Positions 1 to 64,000 are shown, counted from the first letter of the stretch. The stretch is DNA of 64,000 bases from Epiperipatus broadwayi (GCA_028023455.1 JAQFVV010000006.1:1488001-1552000), one strand, 5' to 3'. Numbers and translations are program-made. The notes: a model not told the origin generated them from the letters alone.

Positions 1-920
1 ATGTTTTTTTCCTGGTCGGCCAGGCTTTCTACTGCTTGGAGCATTACCTGTGTTGTGTAGCACTTGTGTTAAAATGTCCGTTACTTCTGATGATGTTTTG
101 TTTATTATTATATTTGCTAACAAATTATTTGTTGGATGGATATTACGTTCATTATTTTCTCGTATAAATTGTTTTCCAAATCAGGTAGGGTATTAGATTC
201 CATATAGGGTATTAACCGTCTTGAACTTTTTTCTTTGATGGTTTGTTTACCGAATTATAATGTTTGCACTGTGCATTATCACAATTGACTGTCAGATGAC
301 TGCGGAGGCCATACTGAAAACACACGTTTTATCCCTCGAATGAATATTAGCAGCGTAGCCTCTTGATCTGTAACTTGCGGGGGTAGGCTTCGCAGATCGA
401 CGCTGTTGCACAATTGAACTCTTGAATTCATAACTGTTTCCAAAAATAGTTTTTGGAGTATCTTTGCAGTATACAAGTCCCTAATTAATGATGTTACCGA
501 ATGGTTCCATAAGCTACTGAAAATCATGTACAGCGTAATTTAGATATGCATTTTTGAGCACTCCAGTAATCATGCTTTGTCTCTGCTGATTTGTTATGAA
601 TAGTGCATGCTTGTCTTTTAAATTGATTTCTTTGGTCGATATCAAAAAATTCTAAGACAAGGTAATGATGATTAGGATGATCTGCTATTGTCAGAATGCT
701 ATCTCACATATTTGAAGTAAAAGCGCTTCATACAATAGTTCCATTGGAAAACTATAGAGAATAGGTAATATCTGTAACAGCTAATGTCAAGCAGTGAAAA
801 AATTTTTTAAAAGAATTAAATAATTCTCAAGGGATAGTCAAATTAAATTTGATTGAAATATTTTCCAACATTTCATCTGTCCATTGCATACTCGGGCCTA
901 CATTATTTTCTGAACATATC

Positions 921-1331
921 GTAATAATGGCATAAAGTATATTGACTGCTTAACAATTTTACTTGGTTGTAATAACTTGTTTCGTGGGGATGGGGGGATC
1001 TGTAAATAATTAAACATGTTGCTTTAATGGAATGAGGCAATGAAATCATTGCTTTGCTGGGTTTAATGCAATGTCAGAATACCAGATGTGGAATGTGAGG
1101 TTTACAGATCGATTCCAGTTTTGGTATCTCAACGCTCAGACTTTGTATGAATTCTCAAGCCGTTTGATTATTCGTTTTATTTATTTTTATCATTTGGTAA
1201 ACAGGGTTAAAAGTTTAAAAATGTTGATCCAAACAATGCTCTAGAGAGATGCAAAGGGTGATTTGTGAATTTGGGTAAATATGTCATTTGATCAACAGAT
1301 ATCTACAAAGCATAATTAATTTCAGGCAGTT
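921..1331. repeat. Local segmental duplication, copy 1 part a (matches ~11804-12222)
   Basis: Collinear match beginning gtaataatggcataa and ending ttcaggcagtta with 11804-12222. Confidence 0.9.
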
Positions 1332-4300
1332 AAGCAGTCAATCTTAGCTTAAGATTGAGCTTCATGTTTCCACCTACTAACCTATATTCAAACCCTATAT
1401 CCCATCCCGCTCCTTTTGTCGTGTATATATATATATTGTGTATATATTTGAGATGTGCGCCTAAGTTATAAAATTTTAACGTTTCAATAACAATTTTAAA
1501 ATTATTATTAATTCTTTTTTATTAATTATTAGTTCTTTTTTATTAAAGTATTATAGGTGCGGCTCAAATATATATATATATAGGAGCAAAATACTAACAA
1601 AATATTGATTTTTTTGTAAATATTTTATTATACGTCATTTTTAAACTTTTTCTTTTTAAAGTAATTTTTTTTATTAAAATGTATATTTTATAAAATCCAA
1701 GACGGAAGAAGCAACAGTTAATTGTCCAAAAATAATTAAAGGGTTGGAAACACTATTGTTTTAATCTGGGGAAGGTATTTTTTAATTAAAGTTTTACTTA
1801 AAATAACATGAGGATTAAGATTAAAGATTTTGTTTTAATTATAAACATTTTTCTCAAATCTATTTCTAATCTGGAAATAGATTTGAATTTATTTTTGGAT
1901 GTTATCTAACAGTTGCATCTTTCAAAAACAATGAACTAAGTAATTAGAAGCATTCCAGAAATACTTGAGCAGAGTATAAAATGGCGGTTTTTAAATCACC
2001 AAGGAATAGATTAGCTACTATTGAAAGAACTGCAGTGAGCATAACCTACGCTGGTGTGAAAGTTTAAAAAAATAATGTAGTAGTAGTAAGTCCACCACCC
2101 TTCTCGGCCCTGTTGGGTTATCATCTTCCACTGCCGTTATATCATGCTCCCGTAGAATGAAGTAAGAGCCCGACTGGAGAATCGTGGAATGCTGGATAAA
2201 AGCTTGCTGTTATTTAAGAATCAATTGCCATGCATGAGCAGACTTTGAAATATGAACTCTTAAAATGGTGCAAGGTAAATTTTCAAGCCGCAAGTAAAGC
2301 TAGTCTAATTAATCTCAAACTCTATTATCAAGACTTCTTCTCCTAATGTGTTATTTAACTTTATTTCTAATATAATATGTAAATTGCTCTTAAATTATTT
2401 CTATAATTTTAACTCTCTCATATGCTCTAACTTTCTTTAACCTTGGTGCAGTCATTTATTTATTACTTGATTTTATATATATGCTTTTATTATTAATATG
2501 CCAACCTCAAGCAAACTGGTGAGCTTAATTTATAAAGATCTTTTCTGTCATTTTTAAAGTATACCTTCATGAAGCAAGGTTATCAATGTCCCTATTTAAA
2601 AACATAACGCATTATTAATTAATACGTTCGCCAGATTGTTTTTTTTTTTTACGAATCAACATTTCAGGTTCGTTTTTAGTATGACAATTTGTTTAACTCT
2701 GGATTTTTTAGCCTGGGTGAATTCAGAGCTTAGGCTAATTAATGCTTTGAAACCTTATTTAATTTATAAATGTTATTATTAAATTCTGAAAGGGTGACTT
2801 ATTATTTGTTTTCTATAGAAATGCAAGTTTTTTTTATATACTCTTAAAATATCAAATACAGTACTTATATATTTCAGTTATTGTAAAATCAACGAAGGAG
2901 GGATTGATTTATTTTAAATAGCAGAAAAGGGAAGGGGGTAAATCTTAATGTTTCTTTTACTAGGTAAAATCTTAGCGTATATTTTATTTAGGGAAATCTC
3001 TCTCTATATATATTCTAGTGGCATAGCAAATTAATTATATAAATTATGGCATTCAAACAAGGGTCATTTATTTTAAAGCAGTAAACTTATTCAATGTCAT
3101 TAGTGACATTTACCCTTACTGCGTTACTGACATTTGGCCTTATCTTCATGTTTATATATATAATGTGCTTCTAGTCTTCTAATCTGGGGGTTGCGACAAG
3201 TTCGAACCCATAGATTTATTTTTCAAGCCTTGTTCTGAGGATAGTTGACGCTTCCCAGAACCATTTCTTCGTATAAAAAGGCCTCTGGCAGTGATTCCCT
3301 AAGTCTGGCACACGCTATGCCTATCCACTTTGTCTTTCATCCAGAAGCACGACTTTTCCTGTTATTTCTTGGCCATTATGTCAGCACCGCAAACTTCTTC
3401 GTATTATTATTTCTTTTGCTTCATGACCCAGTTTTAATGCTCTAATATTAAAATTGCACTCTGCTTAAAATATATATAAATGCCAACTACTTCTATTTTT
3501 ATTAATTAAATTTATTTCAGTCTTATACAATCCCACCATCGTAACTTATTTCTGTATTTAAGAGTATCTACATGCCTGGGGAAAATAAAGCATTGTTCTT
3601 ACCAGCGCTAATTAAAAGAATTTTCATTAAGTATTGTAATCATATAATCAAATGTATTTTATTTATTTTCATGACCGTAATGGCGTGAACATAGTTTGTA
3701 TTATATCTGTAATGAATCTCAGAACGCTCCCCGAAATAATGTTAGTCACCATGTTTCAGAACCGTAAATCAAAGCGTTAATAGCAATTTTATGTAAATTC
3801 TTTCTAATAATCGATTGGCATCTTAATATTGGACCCACCAAAGATGTGTGTTTATATATAGTATATATTATTTAATTAATAAAAGAGCATATGAGAAATA
3901 ATAGCATGAATGATACTATGCAATCATCTACCGCTTGCTCATTCACACAGACACTAATGTATACACTTAAGTCATATATGTAAATTAATAATTTGTCATT
4001 ATATTAAACTAATATTTATTGTCTAACTTGTTTGAGTAGTTCGAATTCCTTTTTCTCCACTTCCACACATATAGCTAAGTGAATATATATTTTAGTTAAG
4101 TCATGGTTAATAGATGTCTCATTGTTTTCTCACGCTTTGCTAGTGGGCCGGATTAAAATTAATTCTCATGTGCCATCACTTTTATGTTATTCATTAGGTG
4201 TTAGATCTGGGGCTTAGTGGGTTCGAATTCCGGCTGGTCCTTGATCTAAATCTCGGGCTTGACTGGGTTTGAAGTACAGTTGAAATCATAAGAATAATTC

Positions 4301-5213
4301 AGCAGTGACCATAAGATTGGCAGATATTGCCAGATGATTCGAATATTGGACAGTGATCACAATGATAGTGATCATATAGCATCGGAAAAATACTTTGTCA
4401 TCTAAAACTATGGGAAGTTATGTTGGAGCTGTTATGGTCTATAATATGATTGGTTGAGGTACCAGAACTTTTGCTGACCATCATCCTGGTGAAAGAATAC
4501 CAAGCTGAATCTGTAAGTCATAAAATGATAGTCTGTTCATTGTTTGACTATCTGATATATTAACCCAAAGTACATGCCTCCACAAAATGAATTGAGAATC
4601 AAACCTGACATTATAATGAAATGTAGAAATAACCTGTCTATAAACTATGGAATAAAATATACCAGAATTAGGGTAATCTTATCAAATAATATTATAGTGA
4701 TTTTGGACATCCTATTCCTTAATCCATAGAATTATAGATTTTTAGAAATACCAATTTTGTCTCAGTCAGATTCGGTCAATTTGAGACCCCAAACCATTTC
4801 CTTCATAGTTATGTACAAGCTGTAGAATTATATTTTTATCAATAAGATTAATATTTCATGAGCTTAATCAATGGACACCATTTCTCCTTCGCTACATAGT
4901 TATGTACAAAAGGTCAATATTCCAGTAGTGGGAGTTTGTCGATTTGTTGTTCCCAAATGCCTTCCTTCACTGTTGCTGAAGGACTCTCTCCCTCGTTAGA
5001 ATGAAACAAATTGTTTTACAATTTACTTTTCCATTACTCGATAGAGAATCGATCCTGGAAAGTAACGGTATGAGTCTGCTAGTCTACCCCTCGACTAAAT
5101 TGCACCGGCGGTCCAATAATATCGCAAAACAGTAATGCAGTGGTTTTAGAAATTCCACTCTACATATATAATAAGATACCTGAACGTCCGTTAAACGAAC
5201 AGTAATATATCTA

Positions 5214-5370
5214 TCTATATGCGCTAACACATAGTTAAAAGTGAAGTTAAATTGAGAATTATGATACTAAGCTGGTTTAGCACTAAGTTGTCTTAGCACA
5301 GCGCAAAGCCAGCTTAGTATTATAATTCTCAATTTAACATCATTTTTAATTGCGTGTCAGCGCATATAGA
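5214..5370. repeat. Fold-back (MITE-like) element with ~65-bp imperfect arms; duplicate at 13178-13334
   Basis: tctatatgcgctaacac...tactaagctggttt is inverted as aaagccagcttagta...gtcagcgcatataga. Confidence 0.8.
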
Positions 5371-6317
5371 TATATTGTACACATATATGTACGTATACAG
5401 AAATAGTTCTGCGAGGTTTAGAAAAGTGGTAGAATGATGGAATTGAGAGCTAAAGGTATCCGAATTTGGAAGACCAACCTGTCATTTCTGTTGTTCGATC
5501 GCCATATGATTTATCCTGTGAGAAATCACTCACATTTTTTACGCTCGCGCAGACACACGTTCACGGTGTATTTAAATATACAGTATACTCACAATAAATA
5601 GTTGATAAATTTGGACATTCATTAATTATTCTTATGGTAAATAGTTATAGTTATTTTGTTATTTATTGAATATATATTCCATTTCTAATGAAAATTTTCA
5701 GCCTTCAATAAATCCTCTTGACATTTAGGTATTTTTTTTTTCATCTGTAGAAAAGTTTAAACTTTCAGCTTGATCTCTAAGCCGCTTTGCTTTGTATTCC
5801 TAGCCGTTTGATAGTTCATTTTTTTCTTTTTCAAATCTTTGCTTTTAAGAAGCCAAATCTGCTTTGAAGCGAAGTCTATTTTTTATTCTTATATTATTAT
5901 TATTTTAAGATATTTTAATAATAATAAAAAATATGAGGATGAATTATTTTTTTATCACTTCGACCTTCGCAATTTATTTATGGGAGTTGAATACTGATTT
6001 CATCATAAATTATTTCTCTCAGTCTATTCATCAAGTTCTATTTTTAAAAGTTATCGATGTCTTTTTTATATATATATACTCACGGATTTATATGTGTATT
6101 TGGGTTATTAAATATTGGATTAATTCATTCATTGTTTACGCATGGTTAAAAATGCGAGATAATATTGAAAATTATTTTAAGAGATAAATAGCGGGAGGAC
6201 GACCAGAAACAAGATGGTTGGACTCGGTCATCCCTACAAAAAATAACTGAACATTCTAGAGAAACTTATCTATAGATCATTAGGTATCATTGTTTGTTTT
6301 TTTCTTCATATGTTAAA

Positions 6318-6389
6318 TGCGTTGACCAGGAAGCGAATCCGGGCCAACTGCTTGGAAGGCAGCTATGCTAACCACTAGACCACCGACGC
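6318..6389 (-). pseudogene. tRNA-Gly(TCC) retropseudogene / short SINE within a 6295-6397 insertion
   Basis: Minus strand GCGTCGGTGGTCTAGTGGTTAGCATAGCTGCCTTCCAAGCAGTTGGCCCGGATTCGCTTCCTGGTCAACGCA (72 nt) closely matches metazoan tRNA-Gly-TCC, with T-arm and acceptor mismatches. 11-bp TSD gtatcattgtt (6284-6294, 6398-6408), A-rich tail, and the empty site is present in the duplicate near 14240. Confidence 0.92.
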
Positions 6390-8199
6390 TTGACTAAGTA
6401 TCATTGTTGATTTGCAATCATTACATATCAATCACCTACTGTTTTCTTAATGTCGTTATTTTAGTTTGAAGACACTAGATGGCAGTGTAAAACCATATAC
6501 AATGTTTTATAGTTAACTGGTTTGTTTTAGATGGGTAAAACTTTTTTTTTTTAACGTTTATGTTATTCAATATTTATGTCTTTAGCGATCTCCATTGTCC
6601 AAAGCAGTTGACAGGAAATTTATTTTATGCATTTACGTAGAAAATAGAATAAATTGATAGAGGAAAATAGGACAAATAGATAGAGAATATACGAGAAGAG
6701 GAAAAGTGGATAGAAAATTTGTTGTAGAAAAATAATTAGAACTATGGAAAGCAAATATTAACTGTTACTTGGCAAAATAATGCTGATAATTTGAGATAAT
6801 TGGGCTATATTTAATTTGTCATCTGTGTGGTCTTATGTTTGAATAAAGTTTTTATCAAAATAAAGCAAAATTGATATTGAAATTAATTTTAAACATAACT
6901 AAAAGTATGAAAAAAATTAATAAAAGCTATAAAATTTTTTTCTCCATGATGATAAGCATAAATCCTAAAGATATAGTATAATTATAAGAATAAATACATT
7001 TTATGACTTTTAAATAAATATTCTTCCCAGTGATCGAAAACAATTTTGAAACAAAAAAAAGGAAAATCTTCAGAATTGTTTCTGCTTGACAAATAAAATG
7101 TGAAAAATACCACCAATTTTACATAATCTGAGCTTTGCAATTGAACATTTGATCTAAAAAGTTTTATTTTTTGCTAATAACTTTTGCCACCTAGTGGCAA
7201 AAAGGAAAACTAAAAATGTAATGCTTGCCATTTATTTAGAAATGATCATTCTAAATTTAGGGCAGGTTTCAAATATTATATAATTTACGTCACGACTGGG
7301 TAATTAAATTAGCAGCACCACTCCAAATGATCATGGAGCTTGTTCAAGAAAGAATGAATATGAAAAAAAAAATAGTGTGGAAGTATTTAAGAATATATAA
7401 TATGAAAGGATGCAACGTGTGATAGATTGTTATTTGGCACAAATACAAAAGGTTTAAATATCGGGGAAAGAAAGCAGAAGTGGAATAAGAGTTGGGACTC
7501 TAAATGGTCTATGTGGATATGAAAGGAAGAGTATTGATTATTTATTTTTGGAGTAGGATGTTAAAAAGGGTTCAGGAAAAATGTTATTGAAAGTAGGAGA
7601 AACATCATTTTGGAATCAGCGAAAATTATTATTTTTATTTAGGTCTATGTGATAAGAATAATATCACTCATCAAGGAAGAATACTAAATGAATCAGGACT
7701 GGAAGAATGATTTGCTCTTAGGAAATAGAAGGTATGTTAGTTTACTGCAGTATCTAAAGGTTTCAAATGGACAAAGAATTTAACTTGGCTTGTGCAGTCT
7801 CTGGGCATATTATTTATGCAGAGAGACTTTAGCTATAGAAAAGCCTTTGTAACGTCACACCATACAAGTTTGACTATCTCCATGTTACTTTGAGTGGGCA
7901 GAAAAAGCCATTTTATTTAGAAGCGAGACGGGGGGCAAGAACAAAGAATTATAATCATTCCACAGAACATTCTCATTCTAATGCATTACTCAGAATTATT
8001 GGAATTGTTTATGTGCTGTTGAAATTAGTAATAATTAATTAAAAATAATATTTTACATGGCTTGATTAAGCATGCTGCTATATTCAGCTATTAAAATGTT
8101 ATATTTAATTCTTTGGACAAGACATTGTTTTATAAGATGTTATTTCACTTTTTTTAAGGAATAAAAAATTTGCCTTTATTTGAGTTTCCCTTCTTTATT

Positions 8200-9690
8200 T
8201 GCATACTTTGAGTACTGCTAGCAATGAAGAAAAGGCTTCAAAAAATCATATGGTTACTCAGGAGATCATGTGATGTTCATGCAGCAAAAAAAGGGATAGC
8301 TAATCTGGATCTGCTGAATCATGAAAGACAAAGACTTCAATTGTGTTATTTGCAACAAAATTTAGGCAAACAATTTCATGTAAATTGGAAAAACATTTAT
8401 AACATATTTTAATACTAAGGCAAAGGTGAAAATGTTTGTTTTGAATATCAAAGACAAGTGTTCACATGAAGATAAAGTTGGATTCCATAGGAGCAGGTTT
8501 AGAGGTCACAGGGTCGAAAAAATTCAAAACAGTTTGAGAAACTTGGATTAAACCTTGCATTCTCAAAATGCAAGAATTGGTGCTGGAAAATGGACAAGAG
8601 AAAAAAATTCATCGTTATGATGCTATCAAACAGTACCGATCAAAGAAGACTGCAACATGCCCTTGACAGCAAGGATCAAATCATTTGGGAAATCAAATGT
8701 GCTGCACATAACATACTATCAATTCACTTTGAAGACTCTACAAACATAACCTCGCATTTGCGATTAGTTGTATTTGCAAGAATATTTTGCTGAGAATCTT
8801 TTAAAAAGGAGTCTCTTTTGTACTTCTCTTGAAGCGAATTCTGATGAATCTTGGAAAAACTTTCAGTGGCTGCTGGAGCACCAGCTATCATTGGGTATAA
8901 AACTTGAATTTCAAGTAAAAGAATTCTTGAAGATATTCCATGTAGACTTCGTCACCAGGCACTGTCCGTCACCAGGCACTGTCCTCAAAAGCACTTCCAG
9001 TCTCATACGATTCAAAGTCCTAATTTTATTAAAGATGTTGATCATAACTCATGACTTTTCAAGAAGTTAGTTATGTAATGATGTAGATGTCAATATCCGG
9101 CATTCACTTTTTTCCACACACTTGCCTGATGGCTTTTAAGATGAAATGTAATCAAGTATTTGACTTTTGAGCTAAGTTCAAATCATGTATTGAAGCTCTG
9201 AGTGAGAAGGAAATTTTTTACCTGATGAAAAACAAAATTGATTGGTTTGACATTTGAGAGCAACTGAATGAGCTAAATCTCAATTTTATTGGAATAATAA
9301 ACATCTTAAAATTCTTTGAAAGCTTTTGTGAGCAGATTAAAAACCTGAAGGGGAAAGACTGGCAGTCAAAAACAGTGCAGTGTTTGAGAAACTATCATGA
9401 GTTTTTGGTACCAGTGGCCATAATATGCAAAATCTTTCAGAAATTATGAAAAGTGCAATTTTTCAGTGTTTGACACCCTTGAAAAGTTGTGCAAACTGCT
9501 ATTTTGCTCGAGGGGTCGGATTTCATATGAAACATTCAAATCGTTGAATAGGGATAGTTGGGATTTCTGGAGCCTAAGACTAATTCAAGAAGACAGCAAT
9601 TCCAGTTCACTTAATCAAATAAGGATCCCTCTCCCTCCAATCACTTTATTCAATTGAAATTCAACCTAGAAACTTTTTGTAAGCCATTCT
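8200..9690 (+). mobile_element. Decayed hAT transposase, Buster/Charlie (ZBED5/8-like) group
   Basis: Frameshifted motifs in the expected order: CVICNKI, ETWIKPCILKM, LSNSTDQRRL, SIHFEDSTNI (DEST catalytic Asp region), LVVFARI, NFIK..NS.LFKKL, FHT..WL, EQLNELNL. Many stops; no TIR pair found. Confidence 0.85.
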
Positions 9691-9714
9691 CCTATTTTAT
9701 ACCCCTTTGCTCTT

Positions 9715-10810
9715 TTACCACACAAAAATCAGAAACCAGAAACAAAGCAAATATATGTAAATTTGAGTGCATCATTTACAATGTCCATTTTCTTGATATG
9801 AAGAGATGAAAGTCATAAACCAGAAATGGTCTGAGATAAATGTAACAATCATCATTTATCCATTGATTACTCAAGCCTACAATAGATGGCTCTTAGGTAA
9901 AGACAATTGCTCATGAATATTGGATACCATTTATCTTTTTAAAGTGCATGTGGTCATGTGTATCAGTTGTATAAGATGGACTGGATAGCTTGAAAGATAT
10001 TAAAAATTATTTGTATAGTGTATGGCTGCAGTATAAATATATATGATTGTTGAGAATGAAGCCATTATTTAGGAGAGTTTTGAAATAACTCCTTGTGCTT
10101 CACCACACAAAAATCAGAAACAGAAATAAGGCTGGTATGTGAAGACAATAATGTTATTATCTAGTTATTCATTAAGTACCCAAACTTACAAATTATAAGA
10201 TGTTTTAATAAACTTACAATAGATGGCTCTTAAATAGAGGAAGAGAAATACTTACGAATATATATGTTAAGTAAACGCAGAGAAGAATTGATGTTTTAAT
10301 AGGCAAATCCTAGCCTAAGCCTAAAGATGAAAGAGACATGAAGTTACCATAAGACTGGGATATCAGATCTATATAACTATAAAAGTGAGCTGACTAGGAT
10401 TTAAATATGTTTTAAATTTCAAACTATCAGCCTAGACATATAAAGGAGTGGGCTGGTAAATGTATAAGAGCATTGGTTCTGGCTTTAAATTTACAGTCCC
10501 TTGATGAAAGTCGTAAACCAGAAATGATCTAAGATGAATGTAACAGACTATCATCTTTTGTCCATTGATTTCTCAGGCCTACAATAGATGGCTCTTAGGT
10601 AAAGAAAATTGCTCTTTAGAAAAGTTTTTTCTTTTCTCTTCATAAAATCATTTTCTCTCAAAAAATTCATTTCTGCCAACAGGTTTAGGAGATTGGTTGT
10701 TTATTGGTCAAACATTTCATTGAAAGATAGTAAAAATTATTTGTATGTAGGTGTGTATGGCTGCAGTATAAATATATACGATTGTTGAGAATGAAGCCAT
10801 TATTTATGAA
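9715..10810. repeat. Degenerate internal duplications of an unclassified repeat
   Basis: accacacaaaaatcagaaac at ~9718 and ~10103; the aaaccagaaatg...ctacaatagatggctcttaggtaaag block at ~9817 and ~10515; tgtatggctgcagtataaatata at ~10019 and ~10754. A related segment lies at ~47220-47310. Confidence 0.7.
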
Positions 10811-10939
10811 AATCATATGAAATAACTCGAGTAGAGAAATCAACAAGGTTTGAAAATAAATGGAACCAGGGATAATAATGAAAATAAAATAAAAAATCAA
10901 TCTAAATGATGTGCTCTGTATACATATTATGAGATATAT

Positions 10940-11503
10940 TTAAGTACATGTACATTGTCTATTCTAAATGGAATTATAAGGGACTTGAACTCAGACTTTC
11001 AAACTCCCTAATAATTTCAAATCCCTTATAATTATATTTATTATAGACTTTATACATGTATTTAAATATTACATATTCAGCCTGTTTTCTGCCTATCCTT
11101 CTTCTCTATAATTAAATGGACATATTGAGGTCCTAGGTGTCAGGGGTCAGATTGACTTAAGGTCAACATGGGTAGAACAATAATATTGGCATCATCAAGG
11201 GCTTTCAGGGTTCCATCGTTGGATTTTCAATTATATGGATGGATGAAGAGTTGGAGAGTAGAGAAGATTGAAGCCTGTTCATTAAAGTTTGAAGATTTGC
11301 TATCTTAATATAAACTGAGCTCTGATTGTATATATGTGTAGGAGATGGTGTTCTGAACCAATCAATGAATGCTGGTTCATCACAAAATACGTACATTGCA
11401 GATCATTTATCTTTTTCACATGTATGTGGTCATGTGTATCAGTTGTATAAGATGAACTGGATAGCTGTGGGGAGTTTGAAAGGAGTTCAAGACCCTTATA
11501 ATT
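10940..11503 (+). mobile_element. Family A hammerhead-derived repeat with inverted ends and 16-bp TSD
   Basis: TSD atattatgagatatat at 10924-10939 and 11504-11519; inverted arms 10972-11008 / 11470-11503; body homologous to ~25770-26045 and ~44944-45300; degenerate hammerhead core at ~11360-11400. Confidence 0.75.
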
Positions 11504-11803
11504 ATATTATGAGATATATATTATATATAGGTATAAATTGTTGAGGGAAGAGTGTTGTTTGCTTTTAACTAACTCAAATTTGAAACCAACAAAAAAAAAT
11601 ATAAACATTTATGTACACATTAATGTACTGTCACATATACAATTGAATCAATAATGGAGGGGGACTTATATTACTTGTAGGTAACAATAAGCTTATTTTG
11701 TAGAATAAAGTTTGATTTGTGGAATTACCGTTTCAAATATAAAAGTCAAAGGGTTGGAGTATAGGCTTGAAATTGCTAAAATACACAGATAATTATTAGA
11801 ATT

Positions 11804-14800
11804 GTAATAATGGCATAAGGTATATCGACTGCTTAAAAATTTTACTTGGTTGTAACAACTATTGTTTAGTGTGGAGGAAAAAAATCTGTAAATAATTAAA
11901 CGTTGTTTTAATGGAATGAGGTAATTAAATTATTGTTTTGCCAGCTTTAATGCAATGTCAGAGTACCAGATGTGGAATATGAGATTTACAGATCGATTCC
12001 AGTTTTGGCATACTCAGCTCTCAGACTTTGTATGAATTCTCATGCCTATTGATTATTCATTTTATTTTTTTTGATCATTTGGTAAACAGGGTCAAAAGTT
12101 TAAAAATGTTGATCCAAACAATGCTCTAGGGAGATGCAAAGGGTGACTTGTGAATTTCGGTAAATATGTTATTTGATCAACAGATATTTTATCTATAAAG
12201 CATAATTAATTTCAGGCAGTTATTGAAGTGTAGTAACCAAGATTCAGATTCACTTGAAATCGTAAGAATAATTCTGCTGCGATCATAAGATTGGCAGATA
12301 TTGCCGAATGATTTGAATATTGGACAGTGATCACAATGATAGGAAAGTGATCATATAGCATTGGAAAAATACTTTGTCATCTAAAATAATATGATTGGTT
12401 GAGGCACCAGAAATTTGCTGACCATCAGCCTGGTGAAAGAATACCAAGCTGAATCTGTAAGTCATAAAATGATAGTCTGTTCACTGTTTGACTATCTGAT
12501 ATACTAACCCAAAGTACATGCCTCCACAAAATGAATTGAGAATCAAACCTGACATTATAATGAAATGGAGAAATAACCTGTCTATAAACTATGGAATAAA
12601 ATATACCAGAATTAGGGTAATCTTATCAAAGAATATTATAGTGATTTTGGACATTGCCTTATTTAATCCATAAATTTATAGGTTTTAGAAATATCAATTT
12701 TGTGTCAGTCAGATTCGGTCAATTTGAGACCTCAAACCGTTTCCTTCATGGTTATGTACAAGTTGTAGAATTATATTTTTATCAACAAGATTAATATTTC
12801 ATCAGTTTACATATACCAGTTAATCAGTGGATATCATTTCGCCTTTGCCTCATAGTTATGTATAAAAGGCCAATATTCTTGCAGTTGGAGTTTGTCGATT
12901 TGTTGTTCCCAATCCCTTCCTTCACTCTTGCCGAAGGGCTCTTTCTCTCTCTCATTAGATTTAACCAAATTGTTTTCCAATTTACTTTCCATTAATCGAT
13001 AGAGAATCGATCCTAGAACCTAAAGGTATGAGTCTGCTAGTCTACCCTCGACTAAATTGCACCGGCGGTCCAATAATATCACAAAATAGTAATGCAGTCA
13101 GTGGTTTTAGAAATTCCACTCTACATATATAATAATAAGATACATGAACGTCCCTTAAACGAACAGTAATATATCTATCTATATGCGCTAACACGCATTT
13201 AAAAGTGAAGTTAAATTGAGAATTGTAATACTAAGCTGGCTTAGCACTAAGTTGTCTTAGCACAGCGCAAAGCCAGCTTAGTATTATAATTCTCAATTTA
13301 ACATCATTTTTAACTGCGTGTCAGCGCATATAGATATATTGTACACATATATCGCATACAGAGATAGTTGTGTGCGGTTTAGAAAAGTGGTAGAATGGTG
13401 GAAATGAGAGCTAAAGGTAACCGAATTTGAAGACCAACCTGTCATTTCTGTTGTTCGATCGCCATATGATTTATCCTGTGAGAAATCACTCACTTTTTTT
13501 ACGCTCGCGCAGACACACGTTCACGGTTTATTTAAATATACAGTATACTCACAATAAATAGTTGATAAATTTGGACAATCATTAATTATTCTTATGATAA
13601 ATAGTTATGTTATTTTGTTATTTATTGAATATATATTCCATTTCTAATGAAAATTTCCAGCATTTAATAAATCCTCTTGACATTTAGGTATTTTATTTTT
13701 CATCTGTAGAAAAATTTAAACTTTCAGCTTGATCTCTAAGCCGCTTTGCTTTGTGTTCCTAGCCGTTTGATAGTTCATTTTTTTCTTTTTCAAATCTTTG
13801 CTTTTAAGAAGCCAAATCTGCTTTGAGGCGAAGTCTATTTTTTATTCTTATATTATTATTATTTTAAGACATTTTAATAATAATAAAAATATGAGGATGA
13901 ATTATTTTTTTATCACTTCGACCTTCGCAATTTATTTATGAGAGTTTTTTTTTTTTAGAATACTGGTTCAATCATAAATGATTTCTTCAAGTTTTATTTT
14001 TAAATGTTATCGATGTCTTTTTTTTTTTATATACTCACGGATTTATATGTGTATTTGGGCTATTACATTTTCGATTAATTCATTCATTGTTTACATGTGG
14101 TTAAAAATGCGGGATAATATTGAAAATTGTTTTAAGAGATAAATAGCTAGAGGACGACCAGAAAAATGATGGTTGGACTCGGTTACCCCAACAAAAAAAT
14201 AACTGAACATTCTAGAGAAAGTTATCTATAGGTCATTAGGTATCATTGTTGATTTGCAATCATTACAAATCTTTTCTTAATGTCGTTATTTTAGTTTGAA
14301 GCCACTAGATGGCAATGCAAAACCATATTGTAAAATGGTTTATAGTTAGCTGGTTTAGATGGGTGAAACTTTTTTTTTTTAATGTTTTTTTTTAATGTTT
14401 AGGTTATTCACTATTTATGCCTTTAGTGATCTCCAGTGTCTAAAGCAATTGACAGAAAATTTATTCTATGCATTTACATAGAAAATAGGATAAATAGATA
14501 GAGGAAAGTAGGACAAATAGATAGAGAATATATTACAGACAGTGGATAGAAAATTTGTTACAGAAAAGGAATTACAACTATGGGAAGCAGATATTAACTG
14601 TTACTTGGCCAAAAGAATGCTGATAATTTGAGGTAATTGTGCAATATTTAATCTGTCATTACGTTTGAATAAAGTTTTTACCAAAATAAATCAAAATTGA
14701 TATTGAAATTAATTTTAAACATAACTAAAAGAATGAAAAAATCAGTAGAAGCTATATATTTATTTTAAGAAAATTGCCCCCCCCCCCCCATGATGTTAAG

Positions 14801-15779
14801 CTTAAATCCTAAAGATATCAAAAATAAATACATTTTATAACTTTTAAATAACTGTCCTCCCAGTGATGGAAAACAATTTTGAAACGAAAAAAGGAAAATC
14901 TTCAGAATTGTTTCTGCTCGACAAATAAAATGTGAAAAATAATACCAATTTTACATAATCTGAGCTTTGCAATTGAACATTTGATCTAAAAAGTTTTATT
15001 TTTTGCTAATAACTTTTGCCACCTAGTAGCAAAAAGGAAAACTAAAATATGTAATGCTTGCCATTTATTTAGAAATGATCATTCTAAATTTAGGGCAGGT
15101 TTCAAATATTATATAATTTACGTCACGACTGGGTAATTAAATTAGCAGCACCACTCCAAATGATCATGGAGCTTGTTCAAGAAAGAATGAATATAAAAAA
15201 AAAAATAGTGTGGAAGTATTTAAGAATATATAATATGAAAGGATGCAACGTGTGATAGATTGTTATTTGGCACAAATACAAAAGGTTTAAATATCGGGGA
15301 AAGAAAGCAGAAGTGGAATAAGAGTTGGGACTCTAAATGGTCTATGTGGATATGAAAGGAAGAGTATTGATTATTTATTTTTGGAGTAGGACGTTAAAAA
15401 GGGTTCAGGAAAAATGTTATTGAAAGTAGGAGAAACATCAGTTTGGAATCAGCGAAAATTATTATTTTTATGTAGGTCTATGTGATAAGAATAATATCAC
15501 TCATCAAGGAAGAATACTAAATGAATCAGGACTGCAAGAATGATTTGGTCTTAGGGAATAGAAGGTATATTAGTTTACTGCAGTATCTAAAGGTTTCAAA
15601 TGGACAAAGAATTTAACTTGGCTTATGTAGTCTCTGGGCATATTATTTATGCAGAGAGATTTAGCTATAGAAAAGCCTTTGTAACGTCACACCATACAAG
15701 TTTGAGTATCTCCATGTTACTTTGAGTGGGCAGGAAAAGCCATTTTATTTAGAAGCGAGAGGGGAGCAAGAACAAAGAA
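11804..15779. repeat. Local segmental duplication, copy 2 (direct orientation)
   Basis: Direct repeat of 921-1331 plus 4269-7949; lacks the tRNA-Gly insertion at 6295-6397. Confidence 0.9.
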
Positions 15780-15966
15780 CCAGTTATGATAAGTGTTCTA
15801 AAACATCAAACATCACATGATCACCATCTCTATACTAGCACATAATTTGTTGTAAACAAAGGCAAAACTCCCCATACAGTAGTGCCATTCTGTGACAAAC
15901 AGAGTAATCAATGGATGCCAGAAGGCTTGTGCATAAAATCCCTATCTAGTGCCTACTCATCCAATA

Positions 15967-16008
15967 TCCCCAGACTAGTTTCTGGCTTGTGGCCATCATC
16001 AGTGAGGA
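15967..16008 (-). ncRNA. Minimal type-I hammerhead ribozyme motif (family C), complete core
   Basis: UCCUCA CUGAUGA UGGC-CACAA-GCCA GAAA C-UA-G UC UGGGGA: 6-bp stem I, 4-bp stem II, palindromic stem III ACUAGU, GUC triplet; predicted cut between 15973 and 15972. Confidence 0.85.
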
Positions 16009-16415
16009 GCCTTGGATCTGAGAGACCACCTCGATCTTAGGATCTAATGCAACCCTCCAGCAGCCACCTTTTAACTCTACTTTACTACAAAACTATGAGA
16101 ATGAAATTGAAAACATTGTTAATATCTTCAATCTAAGCTCAATAGCTTATATAGTCATATGGGTCTGAACTCAATTCAGCACCCATACATTTTGGTGTCT
16201 GGCTCTTAAACAACCATAGCCACCACTATCCTATTAGGCAGGATTGGTGTTAAACCATCAAACATCACATGATCACCATCTCTATACTAGCACATTTGTT
16301 GTAAACAAAGGCAAAACTCCCCATACAGTAGTGCCACCCTGTGCCAAACAGAGTAATCAATGGATGCCAGAAGGCTTGTGCATAAAATCCCTACCTGGTG
16401 TCTACTCATCCAATA

Positions 16416-16457
16416 TCCCCAGACTAGTTTCTGGCTTGTGGCCATCATCAGTGAGGA
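16416..16457 (-). ncRNA. Minimal type-I hammerhead ribozyme motif (family C), complete core
   Basis: Identical motif to 15967-16008, 449 bp away in the same orientation. Confidence 0.85.
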
Positions 16458-16899
16458 GCCTTGGATCAGAGAGCACTGCACCTAGATCTTAGGATTTAAT
16501 GCAACCCTCCAGCAGCCACCTTTTAACTCTACTCACTGATGATGGCCACAAGCCAGAAACTAATCTGGGGATATTGGATGAGTAGGCACTAGATAGGGAT
16601 TTTATGCACAAGCCTTCTGGCATCCATTGATTACTCTGTTTGGCACAGGGTGGCATTACTGTATGGGGAGTTTTGCCTTTGTTTATAATAGTATTCTGTA
16701 TAATAAAAGTGAAATTATTGGAGGTTCCTTTAATAATGAAAGACATTTTTTTGAACTGTATTTCATCGGAACTGCTGCCATCAATATGATCTCATAGCAC
16801 TATTTTTATTATTTTTTAAAATATGATTAGCACTTATTCAACTACTGTTGCCAAAGGCGCAGAAAAGTTTATGATGCAGATTAAACCATTAATGTGCTT

Positions 16900-17135
16900 G
16901 AATATCATATGATCACCATTTCATATGCTTACACAGGCTGTTAATAACAGTAGTGAACTCTCCATACAGTAGTGCCACCAATCAATGGGTGCAAGAAAGT
17001 TCCTCCCTGACAAAAGCCACAAGTTAGCATCTAGTCTGGGGATATTGAATGAGTAGGCACTAGAGAGGATTTTATGCACAAACCTTTTTGCATCCATTGA
17101 TTACAAAGGCTTACACTTAGTGGCACTACTGTAAG
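16900..17135. repeat. Degenerate family C fold-back fragment
   Basis: ctctccatacagtagtgccac is inverted as gtggcactactgtaaggaga; decayed hammerhead ctgacaaaagccacaagttagcatctagtctgggga. Confidence 0.7.
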
Positions 17136-17284
17136 GAGATTAGATTGCAATTTATGGAAAATAAGAGAATAGCCAAAATAGTACTTAATTGGATTATGAG
17201 TAAAGGACAGGCAACAAAATGGGTGAGAAAGATAGTACAGTATGCAGGAGATTTGGATAAAGAATTTATGTCAGCATATGTATG

Positions 17285-19515
17285 ACTAATAGAAAATACA
17301 TATTTCAAGATTGTAATGTTCTTAATAAATTTAACACAGGAAGTGATCATCGATTAGTAAGATGTAAGATATTTGTTAATGCAAAACTAGAGAGACAAAT
17401 TATTAAGAAAAACAATATTTACAGTTGATATTCCTAATCTTCAGAAACATTCTAATGAATTTAAATTAGAACTTAGAAATCGGTTTCAAGTATTAGTAGA
17501 TTTTGAACATGATTCAGATTTGAATGAAATTAATAGGAAAATAACTGATACACTTTTAAAAACTGCAACAAAGATAGCTGGTAGAAAAAAGCAGCAATTG
17601 ATCAATAAAATTTCTATTGAGACTAGAGAATTTATGAAGAAAGTAAGGAATATGAGGATATACAACAATGATGCATTAAAAAAGATTGAATATCTCGAAT
17701 TTTGTAAAATGGTGCAGAAAAGAGTTGAAAATGATATAAGAAAGTATAATTGTGAACTAGCAAGGAAAGCTGTAGAAGAGAATAAAAGTCTAAACAGTGT
17801 AAAACAACATCTTGGTATTGGTAGGAAATTTATATCTGCAATATGAAAAAAAGATGGCATTATTACTAAAAAGAGAGATGACATCATGAAATGGGTAGAA
17901 GACTTCTATCAAGAATTATATAGTAATAAAGAACAAGTACCTCCTATACCTATTATATCTTCTGAATTGCCCAGAATTTTGAATGAGGAAGTGAGACATG
18001 CAATTGAATTTATGAAGAAAGGGAAGGCTCCAGGTAATGATGGAATTATAATTGATATATTAAAAGAAGCAGGTAAAGAAATAGAATTTTTTTTAGCAAA
18101 GTTATATTCCAAATGTCTAAATGATAAAGATGTACCAGATGATTGGAAGAATGCAGTATTAATATTAATATTTAAAAAAGGTGATAAAGAAGATATTAGA
18201 AATTACTGACCTATCAGTCTTTTATCAGTTTTATAAATTTTTTTTCCTAAAATAATTACAACTCGTCTACAGAGAACACTGGACTTCCACCAACCAAGAG
18301 AATAAGCTGGATTTATAAGTGGTTTTAGTACAGTAGATCATATCCAGGTATTGAGAGAAGTCATAGAAAGGACAAATGAATATGAGTTGTCATTATGTTT
18401 TGGATTTGTAGATTATGAAAAGGCATTCGATTCTATACACATTTCTTCAGTGATTAAAGCATTGGATCATCAAGGTATAGATCCAGGATATTGTCATATT
18501 TTAAAGAATATTTATAAAAATGGAACAGCAACAATTAGATTACATAATGATAGTAGGAAAGTCAACATTGAGAAGGGTGTAAGACAGGGTGACTCCATAT
18601 CTCCAAAACTTTTTACAGCAGTGCTGCAAGAAGTATTTTTGTGGATTCTAAAGGAGTGACAGTAAATGGTGATTATTTAAGTCATTTAGATTTTGCAGAT
18701 GATGTAGTTGTTTTTGCAAATAATGCTTTAGAGTTACAGGAAATGTTGCAGAAGTTATTAGATGAAAGTAGGAAAGTAGTACTAAAGATAAATGTTAAAA
18801 AGACTAAAGTAATGTTTAATAGATTTTCTCAAAATATGAAAATAAATATTGATTATGATGAATTAGAAGTTAACAGCTACAAATACCTTGGTCAGATTAT
18901 TAATACAGATGGAAACATAATAGATGAAATTAATCATTGGAATTAAACTTGGTTGGAGTGCTTTTGGTAGAAATAACTTGATACTAAAAGGAAATAATGC
19001 CTATATGTTTGAAAAGGAAGGTTTTTAATAAATGTGTTTTGTCAGTTCTTACTTATGGATCTGAGACTTGGACACTTAATAGAAGAGCAATATAGAGTCT
19101 TCAAACCACTCAAAGAAGTATAGAGAGATGCTAGAAGAGCAATATAGTCTTCAAACCACTCAAAGAAGTATGGAGAGATGCGTGTTGGGAGTAACAAGAA
19201 GAGATCAAAAAGGCAATGTATGGGTAAAAGAACAACCAGATGTTACTGACCTCATTGAAAAAATTAAAAGACTGAAGTGGAGTTGGGCTGGACATATTGC
19301 TAGAAGAGATGATAATAGATGGACAATTGAAATTTTAAATGGGATCCCAAGAGATTGTAAAAGATCCAGAAAGAGACCACATGTGAGATGGATGGATGAA
19401 ATAAGAAAGTGTACAGGGGTGATGTGGAGAAGAGAAGCTAAAGATTGGAAAAAATGGATTGAACTTGGAGAGACCATCCTGCAAGGGATTGATAATGGTT
19501 GGTTGATGATGATGA
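17285..19515 (+). mobile_element. 5'-truncated, decayed RTE-clade LINE (APE C-terminus, RT, C-terminal domain)
   Basis: NTGSDHRLV; GKAPGNDGI; [27 protein letters not shown]; FVDYEKAFDSI; GVRQGDSISPKLF; HLDFADDVV; LKWSWAGHIARRDDNRWT; RWMDEI; (GAT)n tail. Stops and frameshifts; a ~50-bp internal tandem duplication at ~19080-19181. Confidence 0.95.
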
Positions 19516-20099
19516 TGTATACAAGAAATGGGCTGATTGTTTTAGGAGAATTGTTAAGTGCTATAGTGGCAAAGAATGGGATAGCGGAATAGATGCAATT
19601 AATAAAAAATAGGGAGTTAGGGAGATGGAGAATTAGTATGGAGAATAAAAAGAGTTTAAATATATATAGAAGTAAACAGAATATTGGGTGCAAGTTAATT
19701 TACAATAGGAAGGTGATTATTTATCTTTTCAACATATATGTGTTCAAGTGTGTCAGTGTTATCAGATAGAGTGGAGAGTGGTCAGTCATGTGAAAGTCTG
19801 TGCTCATATACCCTATATATTGCATATATAGACACAGATATATAATAAGCCTATGTGCCAGTTAATAGGAAGGAAAGTAGTTTACTGTTTATGGCTCGAA
19901 CAGGATCATTAGCAACAAGAGAATATACAGATAAATGGAGAAATGTGGGTAATTAAGGCTTTAAGTTGTGTAAGGAAGGCATAGAAAATATAAACATCTG
20001 TTAATCAAATGTAGATGCCACCAAGCAGAAAGGTACAAATAATGAAGTTGTGGGAGAATAAATATAAATATAGTTATTACATCGAAAGTCGGTTCTTTG

Positions 20100-20330
20100 T
20101 TATTATGCTGGGTTTGGGAAAAGACAAGGGGGATTCAGATATAAAGGCTATGGAGTTGACAAAGATTATGTTGTGGAAATGGGATGGGGCAGGACATGGG
20201 AAAACTTAGGGCAGGGAATGGAATGGGAAGGTAAAGCAGGTAACAGATTTCTCTGGGCATAGTTGCTGAGAGATTCCCGACTCTGTATAAGGAGAAGTCA
20301 CAGTGCACCCCATCATGTCACATAATGTAT
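20100..20330. repeat. Dispersed unclassified repeat (second copy ~54570-54760)
   Basis: Shared agatataaaggc.atggagt.gacaaa...gtggaaatgggatgg...tttctctgggcatagt...gagaagtcac. Confidence 0.75.
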
Positions 20331-20917
20331 GAATGTATTATGTTGAGGTAATGGAAAGCTATGGAGAATTATCACTGATGATGATAGAATGTTATATGGT
20401 ATGTGATACTCTTTTGCCATTAGCTCCACTTGACTTTAAGAAACTACATTTATAACTCTGCATGGCTTAATGCAGTGGTAGATTGATGGATTTGGGAGCT
20501 TATGTTTATGGATTGCAGGTCATTTTTGTCACTTTTGGTGCTCAAACATCATATGATCTCCAGCGTAGTAAGCCACACGATTTCTTCAGCATAGTAAGCC
20601 ATACAATTTCTTTTACTTAATAGACATACAAACAATGAACATTAACCATACACACAGTATTATATTTGTTATCGATTTGTTTTAACTGTAGTCTTTTTCT
20701 AATTGCCATTTCAAACCTTTGATCAGAAAATGGATTGCTTTTTCAAAAATGGTGTATATTTGAAAAGATTTTTTAATAAATGTGTTTCACTAGTACCTAC
20801 ATATCGATCTCCAACTTAAACTATTAAAAGAAAACCAATATTTAGACTTAAGTCCACACAACCAAATCTATGTTGGAATTAACCGGGAAGGATGGGGATG
20901 TGAAATACAGGCTGAGA

Positions 20918-21026
20918 AGGAAACGGCTATTACTAATGTTATTGAAAGAATTAACAGGACGAAGTTGAATTAGGAAACGGCTATTACTAATGTTATTGAA
21001 AGAATTAACAGGACGAAGTTGAATTA
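20918..21026. repeat. Tandem duplication, 54-bp unit x2
   Basis: aggaaacggctattactaatgttattgaaagaattaacaggacgaagttgaatt repeated. Confidence 0.9.
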
Positions 21027-22574
21027 GGCTAGATGTGCTGATGCAAAAATGACAGTAGGTGAATAACTGGTTTCTCAGAGTTTATAAAAGATTTAGAAAC
21101 ATCACATGTAAGTTGAATGATTGAAGGAAGAAAGTTTGTTGGATTTATGTGGGAAGAGATGATCCTACTGATTGGAGAAAGTAGATTAAACTTTGAAAGA
21201 TCTATATCCTACAGTTGATCGATGATGTATCACTCTTATTCTATGATGCTACTGGATATCAGCCTTTGAATCATTTAGCAGATTTACCTCTTTAAAAAAG
21301 TATCTTCTTAATTTAAACTTTATATACATTAATAAATTGAGATAAAGGTAAACTACGGATTCGGCTCCTGTAGTTTTCTCACCTTTATCCACATCATATT
21401 ATGGTTATATTGTTTGTTTTTAAAATCGTCTTATTGCTTCGTTGTATGATCTTCTGATTGCTGAAAGAAAATTTCTAAGCCTGTTTGTATGTTGACAAAA
21501 TGTTCCAGGCCAAACCCTCTAACCACGACACTTCGAGCTCTTTTAAATTATTTTTAGGACCTTTACGACCATGCCTTCAAAAGTTTGGCTTAATTTGTTT
21601 TATGGAGAATTTTTCCGTGCTATGTATGTACACGGGTCCTAAGTTCAGTGAAATACTGTATCAGAAAGGGCTTACATTAGTATCTCCTAAATTTAATCAA
21701 TACGGTACTAGTAAATGCCATTTCTATTTTTATGCTTTTTGTATATATTTCTTCGTGTTTCTGTCATTAAAATTTATTATTTCAATTTAAAAATTTATTA
21801 AAATTTATTATTTCAATGTTGTAAATTTTTGCATTTTTCAGATTTATTATGAAATAATTTAATTATTAATTCATTTAATTTTTTGCTCGTTTATCTAATA
21901 ATTTATTTAAATCTCCCCAAGCTTTGTTTATTGGTAACTTCTGCCCTCTAGTGAGATTTACTTAGAACTAATTGATTCACTGTACTGTATAAAAAAGATA
22001 ACTTGTTTACGTTTTCCCCCTCGCGTCTCCCTTCAAAGTGAACGTATAATCTTTAATCGTAAGTCAGAGTTATTTGCGAGAAGAGAGAGGCTGAGTTGGC
22101 CAGATTTCGTCGTCGTAATAATATTGCATTGTTCACTACCTCTTAACAATTTATTGTAGAGTTACATATTAAAAGTCACATCTTAAAATAATACTCTTAC
22201 ATTGTCAAGATGTATAAAAATACAAAATTAATAACAATTAATTAAGAAACTATCTTTTTTTTTTTTAACATTTGAGTTATTATATGTAGAATGTCAACGA
22301 TTCCTAGCAGCTTGTATCTGTTTCATTCAAGTTCGAATTTCCAAATATTGTTTCCATCTTTTAACATTTTATTTAGAATGTCAACGATTCCAAGCAGCTT
22401 ATATCCGTTTCATTTAAGTTCGAATTTTCAAATATAGTTTCTATCTACTTTGGCAATTATTATTAGAAGTATGTTTTCCATTGTTATTTTTTTCACTAGC
22501 GTTATCAGAATTATTATTCAGTTTATTCGTTTTTATTAACGTGACATTATCATTATTTTCAACCATTATTGATT

Positions 22575-22865
22575 CATTGCAGGATGAAGGTCTCTTCAAG
22601 TTGAATCCATCTTCTCCAATCTCCAACTCCCATCCGCATCACTCCAACACGCTTCCTTATTTCATCCATCCATCTCACATGCGGTCTCTTTCTAGGTCTT
22701 TTACAATCTCTTGGAATCCAGTTTAATATTATCATCTTGTCTACCAATATGTCCAGCCCAACTCTACTCCAGTCCCTTAATTCTTTCAATGATGTCAGTA
22801 ACATGTCTTTGTTTTCTTACCCATGTATTTGGTTTTCGATCTTTTCTTATTACTTCTAACATACA
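22575..22865 (-). mobile_element. 3' fragment of the same RTE family as 17285-19515
   Basis: Minus-strand ORF ...WIPRDCKRPRKRPHVRWMDEIRK matches the C-terminus encoded at ~19340-19410. Confidence 0.9.
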
Positions 22866-23039
22866 TATAACATGACATATAACACTATAAAATATACATT
22901 GATGAAATGATGATTTTTAAAAAAATATCAGTTACTGATTTCTTAAGGAAATACCCAAATCACAATTTCTAAAAGTTGGGAGTTCGAAAAAGCCAATTAA
23001 CTATCATCGTCATCTTCATTCACAAACGTATAAGGGCAT

Positions 23040-23400
23040 TCCAATCTGGAAGAAAGAGTAGTAAATTTTATTAATGTCTATACAAATCAATTTGCAAAAT
23101 ACAAGTTCTTCCATATGTAGAGGAAGCTGGTTCATTATTCTGTCTATGTGATATTTTATGAGCTGTTAATTCTTCCATAACATAGTTATCCTTTGGGAAG
23201 ATTTGAACATGTTGTCTCCATGGTTTTTTATCTTCAACTAAGTGTTCTCCCAATGAAGGTAATTAATATTGCACTTTTTAAGAGGATCTTTATAACATAA
23301 ATGGGGGATTGCTTCTTCCATGAAACCATGCCCAAGTTTACCAAGAAATACCTTTTTTAGGAAGTCTTGTATCATGTGTTTGTTTTATATATCCAATAAA
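23040..23400 (-). mobile_element. Possible degraded CR1/L2-type LINE C-terminal fragment
   Basis: LGEHLVEDKKPWRQHVQ resembles the LGxxLDxxLxWxxHV motif downstream of RT; otherwise decayed. Confidence 0.4.
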
Positions 23401-24387
23401 TGAGGGAAAATCTGGAACTATCTGTTTTGTCCTTTTCATTTTACCTTTTATGCAATGGTCGCGTATTAGATTCTGGAGCGATTCCAATTCTGGGACACTT
23501 CCAGTACCCAAACTTTTTACGAACTCTTGAGCAAGAAAGCTGTTTGATTATTTATTTATTTTTATACATCCAATTTAATGATGATATATAAAACTATTAT
23601 AGAGTGGTAATTATATTTTTATAGAGTGCACAGGAAGTAGATATAACCTGTAATGAATGCTCCTTAAAATTTCTAATAGTCAAGCAATATTATTTTGCCG
23701 ATAGAGGGACCTCTCAAACCACGACACAAGATAGCGACTTTTATAAAGAGCGGTGGTGTAAAATCACATCTTGCAATCAAAATAACATATTGATTGGTCT
23801 TATGACCTTGTCTTTGCATTTTCAGAATATTACAGAATACGTTACATGCAATTTTGGGGTACGTCAATAGGGGGCCCAATTTTTATGGAACAAACTCAGT
23901 AAAATAACATCTGTATATAATTTAGTTATAGTAATTATATTACTGTGATGAAATACTCTATCCTTTAACAATATATATGATTTATAATTCAATTTTTATA
24001 ATAGAAAAAAAAACTAGTTCAATCCTTATTCAATTTTGATTCAAATGTATGAAGAATACGTTAACCCCATCCCTTCTTTTTTTTTTATTTTTAAAAAAAT
24101 CTAATTAATACTTGATATTGTTTACTTTTTTTTTTAACGTGGGGATTAAGGTAGACAAAAAATTTAATGTCTATTATTTTACATATTTTGCTGAATTTTG
24201 TTATATAATCAATTGGTTTATTGATCGAGAGTTCATAAGAAGTTTGAATGCCAGACGTGTGAGATCCAGAATCGACCCCGAGACTTCATGATCTCAATTG
24301 GATGATCTACTAAATTTGCCAAACCATTCAGGATCAGAATAAAGTAAAGATTGCCTTTCTAATTTCAACATATAAGTTAATTAAAAC

Positions 24388-24871
24388 ACTTTATCTTTCC
24401 TATTGCATTGCCAAATCCATATAATATTAATATCATCTGTGTTCTTTATTACTTTTACAATGCTTTATTTACAACCTAATATGAGTTTCGGTTGCCCCAG
24501 CAATCTTCTTCAGAACTATAACAAACATAATACAAATATATGAATGTAAATATACATGAACATATAATTTTACATTTTGTATATATATATCTTATAATCA
24601 TTATTTAATTATTACCTTTTTATATATTATACATTTTAGAATATAAAAAAGAGTAAAATGTACAATATATAAAAAGGTAATAATTAAATAATGATTATAA
24701 GATGTATATAAATAAAATGTAAAATTATATGTTCACGTATATTTATATTCATGTATTTGTATTATGTTTGTTATAATTCTGAAGAAGATTGCAGGGACAA
24801 TCGAAACTGTCATATTAGGTTGTAAAAAAAGCATTGTAAAATAATAAAGAACATAGATGATATTAATATTA
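24388..24871. mobile_element. Family F fold-back (~450 bp) with a hammerhead-like motif in each arm, one-sided tail and 11-bp TSD
   Basis: Arms 24422-24638 / 24654-24871; plus-strand CTGAAGA A GATTG-caggga-CAATC GAAAC T GTC at 24779-24811; ttaattaaaac at 24377-24387 and 24869-24879. Confidence 0.75.
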
Positions 24872-25689
24872 ATTAAAACTCCCATTTATTTTTCTAACCA
24901 TGGTTTATTTTATGAACTGCCTTTTTTATTATTATTTTAATTTTCTTTCAAGTTTCAACAATATTATATGATCATTTTCAAGAACTATAAAATTTGAAAT
25001 TAAAAAAAAAAATGTTTATAAAATAAACCAAGATTTGAAAAGAAAAAGCATGTTAAATGAAATTATTTTTTTAAAAAGATTGATTCTAACTTGATAAGAT
25101 CTAATCTCTTAATCTCTGCTTAGGTTCTGTCAATGAAGGGGTCTATTTATTAAAGGTAAAAATAATCATAGGCTAAGCATTATTAGGATTTGATGCAATC
25201 CTTCAATTGGTAAAGGTCGTACTGTATTGCATTCATATTTTTATTTTTTCCGCACTAGCAGAGAAATAGTTAGATACCCAAGTACTGGCCAGTTTTAGAT
25301 GCATGGTTTGGTTGGCTAAGGATTGCCTACCTGTTAGAAAAATCTTAAATCTGCATGAAAAAATTTCAGGGTTTACCAGGCCTAGACTCGAATGACGGGA
25401 CATCATGGCGTGTAGGTGAGTTTAATCAGTATGCCATGTGACCCTTCCAAAAAATTAGATTGATAATAATAATAAACAATAGGTATGGAGATCATGTGAT
25501 ATTAAGACTCTTAAGTGTCTGATGGGTTGAGTACCATGGTTTTATTCCATGTGCTAAACTGAATTTTTTTTTTTTTTGTATTTTAACCAGTTGTATAGCA
25601 ATTAAGAACTTTTATCTTTTAAATTCACCCTTCTTTCTATAAGTCTCTGAAATTGTTAAATGCGGAAAAATTTGAAAAAATATCCTATT

Positions 25690-26045
25690 ATAGCCTTTCA
25701 CGCTTCCTACAACTATCTACTCCATCTTATACAATTGATACATATGACTACATACATGCGAAAAAGATAAATTCTCGGATTTTCAATGATATGGGTGGCT
25801 GAAGAGTTGGAGGGTGGAGAAGATTGAAACTTGTCCCTTAAAGTTTGAAGATTTTCTATCTTAATGTAAACTAAGTACTGATTGTATATATGTGTGAGAG
25901 ATGGTGATCTGGACCAACTGGTTCTGCATGAAATACATATATTGGAGATCATCTTTTTCACATGTATGTGGTCATGAGTATCAGTTGTATAAGATGGAGA
26001 TGATAGTTATAGGGAGATTGAAAGTCCGAGTTCAAATCCCTTCTA
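25690..26045 (+). repeat. Family A copy with inverted 5' arm; hammerhead core partly deleted
   Basis: ~25708-25772 is the reverse complement of ~25948-26012; ggaccaactg[deletion]gttctgcatgaaatacatatattgg. Confidence 0.75.
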
Positions 26046-26196
26046 ATTATTAACATAGGTACAGTGGGGATTTTTATTTATTTATAAGACTTAAGATGCA
26101 CAGTTTATAAAATATAGTAATTTTGATTAGTGTCTGGAGGGACATATAATGATTAGCGATGATGGTGATTTAGTTGGCTATTTCCATCATCTAATA

Positions 26197-26926
26197 TGAT
26201 TATTGAATGTCTTTAGAAAAAAATTAACTTTAATTAAATATTCCAAATACCTTCAGCTGTTAGTAATAGCACATCAAACAGGTTACTATATGCACAATGT
26301 TTTGGGAGGTATTATTCTTTCCTCCTCAGGTCTCACTGACATGACCAGTGACAATACTAGCATGGGATTCGAACCTGGACCTTTAGATTCTTGAGTATTG
26401 AATATTGGGGTAATGCTCTAATGGCTCAGTCAGCATTATCTAAACATTCAATACTCAAGAATCTAAGGGTCTGATTATTGAATGTCTTTAGAAAAAAATT
26501 AACTTTAATTAAATATTCCAAATACCTTCAGCTGTTAGTAATAGCACATCAAACAGGTTACTATATGCACAATGTTTTGGGAGGTATTATTCTTTCCTCC
26601 TCAGGTCTCACTGACATGACCAGTGACAATACTAGCATGGGATTCGAACCTTTACCTTTAGATTCTTGAGTATTGAATATTGGGGTAATGCTCTAATGGC
26701 TCAGTCAGCATTATCTAAACATTCAATATTTAAAAATCTAAGGGTCCAGGTTCGAATCCCATGCTAATACTGTCACTGGTCAGGTCATCAACACCTGAAG
26801 AAGAGCCGAGAATAATATCTCCCAAAACGTTGTGCATATAGTAACGTGTTTGATATGCTATTACTAACAGTTAAATGTATTTGGAATATTTAAATAAAGC
26901 TAATTTTTTTCTAAAAACGTTCAATA
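26197..26926. repeat. 275-bp near-identical tandem duplication plus diverged inverted copy of a tRNA-SINE-like unit
   Basis: Units 26197-26471 and 26472-26746; ~26710-26926 is the inverse of unit 2; A-box-like tggctcagtcag and B box ggttcgaatccc. The twin 63-aa ORFs are duplication artefacts. Confidence 0.85.
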
Positions 26927-27179
26927 CTCGTATTAGAGGAAGGGAATAATCCAACTTATAAATACAAATATTATACCATTTTATTATTTTTGTTTTAGAA
27001 CATTATATTTTTTGCTCTCGAAAATTACAGAACAGAGAGCAATCCACATGGTTCATATAGTGTGAATAGTTACCATGACATTATATGGATTAAACTTTTA
27101 GTGAATGGATCTTCTATAGAAGTCAGTCCTTACACTATTTAATATATTCAAAAATCATTTTTCAAACCATTCATTTCCC

Positions 27180-27600
27180 CAACCATCCACCTTATCATGT
27201 TTTGTATGGGATCATATCAAGTATGCCCCCCCATAATATATTAGCTTTCACTGGATTTTCAAAATATTGCAATTTCTGATTTTGTATATCATCTTCCAGA
27301 TAATAAGACTTAATATGTTGGATAATCCATTTATGGTAGATGGCTGTCTCTTTATATGAAGAGTTTTTCATGCTATAGGGCTTAGTACATCTCCATGCCA
27401 TAGCTATGTCATAAGGTTTGAATCCATAATGGATGAAATAGAGAATTTATTTTCATTTTTAAGTGGATAAAGATCTTTAAGAATGCTATGGATAGAAAGG
27501 AAAGCAAATAAAGGAACATAGATCTAATCTTTTGTTTGCAGCATGAATGATTAATATGCCACAAACTTATTGTAATGTGTGGGAAAGTTGATTATAAAAG
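27180..27600 (-). mobile_element. Possible degraded L1/Tx1-like LINE C-terminus
   Basis: NILSLIIWKMIYKIRN resembles the KxxIW/YKxRN motif; many stops. Confidence 0.3.
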
Positions 27601-28521
27601 AAGAGGCAATCAACAGTGAGTTGAATGGACATCATCATTACAATTGTGAATATGTCACGGACCCTCCCCCCGACAGATAGGTATTTCATCAATCCAGTTT
27701 TAAGAAATGTCTTTAGTTTATCTAGGAGTTAACATTAAATTAATGGTATCTGATAACAAAGTATTTAGGTTTGGAAAAATTGATGATGAAAGAATGAGAG
27801 GACGACCAGCATTGAGATGGATAGACTTCACTCTAAGAAACTAAAACAGTAATAGGTCAGGCTGAAAAAATGCCTTTAATTTCATTAGAAGTCAGCATTG
27901 AATTAATAGTACATAATAGGAGGAATTGTAAAAGTTTATAATTGACTGAGATATTGGGCATAAGTGATATCAGGGCATATAATTATGACTTATCTTTTTA
28001 TAAAAATTAATCGGCACTTGTATTCACTTGATTCCATATATAGCAGAAGTACAGTATGAAATAAATGTGTATAACTAAGAACAGATGGAAAGTGTTTATT
28101 AGATATGTTAGAATAATAGTAGATGAAAAGATGTCGTGGAAACATCCTGTTAGCGTTTTAATTAAGAAATTTAAATATTTTATATCAATATTTTACAAAA
28201 TTAATAATGTTTTATTTTTGAATGTTCTTGTTACTACGTATAAATTTTTGTGTGCCTTCATGGCTTAGCACAGTGGTAATATTCAATTGTGAAACTAAAG
28301 ATACTTGGATCACTTCCAGACATGCAAACTTCTTATGAACTATGAACTTCCAAGTGATAAAGCCATTCGGTTATTTGTTTTTAAACTTTGTGTGAAGTTT
28401 TATTAAGAAGTCAAGCCAGCTATTTTAATATTAAAAGACTAACCTTATTACAAAAAAGAATAGCTAATTTAATAGATGAAAATTATTTGTAAGAAAATAA
28501 TATTTTATCTATCTATTTCTT

Positions 28522-28644
28522 ATAAATTTTATTAAACGCTCACTATTATTTCAGTAATAGTTTTAACAAGGCTGACAGAGGTCCCTAGTGACGATTTTTT
28601 CAGACGCTCATTGCTAAGGTTTACAGCCTTGTTAAAACTATTAC
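28522..28644 (-). mobile_element. Internally deleted copy of the hairpin element at 56466-56700, 12-bp TSD
   Basis: TSD tatctatttctt at 28510-28521 and 28645-28656; both termini shared with 56466-56700. Confidence 0.85.
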
Positions 28645-28667
28645 TATCTATTTCTTGAAATATAATT

Positions 28668-30225
28668 TGTAACGGGTGTACTCGTTTACCGTATACTTAT
28701 TTGTTCTTATCATAAAAAAAAATATCTATTTTCCCTTTTTCCTTATAAGCAAAAAAAATAGTGATAAGAAATTTCGTATTTCTCTCACAGCATATTTATG
28801 GACGTCAATCATTGACTCCAAGCGCCAAACTTACTTTTACATAAGTATTATGCTGGAAGAGAAATATACGATAGTAATAGGGCCTCTCCACTAGCTCAGT
28901 ACTCAGGGCGGGTGGCCAATAAACCGTAGGAAAATGTATGGGGGAACTCTATGCAACCAACAGCGAAACTCGGATCAATTGTTAAATTCCTAAACTATAT
29001 TCTATGAGTCAAATAATAAAACATACACATGTAATATAAGCCTTAAAATAACGCACCTTTTATTATAATATTTTTTTTTTTATTTTAAGAAAATATATTG
29101 CCCATACCCTTTTAACGTTTACATAACCCAATAAAACCTACATATATATTTTGTGTGGATTTACAACAGAACAAGAAAACGAACGTATACACAGATAAAA
29201 ATCTAATCAGTTGTATTTGAATGGCCTTATCATAAAAAATATATATAAGTTCTTGCCTTCGTTCGTTCTCCTCGAGGGTTTCAGAAAACGTGGTAAATTT
29301 TGGAAATAAAATATCTTAAGTTCATATTACCTGCAATTTTTGTCCGATGTGATCCCCGGGGATATCAAAATAAGAAGAAAAACACATGAAATCCGAAGCA
29401 AACGTACGAAACAGTTCATCACACTTCAGTTCATTCCGAGTCGGATCGATTCCCTTGCGAAAAGTTGATAGATCTCCTGTAGATGTTCTCCGGTCACTGC
29501 CGCATGGACTCTTCGGGGTAAGGTCCAGAAAACCCAGCACGCTTAAGCTTTTACCCCACCGTACTCATGTTCGGCCGTAGCCTTAGTTACTCTTCTTAAA
29601 ATATATATATAAAAAAAAATTGAATATATTTTTTTTTCTTTCCTCTTTGAAAACCAAAATAAAACTGACACTAGTTTAAAAAAAAAACTACGTCTCCACT
29701 CTCCCTGTCACTTTTTCCTTTCTTTTGTTTTCGCAAACACAGTTCGTCCCCTTTCTGTCCCACCACGTGGTATAGATGGCCAGTTAAGCTAATAAGCAAA
29801 AAGAACTTTTCGCACCTTCGGACATTTTGGCAATTAACATTCCGGAAACCTTTTTCTCCAACCTTCTTTTTTATTTTCATTCAAATTCCCCAGATAAGAC
29901 CTTCGATGTTTAATATATCTCTTTTTTCATTTTTTTTCTTACAATAATCTCTTATCTTGGATCCAAAAATGTATTCATACGTTCGTTTCTAAAATTGTCT
30001 ATCCACACCGCAAATACATACATATACCACTTTTACAAAAATAAAACGCAAATTCCACCCCCACTCCCTCTTTTCTTACTTTAATAAAATTTTAAACATT
30101 TTCTCCCACTACAAAATAAATACTAAAACGAAATAAAAATCAAATTATATGAAACTAATTTTAAACTATATAACATATGTGTGCCTTTCTACCTTGTAAC
30201 TAGGGTTTAAACCCGACTGTTTACA
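28668..30225 (-). repeat. 3' LTR (1558 bp)
   Basis: tgtaacggg...ctgtttaca; near-identical to 32423-33979. Confidence 0.95.
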
Positions 30226-30228
30226 ATA

Positions 30229-30238
30229 CCCTCCTCCC
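30229..30238 (-). other. Polypurine tract GGGAGGAGGG
   Basis: Three nucleotides from the 3' LTR on the minus strand. Confidence 0.85.
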
Positions 30239-31053
30239 GGAAGCCTTTAAATACGGTCTACGTATTTGAACGGCTCATTCCTAACTTATCAAATAAAACG
30301 ATGCATTTTTAAATATTTTCCCTTTATAACTTTCTGCCCTGCGGCTCTAGAACAAAAGAAATAAACGACCATCAATCCCAACGATATGCCATAAGTTCAA
30401 CCACCAACTCACCCGCATGTGATATGCAACGCACCGCATACAATCAATTCCACACAGACTTATTTGGTTATGTGACCGGAAACACAAAAAAAAAAACCTA
30501 AAAAAAAAATTTCCCTTTTTTTTTCTTTCTACGTGTCAGGACTTTCTAACCGCACTCTGCTACTTCAGAGTCTTATGAGCGTGGGTAACTAGAACAAAAT
30601 CCGACTTTTAAGTAGGGGTCGTCCAAGACCGTGCTCGCATTTGGAGTTTTGTGGGTGGGATGGTATGTGAGTGCCGTGCTCTCTTTGGAGACTTATTGGC
30701 TTAAGTTTAAATAGGTCGGTCAACCATGTCGGGAACAACATTTATATACAGGACGCGACACACCACATGCCCAATCCAAGCAACCAACCCCACCATCCAC
30801 CGTCAGACTCGATAGACCGCTCCCATCTCAAATCTCCCTAGCCACCTTTATCTAACTCTCTAGCCTACAAAACAATGAAGGAGAAAAAAATTCGACACAT
30901 ATATATAACTTCAAATGTGGCCTTATATAACGGCCCCTATACTTAATAATATCATTGTTAAATATTAAACCCATACCCTAATAAAAATAATTTAAACAAA
31001 CACACAAAAAAAAACTTTCAGCCTATGTCCAATTATGTGTATATATCTTAACT

Positions 31054-32106
31054 CTATCGGCTATCCTTTTTCCCGGATGAACTCGAAATCTTTCCCTGTC
31101 CATAATTCGGCTTGCGTGGCGGTCGTGGCTCTTCATGTTCATACTGCCATTCCGGTCTAGTATTACCATCCCCTCGTTCGGGATCCTGCAAGTTCCAATC
31201 CGACCCTCCTTCTTCCGTCCCAAATTTCACAACTCGAGTATCGTGAGTTTCTTTTCCTCGCTCTATCGGTAAATTATAATCATAGGTGCTCATATCAATC
31301 GCATTAAGTAGCTCAGCTACCTCCTCCATGGACGCTTTCCTTATGCCTAACATCATTTGTTCCACCTTCATCGGCATGTTATGCCTCACGATCCGAATGA
31401 TGTGGTTTTCCTTTAAATTGCATGCGTCTAACGTTCGCAGCTTTGCCACTTGTCGATGGAAAAATTGTGAAAAACTTTCTTGCTCTCCTTCCCTATATTT
31501 CTCCTGCATAATCCGATATCTAGCCAACTCTTGACGATCCTCTGACCAAAAACTATCTCTCATCTCTCGTTGATATTCTTCAAATGTCGTAGGTTGTTGA
31601 AACAACGAATTCCACCATGATAGCGCGTTTCCAGTTAGGTTGCTGCAAGCAATAGCGATTTTGCTTTCCTCAGCCATCGGGTTAACGCTAAAATATCTTC
31701 CCAGACTTTGTAAGTGTTCCACGGGAGCTTCTCCCATTCGGCCGGCAAATGGCCGAACCTTTAAAAATTGGTTTACATGGGCCTGTGCTGGTACGTACTT
31801 CGTCACGGCTTCCCTTTCTTCTGCTATTTTTGTCTTTTCGCCCTCAACCTGTTTCTCATCTACTTTCTTTCCCTTAGACTTCTCGTCTTTATCTATACTT
31901 CCTTCCTTCTTTGACTCTCCTTCGTTCTCTTCTCCTTGATTAACTCCTTTTATTCTTTCCATTTGCTGCTCTAATTTTCGTAGCCTTTCCTCAAATCGAT
32001 CTTCGAATTTTTGAAATCTTTGTTCCAATCTTTCCAGAATGACCTCCAAAATCTTCGATTCTTCCTTCTTTTCTTGGTCCATTTTCTTTTGGAGTCTTGT
32101 TTTCAT
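31054..32106 (-). CDS. gag: Ty3/gypsy Gag, 350 aa: coiled-coil N-terminus plus retrotransposon capsid domain
   Basis: Open ORF between the LTRs; capsid-like PVEHLQSLGRYF...KIAIACSNLTGNALSWW...TFEEYQREMRDSFW...QESFSQFFHR; no CCHC knuckle seen. Confidence 0.9.
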   Translation of the reverse strand: MKTRLQKKMDQEKKEESKILEVILERLEQRFQKFEDRFEERLRKLEQQMERIKGVNQGEENEGESKKEGSIDKDEKSKGKKVDEKQVEGEKTKIAEEREAVTKYVPAQAHVNQFLKVRPFAGRMGEAPVEHLQSLGRYFSVNPMAEESKIAIACSNLTGNALSWWNSLFQQPTTFEEYQREMRDSFWSEDRQELARYRIMQEKYREGEQESFSQFFHRQVAKLRTLDACNLKENHIIRIVRHNMPMKVEQMMLGIRKASMEEVAELLNAIDMSTYDYNLPIERGKETHDTRVVKFGTEEGGSDWNLQDPERGDGNTRPEWQYEHEEPRPPRKPNYGQGKISSSSGKKDSR

Positions 32107-32409
32107 TCACACTATATTTTACTAAATATATTTTGATATCTTAAAAAAAAATCGTAGTAAATTGTTTTGACTGCTTCCAAATCACAACGTGGTAGGTTTT
32201 CTCTTCCCCCCCCCAAAGCGCCATGCTACGTGTCTAATTTCTTTATCAACCACTCGGAAAACTATTTTCTGTCTTTCAATAAAACTATTTTAATCGAAGC
32301 AAACTTCACGTCTCTCTAATATTTCTATTTTACTTCCCCTCCTTTCCCTTATCGAATTTTTAATCTTTCTGCTCGGGCCCCCATACATTCCATTCTTCAT
32401 AAAGCCTTA

Positions 32410-32421
32410 GTTGGGACGCCA
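32410..32421 (-). other. Primer-binding site TGGCGTCCCAAC (tRNA-Lys-like, one extra base)
   Basis: One nucleotide inside the 5' LTR; differs from the Lys(CUU) PBS TGGCGCCCAAC by one insertion, so the tRNA assignment is tentative. Confidence 0.7.
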
Positions 32422-32422
32422 T

Positions 32423-33979
32423 TGTAACGGGTGTACTCGTTTACCGTATACTTATTTGTTCTTATCATAAAAAAAAATATCTATTTTCCCTTTTTCCTTA
32501 TAAGCAAAAAAAATAGTGATAAGAAATTTCGTATTTCTCTCACAGCATATTTATGGACGTCAATCATTGACTCCAAGCGCCAAACTTACTTTTACATAAG
32601 TATTATGCTGGAAGAGAAATATACGATAGTAATAGGGCCTCTCCACTAGCTCAGTACTCAGGGCGGGTGGCCAATAAACCGTAGGAAAATGTACGGGGGA
32701 ACTCTATGCAACCAACAGCGAAACTCGGATCAATTGTTAAATTCCTAAACTATATTCTATGAGTCAAATAATAAAACATACACATGTAATATAAGCCTTA
32801 AAATAACGCACCTTTTATTATAATATTTTTTTTTTATTTTAAGAAAATATATTGCCCATACCCTTTTAACGTTTACATAACCCAATAAAACCTACATATA
32901 TATTTTGTGTGGATTTACAACAGAACAAGAAAACGAACGTATACACAGATAAAAATCTAATCAGTTGTATTTGAATGGCCTTATCATAAAAAATATATAT
33001 AAGTTCTTGCCTTCGTTCGTTCTCCTCGAGGGTTTCAGAAAACGTGGTAAATTTTGGAAATAAAATATCTTAAGTTCATATTACCTGCAATTTTTGTCCG
33101 ATGTGATCCCCGGGGATATCAAAATAAGAAGAAAAACACATGAAATCCGAAGCAAACGTACGAAACAGTTCATCACACTTCAGTTCATTCCGAGTCGGAT
33201 CGATTCCCTTGCGAAAAGTTGATAGATCTCCTGTAGATGTTCTCCGGTCACTGCCGCATGGACTCTTCGGGGTAAGGTCCAGAAAACCCAGCACACTTAA
33301 GCTTTTACCCCACCGTACTCATGTTCGGCCGTAGCCTTAGTTACTCTTCTTAAAATATATATAAAAAAAAATTGAATATATTTTTTTTTTCTTTCCTCTT
33401 TGAAAACCAAAATAAAACTGACACTAGTTTAAAAAAAAAACTACGTCTCCACTCTCCCTGTCACTTTTTCCTTTCTTTTGTTTTCGCAAACACAGTTCGT
33501 CCCCTTTCTGTCCCACCACGTGGTATAGATGGCCAGTTAAGCTAATAAGCAAAAAGAACTTTTCGCACCTTCGGACATTTTGGCAATTAACATTCCGGAA
33601 ACCTTTTTCTCCAACCTTCTTTTTTTTTTTTCATTCAAATTCCCCAGATAAGACCTTCGATGTTTAATATATCTCTTTTTTCATTTTTTTTCTTACAATA
33701 ATCTCTTATCTTGGATCCAAAAATGTATTCATACGTTCGTTTCTAAAATTGTCTATCCACACCGCAAATACATACATATATCACTTTTACAAAAATAAAA
33801 CGCAAATTCCACCCCCACTCCCTCTTTTCTTACTTTAATAAAATTTTAAACATTTTCTCCCACTACAAAATAAATACTAAAACGAAATAAAAATCAAATT
33901 ATACGAAACTAATTTTAAACTATATAACATATGTGTGCCTTTCTACCTTGTAACTAGGGTTTAAACCCGACTGTTTACA
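32423..33979 (-). repeat. 5' LTR (1557 bp)
   Basis: By eye about five substitutions plus homopolymer-length differences relative to the 3' LTR. Confidence 0.95.
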
Positions 33980-34248
33980 AATTAGAGAAAAATGCGAAAT
34001 CTTAGATTATGGAAAGCTAGATTGAGAAACCACTATGTTCCTAAATTATTTAACACTTTACCCATTGAATTAAAAAAACTTAAAATATAGAAAAACTAAA
34101 AAGCATATTAAAAATAAATGAAAAACTGTAATTTAAAATATATAATATGTAATAAACAGTGAGGATTGCCAATTCCTCTACAAGCTTTATGATAAATGCT
34201 TAGCCAGAGCCAGCACTTAAAATATCTCTGTCAGGAACCCCTCCCCAA

Positions 34249-34291
34249 ACCCCTGACCATGGTTTCGTGCTTTGGCACTCCTCAGAGAGGT
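34249..34291 (-). ncRNA. Canonical minimal type-I hammerhead ribozyme motif (family D)
   Basis: ACCUCU CUGAGGA GUGC-CAAA-GCAC GAAA CCAUGG UC AGGGGU: all core nucleotides, G10.1-C11.1 pair, 6-bp stem I, palindromic stem III ACCAUGGU, GUC triplet. Confidence 0.92.
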
Positions 34292-34325
34292 GTCAGAGTA
34301 GGTTCAGACACTAGATCTACCCTGA

Positions 34326-34366
34326 CACCTCTGAGGAGTGCCAAAGCATGAAACCATGGTCAGGGG
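34326..34366 (+). ncRNA. Hammerhead motif (family D, inverted twin)
   Basis: CACCU CUGAGGA GUGC-CAAA-GCAU GAAA CCAUGG UC AGGGG; G-U closes stem II and stem I is shorter. Confidence 0.8.
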
Positions 34367-34632
34367 TTTGGGGAGGGGTTCCTGACAGAGATATTTTAAG
34401 TGCTGGCTCTGGCTAAGCATTTATCATAAAGCTTGTAGAAGAATTGGCAATCCTCACTGTTTATAACTTACAAGCTTAAGAGATAGGGTCATGTGATCTA
34501 TAAATTGTTCTTTGACTCTTATTTTGACTATATAATATGTAATGTTTATGAAATAGTATATATAAGCGATTTAACCCGCTGAAGAAGAAGCTGTCAGTAG
34601 TAACCAAAAACAATTAAATCAAATTAATCTGC

Positions 34633-34669
34633 GCCTAGTACTTTCGAGGTTTTCCCTCATATTCATGGC
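34633..34669 (-). pseudogene. Degenerate hammerhead motif from a separate family
   Basis: GCC AUGAAUA U GAGG-GAAAA-CCUC GAAA GUAC UA GGC: stems intact, palindromic AGUACU, two core substitutions (C3A, G8U). Confidence 0.6.
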
Positions 34670-35884
34670 CAAAATAGGTTATAAACCATTGCTGTAATGT
34701 TACTAAATAATAATGTTTATGAAAATATAATTTGATGTAGTCAGTATTTTATATTATGTATAACTAGTATATTACTGTCATATAGTTGTTCTTTTATTAG
34801 CTTATATTGTATAACTCTTAAAGTCAAAGGAAGTATAATTATTTAAATTATTCATGACAATCTTCCTTATGTAAAAACACAGCTAGTTCTTAGTAGAAGA
34901 ATGAAATTTTGGGTATATATATTTTAACATTTTTAAAAAATTAATTATTATTATTTATTTATACAAACACATATATTTTACTTGTATAAACAATTTATAG
35001 TAATTGAAAAAAATGTTCATTTTATTATTACACCATATATGTTAAAAGTCATTTTTCATCACTAGATGTCATCGTTGTTTTCTTTCTATTTTAATTTTTA
35101 GCAACATAAAATTTATTGATTATTTCGTTATACTTCTTAAATATTTTATCAAAAGCACCTCTAAAAGATAAGCAAAAAAAAAAAAGAGTTTGTCTAGAGA
35201 TTGATTCTATTGATGTCACATAAATATTGACTAATTTCTATTTAAAAAAGCTATTGTACAGTAGACAAAGTGTAATATGAACATTTAATATATTTTGAGA
35301 AATAAATATTTAATAATTTTTTAAATTCATTTACAATCTAATTCAAAGGTTGGTGTTTATATGCACAGTTGTTATTAATCTCTTTTATGATTGGTTACTT
35401 TTTGATAACTCTTGAAATTGTCTCTGCCATCTATGGATTAAAATTATAACAACTAAAATTTGAAATCTTTTTAAAGTTTCAAAAATAATTTATCACATGT
35501 GACTTAATTCATTTTTTCCTCTTAAAAATGCAATGGAAAAATGACATTTGTGCTGTCCAATAGAAATGACATATCTCATTCTCTGTGATCTCAAGAAATT
35601 TATAGCATACCATTAGTAATTTTACAAAAAAAAAGCATAATCAAAGGAAATTTTTTATTGATCGGAAAAAAAAAGTTAAACGAAATATCAGTATGATGAT
35701 TTAGCAACAATTAAGCTACTAATATTGTTGGAATTAAAGCATGATACGGAAGTCCCATATCCAAACATTTGATTTGAAATTTCTAAGGGATAATTTAAAT
35801 CCATGGATTGTAACAAGCATTTATAATATATATATATATATATATTTAACATACATCAATTACATGTATAAAGTTAAACTAAAG

Positions 35885-36024
35885 ATTATAAATATAGGGA
35901 ATTGAACACAGACTTTTAAGCACCCTTCAACTATTCACACTATCTCATACCACTGATATGAGATAGTGTGGATAGTTGAGAAGGGTTCTTGAAAGTCTGT
36001 GTTCAAATCTCCTATATTTACAAT
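35885..36024. repeat. Imperfect ~140-bp hairpin related to the family A 3' end
   Basis: ataggga.ttgaacacagactt...tatctcata is inverted as tatgagata...gaaagtctgtgttcaaatctcctata. Confidence 0.8.
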
Positions 36025-36819
36025 TAAGTTCCAGGTATATGACAACTGCATGTATTTCAAATATTAAAGATTATAATAAATTAACCATAGCCTATTAATG
36101 TTAAATCCTCTAGATAAATAGTTGGTTTGTAAAGCATTTAGAATATATATCTATTCCTATCACTGCATAAGAAAATATTTTAATAACATGAAACAAATCA
36201 GCCAATCAAATTTCCAGTAATATTTATTCACAAACCATAACATCACAGTAGAATAACCAACCAATCAGCTCTCCCAAGACAATTACTTTGTGACTCAGCA
36301 TTGTCCACCAGTTATGCAATGATTCTATTCCAATTTAATGGTCAAAGCATATTTCAAATAAACATCCAACCCAAGTCTACATCCAACCCAAGTCTATTTC
36401 TACGTTCACAGATAGTTTAGCAAACTTAAATATTTGAAATAGGCTATTTCCAATAAACATCTGGTATCTGTTAGAACTGAAAACTAAAATAGAAAAATAT
36501 TAATTATTGATTGATTTTATGAAGGAAGAAGAAAGAAACAGTGAGAAAATGTAATATATATTTTCCAGTTAGAAACGGATGTAGTATTTTTCAAAAAATG
36601 AAGGGTATTGTTTTTTTTTAAATATTGATTATTTCTAGTGATTAGTTTTCTGTTTTGTATCTTGGTTTGCCGTCTGTACAATGAGCAGTTGTTAGCAAGT
36701 TATTCTTTTGAGTTTGTTTTTATCAGAAGGCCACTATCTCTTCGCATACCATTTTTGTATTCTCCACCTGTGCTATCTATGTTCCCGTTTAATAGCTTTG
36801 TTTGCCAATTATGCAGTGA

Positions 36820-37060
36820 GTATAGATGCTAGCCTCCGATTTGGGATCAGGAGGTCCCAGAATCAATTCTGGTGCTCACACTTTTTACGAACTCCCAAAC
36901 AATAAAACCATTAGCATATTTTTTTATTCTGCGCAGTTTGGCATAGTTAGTAACATGTCCAACTTGGGATCGGGAGGTCCCAGGATAGATTCTGGTTTTC
37001 AAACCTCTTATGAGCTCTTGAACAATAAAGCCGTTAGCATATTTTTTATTTTAATTTTAT
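36820..37060 (+). repeat. tRNA-derived (Pro-like) SINE fragments, 123-bp tandem; other copies ~24259-24325(-) and ~48021-48081(-)
   Basis: Shared tggca.agt..gtag..catccaa.ttgggatcgg.aggtcccagg..cgattctgg with A-box and B-box-like motifs. Confidence 0.6.
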
Positions 37061-38348
37061 TTTTCTATTTAACTTTCCAATGACTTACATATTACGTGTA
37101 TTTAACACTTCATTTTTACACGTTAATATGTCTGTTGCTTTATTATTCTTCTAAATTTTGACTTTCCAGCAGTCTTTTTCATGGTATAAATGACAGTATA
37201 TTGCTTTAATGTTTGTATAATATTACAATTTTGTAACATAGTTTTTAAAAATATGTATATTTAATTTTTGAATCATAAACGTATAAAGTACATGTGCTTG
37301 CATAAGTATATACACTATTCGTGGACATATAAATACCCTCACGCACATATATATAGCTAGTAGTTTGTCCTTCTGCCAGTATCTTAATAAACGATATTAA
37401 ATCTTTATGAGCTATCTATCGCACTTTGAAAACTTCTAAATATTACTTATTAATCTCAGCATGATGCACTGATATTGTGACGGGAATGGGTTGAAGATTG
37501 AAATATGCATGCAAAGAATGGGCAATAGTTTTTTTTATCGATAGCATTTAGACCTGTAGAAAGATTGAACGTGATGCAAGAAAATTTAATACCACTTCTA
37601 TTACGTAATTATTTATATACAAATAAAAACACTACTACATATACATACTAATTTTAATTTTTTACCGTCACTGCATTAAACTATAAACGGAAATACTTTA
37701 AAATAGGCATAAAGAAATTTGAAGGGATACAGCTCCAGCCATTTTTTTACTAAGGCATCTGTACGACATAAAAAAATTGGTAAATCCTTCCATTATAGCA
37801 TTAATATCAGTCATGTGACTTACATTTGATAGATGATTGGCATTTCTGTAAGGCAGCTGGAGAAGGAAGTTATTCCTGAAATGCATATATCCTGCATAGT
37901 GATTGGGTAATTTTTTTATATAGCATGTGTAAAGACCGTTATAGATTATAAATTAGAGTTGGTGTTGTTTCAAATTTGTTTAAAACTAAAACGTAGCAAG
38001 GGTAAAAAGACATTTAATGGAGCCAAAATATTTGCTATATTTTGTTGCATGCCCCCTCCCCCTACATACGTTATATATAGCAGCTCATTTTGTTGATGGT
38101 GTTTGTTTATTGAATTGCGAGCATATAGTATTTTTCAACATGCTTATGTGTTTTGTATACACACACACATATATATATATATATCATTAAAACCATACAA
38201 AACTTAATATATATATATATATTAAGATTGTAGTAAGAAAAATAATGTAATTATTAATAATAAGTTGGGGGAACATATTTACAAATATGTATAATGTGTG
38301 TTCACTTATTCAATTTCACACAGAAAGTAAAAGTAATAATGAAGAGAA

Positions 38349-38430
38349 GTCAAGCATTGGTGGTCGAGAGGTCAGCACAGCTGCCTTACAAGCAGTTGTT
38401 CCTGGCCGATGCTATGACACATGAAAAAAA
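38349..38430 (+). pseudogene. Second tRNA-Gly-derived retrocopy (T arm partly deleted), 15-bp TSD
   Basis: gtcaagcattggtggtcgagaggtcagcacagctgccttacaagcagttg...atgacacatgaaaaaaa; TSD taataatgaagagaa at 38334-38348 and 38431-38445. Confidence 0.85.
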
Positions 38431-39257
38431 TAATAATGAAGAGAACTTACTGTAACATATCTTAATCTTTTTTAAATAAAATAAGTTGTGAAATGACCGA
38501 TTTTTATCATAATTAAACACACTCTGGATGATATCTTTTCTTTCATCAGTAATTTTTGTTATCTCTGTGGAAATCTGATAGTCTTATTATCAGAAGATGA
38601 CATGGTCTTTCTAATTATTTTGATGTTTTTAAGTTTGTATTGACTTTAGAATCTATGCAATTATCTGTAAGTCTTTTTACCCATTTTAGAATATCAGCTT
38701 AATTTCTTCAAAATTTAAGGTTTCTGTTGTACACTTTACATTTTCTTTTTTTTTTGACGCTGCTAAATCGATTACTTTCATTTATTGCTTAAGAAAGATA
38801 TTTTACGAAATTTCTTAGATTAATGAAAAATTTTTAATTTTCAAAACATTCCCTTAAATGTAATAACTTTGTCATGTAAAACTTCGTAAATATAAAAACA
38901 ATGAAGAATAAAATGCATGTGCTTTTATTGAAACCCTAAGAAACATTATTAATAATTACGATCACTTACGGTGTTTTAAGATTGAAAATTGGCATCTGCC
39001 ATATTGTAAAATTTACTAAATTTACGAATTTTCATTCTTTTATTTTTTGTTTGCTTATATTTTTTAATTTTTTTTTATTTATTCTTAGCATATTTATTAA
39101 TTTATTACTAATATTAATATTTATTTAAAAAAAGTTTGAGATATTTCTATATGTGTCTCTATATTTACAGTAAAAATTTAATGTAAACTCAGTGTAAAAT
39201 TGTGGTCCTGTGTTAATATGTTCAGTAAAGTTGTGATGTTATGAATAAATGTTAGAC

Positions 39258-39625
39258 CTCCAGTATATCACATGATCACCATTTCATATGCTTACACATG
39301 CTGTTAATAAGAGTCGCAAACTCTCCATACAAAATAGTTCCACCATTGGAAACATGGTGTTTTCATCTTGGGCTCAAACTTTATAGTTAACCAAATAGGT
39401 AAAAGATGACTGCTTGAGGGTTGCATTAGGTCCTAAGATCTAGGCACGGTGCTCTCAAATTCAAGGCTCCTCACTGATGAAAGCCACCAGCTAGAAACTA
39501 ATCTGGGGTTGTTGGATGAGTAGGCACTAGATAGAGATTTTATGCACAAACCTTCCTGCATCCATTGATTATAAAAGCTTGCACTTGGTGGCACCACTGT
39601 GTGGAGAGTTTGGTACTCTTATTCT
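39258..39625 (+). mobile_element. Family C copy with inverted terminal arm; hammerhead at 39468-39508
   Basis: CTGATGA AAGC-CACCA-GCTA GAAAC TA ATC TGGGG; aataagagt.gcaaactctccatac is inverted at ~39597-39623. Confidence 0.85.
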
Positions 39626-40030
39626 TATATTCAGTATACTTGATAAAGTTAAGTTGTAGTTAAAATTATTATAAGAATTATACCATTAATGGTGTTAAAG
39701 ATTTACATTTTTACTAGATTATTAAAATATATTTCTCATTTATTACAGTCATAGTACATATATACCTATATAACTTTAATTGGAAAAATATACAAAAAAA
39801 CAATATATTCACCCGTAGGATGATTATGTTTCTTATTTATAATTGCTTAGCAATGATCAGAATAAGACCGGTCTTATCTTAAACTAGCCAATCAAAAAAA
39901 TATAAAGATATCATATATTGGGTGACCACAAATAAGTAGAAATTTTAATTACTAAAGGTATATTCAATATTCCAAATTAATTACAGATAAACGATACAAT
40001 TGCACTATATTCTTTTACGAATAGGTAGAT

Positions 40031-40225
40031 GTAAGGTTGTATTAGATCCTAAGATCCAGGTGCAGTGCTCTCAGATCCAAGGCTCCTCACTGATGAAATC
40101 CAGAAGCTAGAAACTGGTCCGGGGAGTATTGGATGAGTAGCCACTAGATAGGGATTTTATGCGCAAACCTTTTTGCATCCATTGTTTGCATTGAGTTGCA
40201 CTATTGTATGGAGAGTTTAGCCTCT
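40031..40225 (+). repeat. Family C copy; hammerhead core at 40090-40119
   Basis: CTGATGA AATC-CAGAA-GCTA GAAAC TG GTC CGGGGA; core complete, stems weakened. Confidence 0.85.
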
Positions 40226-43200
40226 GTATAGTTTTAAATATATATGTTTGCGCATTAATAAATGTATATGTTTATGCATTTAAATATGTTTATGTAGTTT
40301 ATTTTACGTTAATAATTAAACAAAAACATATCTGTACTCTTAATTTTTTTTTTTTACAAAACTGTATTATATATATATATATAAAATAATGTATTATTAC
40401 TTATTGCTCTGAAGATAAGTGTTAAATCGTCAAAATGTAGGAAATGAATAATCAACAGAGTACTTAGCATCTTTTATTATTGGCTCTGTTGTAACAATAT
40501 TAACCTAAGCGTGGTAGTACTCTGAGCATGGCATGATGGTTGACTTTTTTGAATCATGTTTGGTCTTATCTTTCTTGCAGCTCTCAAACAGTTGACCACT
40601 AATTTAGATGGTTTATTGGTTTGTAGGCTCATATTTATGGATTTTTATGCATTCGGATGACTTTTGATTTGATTGGAGTGATCTCAATCTCTATTCAATT
40701 TCAAACTACGGTATGACTTTATAATAGTATGTTTCATTGATAAGGGCTTAACCGTTTTTCACAAAGTTATTGAAACTTTATTCATTTCTAATGGTACTGC
40801 CAATATAATTTACGTGAGCATATCTATACACAAGAGTATTGTAGCATAATGGACCCGCATATCCTTCAAGAATGTCAGTCCAAATGCAGATCTGGGAAAA
40901 TTTGGATATCCCCCCCCCCCAATTTTCAATCAGAAGTAAGATTTTTTTTCAGGTGACTAATTGGTCAGTAATTAGGATCTAGCTATTAACAAAAGAGCAA
41001 AACGAGCTACCACAATTCCTGGTAATTGGACATTTCCTTTGGTCGATTTTGGAAACATTTTTGTTCCGTAATCGTTTAGTTAAATACAGTCTTACTTGTG
41101 TTATTTACACTGATTTACCTCCATTTCAAAAATATTCACTAATTTGCATAAAAGTGTCAAAACCATTCTGATTGTAAGTAAAAAAACGAAATTTTTTAAT
41201 AAATAGTCATTTTGGGATAAAGGTCTGTCCAGCAGCCCTTTGCAGATGAACTGAAGAAGAGTGTATTTAACAGAGTTACCAATTATTGCAAGGGGAAGGG
41301 GATTTGAGTGATTTGTCCACCCTTGCTTTACTCTCTAGTTTAGGATAATTGGATACCATTTACTGATCAATTCTGGGTGGTCACATGTTTTGAGAGAAAA
41401 ATAGTAACTGTTGAAAAGAATTTTCAAACTCCAGATTATGGACATGTCTGTAGAACGATCCTTTACTTCCCTATGAGATTCTTCTAGTTGTAAGTTGAAC
41501 TTCCCTATGAGATTCTTCTAGTTGTAAGTTGAATTTATGTAATTATGGGTTTATATAGATTTATACACTTATAATAGTCTCATGGTATCACTAGTGATGC
41601 TTTTATCTGTCATGTGTAGGATCTGGATTTGAATTGGGGCAAATAAATTTGAATTTTTGTTTTTTTCAGATTATTGATTTATAACCAACCCATTTACTCG
41701 TGTTGGTCAGTAAGTAAGTGTCTATTCTTATTTTCAGAGTAAAATATTCAGAAACCTGTTTAGTGTTGTGTTGTAAAGGATGTCTACAACTCATGCATGC
41801 ACACACCTTGGAGTTGTTCTAAAGTGTAGATATATACTACAAAGAGCCATGTATTATAACCTTGATGGTTACTGTGTTGTAACCTTAATTTTTAATTTTT
41901 GACTCCTTTTAACCAGTAATAAATTATTCTTTTTATAATCATAATATAATAGATCGCTAAAGAATAATTTAAGTAACGTTTCTAAAACTCTCCTGATATT
42001 TAATAAAAGCTATAGCTGATACAGAATTGAGAAAATTACAGCTTTGAGGAATAATTTCTCTTTTAGCAGAAAAGAATCTCTTTTTTCTTCCGAAAATATC
42101 CCTGTAGAATTTATTTTAGAAAGTTTAATTTACAGTCGTAGAAAGTTTTTTTTTTTTAATAAAAAAAAAAAAAACAGTGAAAATAATTTATGAAATAAAA
42201 CTTTAATAGGGAATATATATATTTAATTCTGACAATCTTACAATTATATTATTTGAGGTTCAATATTTATGGAATTTAATTTTAATATATAGCTGCAAAA
42301 TAGTTTTATGTGTTCATTAAAGAATAGTAGAAATGAAGACAATGCTTAGAAATCTAACCAACTTCTAGGTAGTGAGAGTTTTTGGAGTTCATTTTTTGTC
42401 TTATTTTCTAGAAAACAGTAGCTAATTATCCATTTACTGACCAATTTCATGCATACATGTAAATTTATTTTGATTATTGGTGAATGCATTGCTAAATTTA
42501 AATTGATATTTTGTAGAATGTTCTTATAGCAGCACGCTTTCAGCTTTTTTAAACAGCCATTTTCAGCTATAACATTAATGGTAATAAGTACTTATTCATT
42601 GTCATTCATATGTTGACGAGTACCACACATGGTCATTTAATAGTTTATTTTAGTTTTAGCTATCGTAGCTAGATGCCATTTGTGTCCAAGAATTAACAGA
42701 AAAGGGAAATAGCTTTAATCAAAGAAAATATACTTCCACATCTCTGTAAATAACAAAACTTTAATAGTAGTTATTTGCATCAATATTATCAGAAAAATAA
42801 GTAAATTTAAATTTTTCCTGTTGTAAGTTATTAAATATTTATTTTTTGTTATGTTGTAGCGGTAATTCAAGTTTATATCAAGATATACACAAACATATAC
42901 AGGTAATTTTGATCCAAAATAAATATTTATATTAGATGAAAGTTGATTGGTTAATAAAATTGAAAAAAAAAAAATCAATTCTAATATTAGGTGAAAGTTG
43001 ATTGGTTAATAAAATTGAAAAAAAAAAATCAATTTTAAATATATATATATAATAATATTAACTACTTTGATGATGATTTATAACATAAGTACAACCCCTC
43101 CCAAAAGTATTTTATTTGTGTTTCAATTTTAATAAAATAAAAACAAAATGAAACTCAGGCACCAAACCTTCTAAATAGAAAGTTTAACTTTTGGAAAACT

Positions 43201-43420
43201 TACTAACACTTGATCATCATCATTTACAAATTATTACCACCATTCCTGCATATTTCCCTAGTGGATTGCATGATTTTTTAAGGTTGTGGATATTATTAGC
43301 ACATTGGATGTTAGTTAATAGCACGTTTGGATCGAGTTAGATAAGCAAACATAAATTAAATAGATTAGTAAAAATAATTTAGCAATTTATTAATTCGGAA
43401 TATATAACCGATATACAAAA

Positions 43421-43642
43421 TATTTCACGTGATAAGATCTTATCATTATAGATATTATAAGGCCCTAAATTAAAAATATTATATTTAATATTTTATATAA
43501 ATAGTATTCTGGCCAATAGACAGGTACTCTCTGCACCTGTCTATTGGACAGAATACTATTGATACAAAATATTAAATATAACAATATTTTTAATTTAGGG
43601 CCTTATAATATCTATAACGATAAGATCTTACCACGTGAAATA
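43421..43642. repeat. ~220-bp near-perfect palindrome with 9-nt loop
   Basis: tatttcacgtg...atagacaggt / actctctgc / acctgtctat...cacgtgaaata. Confidence 0.9.
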
Positions 43643-44943
43643 ATTAAACAATTCCAAACTGTGACTTCGTGCAGATATTGTTCTTTGAATATATTTTCAG
43701 ATGTCTTCGTTACTTTCTCCAAAGATGGTAGGTATCCTCTTGGTGCACTGGTGTTGTTAGATAGAGAATGCAGCAGCATTGATGACATTAGATAGGATGT
43801 AGTATCAGTGGGTCTCAATGATTCTTATGGCACTGTCTGCTTCTTTCTTCACAGCATTATTAAAGCAGGCAATGGTTGGTTTTAGGAAATTTCAGCATGT
43901 TTCTGGATCTGACTACACTTTTCAGGTGTTTTGACTGATGTGGTTTTTTGTTGTCTATCCACATATATTAAATAGTCTTTTAGTTGCAGTCATCATATTT
44001 GCAGTTCTAACTGGAGTATTAAAAATATTTTAAAACAATCTGCAAGATATGGCTATCCAATTTACAGTGAAAAACAGTTTTAACCAGTGGGTTCTCTCCT
44101 TGGCAATAGATTATTGCAACATTGCTTTTTGAGTTGAATCTTCAAATAGATTAGAGTAAATGGGACCATGTCGACTGGACTTTTTATACCTTATTTGATG
44201 TTCAACAACATGTTTTCCAAATAACCTATTCGTTATCAACTAGTTATAAGATCTTATCTCTGTTTTTTTACATATTTTTGGGAAACATTTTCATTATTCC
44301 CTGTGCAGCATGTTGTGGAAACAGATAATTTTTTTAGTTCTTTTAAAATTATATCATGATTTGGTAAATAAATAAATGAATGAAAGAAAGAAGTGTAGGT
44401 TTTTTCTTTTTCTTTGTTTATATGAGTTAGCAGTAATAAGAAAGAAAAAAATTGTTACCAACTTTTAAAATTTGATGCACCACTATTTTATTTTCAGTAA
44501 CGTAATTTTAAATAGTATTATTAGGTCTGCCATCAAATTTACTTTAGGAATTGACAAATTGTTTATTTAAAATCCATTCAAAAAAATTATTGAGAAAAAG
44601 TATAAAATGCTTTAGATTTTTATAAATTATGCAATTTTAATTTCTTGTACATGCTTTTCCTTAATACCTTTACAAAGCAATTTATCAATTTATTGTTTCT
44701 CATATAATACAAACTAAATATTTAATAACGTGACCAAATGCATAAACTAATTTGTCTCTTAATTTTTTAGGCAGTTTATACAGTTATCACTCAATTTCAG
44801 CAAGTTTTTTATTAAAACATTTTTGTTTTTTTCATGCACCTTTGTAATGCAACTAATTGAACTGCTATTGGATTTGTTTCAGTTACAACTTGTCTGCCCA
44901 GCCCTCGTATATGTATTAAATGGATTATGTCCTGTACATGATG

Positions 44944-45300
44944 GGTCGTATTGACTTTAAGTCAACATGGGTGTTATAAGAATCCCAGCCGCAGGATGGC
45001 CTTTGAGCCTTCCATCATCAGATTTTTAATTGGGTGGCTAGTTGGAATGTGGAGTGGATTGAAGCCTGTCCATTAAAGTATGAAGATTGGCTATCTTAAT
45101 ATATATCTGAGCGCTTATTACATATTGTGTAGAGATGATAATCTAGACCTACTGATGATTGCTGGTTTAGCATGAAATAAGTAGATTGATGATTATTTAT
45201 CTTTTCAACATATATGTGTTCAAGTGTATCAGTGTTATGAGAAAGAGTGGAGAGTGGTGGGTTGTGTGAAAGTCTGTGCTCATATACCTTATATATAACA
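44944..45300 (+). repeat. Family A copy; hammerhead core retained at 45152-45183
   Basis: CTGATGA TTGCTG-GTT-TAGCAT GAAA TAAG TA; stem I not paired. A partial related copy lies at ~19720-19830. Confidence 0.75.
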
Positions 45301-45984
45301 TGTAGAAGGTTTACATATAACTTTTTAAAAGTATATTTTATTTGTATAAGCATATTAATATTTCCGGAAAACTTAACATCATGACGGATAAGAAATTCTG
45401 GTAGTCATCTGAAATCCAGGCACGGCCACCTGATGGCATTCTTTCTGTGCAAAAACACAAATATGCCGTTTACACGGACAAATTTACAGCATATAGAACA
45501 ATTCTGCTCATATTAGCCGTTAGCAGGTGTAGATGGCATTTCACACCAATATTACAGTCCGCTGATGTGCTTCGCAGCACTATGGAAACAGCAAACATTT
45601 AAAAGCTCACTACCATATGATGTGAGGGTGTATGGAATTCAAGTGGACGTAAATGTTTTCATGTGCATTCGAAGTAATGATGTTGCACCATACCTGATGT
45701 ACTATTACATAGTAATAATCGTAAGATCATCATAGTACTTCCCTACAGATTGTAGAATGTGATAAAAATTGGAAAAGTTAGGCCCATCACCATTTCACAT
45801 AAGTAACGTGTTGTATGTTGTTTTGTAAATCATAATGTCAGTTGTATGAGAGTAATACGTGTTTTGATGTACTGTTTGTACTCTCATCCGTTCCGGATCT
45901 GGAAAAACATCAGGTCCCATGAGTGCTGTCTTCCAGCGTTACACACTGAAATGTCTAATGCAATTAAAAAATGTAATGCAAATA

Positions 45985-46200
45985 AATATAATATTTTAAA
46001 ATATTATTTAAAAATAAAAATAGCGTAAAATAAAAAAAATGAATTTTGTTTCGTATCATTTTAAAAATGTAATATTTTAAAATATGATTTAAAAAAAAAT
46101 AGCGTAAAATAAAAGAAATTAATTTTGTTTCGTATCATTTTAAAAATGTAATATTTTAAAATATTATTTTAAGAAAAAATAATTTCGTTTCGTAAATTTT
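45985..46200. repeat. AT-rich tandem repeat, ~80-bp unit x2.5
   Basis: aatattttaaaatat.attt...tagcgtaaaataaaa...ttttgtttcgtatcattttaaaaatgt repeated. Confidence 0.85.
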
Positions 46201-46995
46201 TCAATAAAAAAAATATCGGCCTGGTAACGTTACATTTCATTATTTTTGTACAGAAACAATGCCATCCAGCAGCCATGCCCAGATATCAGACGTTTACCAA
46301 AATTCTTTGCATTGTTAGTATTATCAATATTTTGACATATTTTAAATACAGTAGAAAAATTTTCATAGTATAACTAATAGAGGTTGCTACTGACTTTGGG
46401 TAGTTGGTTGCATTATTCCAGGGAAATACTGTTTCTAACTAGACATTTTGTTTCTTAATAGATTGCATCATGCGAGGAATATTTTTTTCTATCATTTCTT
46501 TCTTGGTGTAGTACTTGGTGTTGTGAGTGAGGCATTAGAATAAGATGTGTAGACACAGGACATCCTACATCATTTGGTTCACTTATGAAAACTTCAGACT
46601 GTTAATCATTAGCTTTGAGCTTTTATTTGAGGGTATTTCGAGGTACTACTGCATTTAACAATGTAACTTACTGAAAATGCAATGAAAAACTACAACACAT
46701 TTAACATGAGTGTTTTGAAAAACTTATTTTCAAAAGTAGAATTCTTGAAGATAATATAAAATGGCAGCCAGAGCCTTAAACTAATTAAAAACACACCTTA
46801 GTAAGAAAATGTTAATTGAAAGTATATTAAAAAGGGATAATAATTTGAATCTATTAGTTGACCAATCTTAGCAGACATATATCAACAAAACATTATGTGA
46901 CATTTTGTGAAGGGAAAGCCATGTAGTATGTTAACATTAACCGGCCTCATGAAAGGGAAAAGGATGTGAGTTAGTATAAAGTTATATATACATAG

Positions 46996-47033
<38 letters not shown>

Positions 47034-49079
47034 ATTATTGGCAAAGCAGCAAATTTTTATAACTATGCAAGCAACTCAGCAAAGGTTCAAAACACATAGA
47101 TTTCGAAATTCAAGCTATTTTACTAATAATATAAAAAAATTAAATAGAGATGTCTGCTAGATGCTTAGATGAATCTATTCTAGCCTTATATTCAAAGTTC
47201 TCATTGGTGAGAAATATAAACCAGAAACCAATCTAGAGATAGTCATATAATAACACTTCAGCCTCTTGTTTGTTGATTATGCAAGTTTACAATAGGTGGC
47301 TCTGGAGTACAATGGAGATAATTGCTTCTAAAAGTATAGGTAAAAATTTAGACTTCTTTCACAAACATTATGACAGTTTTTTTTTTCTTGTAATGAGTGT
47401 TTCAATGTAGTTCATTTTAGTAAGTCGATTGAAGCTTTCAATTATAAATTTTGAAAATAAATATACCGTATTCCATTACTGTGATTGTAAAATGGAAACA
47501 ATTTCTTCTGCAGCATCAGTTTTTGAAAACGTAAACTCCGCAGAAAACGGCCATCACTTAACTATAAAAAATTATCATTGACATCAATAGTCACTGTAAA
47601 TTAATGTAGCCATTCCAACTATGGCAGAAATAAAACTTAAGATAGAAACAAATACACAGAACAAATGTTTTAGGTAAGTAAATGGAGTTGTAAGTGCTGT
47701 GGTTACAGAAAATAGGATTGCACGAACACAAACCCTTGCTTAAAGTCAGATGACTGATTGACACAGCAATCAGAATCTAAAATGCCCCAAAGTAACTGAA
47801 GAGTATAATGTAAAAGAAAATGAAATTGAATAATGATGATTTATTTAGTTATAAATGTTAGTTAATTTATGAGAAAAGTGATAAATTTTATTTCTCTTTT
47901 CAAATCTCTTTTTTTTCTGTTCACTTGAGCTCAGTTTCTTGGAATTAGAAAGAAAAACACATATGGCTTTATTACTCAGGAATTTAAAAAAAGTCCAAAC
48001 ATAGAACTATGACCAACAATCATTCCTGGGATCTTCCGATCCCAAATTGGATGCTCTACCAACTGTGTCAAAATACACGGCAGTTCTTGGAATAAAGGTT
48101 TTGGATTGAAACTCAATTGGTCATGGCTGGTACTCAAATGTCATGACTTTTCAAGCATCCAATTATGTTATATTATTAATGATTGCTCAGTTTCAAACTT
48201 TTTACCCTGTGCTATTTAATGCATTGTTAGACTAACTTGATTCAAGAGTTGAAAGTTTCTGGTTCCACTCAGCCGGAAATTTCTGGAACTCACATGTCAT
48301 GTGACCTCCTTAGCAAACAACCATTCAGTTATTTTATGACCAGGGCAGATTATATGAAATCATTGATTTCTTTGATAAAATTGTCTTTTTTTATTGCGGT
48401 TTTTATGCTTACGGTTTTTGAGCATATTTGCATTGCATCAAAATGGAGTTAGATTATTAAAAGAATTTTTGGGAAATAAATCGTATTTATATAAAAGAAG
48501 ACGATCATATTTTGAACATATGTGATTATTATTAAAGTGTAGGAATTCTGCTCGAAAAACTTTTTATAACGCATTGTCTTTACAATGTCAAATTGCGAGT
48601 GTAAAATTTCTAAATAGAAAATTGAAACGTGTTAAAGGTACAAGTGGTATCGAAGTAAATATCTTAAAGAAGTGAACATCCTATGAGCTGTGCATCGCTT
48701 AGTGACTACCGATGCATTTGGAACAATCATTAATTACTTTGCATTAAGGAAATTATTGATCTAATTGTTATTATAATTGGTAGTTAAAATTTTAATTTAT
48801 GTAAATATAACATTTGTGTGTTCCACTGTTTTGTATTTTTTAAGTGAATTTGATAGAAGAATAAAATGTTCTGTTTTCCTTATATTTTGTGATTTCTTTA
48901 TCTTATAAGAATATCCTTTTTGTCTTTATATGTTATGTTAGCATGTTTTTTTTTCTATTATCATTTTTTATGTTTTATGTAAATTTTGTCATCAGTTATC
49001 ACTTTACATTGTTGATTTTTTTATTTGAACCATGAACAAGATACAATCAGTATAGAAACAGTGACCCAGAATTAAAAAA

Positions 49080-49335
49080 TAAAAACATGTAGTAATTCCC
49101 TATCTAGTATATACTGAGCAGTGATAACAATATCAATATGTGTAAGAGAATATGATCTCGGCCAACTGATGAGCGCTGGCTCAGCGTGAAATGTGCATTG
49201 TGGGTATAATTTCTTTCACAAATTTTTGGTCAAATATTTATGATTACATCCCTCCACAAGGTGTTAAGGGTGGGTAGAAACCAGTCCCTACCTTGCCTGA
49301 AGTAGTATAGTGAAAATTACACTACAGTAAGATTA
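49080..49335 (+). repeat. Family B solo copy; hammerhead at 49162-49203
   Basis: CCAA CUGAUGA GCGCUG-GCU-CAGCGU GAAA UGUGCA UU GUGG. Confidence 0.85.
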
Positions 49336-52300
49336 TTCCTTAAATGGTTTTCCATTCCCTTAATATTTCTTTTCTGGGGTTATTTTATCCATTTGCTTTA
49401 TTTCAATTTTAGGCTGCCATTTAGTTCTAAAATTGCTAGATGTAACGATAATCATTTGCAAAAAGTACTAGTATATAGAAATATTACTTTTGCAACGTTT
49501 TTGGATTTTATTAAAGCAATATGTAATTTGAAAATATTATGGGATAAAATTGCACTGTTCTGTCTTATCAAATTGTGCGGATTAATGGGCAGGGAGACAT
49601 TAATTCACATAATTAATAACGCTTTAATATAATTTATACAACTTTAACGCAAAATTAGAAAATTTATATTACAGATTCTCTACTTTTTCTGCATTTTCAA
49701 TATCCATCGTTCGAAAAAATGTTAGCTAAACAAATAAAGAAAAGTAAAAATAGAAATTTTTAAATTTGAATTTGTAAATTTTGTGGTTGCCTTTTAAATA
49801 AATGTTTTCATGATCTTTATATAAACTATTTCCTCATTTGGTTCGCTTAGTCTGCCATAGTTACTCTTTTCATTGATTGTTAATATCTTTTTCATAGTTT
49901 CTACCATCATTTATTTTTGTTGATGTCTTAATCTATGTAAGGTTTAAATTATTTCATCCATCTGTGTGTATATCCTAGACCTGTTGTAAATACTGCATTT
50001 ATTTTTAAGCCTTTACACGGATAAAGAAAATTATGAATTGTAGCGGACCTTATATAGTTTATAGTTTAAATATATGTAAACATTTCATATATGTTTAATT
50101 AAATATTTCCATGTTCCGTGGATTGTTGCAATAAAGAATAGAATTGAGGAGATTGTATCCATGCAAACAGAGACAACTTTTAGCTTTTGATTTGCCAAAA
50201 AAAAAAAAAAAAAAAAATCAATTACTAGGCTAAACAATTTTTTTTTTTGTTAATCTACAATAGCTACTTCAACAAAAACATTCATAAAAGAGTTATTATA
50301 GATAATAATTGTCATTTAGTAGTAACATCATGAACTATAAGTTATCCCTGTTTTTATGGATATAATCTCATTTCTATTGTTTATTACATTTTACATATGT
50401 ATTGTACCGGTCGAAATTGTATGTTAACTCAACACGATTCACAGCCTGGGTAAAACTACCTCGAATCCAACTGTACGCAAGATCAAAGATAAAGAATACT
50501 TATGGATTTTGCCCTGTTTACCCACTCTCTAAATCTGCAAACTAATTAACAACATTTTTGAGGCAAGCAATTAATCTTTTCTACACTCCGTCCCACTAGT
50601 ATCAACGGTAGAGCTTGGATCTCAACTAATTCGTATGTCTAACTCTAATTATTAACTTTAATTAGACTATCTATTTATTTAAATATAAAATGGTATGTAT
50701 GTGACCTTGAGTCATAAGATAGCAGCACAATAATTAATTAGAAAATATATAATTTTAGAATGAATAAATAGAGTCGAACCACAGGTAGCTTAAATTCACA
50801 TATATATATATATTTAATATAACATTTTATAATTTATCTAATGTCTCTGATTTGATTTCATAAAATTATTTAATGAAAGTTTCTATTCTGTCGTTTATTA
50901 TGCCTCTGGCAAGAGAGCGGTATTGTTTATATGCCAATTTAACAAATGTAAATGATTATCGATTTGTGGGAAACGCCCGCCCAAGTCTGAGATATAGGAA
51001 TGGATATTTTTAAAGAGCTACAATAAACATAATTTTATTCTGATTGATTTTATTTTAAAAGAGAAATTGTTAACTCAAACTATAGGAACCGGTGTTGAAG
51101 AAAGTGACCCATTTAAAATATAAATGGATCACGATATTCGCAAATAAATATTTCAAGATTTAAAATATGTAAATTAATCAGATCGTGGCCAATCCACCAT
51201 AATGTGCTTAGACAAAAGAAAGTGAATAAATCCCAGCATTTGATATTACATTACTAGCATAGACTCAATTCACCTGCCACCGTTCCCGTGACGTCAAGAA
51301 ATAAAGAAAGAATGGTCTGCGCCATTGGCAAACCTAAAATATTTCAGGTGAAAGAATGAGAATCGCCAAGGCTATCTGAACTTAGCTTGCCCTGGTTCTT
51401 CCCATTATAGCTTTCATATCATGACAAGAAAATTGATGGCTAGTGAAATTATCACGTGGTCTAGTTATGATCTAGCAGCCACAAAGAACAAAAGACAAGT
51501 AACTAAGCAAAATACCAGCAAGGCAAAATACGAGTACTGGAGAATATATTTTAGCATTTAATTATATAATTGTGCTGAGCTATAAAGATTACATAAATGC
51601 ATATGGATTGATCAAGATCAGACCAACAAGAATAAAATAAGTATTAATTATTATTACGAATATTTGTAATGAGCGACACATATCTCCCTTCAACACAAAA
51701 TCCCACTAACATTTCAAATGACATTCTATTTCTCTCTTATTATTTAACATGAATATAATTTATAAACCCCTTCCTTTTTACTGTTTAAAAATGAAATAAA
51801 TTAACTGAATAAACTCTAATACTTGAATCTCATGTCTCCCCACAACTAAACCATGTACGTATAAATATAAAAAAAACACATAATAATATAAAATGATTTC
51901 ATCTCGACAAAATAAAGGTTGCTCCAAATATTAATCTTTCAGAGTTAGAGAATTATTCATTTTTATTTACCGACAAACGTTGGTCGGGAAATATGTAGCA
52001 AATATTGATTTAGATAAGCTTTTGTCGAGATGGAACAAAATTGGCATATATTTCATTGTAAGTAATTGATAATAATAATTTCTAAACCGCAATTAGAAGG
52101 AAGTTTAGCATTTAAAATGCATAATCTTAAAACAGATAGAAAGAGAGCAAAAAGGTATTAGATTTTAAGTAATAGCAAGAGTAGTTTACAGACTATTAAA
52201 TTAAATATTTTAAATTACATTTAAATTACGTTATGGGGATTACATTTTAGGAGACATTAAAATTTAGCAGGGTTTACATTATTTGGTCACTGGAGTTTAG

Positions 52301-55300
52301 AAGAATAAATTAGGTGGTTAGAAATTACAAATTGGAGACATATTACCTAATTTACTATGAGTCCAAGTGGAAGTTGGAATCCCACGATGAAAACTGAATT
52401 TCCACACAGGCATAGCTAGCTATGAATTGAATAAAAGAGTTCAACAGTTTATTTTGATGGATTTTCTCCGGCATGAGACATTGGACGATCATCTTTGGGA
52501 CAGTTGGAGATGGGCAAGTTAAAACCGGCATAGGTTCGTCAGGCAATCGCTGACAAAAACTGTCATTGGCTGGCTTCTATTGTTCTCTCTGGCTATTTGT
52601 ACCTTTTTTTAACTGTTCTTGGGAAATTCCCTTTTTCGTATGTTCCAGGCTAAGTGGCTATGTTGGAATACCTAAAGTATATTGGTATTGTATTCTTGAG
52701 ATCAACTTTCCGATAAACCCAGTGATTTAATTGTTTCAAATCTCTTTTTAATTAAGTGTAGATTTGCACAATTTATATTTCAAATTATCTTTTCTAATTT
52801 AATTGAACTTTAACTTGAAAATCCATTACCATTTTGTTAATGGATTTTCTTTTGTTTGAACGCTATGGAATGTTAGTAGGGTTTATCGTGAAAGCAAATC
52901 TCCAGAATAAAATACTTAAAAAAAAATATATTAAAAATTTATATATTGATTTTTATAAAAGTTTCCATCTGTAATTCTATATATATGTATTTGTGTATAT
53001 ATCTATCTATCTGGGCCCCTCTAATATTTATAATAAAACATTTTAATAGAAAATTTATATTTTAATAAATCATTTACTGGCCTAAAATTTAATTGTAGAT
53101 AAAAATGGCAGACGGAACGTTTTACAAACATCGTAACATGCGTGGATCAGGTTTGATCCTTGTCTAGTAATCTAGAAAGACGTGAAGCATGGATCTGGCC
53201 TACAGATCCATCTGCTTCAGCATATACTTACCTGTATTGTAATTTAGTTAAGTTACACATTAAGATATTAATAAATGTGTGGCTGAGCATTGTAGTGATA
53301 GACCTGCGAGCTAAGAGTCCTTGACTTGAAGCTCGTACCAGTCACTTCTGCTGGTCAAATATCACGTGATCTCCTGAGCAACTAACTAACAACTTGATTC
53401 ATGAATTATGAAAATTAAAATAGTAAAATTATGAAAAGGAGTCATCAATTGGAAAGTAAGGTAGAAGAGAAGGAAAGAGAGATTGATCACAAAAGGAAAG
53501 GAAGGAGAAAAGAGGACAAGAGGTGGAAAGAAGAGGAGAGAAAGTGGGAGGTATTGTATTTTTAGTAGAAAGTAACAACTGGGGAGTCTGTTTAAAGATT
53601 GTTTTACTGCTGTTATATATATGTATGCATATTTTTTTTTGTTTTCATTAGTGAAATTAAAATAAAATATATTTTTTAAAATTTCTAATATTTGTTTTTC
53701 TTTTTCGGTTAAAACAATGAATTAAAAACTGGTCGTTAGAGATTATCTTAAGAATATGTCAACAAATTAAGCTGAGTAAATAGTAGCGCTGTACCTTAGA
53801 TAAGTTATAGCTGGAGGTTAGAAATTGCTTTAATTATTATTGCTAGAACAAATATTTACCTTTACAATATTTATGTCCTGTGGATGAATAATTTCACTTA
53901 GATTGAATATTATATTTAACATATATGCGTTCTATATGAAAATATTTCAACATTTTAATTTTAATATTTTGTTTGTTTTTATAAATTTTAGAAATAAATA
54001 ATTTTTTTTTAATTAACTTTTTTTTAAATTTTTATTTTATAGTTTTTGCAAGAATTGCAATGTTATTTACCATATTGTCTAAAAATGTTAACCCTTTTGC
54101 GAGTACTGTATATTATTTCATTTCACATCTTTTATATGTGTATATACTACTGTTGAAACGAATGTTTTCTCGGGTAAAAGGTTTAATTTATTGAACCTGG
54201 TTATTCCTGAAAACATGTCTCATAAAATATACTACGGTATATTTACCATTTAAAAAAAGAAAAACTACAAAATTAGAAATTCATAAATTTCCATTTATAC
54301 ATTTTTGTGCCTGTTCACCTTCAAGAGTTCCTACGATATGAATCAGTTTCTCATCATGCATATTCATTGGGCACTCAATCAAGTACTTGCCCCTTTTCAA
54401 ATTATTACATTACTGTCTTTTGCATAAATGAGTTATTTATTATTATCTTAATATGTATACTTTTTAAATGAAATTGTATCATAAGTATATGTATATTAAA
54501 CACCTACATAGATTCATTATTATTAAAGGCTTCCATTATTGATACAAAGGTTTAAATCCAATGTCAATATCAGTGGAAAGATATAAAGGCCATGGAGTAG
54601 ACAAATATTATATTGTGGAAATGGGATGGAGATATGGGGAGAATTTAGAACGGGGAGTGGAAAGAGAAGGTAAAGTGGCTAACAGGTTTCTCTGGGCATA
54701 GTAACTGAAAGATTCCTGACTCCGAATAAAGAGAAGTCACTGTGCATCACAGCATATCAAATAACCTGTCCTTATATCTTTATTTATTCATGTGTGAAAA
54801 ATTTTAATTATAAGAAAGAAAAACTATTGTCGTGTTTTTTTTAAATAATACAGCAATGTAAGAGTTAAGATGAGAGAGACGAAAAAGAATTCCAGAGCTT
54901 TAAAAAAAAAAAAAATACAGCTGTTCATTAGAAAAAAAATTCTCATAAATCTTAAAAAAAGTTTTTAATTTAAATCGTAAGAGATTAAAGGAATAACAAA
55001 AAAGTTCTATAATATTATTAAAAAAAAAATACTTGGTATTATTTAAATGCTTTTTTTGATGGAATTTGGAATAAATGTTTTTATAAAATTATTAATTAAT
55101 TGCTATGGCTTAAAATAGATATTTGTAAATTGGTTTATATTATTTTAACTTATTTTCAATAATGAAAGATAATCGAACGATTTATTTCTCCGAAACTCAT
55201 CAAGTTCGAACAGCGGAAGTCACAACTGGATTGCGATCTACGGATCATGAACTTCAAAGTCCACCCCTCTAACATTGACCGAAATCATGTAGGATAATAA

Positions 55301-56033
55301 ATGAATGCATTATTGTTTGGGAATTTATAAATTGAACACCGGAAGTGACGTTGGGGTACAGTTTATGGAATTTGAGCTCCAGGGTTCACTGAACAGGGTT
55401 TTAGCTCATGAATGACAGCAATTGAATGGTTTACTATTCACTAGTTTGAGCATCATAAGTGATAGCTATGCCATGATCGCTATGATCCACGGATATCAAG
55501 GTCTAGAATATGCCACTCTACGATTGGTTCAAACAGACGGGGTATTCCCAGTAATTATAATGTGTATTAAATCTTTTATTTAACACTTAATACCTTGCAA
55601 AATATATTCACTAAATCTCCAAAATTTTAATGTCTTTTAATATACGAAGTTCCCTGCGTGGATAGCTCAATAGTTGTCAATAAATTCAAGAGCTAAAGAT
55701 TTATGGTTTAAAGTTCAACCTACCAATTTTGATATGTTTCAGATATGATACATTTTTCAAGTTTATTTAAAAAAATTTATCGGTGCTTTCTTTATTGCAG
55801 TGTCATCATGTCTCAACCGTTTGACCTTCCAGAAATTAAGATCATCCTAATAATTTTTATTAGACATTCATTAGACTAGAGATAATCCAATAATGAATAA
55901 TATTTCTCTAGTTTAATTTTCACTACACCACTCTCACGGAAGGTAGGGATATGTTTCTATCTTCTTTTAACCCTTTGTGGAGGAATGTAATTATAAACAT
56001 ATGATTAAAGACATGTGAAAAAGACCTATGATT

Positions 56034-56077
56034 CCCAAGATGCATATTTCATGCTGAACCAGCACTCATCAGTTGAC
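56034..56077 (-). ncRNA. Minimal type-I hammerhead ribozyme motif (family B), complete core
   Basis: UCAA CUGAUGA GUGCUG-GUU-CAGCAU GAAA UAUGCA UC UUGG; AUC triplet, 4-bp stem I. Confidence 0.8.
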
Positions 56078-56465
56078 ACAGACCACAATCTCTTACACAT
56101 ATTTTTATCATTGTTCAGTTGGTTAGTATAAACTGAACAGTCATAAAAATGTGTGTGAAAGACCATGGACTGGGACATCTGATGAGCGCTGGTTCAACAT
56201 GAAATATGCATCTAGGAGATCATGAATTTTTTTCACATGTCTTTGGTCATATGTTTAAGATTACAACCCTCCACCCAATGCTAAAAGTGGATAGAATCCA
56301 GTTCTACTTTGCGTGAGGATGGTGTAAGTGAAAATTACACTAATTATTCATTATTGGACCATCTTCAATCTAATGAATGACTAATAAAAATTTTTAATAT
56401 ACTTTTAGTAAGCGATTTGTGTCAAAGTTGTGAGGGGAGCCCATTTGGCACTTATCACTTAAACT

Positions 56466-56700
56466 GTAATAGTTTTAACAAGGCTGTAAACCTTAGCAAT
56501 GAGCGTCTGAAAAAATCGTCACTAGGGACCTCTGTAGGTCTTTAAAACACATGCTTACGCTATTTTCTTCATAGCGTAAGCATGTGTTTTAAAGACCTAC
56601 AGAGGTCCCTAGTGACGATTTTTTCAGACGCTCATTGCTAAGGTTTACAGCCTTGTTAAAACTATTACTGAAATAATAGTGAGCGTTTAATAAAATTTAT
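56466..56700 (+). mobile_element. Hairpin element: two 98-bp perfect arms, 7-nt loop, 32-nt tail containing AATAAA
   Basis: 56466-56563 is the exact reverse complement of 56571-56668 by eye; inserted into a family B unit with an imperfect ~10-13 bp duplication. Confidence 0.9.
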
Positions 56701-58304
56701 AATTACAATTAAACAGTAGTAATTTGCTATCTATATCTATATACTGAACACTCATAAAGGTATGTGTAAGAGTTTGTGGTCTGGGCCATGAATTGCTGGT
56801 TCAGCATTAAATGTGCATCTCGGGGATCGTAAATCTTTTTCGCTCATCTTTGGTCATACGTTTAAGATTACATTCCTCCACAAGGTGCTCTAAGTGGATA
56901 GAATCCAGTCCCTAACTTGTGTGAGAGTGGTGTGAGTGGAAATTTCTCTGTAGAAGTACTATTTATTAAGATCATCATCTTTTATGCTTGCATTTACAAA
57001 TTTGATAAAAACATTCCCCATCTTGCATGAGAGTGGGGGGATGTGTTATTGTGTTGTCAACATTAGCATGGGGATTACATGCTTGATACCTCCAACCCGC
57101 CTGATGGATGAATGTTATTCATGAAATGAAAGAAAGAAATCTAAATTTCTACATTGGTGGACGATTGCAATATGTTGGAGTTAAGATGAAAAATGCATTA
57201 AAAAAATGAGAGAAAAAATACTCTTATTTTTTATTTTTATTTTGATAATAATATAGGTACATAGGGTCTGAAAATTTTGACAAAACCATATTTTTTTTTT
57301 TTTTTTTATTTTTTGCAGATATGTAAAGACACTTGAATGAACTCCCCCCCCCCCCCACTAAAAGATTCTTGGCAACATTTTTTACGAACTGCAAAGATGA
57401 ATATTGTTAAACATAACATCCGAAGCAGCAACTGGGGCACATCTGTCTGCTACGCCTACGATGGTGACAAGTCAAATCTGAATGTTCCATAGCAGTACAT
57501 CTGGCTTCTACAGCTATAATATTCCAAATCTAGATTAAAAAAACTTGGAAAATGAAAAAATAGTTTGAGATTTCTTTTTTAACTAGTCGATCCATAACTG
57601 AATCAATTAATTATTCATTATTGATCAGTAAATGGATATGCAGATATATTTAGTGAATCAAGCAATGAATACTTATTATCTAAAACTATTTTTTTCTAGT
57701 TTTTTCACTGTTGCAAGGGAATTGTTGGTGAAGGCCTATTAGCCTTCAAATTAGATAGGTATTGTTTCGCCTACCATACCTTTCCAAAGTGTTTATATCA
57801 TTTTTCATACCATATTTATCTGATATATTTAGGGTGACTATATACCTTTGCAATGTATATGATAGTCTTCATAGATCTTATAATAAACACCAATGTTTTG
57901 GATTTATGTATGTAGTTTCATACCTTCAAGAGTATTAGTCTTCAAATGTTTTATCCATCTGCAATTAGATATACACCTAATTCTGGTTTTACGTGATAGA
58001 TTGGTTTCTGAAAATTACGTGTATAAAAAAATACATTGTCCATATGGAAAATTAGAAGATTGATTCCGGACTGAAGAAATCAATGAAAATAATAAAATAA
58101 ATCATACGAAAAATCTTGTTAGAATCTTATCTTTGAATGTTATCAAATTTTATTTCATAAACGTTGCACATAAATAAAAACGAATTATAGCATCATACAT
58201 TTTATTTGAAAAGCAAAAAAAACGTAAAGAATTAATGAATATAAAAATTGGGCAGAATATTATGTAAACCAAAATGCTTTCCTATAGACATTGTTCCTTA
58301 AAAC

Positions 58305-58560
58305 AGACAAAACTCTCCATACATTAGTGCCATTCAGTGGATGCCAGAAGGCTTGTGCATAAAATTTACTATTTACTGCCTACTCATACATAATCCCCAG
58401 ACTAGTTTCTAGCTTGTGGCTTTCATCAGTGAGGAGCTTTGGATGTGAGAGCACTGCACCTAGATCTTAGGATCTAATGCAACCCTCCAGCATCCATCTT
58501 TTATCTCTACTTAACTACAAAACTATGAGTCTGAAGTTGAAAACACAATAATATTTTCAT
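58305..58560 (-). repeat. Family C copy; hammerhead at 58394-58435
   Basis: UCCUCA CUGAUGA AAGC-CACAA-GCUA GAAA CUAG UC UGGGGA. Confidence 0.88.
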
Positions 58561-58699
58561 TGATTATCTGTGTTGTTTACTTTTTATTACAGCAATGAAA
58601 ACTTAATTCGAATAGTATTGCTTTGTTTCAAAAAAAGACAGTTTTCATACAAAGGATTATACTATTAATAATTTTTATTAGAGATTTATTTATTGAATA

Positions 58700-59520
58700 A
58701 TGTTTCTGTAGTGTAATTTTCCCTACACCACTCTCACAAGGTAGGGACTGTTTCTATCCCCTTTAACATCTTGTGAAGAAATGTAATCATAAACATATGA
58801 CCAAAGACGTGAAAAAAGATGTATGATCTCCAAGATACACATTTTGTGCTGGATCAGCACTCACCATTTGGCTCAGATCACAATCTCTTACCCATATCTT
58901 TATCATTGTTGAGCATGTATAGATAGATAATTACTACAGTTTGATTGATAAGCGTCAAACTTACCACCCTCACAACTTTAACACAAACCACATGATGGAA
59001 GTGTATTAATAATTTTTATTAGTCATTCGTTAAACCAGAGATTATCCGCTTAATGAATAATATTTCTAATTTTCCACTACACTCCTAGAACACAAGGTAG
59101 GGACTAGATTCTACCCACTTTTAAAACCGTTTGGAGGGGTATAATCATAAACACTTGATCAAATTGCACTATAGAAATATTCATTAAATAGATAATTTGT
59201 AGTCTAATGAATGTAAAAATTATTAATATACTTTCATCACATGGTTTGTGTCAAAGTTGTGAGGGCAGTAAGTCTGACACTTATCAATTAAACTGAAGTA
59301 ATTAGTTATCTATATATACTAAACAATGCTAAAGATGTGTGTAAAGGATTATAGTCTGGGCCAACTGATTTGGTTTAGCATAGAATGGACATCTTCGGAA
59401 TCATACATCTTTGGTCATATGTATTGATTGCATCCAACCATAAGATGTTAAAAATGGATAGAAACCAATCCTTATGTTGTGTGAGAGTAGTGTAGTGACA
59501 ATTACACTTCAGAAATATTG
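58700..59520. mobile_element. Family B ~820-bp fold-back with internal 356-bp tandem period; hammerheads degenerate
   Basis: aaggtagggact at 58738 and 59094; left end ctgtagtgtaattt is inverse to right end aattacacttcag. Confidence 0.85.
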
Positions 59521-61353
59521 GAGGATTATACTAATATGGATTAGTCTATATTTTGGGGTGTGAGTAAGCATATGAAAAATCATGTGTAATGCATTAGTAA
59601 TGCATTAATATGGATTATTCTCATAGGTTAATTAGAGTATCTTATTTGGTAAAAAGTAGTTTAATGTTAAAGCAAATAGCGAAATTCAGAGTAAAAAAGA
59701 TTGGGAATATATTTATCATCTTTTAAAGCTTCTATTTGTAAAGGGTTAAACAAAAGTGGTATTTGATGGATAGTAAGAAAATTTCAGGAAAGAGAAGTTT
59801 ACCTTTACATTGGTAGCCAAAATGTTATTCTGTTAACAATATCCAGTTTCTGTCTATTTATATGTTTTATCTTGGGAAGAATTAAGTTGAAATGGGAGGA
59901 TTAAAATTTATGAGAGTAAGGATTAAGCATCCTAATTCAGCTTTGTATATTCATGAAGTTGATATGGTCATGAAATATTTTTTTGATTAGGCCAAGACTG
60001 ACTTTGTAGAGGTTAATGAGATCAGAAGAAGATTTAAAGGGATTTTTGATTAATAACTATAGACCTGAAACTATTAAACTGATGAAAATTTTACCTAATT
60101 TAAAAGATAGATGAAGTTAGATTGGAATTGTGGGTAGTTTGTAAAAATTTTACTAATCTCATACAATCCTTTTTTATTTTCACATTTTGCTATATTATTT
60201 CTTATAAATACAATTATACTCCTTACTTTAAATACATTGAAAAACATGATTTATTACATAATGGATGTTTCAACTGCCTTGCAAATTTCTTCAGAATTAT
60301 AATATATTAATAAATAAAAAACTGCAAATTAAATAATGAGCAATATTACAGTAAAAAATTATATAAAAGTAAGATCGTAATTATAGTGATAAAACCTGTG
60401 GGCTTCTCAGTTGTGGTTGAAAATTTTTTAAAATTTATTATAGGATAAAATTCCAACCAAAGTATTTCTTAATGACCAATTCAAGCTAAATATTGAACCT
60501 ACATGTGTTTCGTGTGATAATTATCCAGGAGAAATGCTATAACTCTTTCAAACCTCCCCACACTTCTCATCTCTACACTTATTCGTTTTCTAAGCGTACA
60601 ATCAATCTCGAGAAATTATTTAAAAAATATATAAAATACATGTAGCCCTATAATTCATATGTAATTATTCAATCCCTAAGGACCATGTGGTTTGCATGCT
60701 GCTTCATAATATTTGACAATAAGAAATACAATGTACTCAAAAAAAGTAACGAGGAATGGTTCAACTTGTACTTATACTCTCTCAAATTTTTACCCATGAA
60801 CATCATGACCAAAACTTGGTAATCTATAATCTACCTTAGTTGTGTGCTCTCATAGCTTGAACTTTTATTATTATTAATCCTCTCCTTCAAGATTTCATTC
60901 TTTAAAATAAATATCTAGGCACTTCAATATATGGATATACATCCGTTTGGTTTTGCGGTATTAGACTATGCCACTTTAAATTTGGATCATTTTTCATTTG
61001 AGTTGAACAGCGTATTGTACTATTGATACCATTATAGTTGCAATTCCATATGTTTGCCTATGTAACTTAAATTTATTCTATTGTAAATATATTAATATTT
61101 GTACATAATTAGTCAGTGAAATTTATATAAAAATATTATGGTGACAATTTGAAATTCCAAAAATTATTGTTTATAATTGATGTAATTTATATAATAGCTA
61201 GGGGATATTGGTATGTTCTTTCAGCAGCATTACCTTGTAACAAAGATAAAGTTTGAATTTAATGGTACAGACAAGAGCTCATCTCGTGATATGTATTGAT
61301 TCTGTTTCATATATATTCTGTATATATTTTTATTAAGCTTCATATTTTATTTT

Positions 61354-61990
61354 GTATATGTGCAATTTGTCCATGTTTCTTTGAACACTTTTTAGAGAAA
61401 AAAAAAATCATATATATGTACACACAATCTTCCTTTTCAACTGTCCTGCAGTCTTCCTCAGAGCTATAATATAATGACATAAAATAAATAACTATATAAA
61501 TAATGACATTAAAAATGTAAACAATAAAATTAAAAACAGAGCAAAACAAAATATATACACAATCTTACATTTCGACTGTCCTGCAGTCTTCCTCAGAGCT
61601 ATGATACAATGACAAAATAAATAACTATATAAATAATGACATTAAAAATGTAAACAATAAAATTAAAAACAGAGCAAAACAAAATATATACACAATCTTA
61701 CATTTCGACTGTCCTGCAGTCTTCCTCAGAGCTATGATACAATGACAAAATAAATAACTATATAAATAATACCATTAAAAATGTAAACAATAAAATTAAA
61801 AAACAAAACAAAACAAAAAATATAATATCATAGCTCTGAGGAAGACTGCAGGATAGTTAAAAACGTAAGATTGTGTGTACATATATACAATAATTTTTTT
61901 TTTTTTTGCTAAAAAGCACTCAAAGTAAGATGAACAAAGCGCATTTATATAAAACATTACAGCAAAAGAAACGAAGTGGTGAATTTAGTA
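61354..61990. mobile_element. Family E: three 133-135-bp tandem units with hammerhead motifs plus an inverted copy and tail
   Basis: ctgtcctgcagtcttcctcagagcta at 61441, 61576 and 61709; inverted copy near 61836; candidate 12-bp TSD atattttatttt (61342-61353, 61991-62002, low complexity). Confidence 0.85.
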
Positions 61991-62566
61991 ATATTTTATT
62001 TTAATCTGGTTTTATTTATATATATTATATTTTTAATTTTATCTATATTTTGTCTTGTTTATTCTTTATTTTATTCATTCCATTCTTTTGTCCTATTATT
62101 TATTTATTTATTTCATATTCTTTTATTCATCTTGTTTTTATTGACTGCAGGCCGGACTGTCGAAATATCAATTTATACATAAAAGTTTGCAATTAAGTAT
62201 TTAAAGAGTAGAATTGTTTTTATTTAGTACTGTGTCTGCGTCATTGTCTTTTATTATATCTTTATTTATATGAATTTGAAAAGAATGGGGAAATGTGGAG
62301 ATGTTTATTATATCTATAAAGATATTATATAGGGGTCAGAGAAAGGTGAATAACTCCGTGTGTGTAAATTTAAAAAAATCAGATATATTAATCTTTAACT
62401 GAGGTTTAAAGTTTATATCTGTGCTAGGGATAATCTCTAGTTTCAAAAATGATTAGTAATAACCATTAGTGTATTTATCTGAAATGGATGGCGTCAAAGT
62501 TGTGAGTGGAGGGAGTTTGACAATGGTAAATGAAAATGTAACAATTGGAAAAGCCTATGCACAGAA

Positions 62567-62730
62567 GCAAAACTCCATATAGTAGCGCCACTCAGTGCAA
62601 GACAGAGTAATGAATGGATGCAGGAAGATTTTACTTTGGCTTGCACTGAGTGGCGCTACTGTATGGAGTTTTGCCTCCGTATAAACAGTTTGGGTAATGA
62701 TAAAGAATGGTGATCATGTGATGTTTAATA
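62567..62730. repeat. Short family C fold-back (35-bp arms) with the family's 3' tail
   Basis: Arms 62567-62601 / 62640-62674; tail atggtgatcatgtgatgttt. Confidence 0.8.
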
Positions 62731-63419
62731 GAAAGGTCTATATATATAAATAGATTCATAGTCGATCGTATCTTACGTTATTACTGTTAATATTAATTTT
62801 CCAGTTTTATTTTATTTGTACTTACGAGTTTAGCTTTAGTCAAGATTAAATATTTATATATAAAACATTGAGGTAGTAATATATATTTAACATCACATTG
62901 AAATGTTTTTTACGATGATGTTAAACTTAAAACGATGTTTAACTTCAGAAGGTTTTTTTTCTATCTTTTTTTTTAAAAAAAATATGATTTCAGTAAATGC
63001 TAAAGAAATTTCTTCTCCCTGAGGGGAGGGAAGGATATGCTCTTTCTCTTTGATGAATACCGAAAATAATTTTCTATTTGATTTTGACTAATTATTTAAT
63101 AAATCGTAAAAAGGTTTTTTTTTTTTTTAAAAAATTAGCTTTTAAGATATTATCAGTATTAATATTATATGAATATGAGAAAATTTTATGAAAAAATATA
63201 TCAATTTTTACTTCTTTAAATTTTTTATTACTTTAGTATTTCATTTTTTAGATTTGGTGGTATTCGATTTCAGTGCTCTTTTTAAATTATTTTATGTTTC
63301 GCACGTCTGTGTGTGTGGAGAGAGGAGGGAGAAGATTTTATCATTTATTGCCATTTGGATTTATTAACATATATATATTACTGCTTGAAATTCAGACTAG
63401 GGGAGGAAGAAATAGTATT

Positions 63420-64000
63420 ACTAGATGATGAGGGAATAGAATGTAGCTCTTGAAAAGAATTAGTGACAATCTTAAATAAGTATGTAATGGGTATAGATAA
63501 AATGTTAGGTGTGAAGGTCAGAGTGATAACAAACAAGAAAGCATATAGTAATGAAAATATTAGGTTTACAGAAAATGAATTGAATGAGACGGGGAAGAAA
63601 TTGAAAAGTGGAAAGGGGAGACATTTAGATGGATGGGCAGCAGAGCTAGTAATGAATTTAGGAACTAGAGCAAAATTAAACCTATTACCATGTTTTAATA
63701 AGATGGCATAAAAGAGAGAATTTTCTGATAGTTGGAATAAGTAAGGCTACTATTTAAAGGAAATGATAAAAATCATAGAAAGTTAAACAATTATAGACCG
63801 ATAGCGTTAATATCAATGTTATATAAAGTTTTGCATATATGGTGGCTGGAAGGCCGGCAAAGTGGATGGAAGAAAATAATATAGTGGGAGAAATGCAAGG
63901 AGGTTTTCGATCGGATAGACATATAGGAGATAGTTTATTTATAGTCACAACAACATATAGATGTGAGTTGGAATAGAAGTAGACAGTTATATATGGTTTT
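63420..64000 (+). mobile_element. Decayed non-LTR retrotransposon RT fragment (runs off the window)
   Basis: LKSGKGRHLDGWAAEL; NNYRPIALISMLYKV; WMEENNIVGEMQGGFRSDR; stops and frameshifts. Confidence 0.85.

Follow-up and report, generated by a model that had tools for sequence, protein, structure and literature searches.

Probable retrozyme-type Penelope derivatives with hammerhead motifs in a 64,000-nt window of the Epiperipatus broadwayi genome

Short non-coding mobile elements bearing hammerhead motifs make up about 9% of the window, the 64,000-nt stretch of Epiperipatus broadwayi DNA analysed here (GCA_028023455.1 JAQFVV010000006.1:1488001-1552000). Our preferred reading, to which we give a probability of roughly 0.8, is that they represent at least six lineages of retrozyme-type, non-autonomous derivatives of Penelope-like elements (PLEs) with type-I hammerheads, which would be copied from multimeric or circular RNA by PLE proteins acting in trans. 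The elements are new members of an already described kind. An initial annotation had listed at least six unrelated families; six lineages remain after regrouping (A/B, C, D, E, F and G), with A and B, which are related, joined in one superfamily. Every motif site it named is present, in place or a few bases away (Table 1).

Table 1. Hammerhead-bearing elements and a Penelope remnant in the window
Feature	Position	Strand	Remarks
Family A copy	11200..11509	+	hammerhead core 11356-11400 destroyed; similarity
Family C head-to-tail array, 1.6 units of 449 nt	15799..16533	-	period 449
Complete type-I hammerhead, C	15967..16008	-	helix I 6 bp, helix II 4 bp, C17
Complete type-I hammerhead, C	16416..16457	-	strict descriptor
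C inverted 5'-truncated arm, head-to-head with C array	16529..16688	+	similarity
Complete type-I hammerhead, C inverted arm	16530-16571	+	loop III CUAA, helix I 4 bp
Older C 3' fragment	17001..17139	+	~80% identity to young C copies
Family F two-armed head-to-head insertion	24388..24868	.	target duplication
F mini-hammerhead-like core	24474-24519	-	motif
F mini-hammerhead-like core	24773-24818	+	motif
Family A copy	25775..26053	+	hammerhead 25902-25946, 5' core lost by deletion; similarity
Family D two-armed head-to-head insertion	34154..34528	.	short arm -, long arm +
Complete type-I hammerhead, D	34249..34291	-	strict descriptor; RF00163 34.3 bits
D hammerhead	34325..34367	+	weakened helix I (3 bp), G.U at 10.1-11.1; RF00163 23.3 bits
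Family G 3'-end fragment	34580..34735	-	high-copy family
G mini-hammerhead	34633-34670	-	core AUGAAUA (A3-U8), extra U after A9, helix II GAGG/CCUC
Old C copy	39354..39611	+	decayed hammerhead 39468-39509; similarity
Old C copy	40035..40230	+	decayed hammerhead 40084-40125; similarity
Family A copy	45001..45304	+	hammerhead 45146-45190, core intact; helix II base, helix III mutated
B subfamily copy	49083..49345	+	hammerhead 49160-49204, helix I broken
Family B two-armed head-to-head insertion	55848..56475	.	minus arm 55848-56119, plus arm 56127-56475
Complete type-I hammerhead, B	56034..56078	-	helix I 4 bp, helix II 6 bp
B hammerhead	56173..56217	+	core intact, helix I broken; motif inspection
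B copy	56706..56968	+	decayed hammerhead 56780-56824; similarity
C subfamily copy	58310..58559	-	near-complete hammerhead 58394-58435, first helix II pair A.A
B copy	58749..58913	-	decayed hammerhead 58829-58873; similarity
Decayed C-terminal GIY-YIG endonuclease remnant of a PLE	59913..60038	+	42 aa, in-frame stop
Family E, three 133-bp tandem units and inverted partial unit	61416..61900	-	tandem repeat
E mini-hammerhead-like cores	61423-61467, 61558-61602, 61691-61735	-	motif
E mini-hammerhead-like core	61830-61874	+	motif, inverted partial unit

Hammerhead motifs occur in the window far more often than chance predicts. A strict type-I descriptor (CUGANGA, helix II of at least 3 bp, GAAA, an A15.1-U16.1 helix III, H17 and helix I of at least 4 bp) found five complete motifs, all belonging to C, D or B. 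Shuffling the window 200 times with dinucleotides preserved gave 0.035 motifs on average and never more than 1, which bears out the claim that several families carry the ribozyme motif. Together with two near-complete motifs, D 34325-34367(+) and C 58394-58435(-), the five complete ones show the bases and order of a type-I hammerhead: C3U4G5A6N7G8A9, G12A13A14, A15.1-U16.1 and H17. Comparison with Rfam reached the gathering score in one of these families. When the D region was searched alone, the RF00163 (Hammerhead_1) model, which expects a longer helix III, placed D(-) just above its gathering score of 34, at 34.3 bits (E = 8.9e-7 for this small search), and gave D(+) 23.3 bits; D units of a 6-unit array at another place in the genome again scored 34.3 bits. 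Neither D hammerhead was picked up when Rfam was run over the whole window, and the C and B regions, searched alone with E up to 10, matched no Rfam hammerhead model.

The fold is maintained across families by covariation. Helices I, II and III remain paired between C, D, A/B and G though their sequences differ. Helix III is self-complementary in C (ACUAGU), D (ACCAUGGU), G (AGUACU) and the A-type majority sequence (AUACGUAU), and such a short self-complementary helix III is a dimer-type design. In the C array, the helix III A-U pair closes loop CUAG at 15967-16008(-), and an outer closing stem, AUCCAA/UUGGAU, is predicted at 16416-16457(-). Compensatory G-C to A-U changes in helix II occur in one D variant and in C, where the subfamily hammerhead at 58394-58435(-) differs from young C on both sides; the B subfamily hammerhead at 49160-49204(+) shows a compensatory change from U-A to C-G. 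The 10.1-11.1 pair, usually G-C, is U-A in C and G.U in B, and U.U stands at the base of helix II in the A hammerhead at 45146-45190(+). No extra base follows A9 in C, D or A/B. The hammerhead is intact in the A/B majority sequence, and the A copies in the window are decayed. The annotation had expected core positions to be conserved above their flanks, and in 43 untargeted A/B copies conservation was 0.846 in core columns and 0.757 in flanks (P = 0.018).

The anatomy of the elements is retrozyme-like, as had been proposed, combining tandem monomers of 435-449 nt, 5' truncation, head-to-head arms and target duplications of 9-15 bp. Family C has a period of 449 nt in the window and at other loci, and genome copies of its array are 95-99% identical; cleavage predicted between 16422 and 16421 and between 15973 and 15972 would release a 449-nt monomer. 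The D period is 435 nt, and as many as 6 units share a 3-kb stretch elsewhere in the genome. Further cleavage sites are predicted from sequence between 34255 and 34254 in D(-) and between 56039 and 56038 in B(-). GC content of the short elements is 0.21-0.44. No ORF of at least 120 aa lies within the C and D units, and the non-coding nature of the units agrees with the annotation's view that such elements escape ORF-based annotation.

Two-armed insertions pair one long-tailed and one short-tailed arm within a single, unique duplication of 9-15 bp. The D insertion, whose plus arm extends 64 nt further at the 3' end, lies between 15-bp copies of TATATAATATGTAAT (34139-34153 and 34529-34543). The F insertion, whose minus arm has a 34-nt extra 3' tail (24388-24421), lies between 11-bp copies of TTAATTAAAAC (24377-24387 and 24869-24879), and an identical 34-nt tail follows an F arm at another locus (L025). 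In the B insertion the plus arm is 77 nt longer. The D tail consists of the first bases of the next array unit, and the C tail apparently does likewise. Unique duplications surround 15 of 15 D insertions (12-15 bp) and 8 of 9 independent C insertions (9-14 bp).

This anatomy fits poorly with DNA transposons or satellites. The near-perfect inverted arms, which produce microRNA-like hairpin matches in Rfam, could be taken for fold-back or MITE elements, and the tandem arrays look satellite-like; the hammerhead strings would then be incidental. We consider this extremely improbable, since the motifs exceed chance expectation more than 100-fold and the helices covary between families. We rejected fold-back/MITE membership because duplications range from 9 to 15 bp with no fixed length, arms are unequal at their outer ends, and the families also occur as head-to-tail arrays and single 5'-truncated copies. 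A tRNA-derived SINE with a hammerhead, of the Sm-alpha type, was rejected as well: searches at E up to 10 of the C array, the D and B insertions and loci L049, L014 and L062 found no tRNA.

Families E, F and G carry a second style of motif. E and F have in common CUGARGA, one extra A after A9, a helix II of 5-6 bp and GAAA; they are alike in motif only, and motif inspection found no convincing helix I in either. The description of A, E and F as weak or decayed holds for the window copies of A, whereas E and F keep the core and helix II and have an additional base. The supposed orphan at 34633 is a member of family G, which has at least 2151 first-look candidates in the genome. Its layout is that of a hammerhead behind a Penelope reverse transcriptase (RT) gene fragment at locus L093, which has the same A3-U8 core and extra U. 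G itself is a 5'-truncated 3'-end fragment.

Penelope coding sequence occurs near the short families and is attached to none of the A-F copies examined. PLE proteins match the window solely at 59913-60038, a remnant 50% identical to the GIY-YIG ORF of L094, a Penelope copy with RT and GIY-YIG ORFs that lies 27 kb upstream and has a U3-A8 hammerhead core. The initial annotation had reported no PLE RT or GIY-YIG ORF; this stands for the A-F copies, in or beside which we found neither, and gives way at the remnant. Lacking these ORFs, the short families are at most non-autonomous relatives of PLEs. Among the loci examined, no autonomous PLE has a 3' end in common with A/B, C, D, E or F.

An alternative origin would make the short families merely heavily 5'-truncated 3' ends or terminal repeats of autonomous PLEs. 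The match between G and the hammerhead behind the L093 RT gene fragment points that way, as do the GIY-YIG remnant inside the window and the extreme 5' truncation known for PLEs (PMC8557442). We nevertheless find this origin very unlikely. Arrays of C and D consist of full units (449 and 435 nt), each 3' end running straight into the element's own 5' part, with no ORF; similarity in the 87 copies fetched and examined never extends beyond ~0.4-0.6 kb, and none reaches or carries coding sequence; and the sole PLE protein match in the window is the remnant.

A mechanism consistent with the preferred, retrozyme-type reading begins with RNA dimers. In transcripts of tandem copies, two adjacent hammerheads would pair up as an active dimer, which would excise unit-length RNA for a host ligase to circularise. 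With reverse transcriptase and GIY-YIG endonuclease contributed in trans by a PLE, RNA multimers or circles could then be copied at staggered target cuts from favoured 3' start sites, and such copying would yield arrays, 5'-truncated copies and inverted arms. Contigs from public runs, whose RNA origin is only guessed, match the repeats but reach into no unique flank, and they give no sign of transcription, cleavage or circles. Also counting against the preferred reading are the Rfam results for C and B, the unusual 10.1-11.1 pairs of these two families, the missing helix I of E and F, the poor cutting of PLE mini-hammerheads and the positions of copy ends.

The ends of genomic copies constrain which RNA was copied. 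Only 1 of 74 C copies starts at the predicted cleavage site, which implies that integration did not usually draw on linear self-cleaved monomers. Among C arms, 5' ends recur at positions 293-296 and 343 of the unit, where the hammerhead fold has its two edges, and D arms begin at the outer stem of helix I. The fetched copies are mostly young and were picked by similarity to window copies, so that junction frequencies are biased.

These ends also suit a view of the fold as a template-RNA module, serving recognition, stalling or template switching, that is not an efficient ribozyme; the elements would then spread through linear read-through transcripts with no circles. Avoidance of the cleavage site, the C-arm ends at the fold edges and the start of the D arms all speak for it, as do the poor in vitro cutting of PLE mini-hammerheads (PMC4209133) and the retention of core and helix II without helix I in E and F. 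We judge it unlikely, because core bases, H17 and a self-complementary helix III are all retained across unrelated families, as dimer catalysis requires, because related retrozymes cleave and accumulate as circles (PMC7229834), and because the sample that yields the 5'-end peaks is biased to window-like composites.

A more speculative proposal, and a quite doubtful one, is that the two-armed insertions record Penelope-specific double-primed reverse transcription. Both cut DNA ends would prime on ribozyme-bearing, possibly circular, RNA, with the folded hammerhead as the stop or template-switch point and the helix-I-less core of E and F as a working trans or dimer-only variant. The idea derives from the single unique duplication, the long- and short-tailed arms, and arm 5' ends that lie at the edges of the hammerhead fold and are joined via short microhomology. 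If this is true, the ribozyme would take part in integration besides processing RNA.

Several known systems invite comparison. Plant LTR retrozymes have type III hammerheads in true LTRs, PBS/PPT, 4-bp duplications and Gypsy-driven mobilisation (PMC4918200). None of these traits applies to the elements here, which resemble them as non-autonomous retroelements with hammerheads; circular RNA processing is a feature of the plant elements. Schistosoma Sm-alpha/Sj-alpha and newt satellite 2, both cited in PMC6765202, are high-copy repeats that span a few hundred nt and bear a type-I hammerhead whose weak helix III needs dimers. Our families are likewise high-copy and short, with a type-I hammerhead and weak helix III, but unlike long satellite blocks their copies are dispersed insertions with target duplications.

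The mini-hammerheads of PLEs are a closer match. Cervera and de la Pena (2014, PMC4209133) name as one of their hallmarks an additional base separating positions 9 and 10.1, and report that they cut poorly in vitro, dimers included. The extra base is present in E and F (A) and in G (U). The resemblance extends to a minimal or self-complementary helix III, implying dimer action, to covariation of core positions 3 and 8 (A3-U8 in G, U3-A8 in L094) and to the many motifs, single and in opposite orientations, that truncated copies leave behind. Lunse, Weinberg and Breaker (2017, cited in PMC6765202) reportedly also treated PLE terminal-repeat mini-hammerheads. Differences are that E and F have no helix I, that G and L093 have A3-U8 where the published PLE covariant is U3-A8, and that A/B, C, D, E and F have no attached RT or GIY-YIG gene in any examined copy. 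PLE insertions show 5' truncation, partial tandems, inverted 5'-truncated copies and a one-end tail of 30-40 bp (Craig et al. 2021, PMC8557442). The elements here display all of these features, the inverted copy being adjacent; they differ in tail length, which is 34 nt in F, 64 nt in D and 77 nt in B.

The closest relatives are metazoan non-LTR retrozymes, described by Cervera and de la Pena 2020 (PMC7229834) and derived from PLE pLTRs according to Li, Clavereau and Pollet 2026 (bioRxiv 10.64898/2026.07.22.740005). Cleavage and accumulation as circles have been demonstrated for related members (PMC7229834); metazoan retrozymes are seen as linear and circular RNA, whereas for the elements here such RNAs are a prediction. 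Many copies here are two-armed and head-to-head beside the tandem arrays, which also sets them apart. In other respects they look alike: both are built from tandem non-coding units of 150-450 bp with one type-I hammerhead each, and in C and D helix I has 6 bp, helix II 4 bp and helix III 1-2 bp with a palindromic loop. The traits by which retrozymes are recognised, short non-coding monomers in tandem and low GC with target duplications longer than 4 bp, are both found in the window, and, as with metazoan retrozymes, PLEs co-occur with them.

Hammerhead motifs occur in families C, D and B of the window, as the initial annotation held. A type-I descriptor found five motifs, whereas 200 shuffles that preserved dinucleotide composition gave a mean of 0.035 and a maximum of 1. 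It called for CUGANGA, GAAA and H17, with a helix I no shorter than 4 bp, a helix II no shorter than 3 bp and A15.1-U16.1 as the closing pair of helix III. A census by short BLAST, using reference motifs of the families, counted 23 sites in the window, from intact to destroyed. Rfam, run on the whole 64 kb under gathering and E-value thresholds (E up to 10), returned one tRNA and zero hammerheads. This miss is a filter effect, since the minus-strand D motif reaches the threshold of RF00163 (Hammerhead_1) in a small search. Families C and B matched none of the Rfam hammerhead models, likely because helix III is longer in the model than in these families. The surrounding sequence is AT-rich (27-36% GC), and its only long ORF is a 350-aa retrotransposon gag ORF.

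Hammerhead motifs and retroelement features in the window
Feature	Position	Strand	Evidence
Type-I hammerhead, family C	15967-16008	-	Descriptor
Type-I hammerhead, family C	16416-16457	-	Descriptor
Type-I hammerhead, family C	16530-16571	+	Descriptor
Non-autonomous LTR retrotransposon	28667-33899	-	Direct repeats and gag ORF
Type-I hammerhead, family D	34249-34291	-	Descriptor; RF00163 34.3 bits against a gathering score of 34, region searched alone
Hammerhead, family D	34325-34367	+	Relaxed descriptor only; RF00163 23.3 bits, region searched alone
Type-I hammerhead, family B	56034-56078	-	Descriptor
Decayed GIY-YIG remnant, 42 aa	59913-60038		Sequence match

The families differ in sequence and in motif design. 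The initial picture was largely right, with several details corrected. Its description of the families as unrelated stands for C, D, E and F, among which sequence comparison found no similarity outside the motif, but not for A and B, which by their sequences are one superfamily. The hammerheads of the three A copies inside the window are decayed; the majority sequence of 23 A-type copies has an intact one, with helix I ACCAA/UUGGU, helix II GUGCU/AGCAU and a self-complementary helix III, AUACGUAU. The supposed orphan at 34633 proved to belong to a family, G, with at least 2151 first-look candidates of 94-98% identity in the assembly (5.6 Gb, 18,588 contigs). Its motif has an A3-U8 core (AUGAAUA) with an additional U following A9, GAGG/CCUC as helix II, and AGUACU, which is self-complementary. 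E and F have in common CUGARGA, GAAA, a single additional A and a helix II of 5-6 bp, which differs between the two by a change on both sides (GACUG/CAGUC versus GAUUGC/GCAAUC). A credible helix I is missing from both, and from the majority sequence of F as well.

The hammerhead fold appears to be under selection, judging from helix conservation, two-sided changes and core columns. Helices were compared by rule-based parsing rather than MAFFT alignment, which misaligned the families. All three helices are paired in C, D, A/B and G, with sequences that differ between families. Helix II changes on both sides in C (G-C to A-U in the subfamily of 58394 and 39468), in D (GUGC/GCAC to AUGC/GCAU at L047, a locus elsewhere in the genome) and in B (U-A to C-G at 49160 and at position 1009 of L094, a Penelope-like element (PLE) copy). 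C, D, G and A-type copies have a self-complementary helix III, as does B if G.U pairs are counted. Dimers in which helix III is extended are predicted to be stable by cofolding (for D, -31.2 versus 2 x -11.8 kcal/mol). Greater conservation of the core than of its flanks, an expectation carried over from the initial annotation, was borne out modestly and only in the older A/B copies: among 43 of them encountered by chance in fetched DNA, 11 core columns were 0.846 conserved against 0.757 for the flank (P = 0.018, resampling), a modest signal, as expected for dead copies. For C and D the comparison is uninformative because the fetched copies are 95-99% identical.

The elements are short and insert as tandem or inverted copies. 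Similarity around 87 fetched C, D and B copies ends within about 0.4-0.6 kb, which leaves these families without an attached coding part. Head-to-tail arrays of C repeat every 449 nt, at 15799-16533 in the window and at other loci; D arrays have a 435-nt period and reach six units in 3 kb, every unit carrying an Rfam-recognised hammerhead. Families C, D, B and F also occur as insertions of two arms set head to head. All 15 D insertions examined, the window's included, pair a short arm with one longer by 64 nt, and each lies within its own, different target duplication of 12-15 bp. Arm-to-arm identity, compared to see whether the D two-armed unit moves as a single piece, is nearly equal within loci (0.964) and between loci (0.959). 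Target duplications of 9-14 bp flank eight of nine independent C insertions. In the F insertion of the window the duplication measures 11 bp and one arm is extended by a 34-nt tail, which follows the arm at another genomic locus (L025) too; B arms differ by 77 nt.

One C composite recurs across loci L006-L021 and in the window (16529-16535 and 16579-16585). One arm begins at the hammerhead's 5' edge, the other 13 nt past the predicted cleavage site and immediately beyond the closing stem. At L006 the arms overlap by about 7 nt, CTACTCA being the reverse complement of TGAGTAG. The junction points to the joining of two cDNAs through a short stretch of complementarity beside the folded ribozyme. 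L006 (on contig C16282) and L009 (on C10) have one and the same C insertion, their target duplications CTCAGATATT and AATATCTGAG being reverse complements; the small contig probably represents this C10 locus assembled twice.

The 5' ends of C copies were examined for a trace of past cleavage, and none was found. Only 1 of 74 C copies reaching the 3' end starts at the first base after the predicted cleavage site; 5' ends peak at unit positions 1, 293-296 and 343, which correspond to the start of the unit and to either edge of the hammerhead fold, in a sample biased towards composites like the window's own. Public runs containing family C are contigs whose RNA label is guessed, with the repeat heavily covered and unique flanks at zero; all they establish is the presence of the family in several related organisms.

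Penelope-like coding sequence lies close to these motifs. The PLE copy L094, 27 kb upstream of the window, has reverse transcriptase (RT) and GIY-YIG ORFs. The window had been said to lack a GIY-YIG ORF, which holds for intact ORFs but overlooks the decayed remnant. About 45 nt downstream of this remnant, 60081-60120 (+) reads CUGAUGA, an A/U-rich hairpin and AAAA in place of GAAA, a decayed, hammerhead-like string; another E/F-like core lies at about 60268-60368 (-). Behind the L094 GIY-YIG ORF, at 5854-5897, is a hammerhead motif with the swapped core UUGAGAA (U3-A8). The G layout recurs at L093, 7.6 Mb away, behind a fragment of a Penelope RT gene; the motif there, at 6659-6706 (-), has the core AUGAGUA (A3-U8). 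On present sequence evidence, non-autonomous, PLE-derived retrozymes are the best explanation of the window's families.

The window holds other repeats as well. The element at 28.7-33.9 kb was considered as a PLE and rejected: its direct repeats of about 1.5 kb (28667-30145 and 32422-33899, 96-100% identical) enclose the 350-aa ORF (31054-32106), which matches Retrotrans_gag (PF03732), and the pol gene is absent, making it a gag-only LTR element. A segmental duplication of about 3 kb (4470-7498 and 12414-15331, 90-98% identical, spaced about 7.8-8.0 kb) contains in its first copy the only Rfam tRNA gene of the window, at 6318-6389 (-) with 39.7 bits. Near-perfect hairpin palindromes of about 100 nt at 56515-56619, between two family B copies, and at 62573-62668 give microRNA-like Rfam matches on both strands and are probably small inverted-repeat transposons. 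At 26197-26780 a 275-bp unit occurs twice with 98% identity; in the Rfam alignment of 26619-26780 the hairpin sides contain the tRNA T-arm-like GGGAUUCGAACC and GGUUCGAAUCCC, and the pair may be tRNA-derived SINEs.

Hammerhead-bearing short retroelements make up about 9% of the window. Searches of the assembly gave first-look candidates, which are not copy numbers: 171 for C, 1623 for D, 2697 for B, 1883 for F, 1894 for E and the G matches. Copies that turned up by chance in about 0.2-0.3 Mb of fetched DNA, a small and non-random sample that permits very rough estimates, suggest ~10^5 copies each for C and A/B and 10^4 to 10^5 for F. On this basis each family would number some 10^4 to 10^5 copies genome-wide. 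Such elements deserve explicit modelling in repeat and gene annotation of Epiperipatus broadwayi. The very young C, D and F insertions, with intact motifs, exact target duplications and staggered tails, are good material for studying how tandem and inverted copies arise in Penelope-type reverse transcription, and could reveal whether dimer-type hammerheads truly cut in vivo.

The phenomenon is already published, and everything described here falls within known animal retrozymes and PLEs. C and D follow the metazoan type-I design in its canonical form, with helix I of 6 bp, helix II of 4 bp, a helix III of 1-2 bp with a palindromic loop and, by prediction, an outer closing stem; E, F and G fit the PLE mini-hammerhead class (PMC4209133). 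Metazoan non-LTR retrozymes (PMC7229834) resemble these elements in unit size, tandem arrangement, low GC and long duplications, and a 2026 preprint traces such retrozymes to PLE terminal repeats (bioRxiv 10.64898/2026.07.22.740005). PLEs are frequently 5' truncated and form partial tandems; their insertions have a tail at one end and, next to them, an inverted copy that is 5'-truncated (PMC8557442), and the insertion anatomy of the window's families matches theirs.
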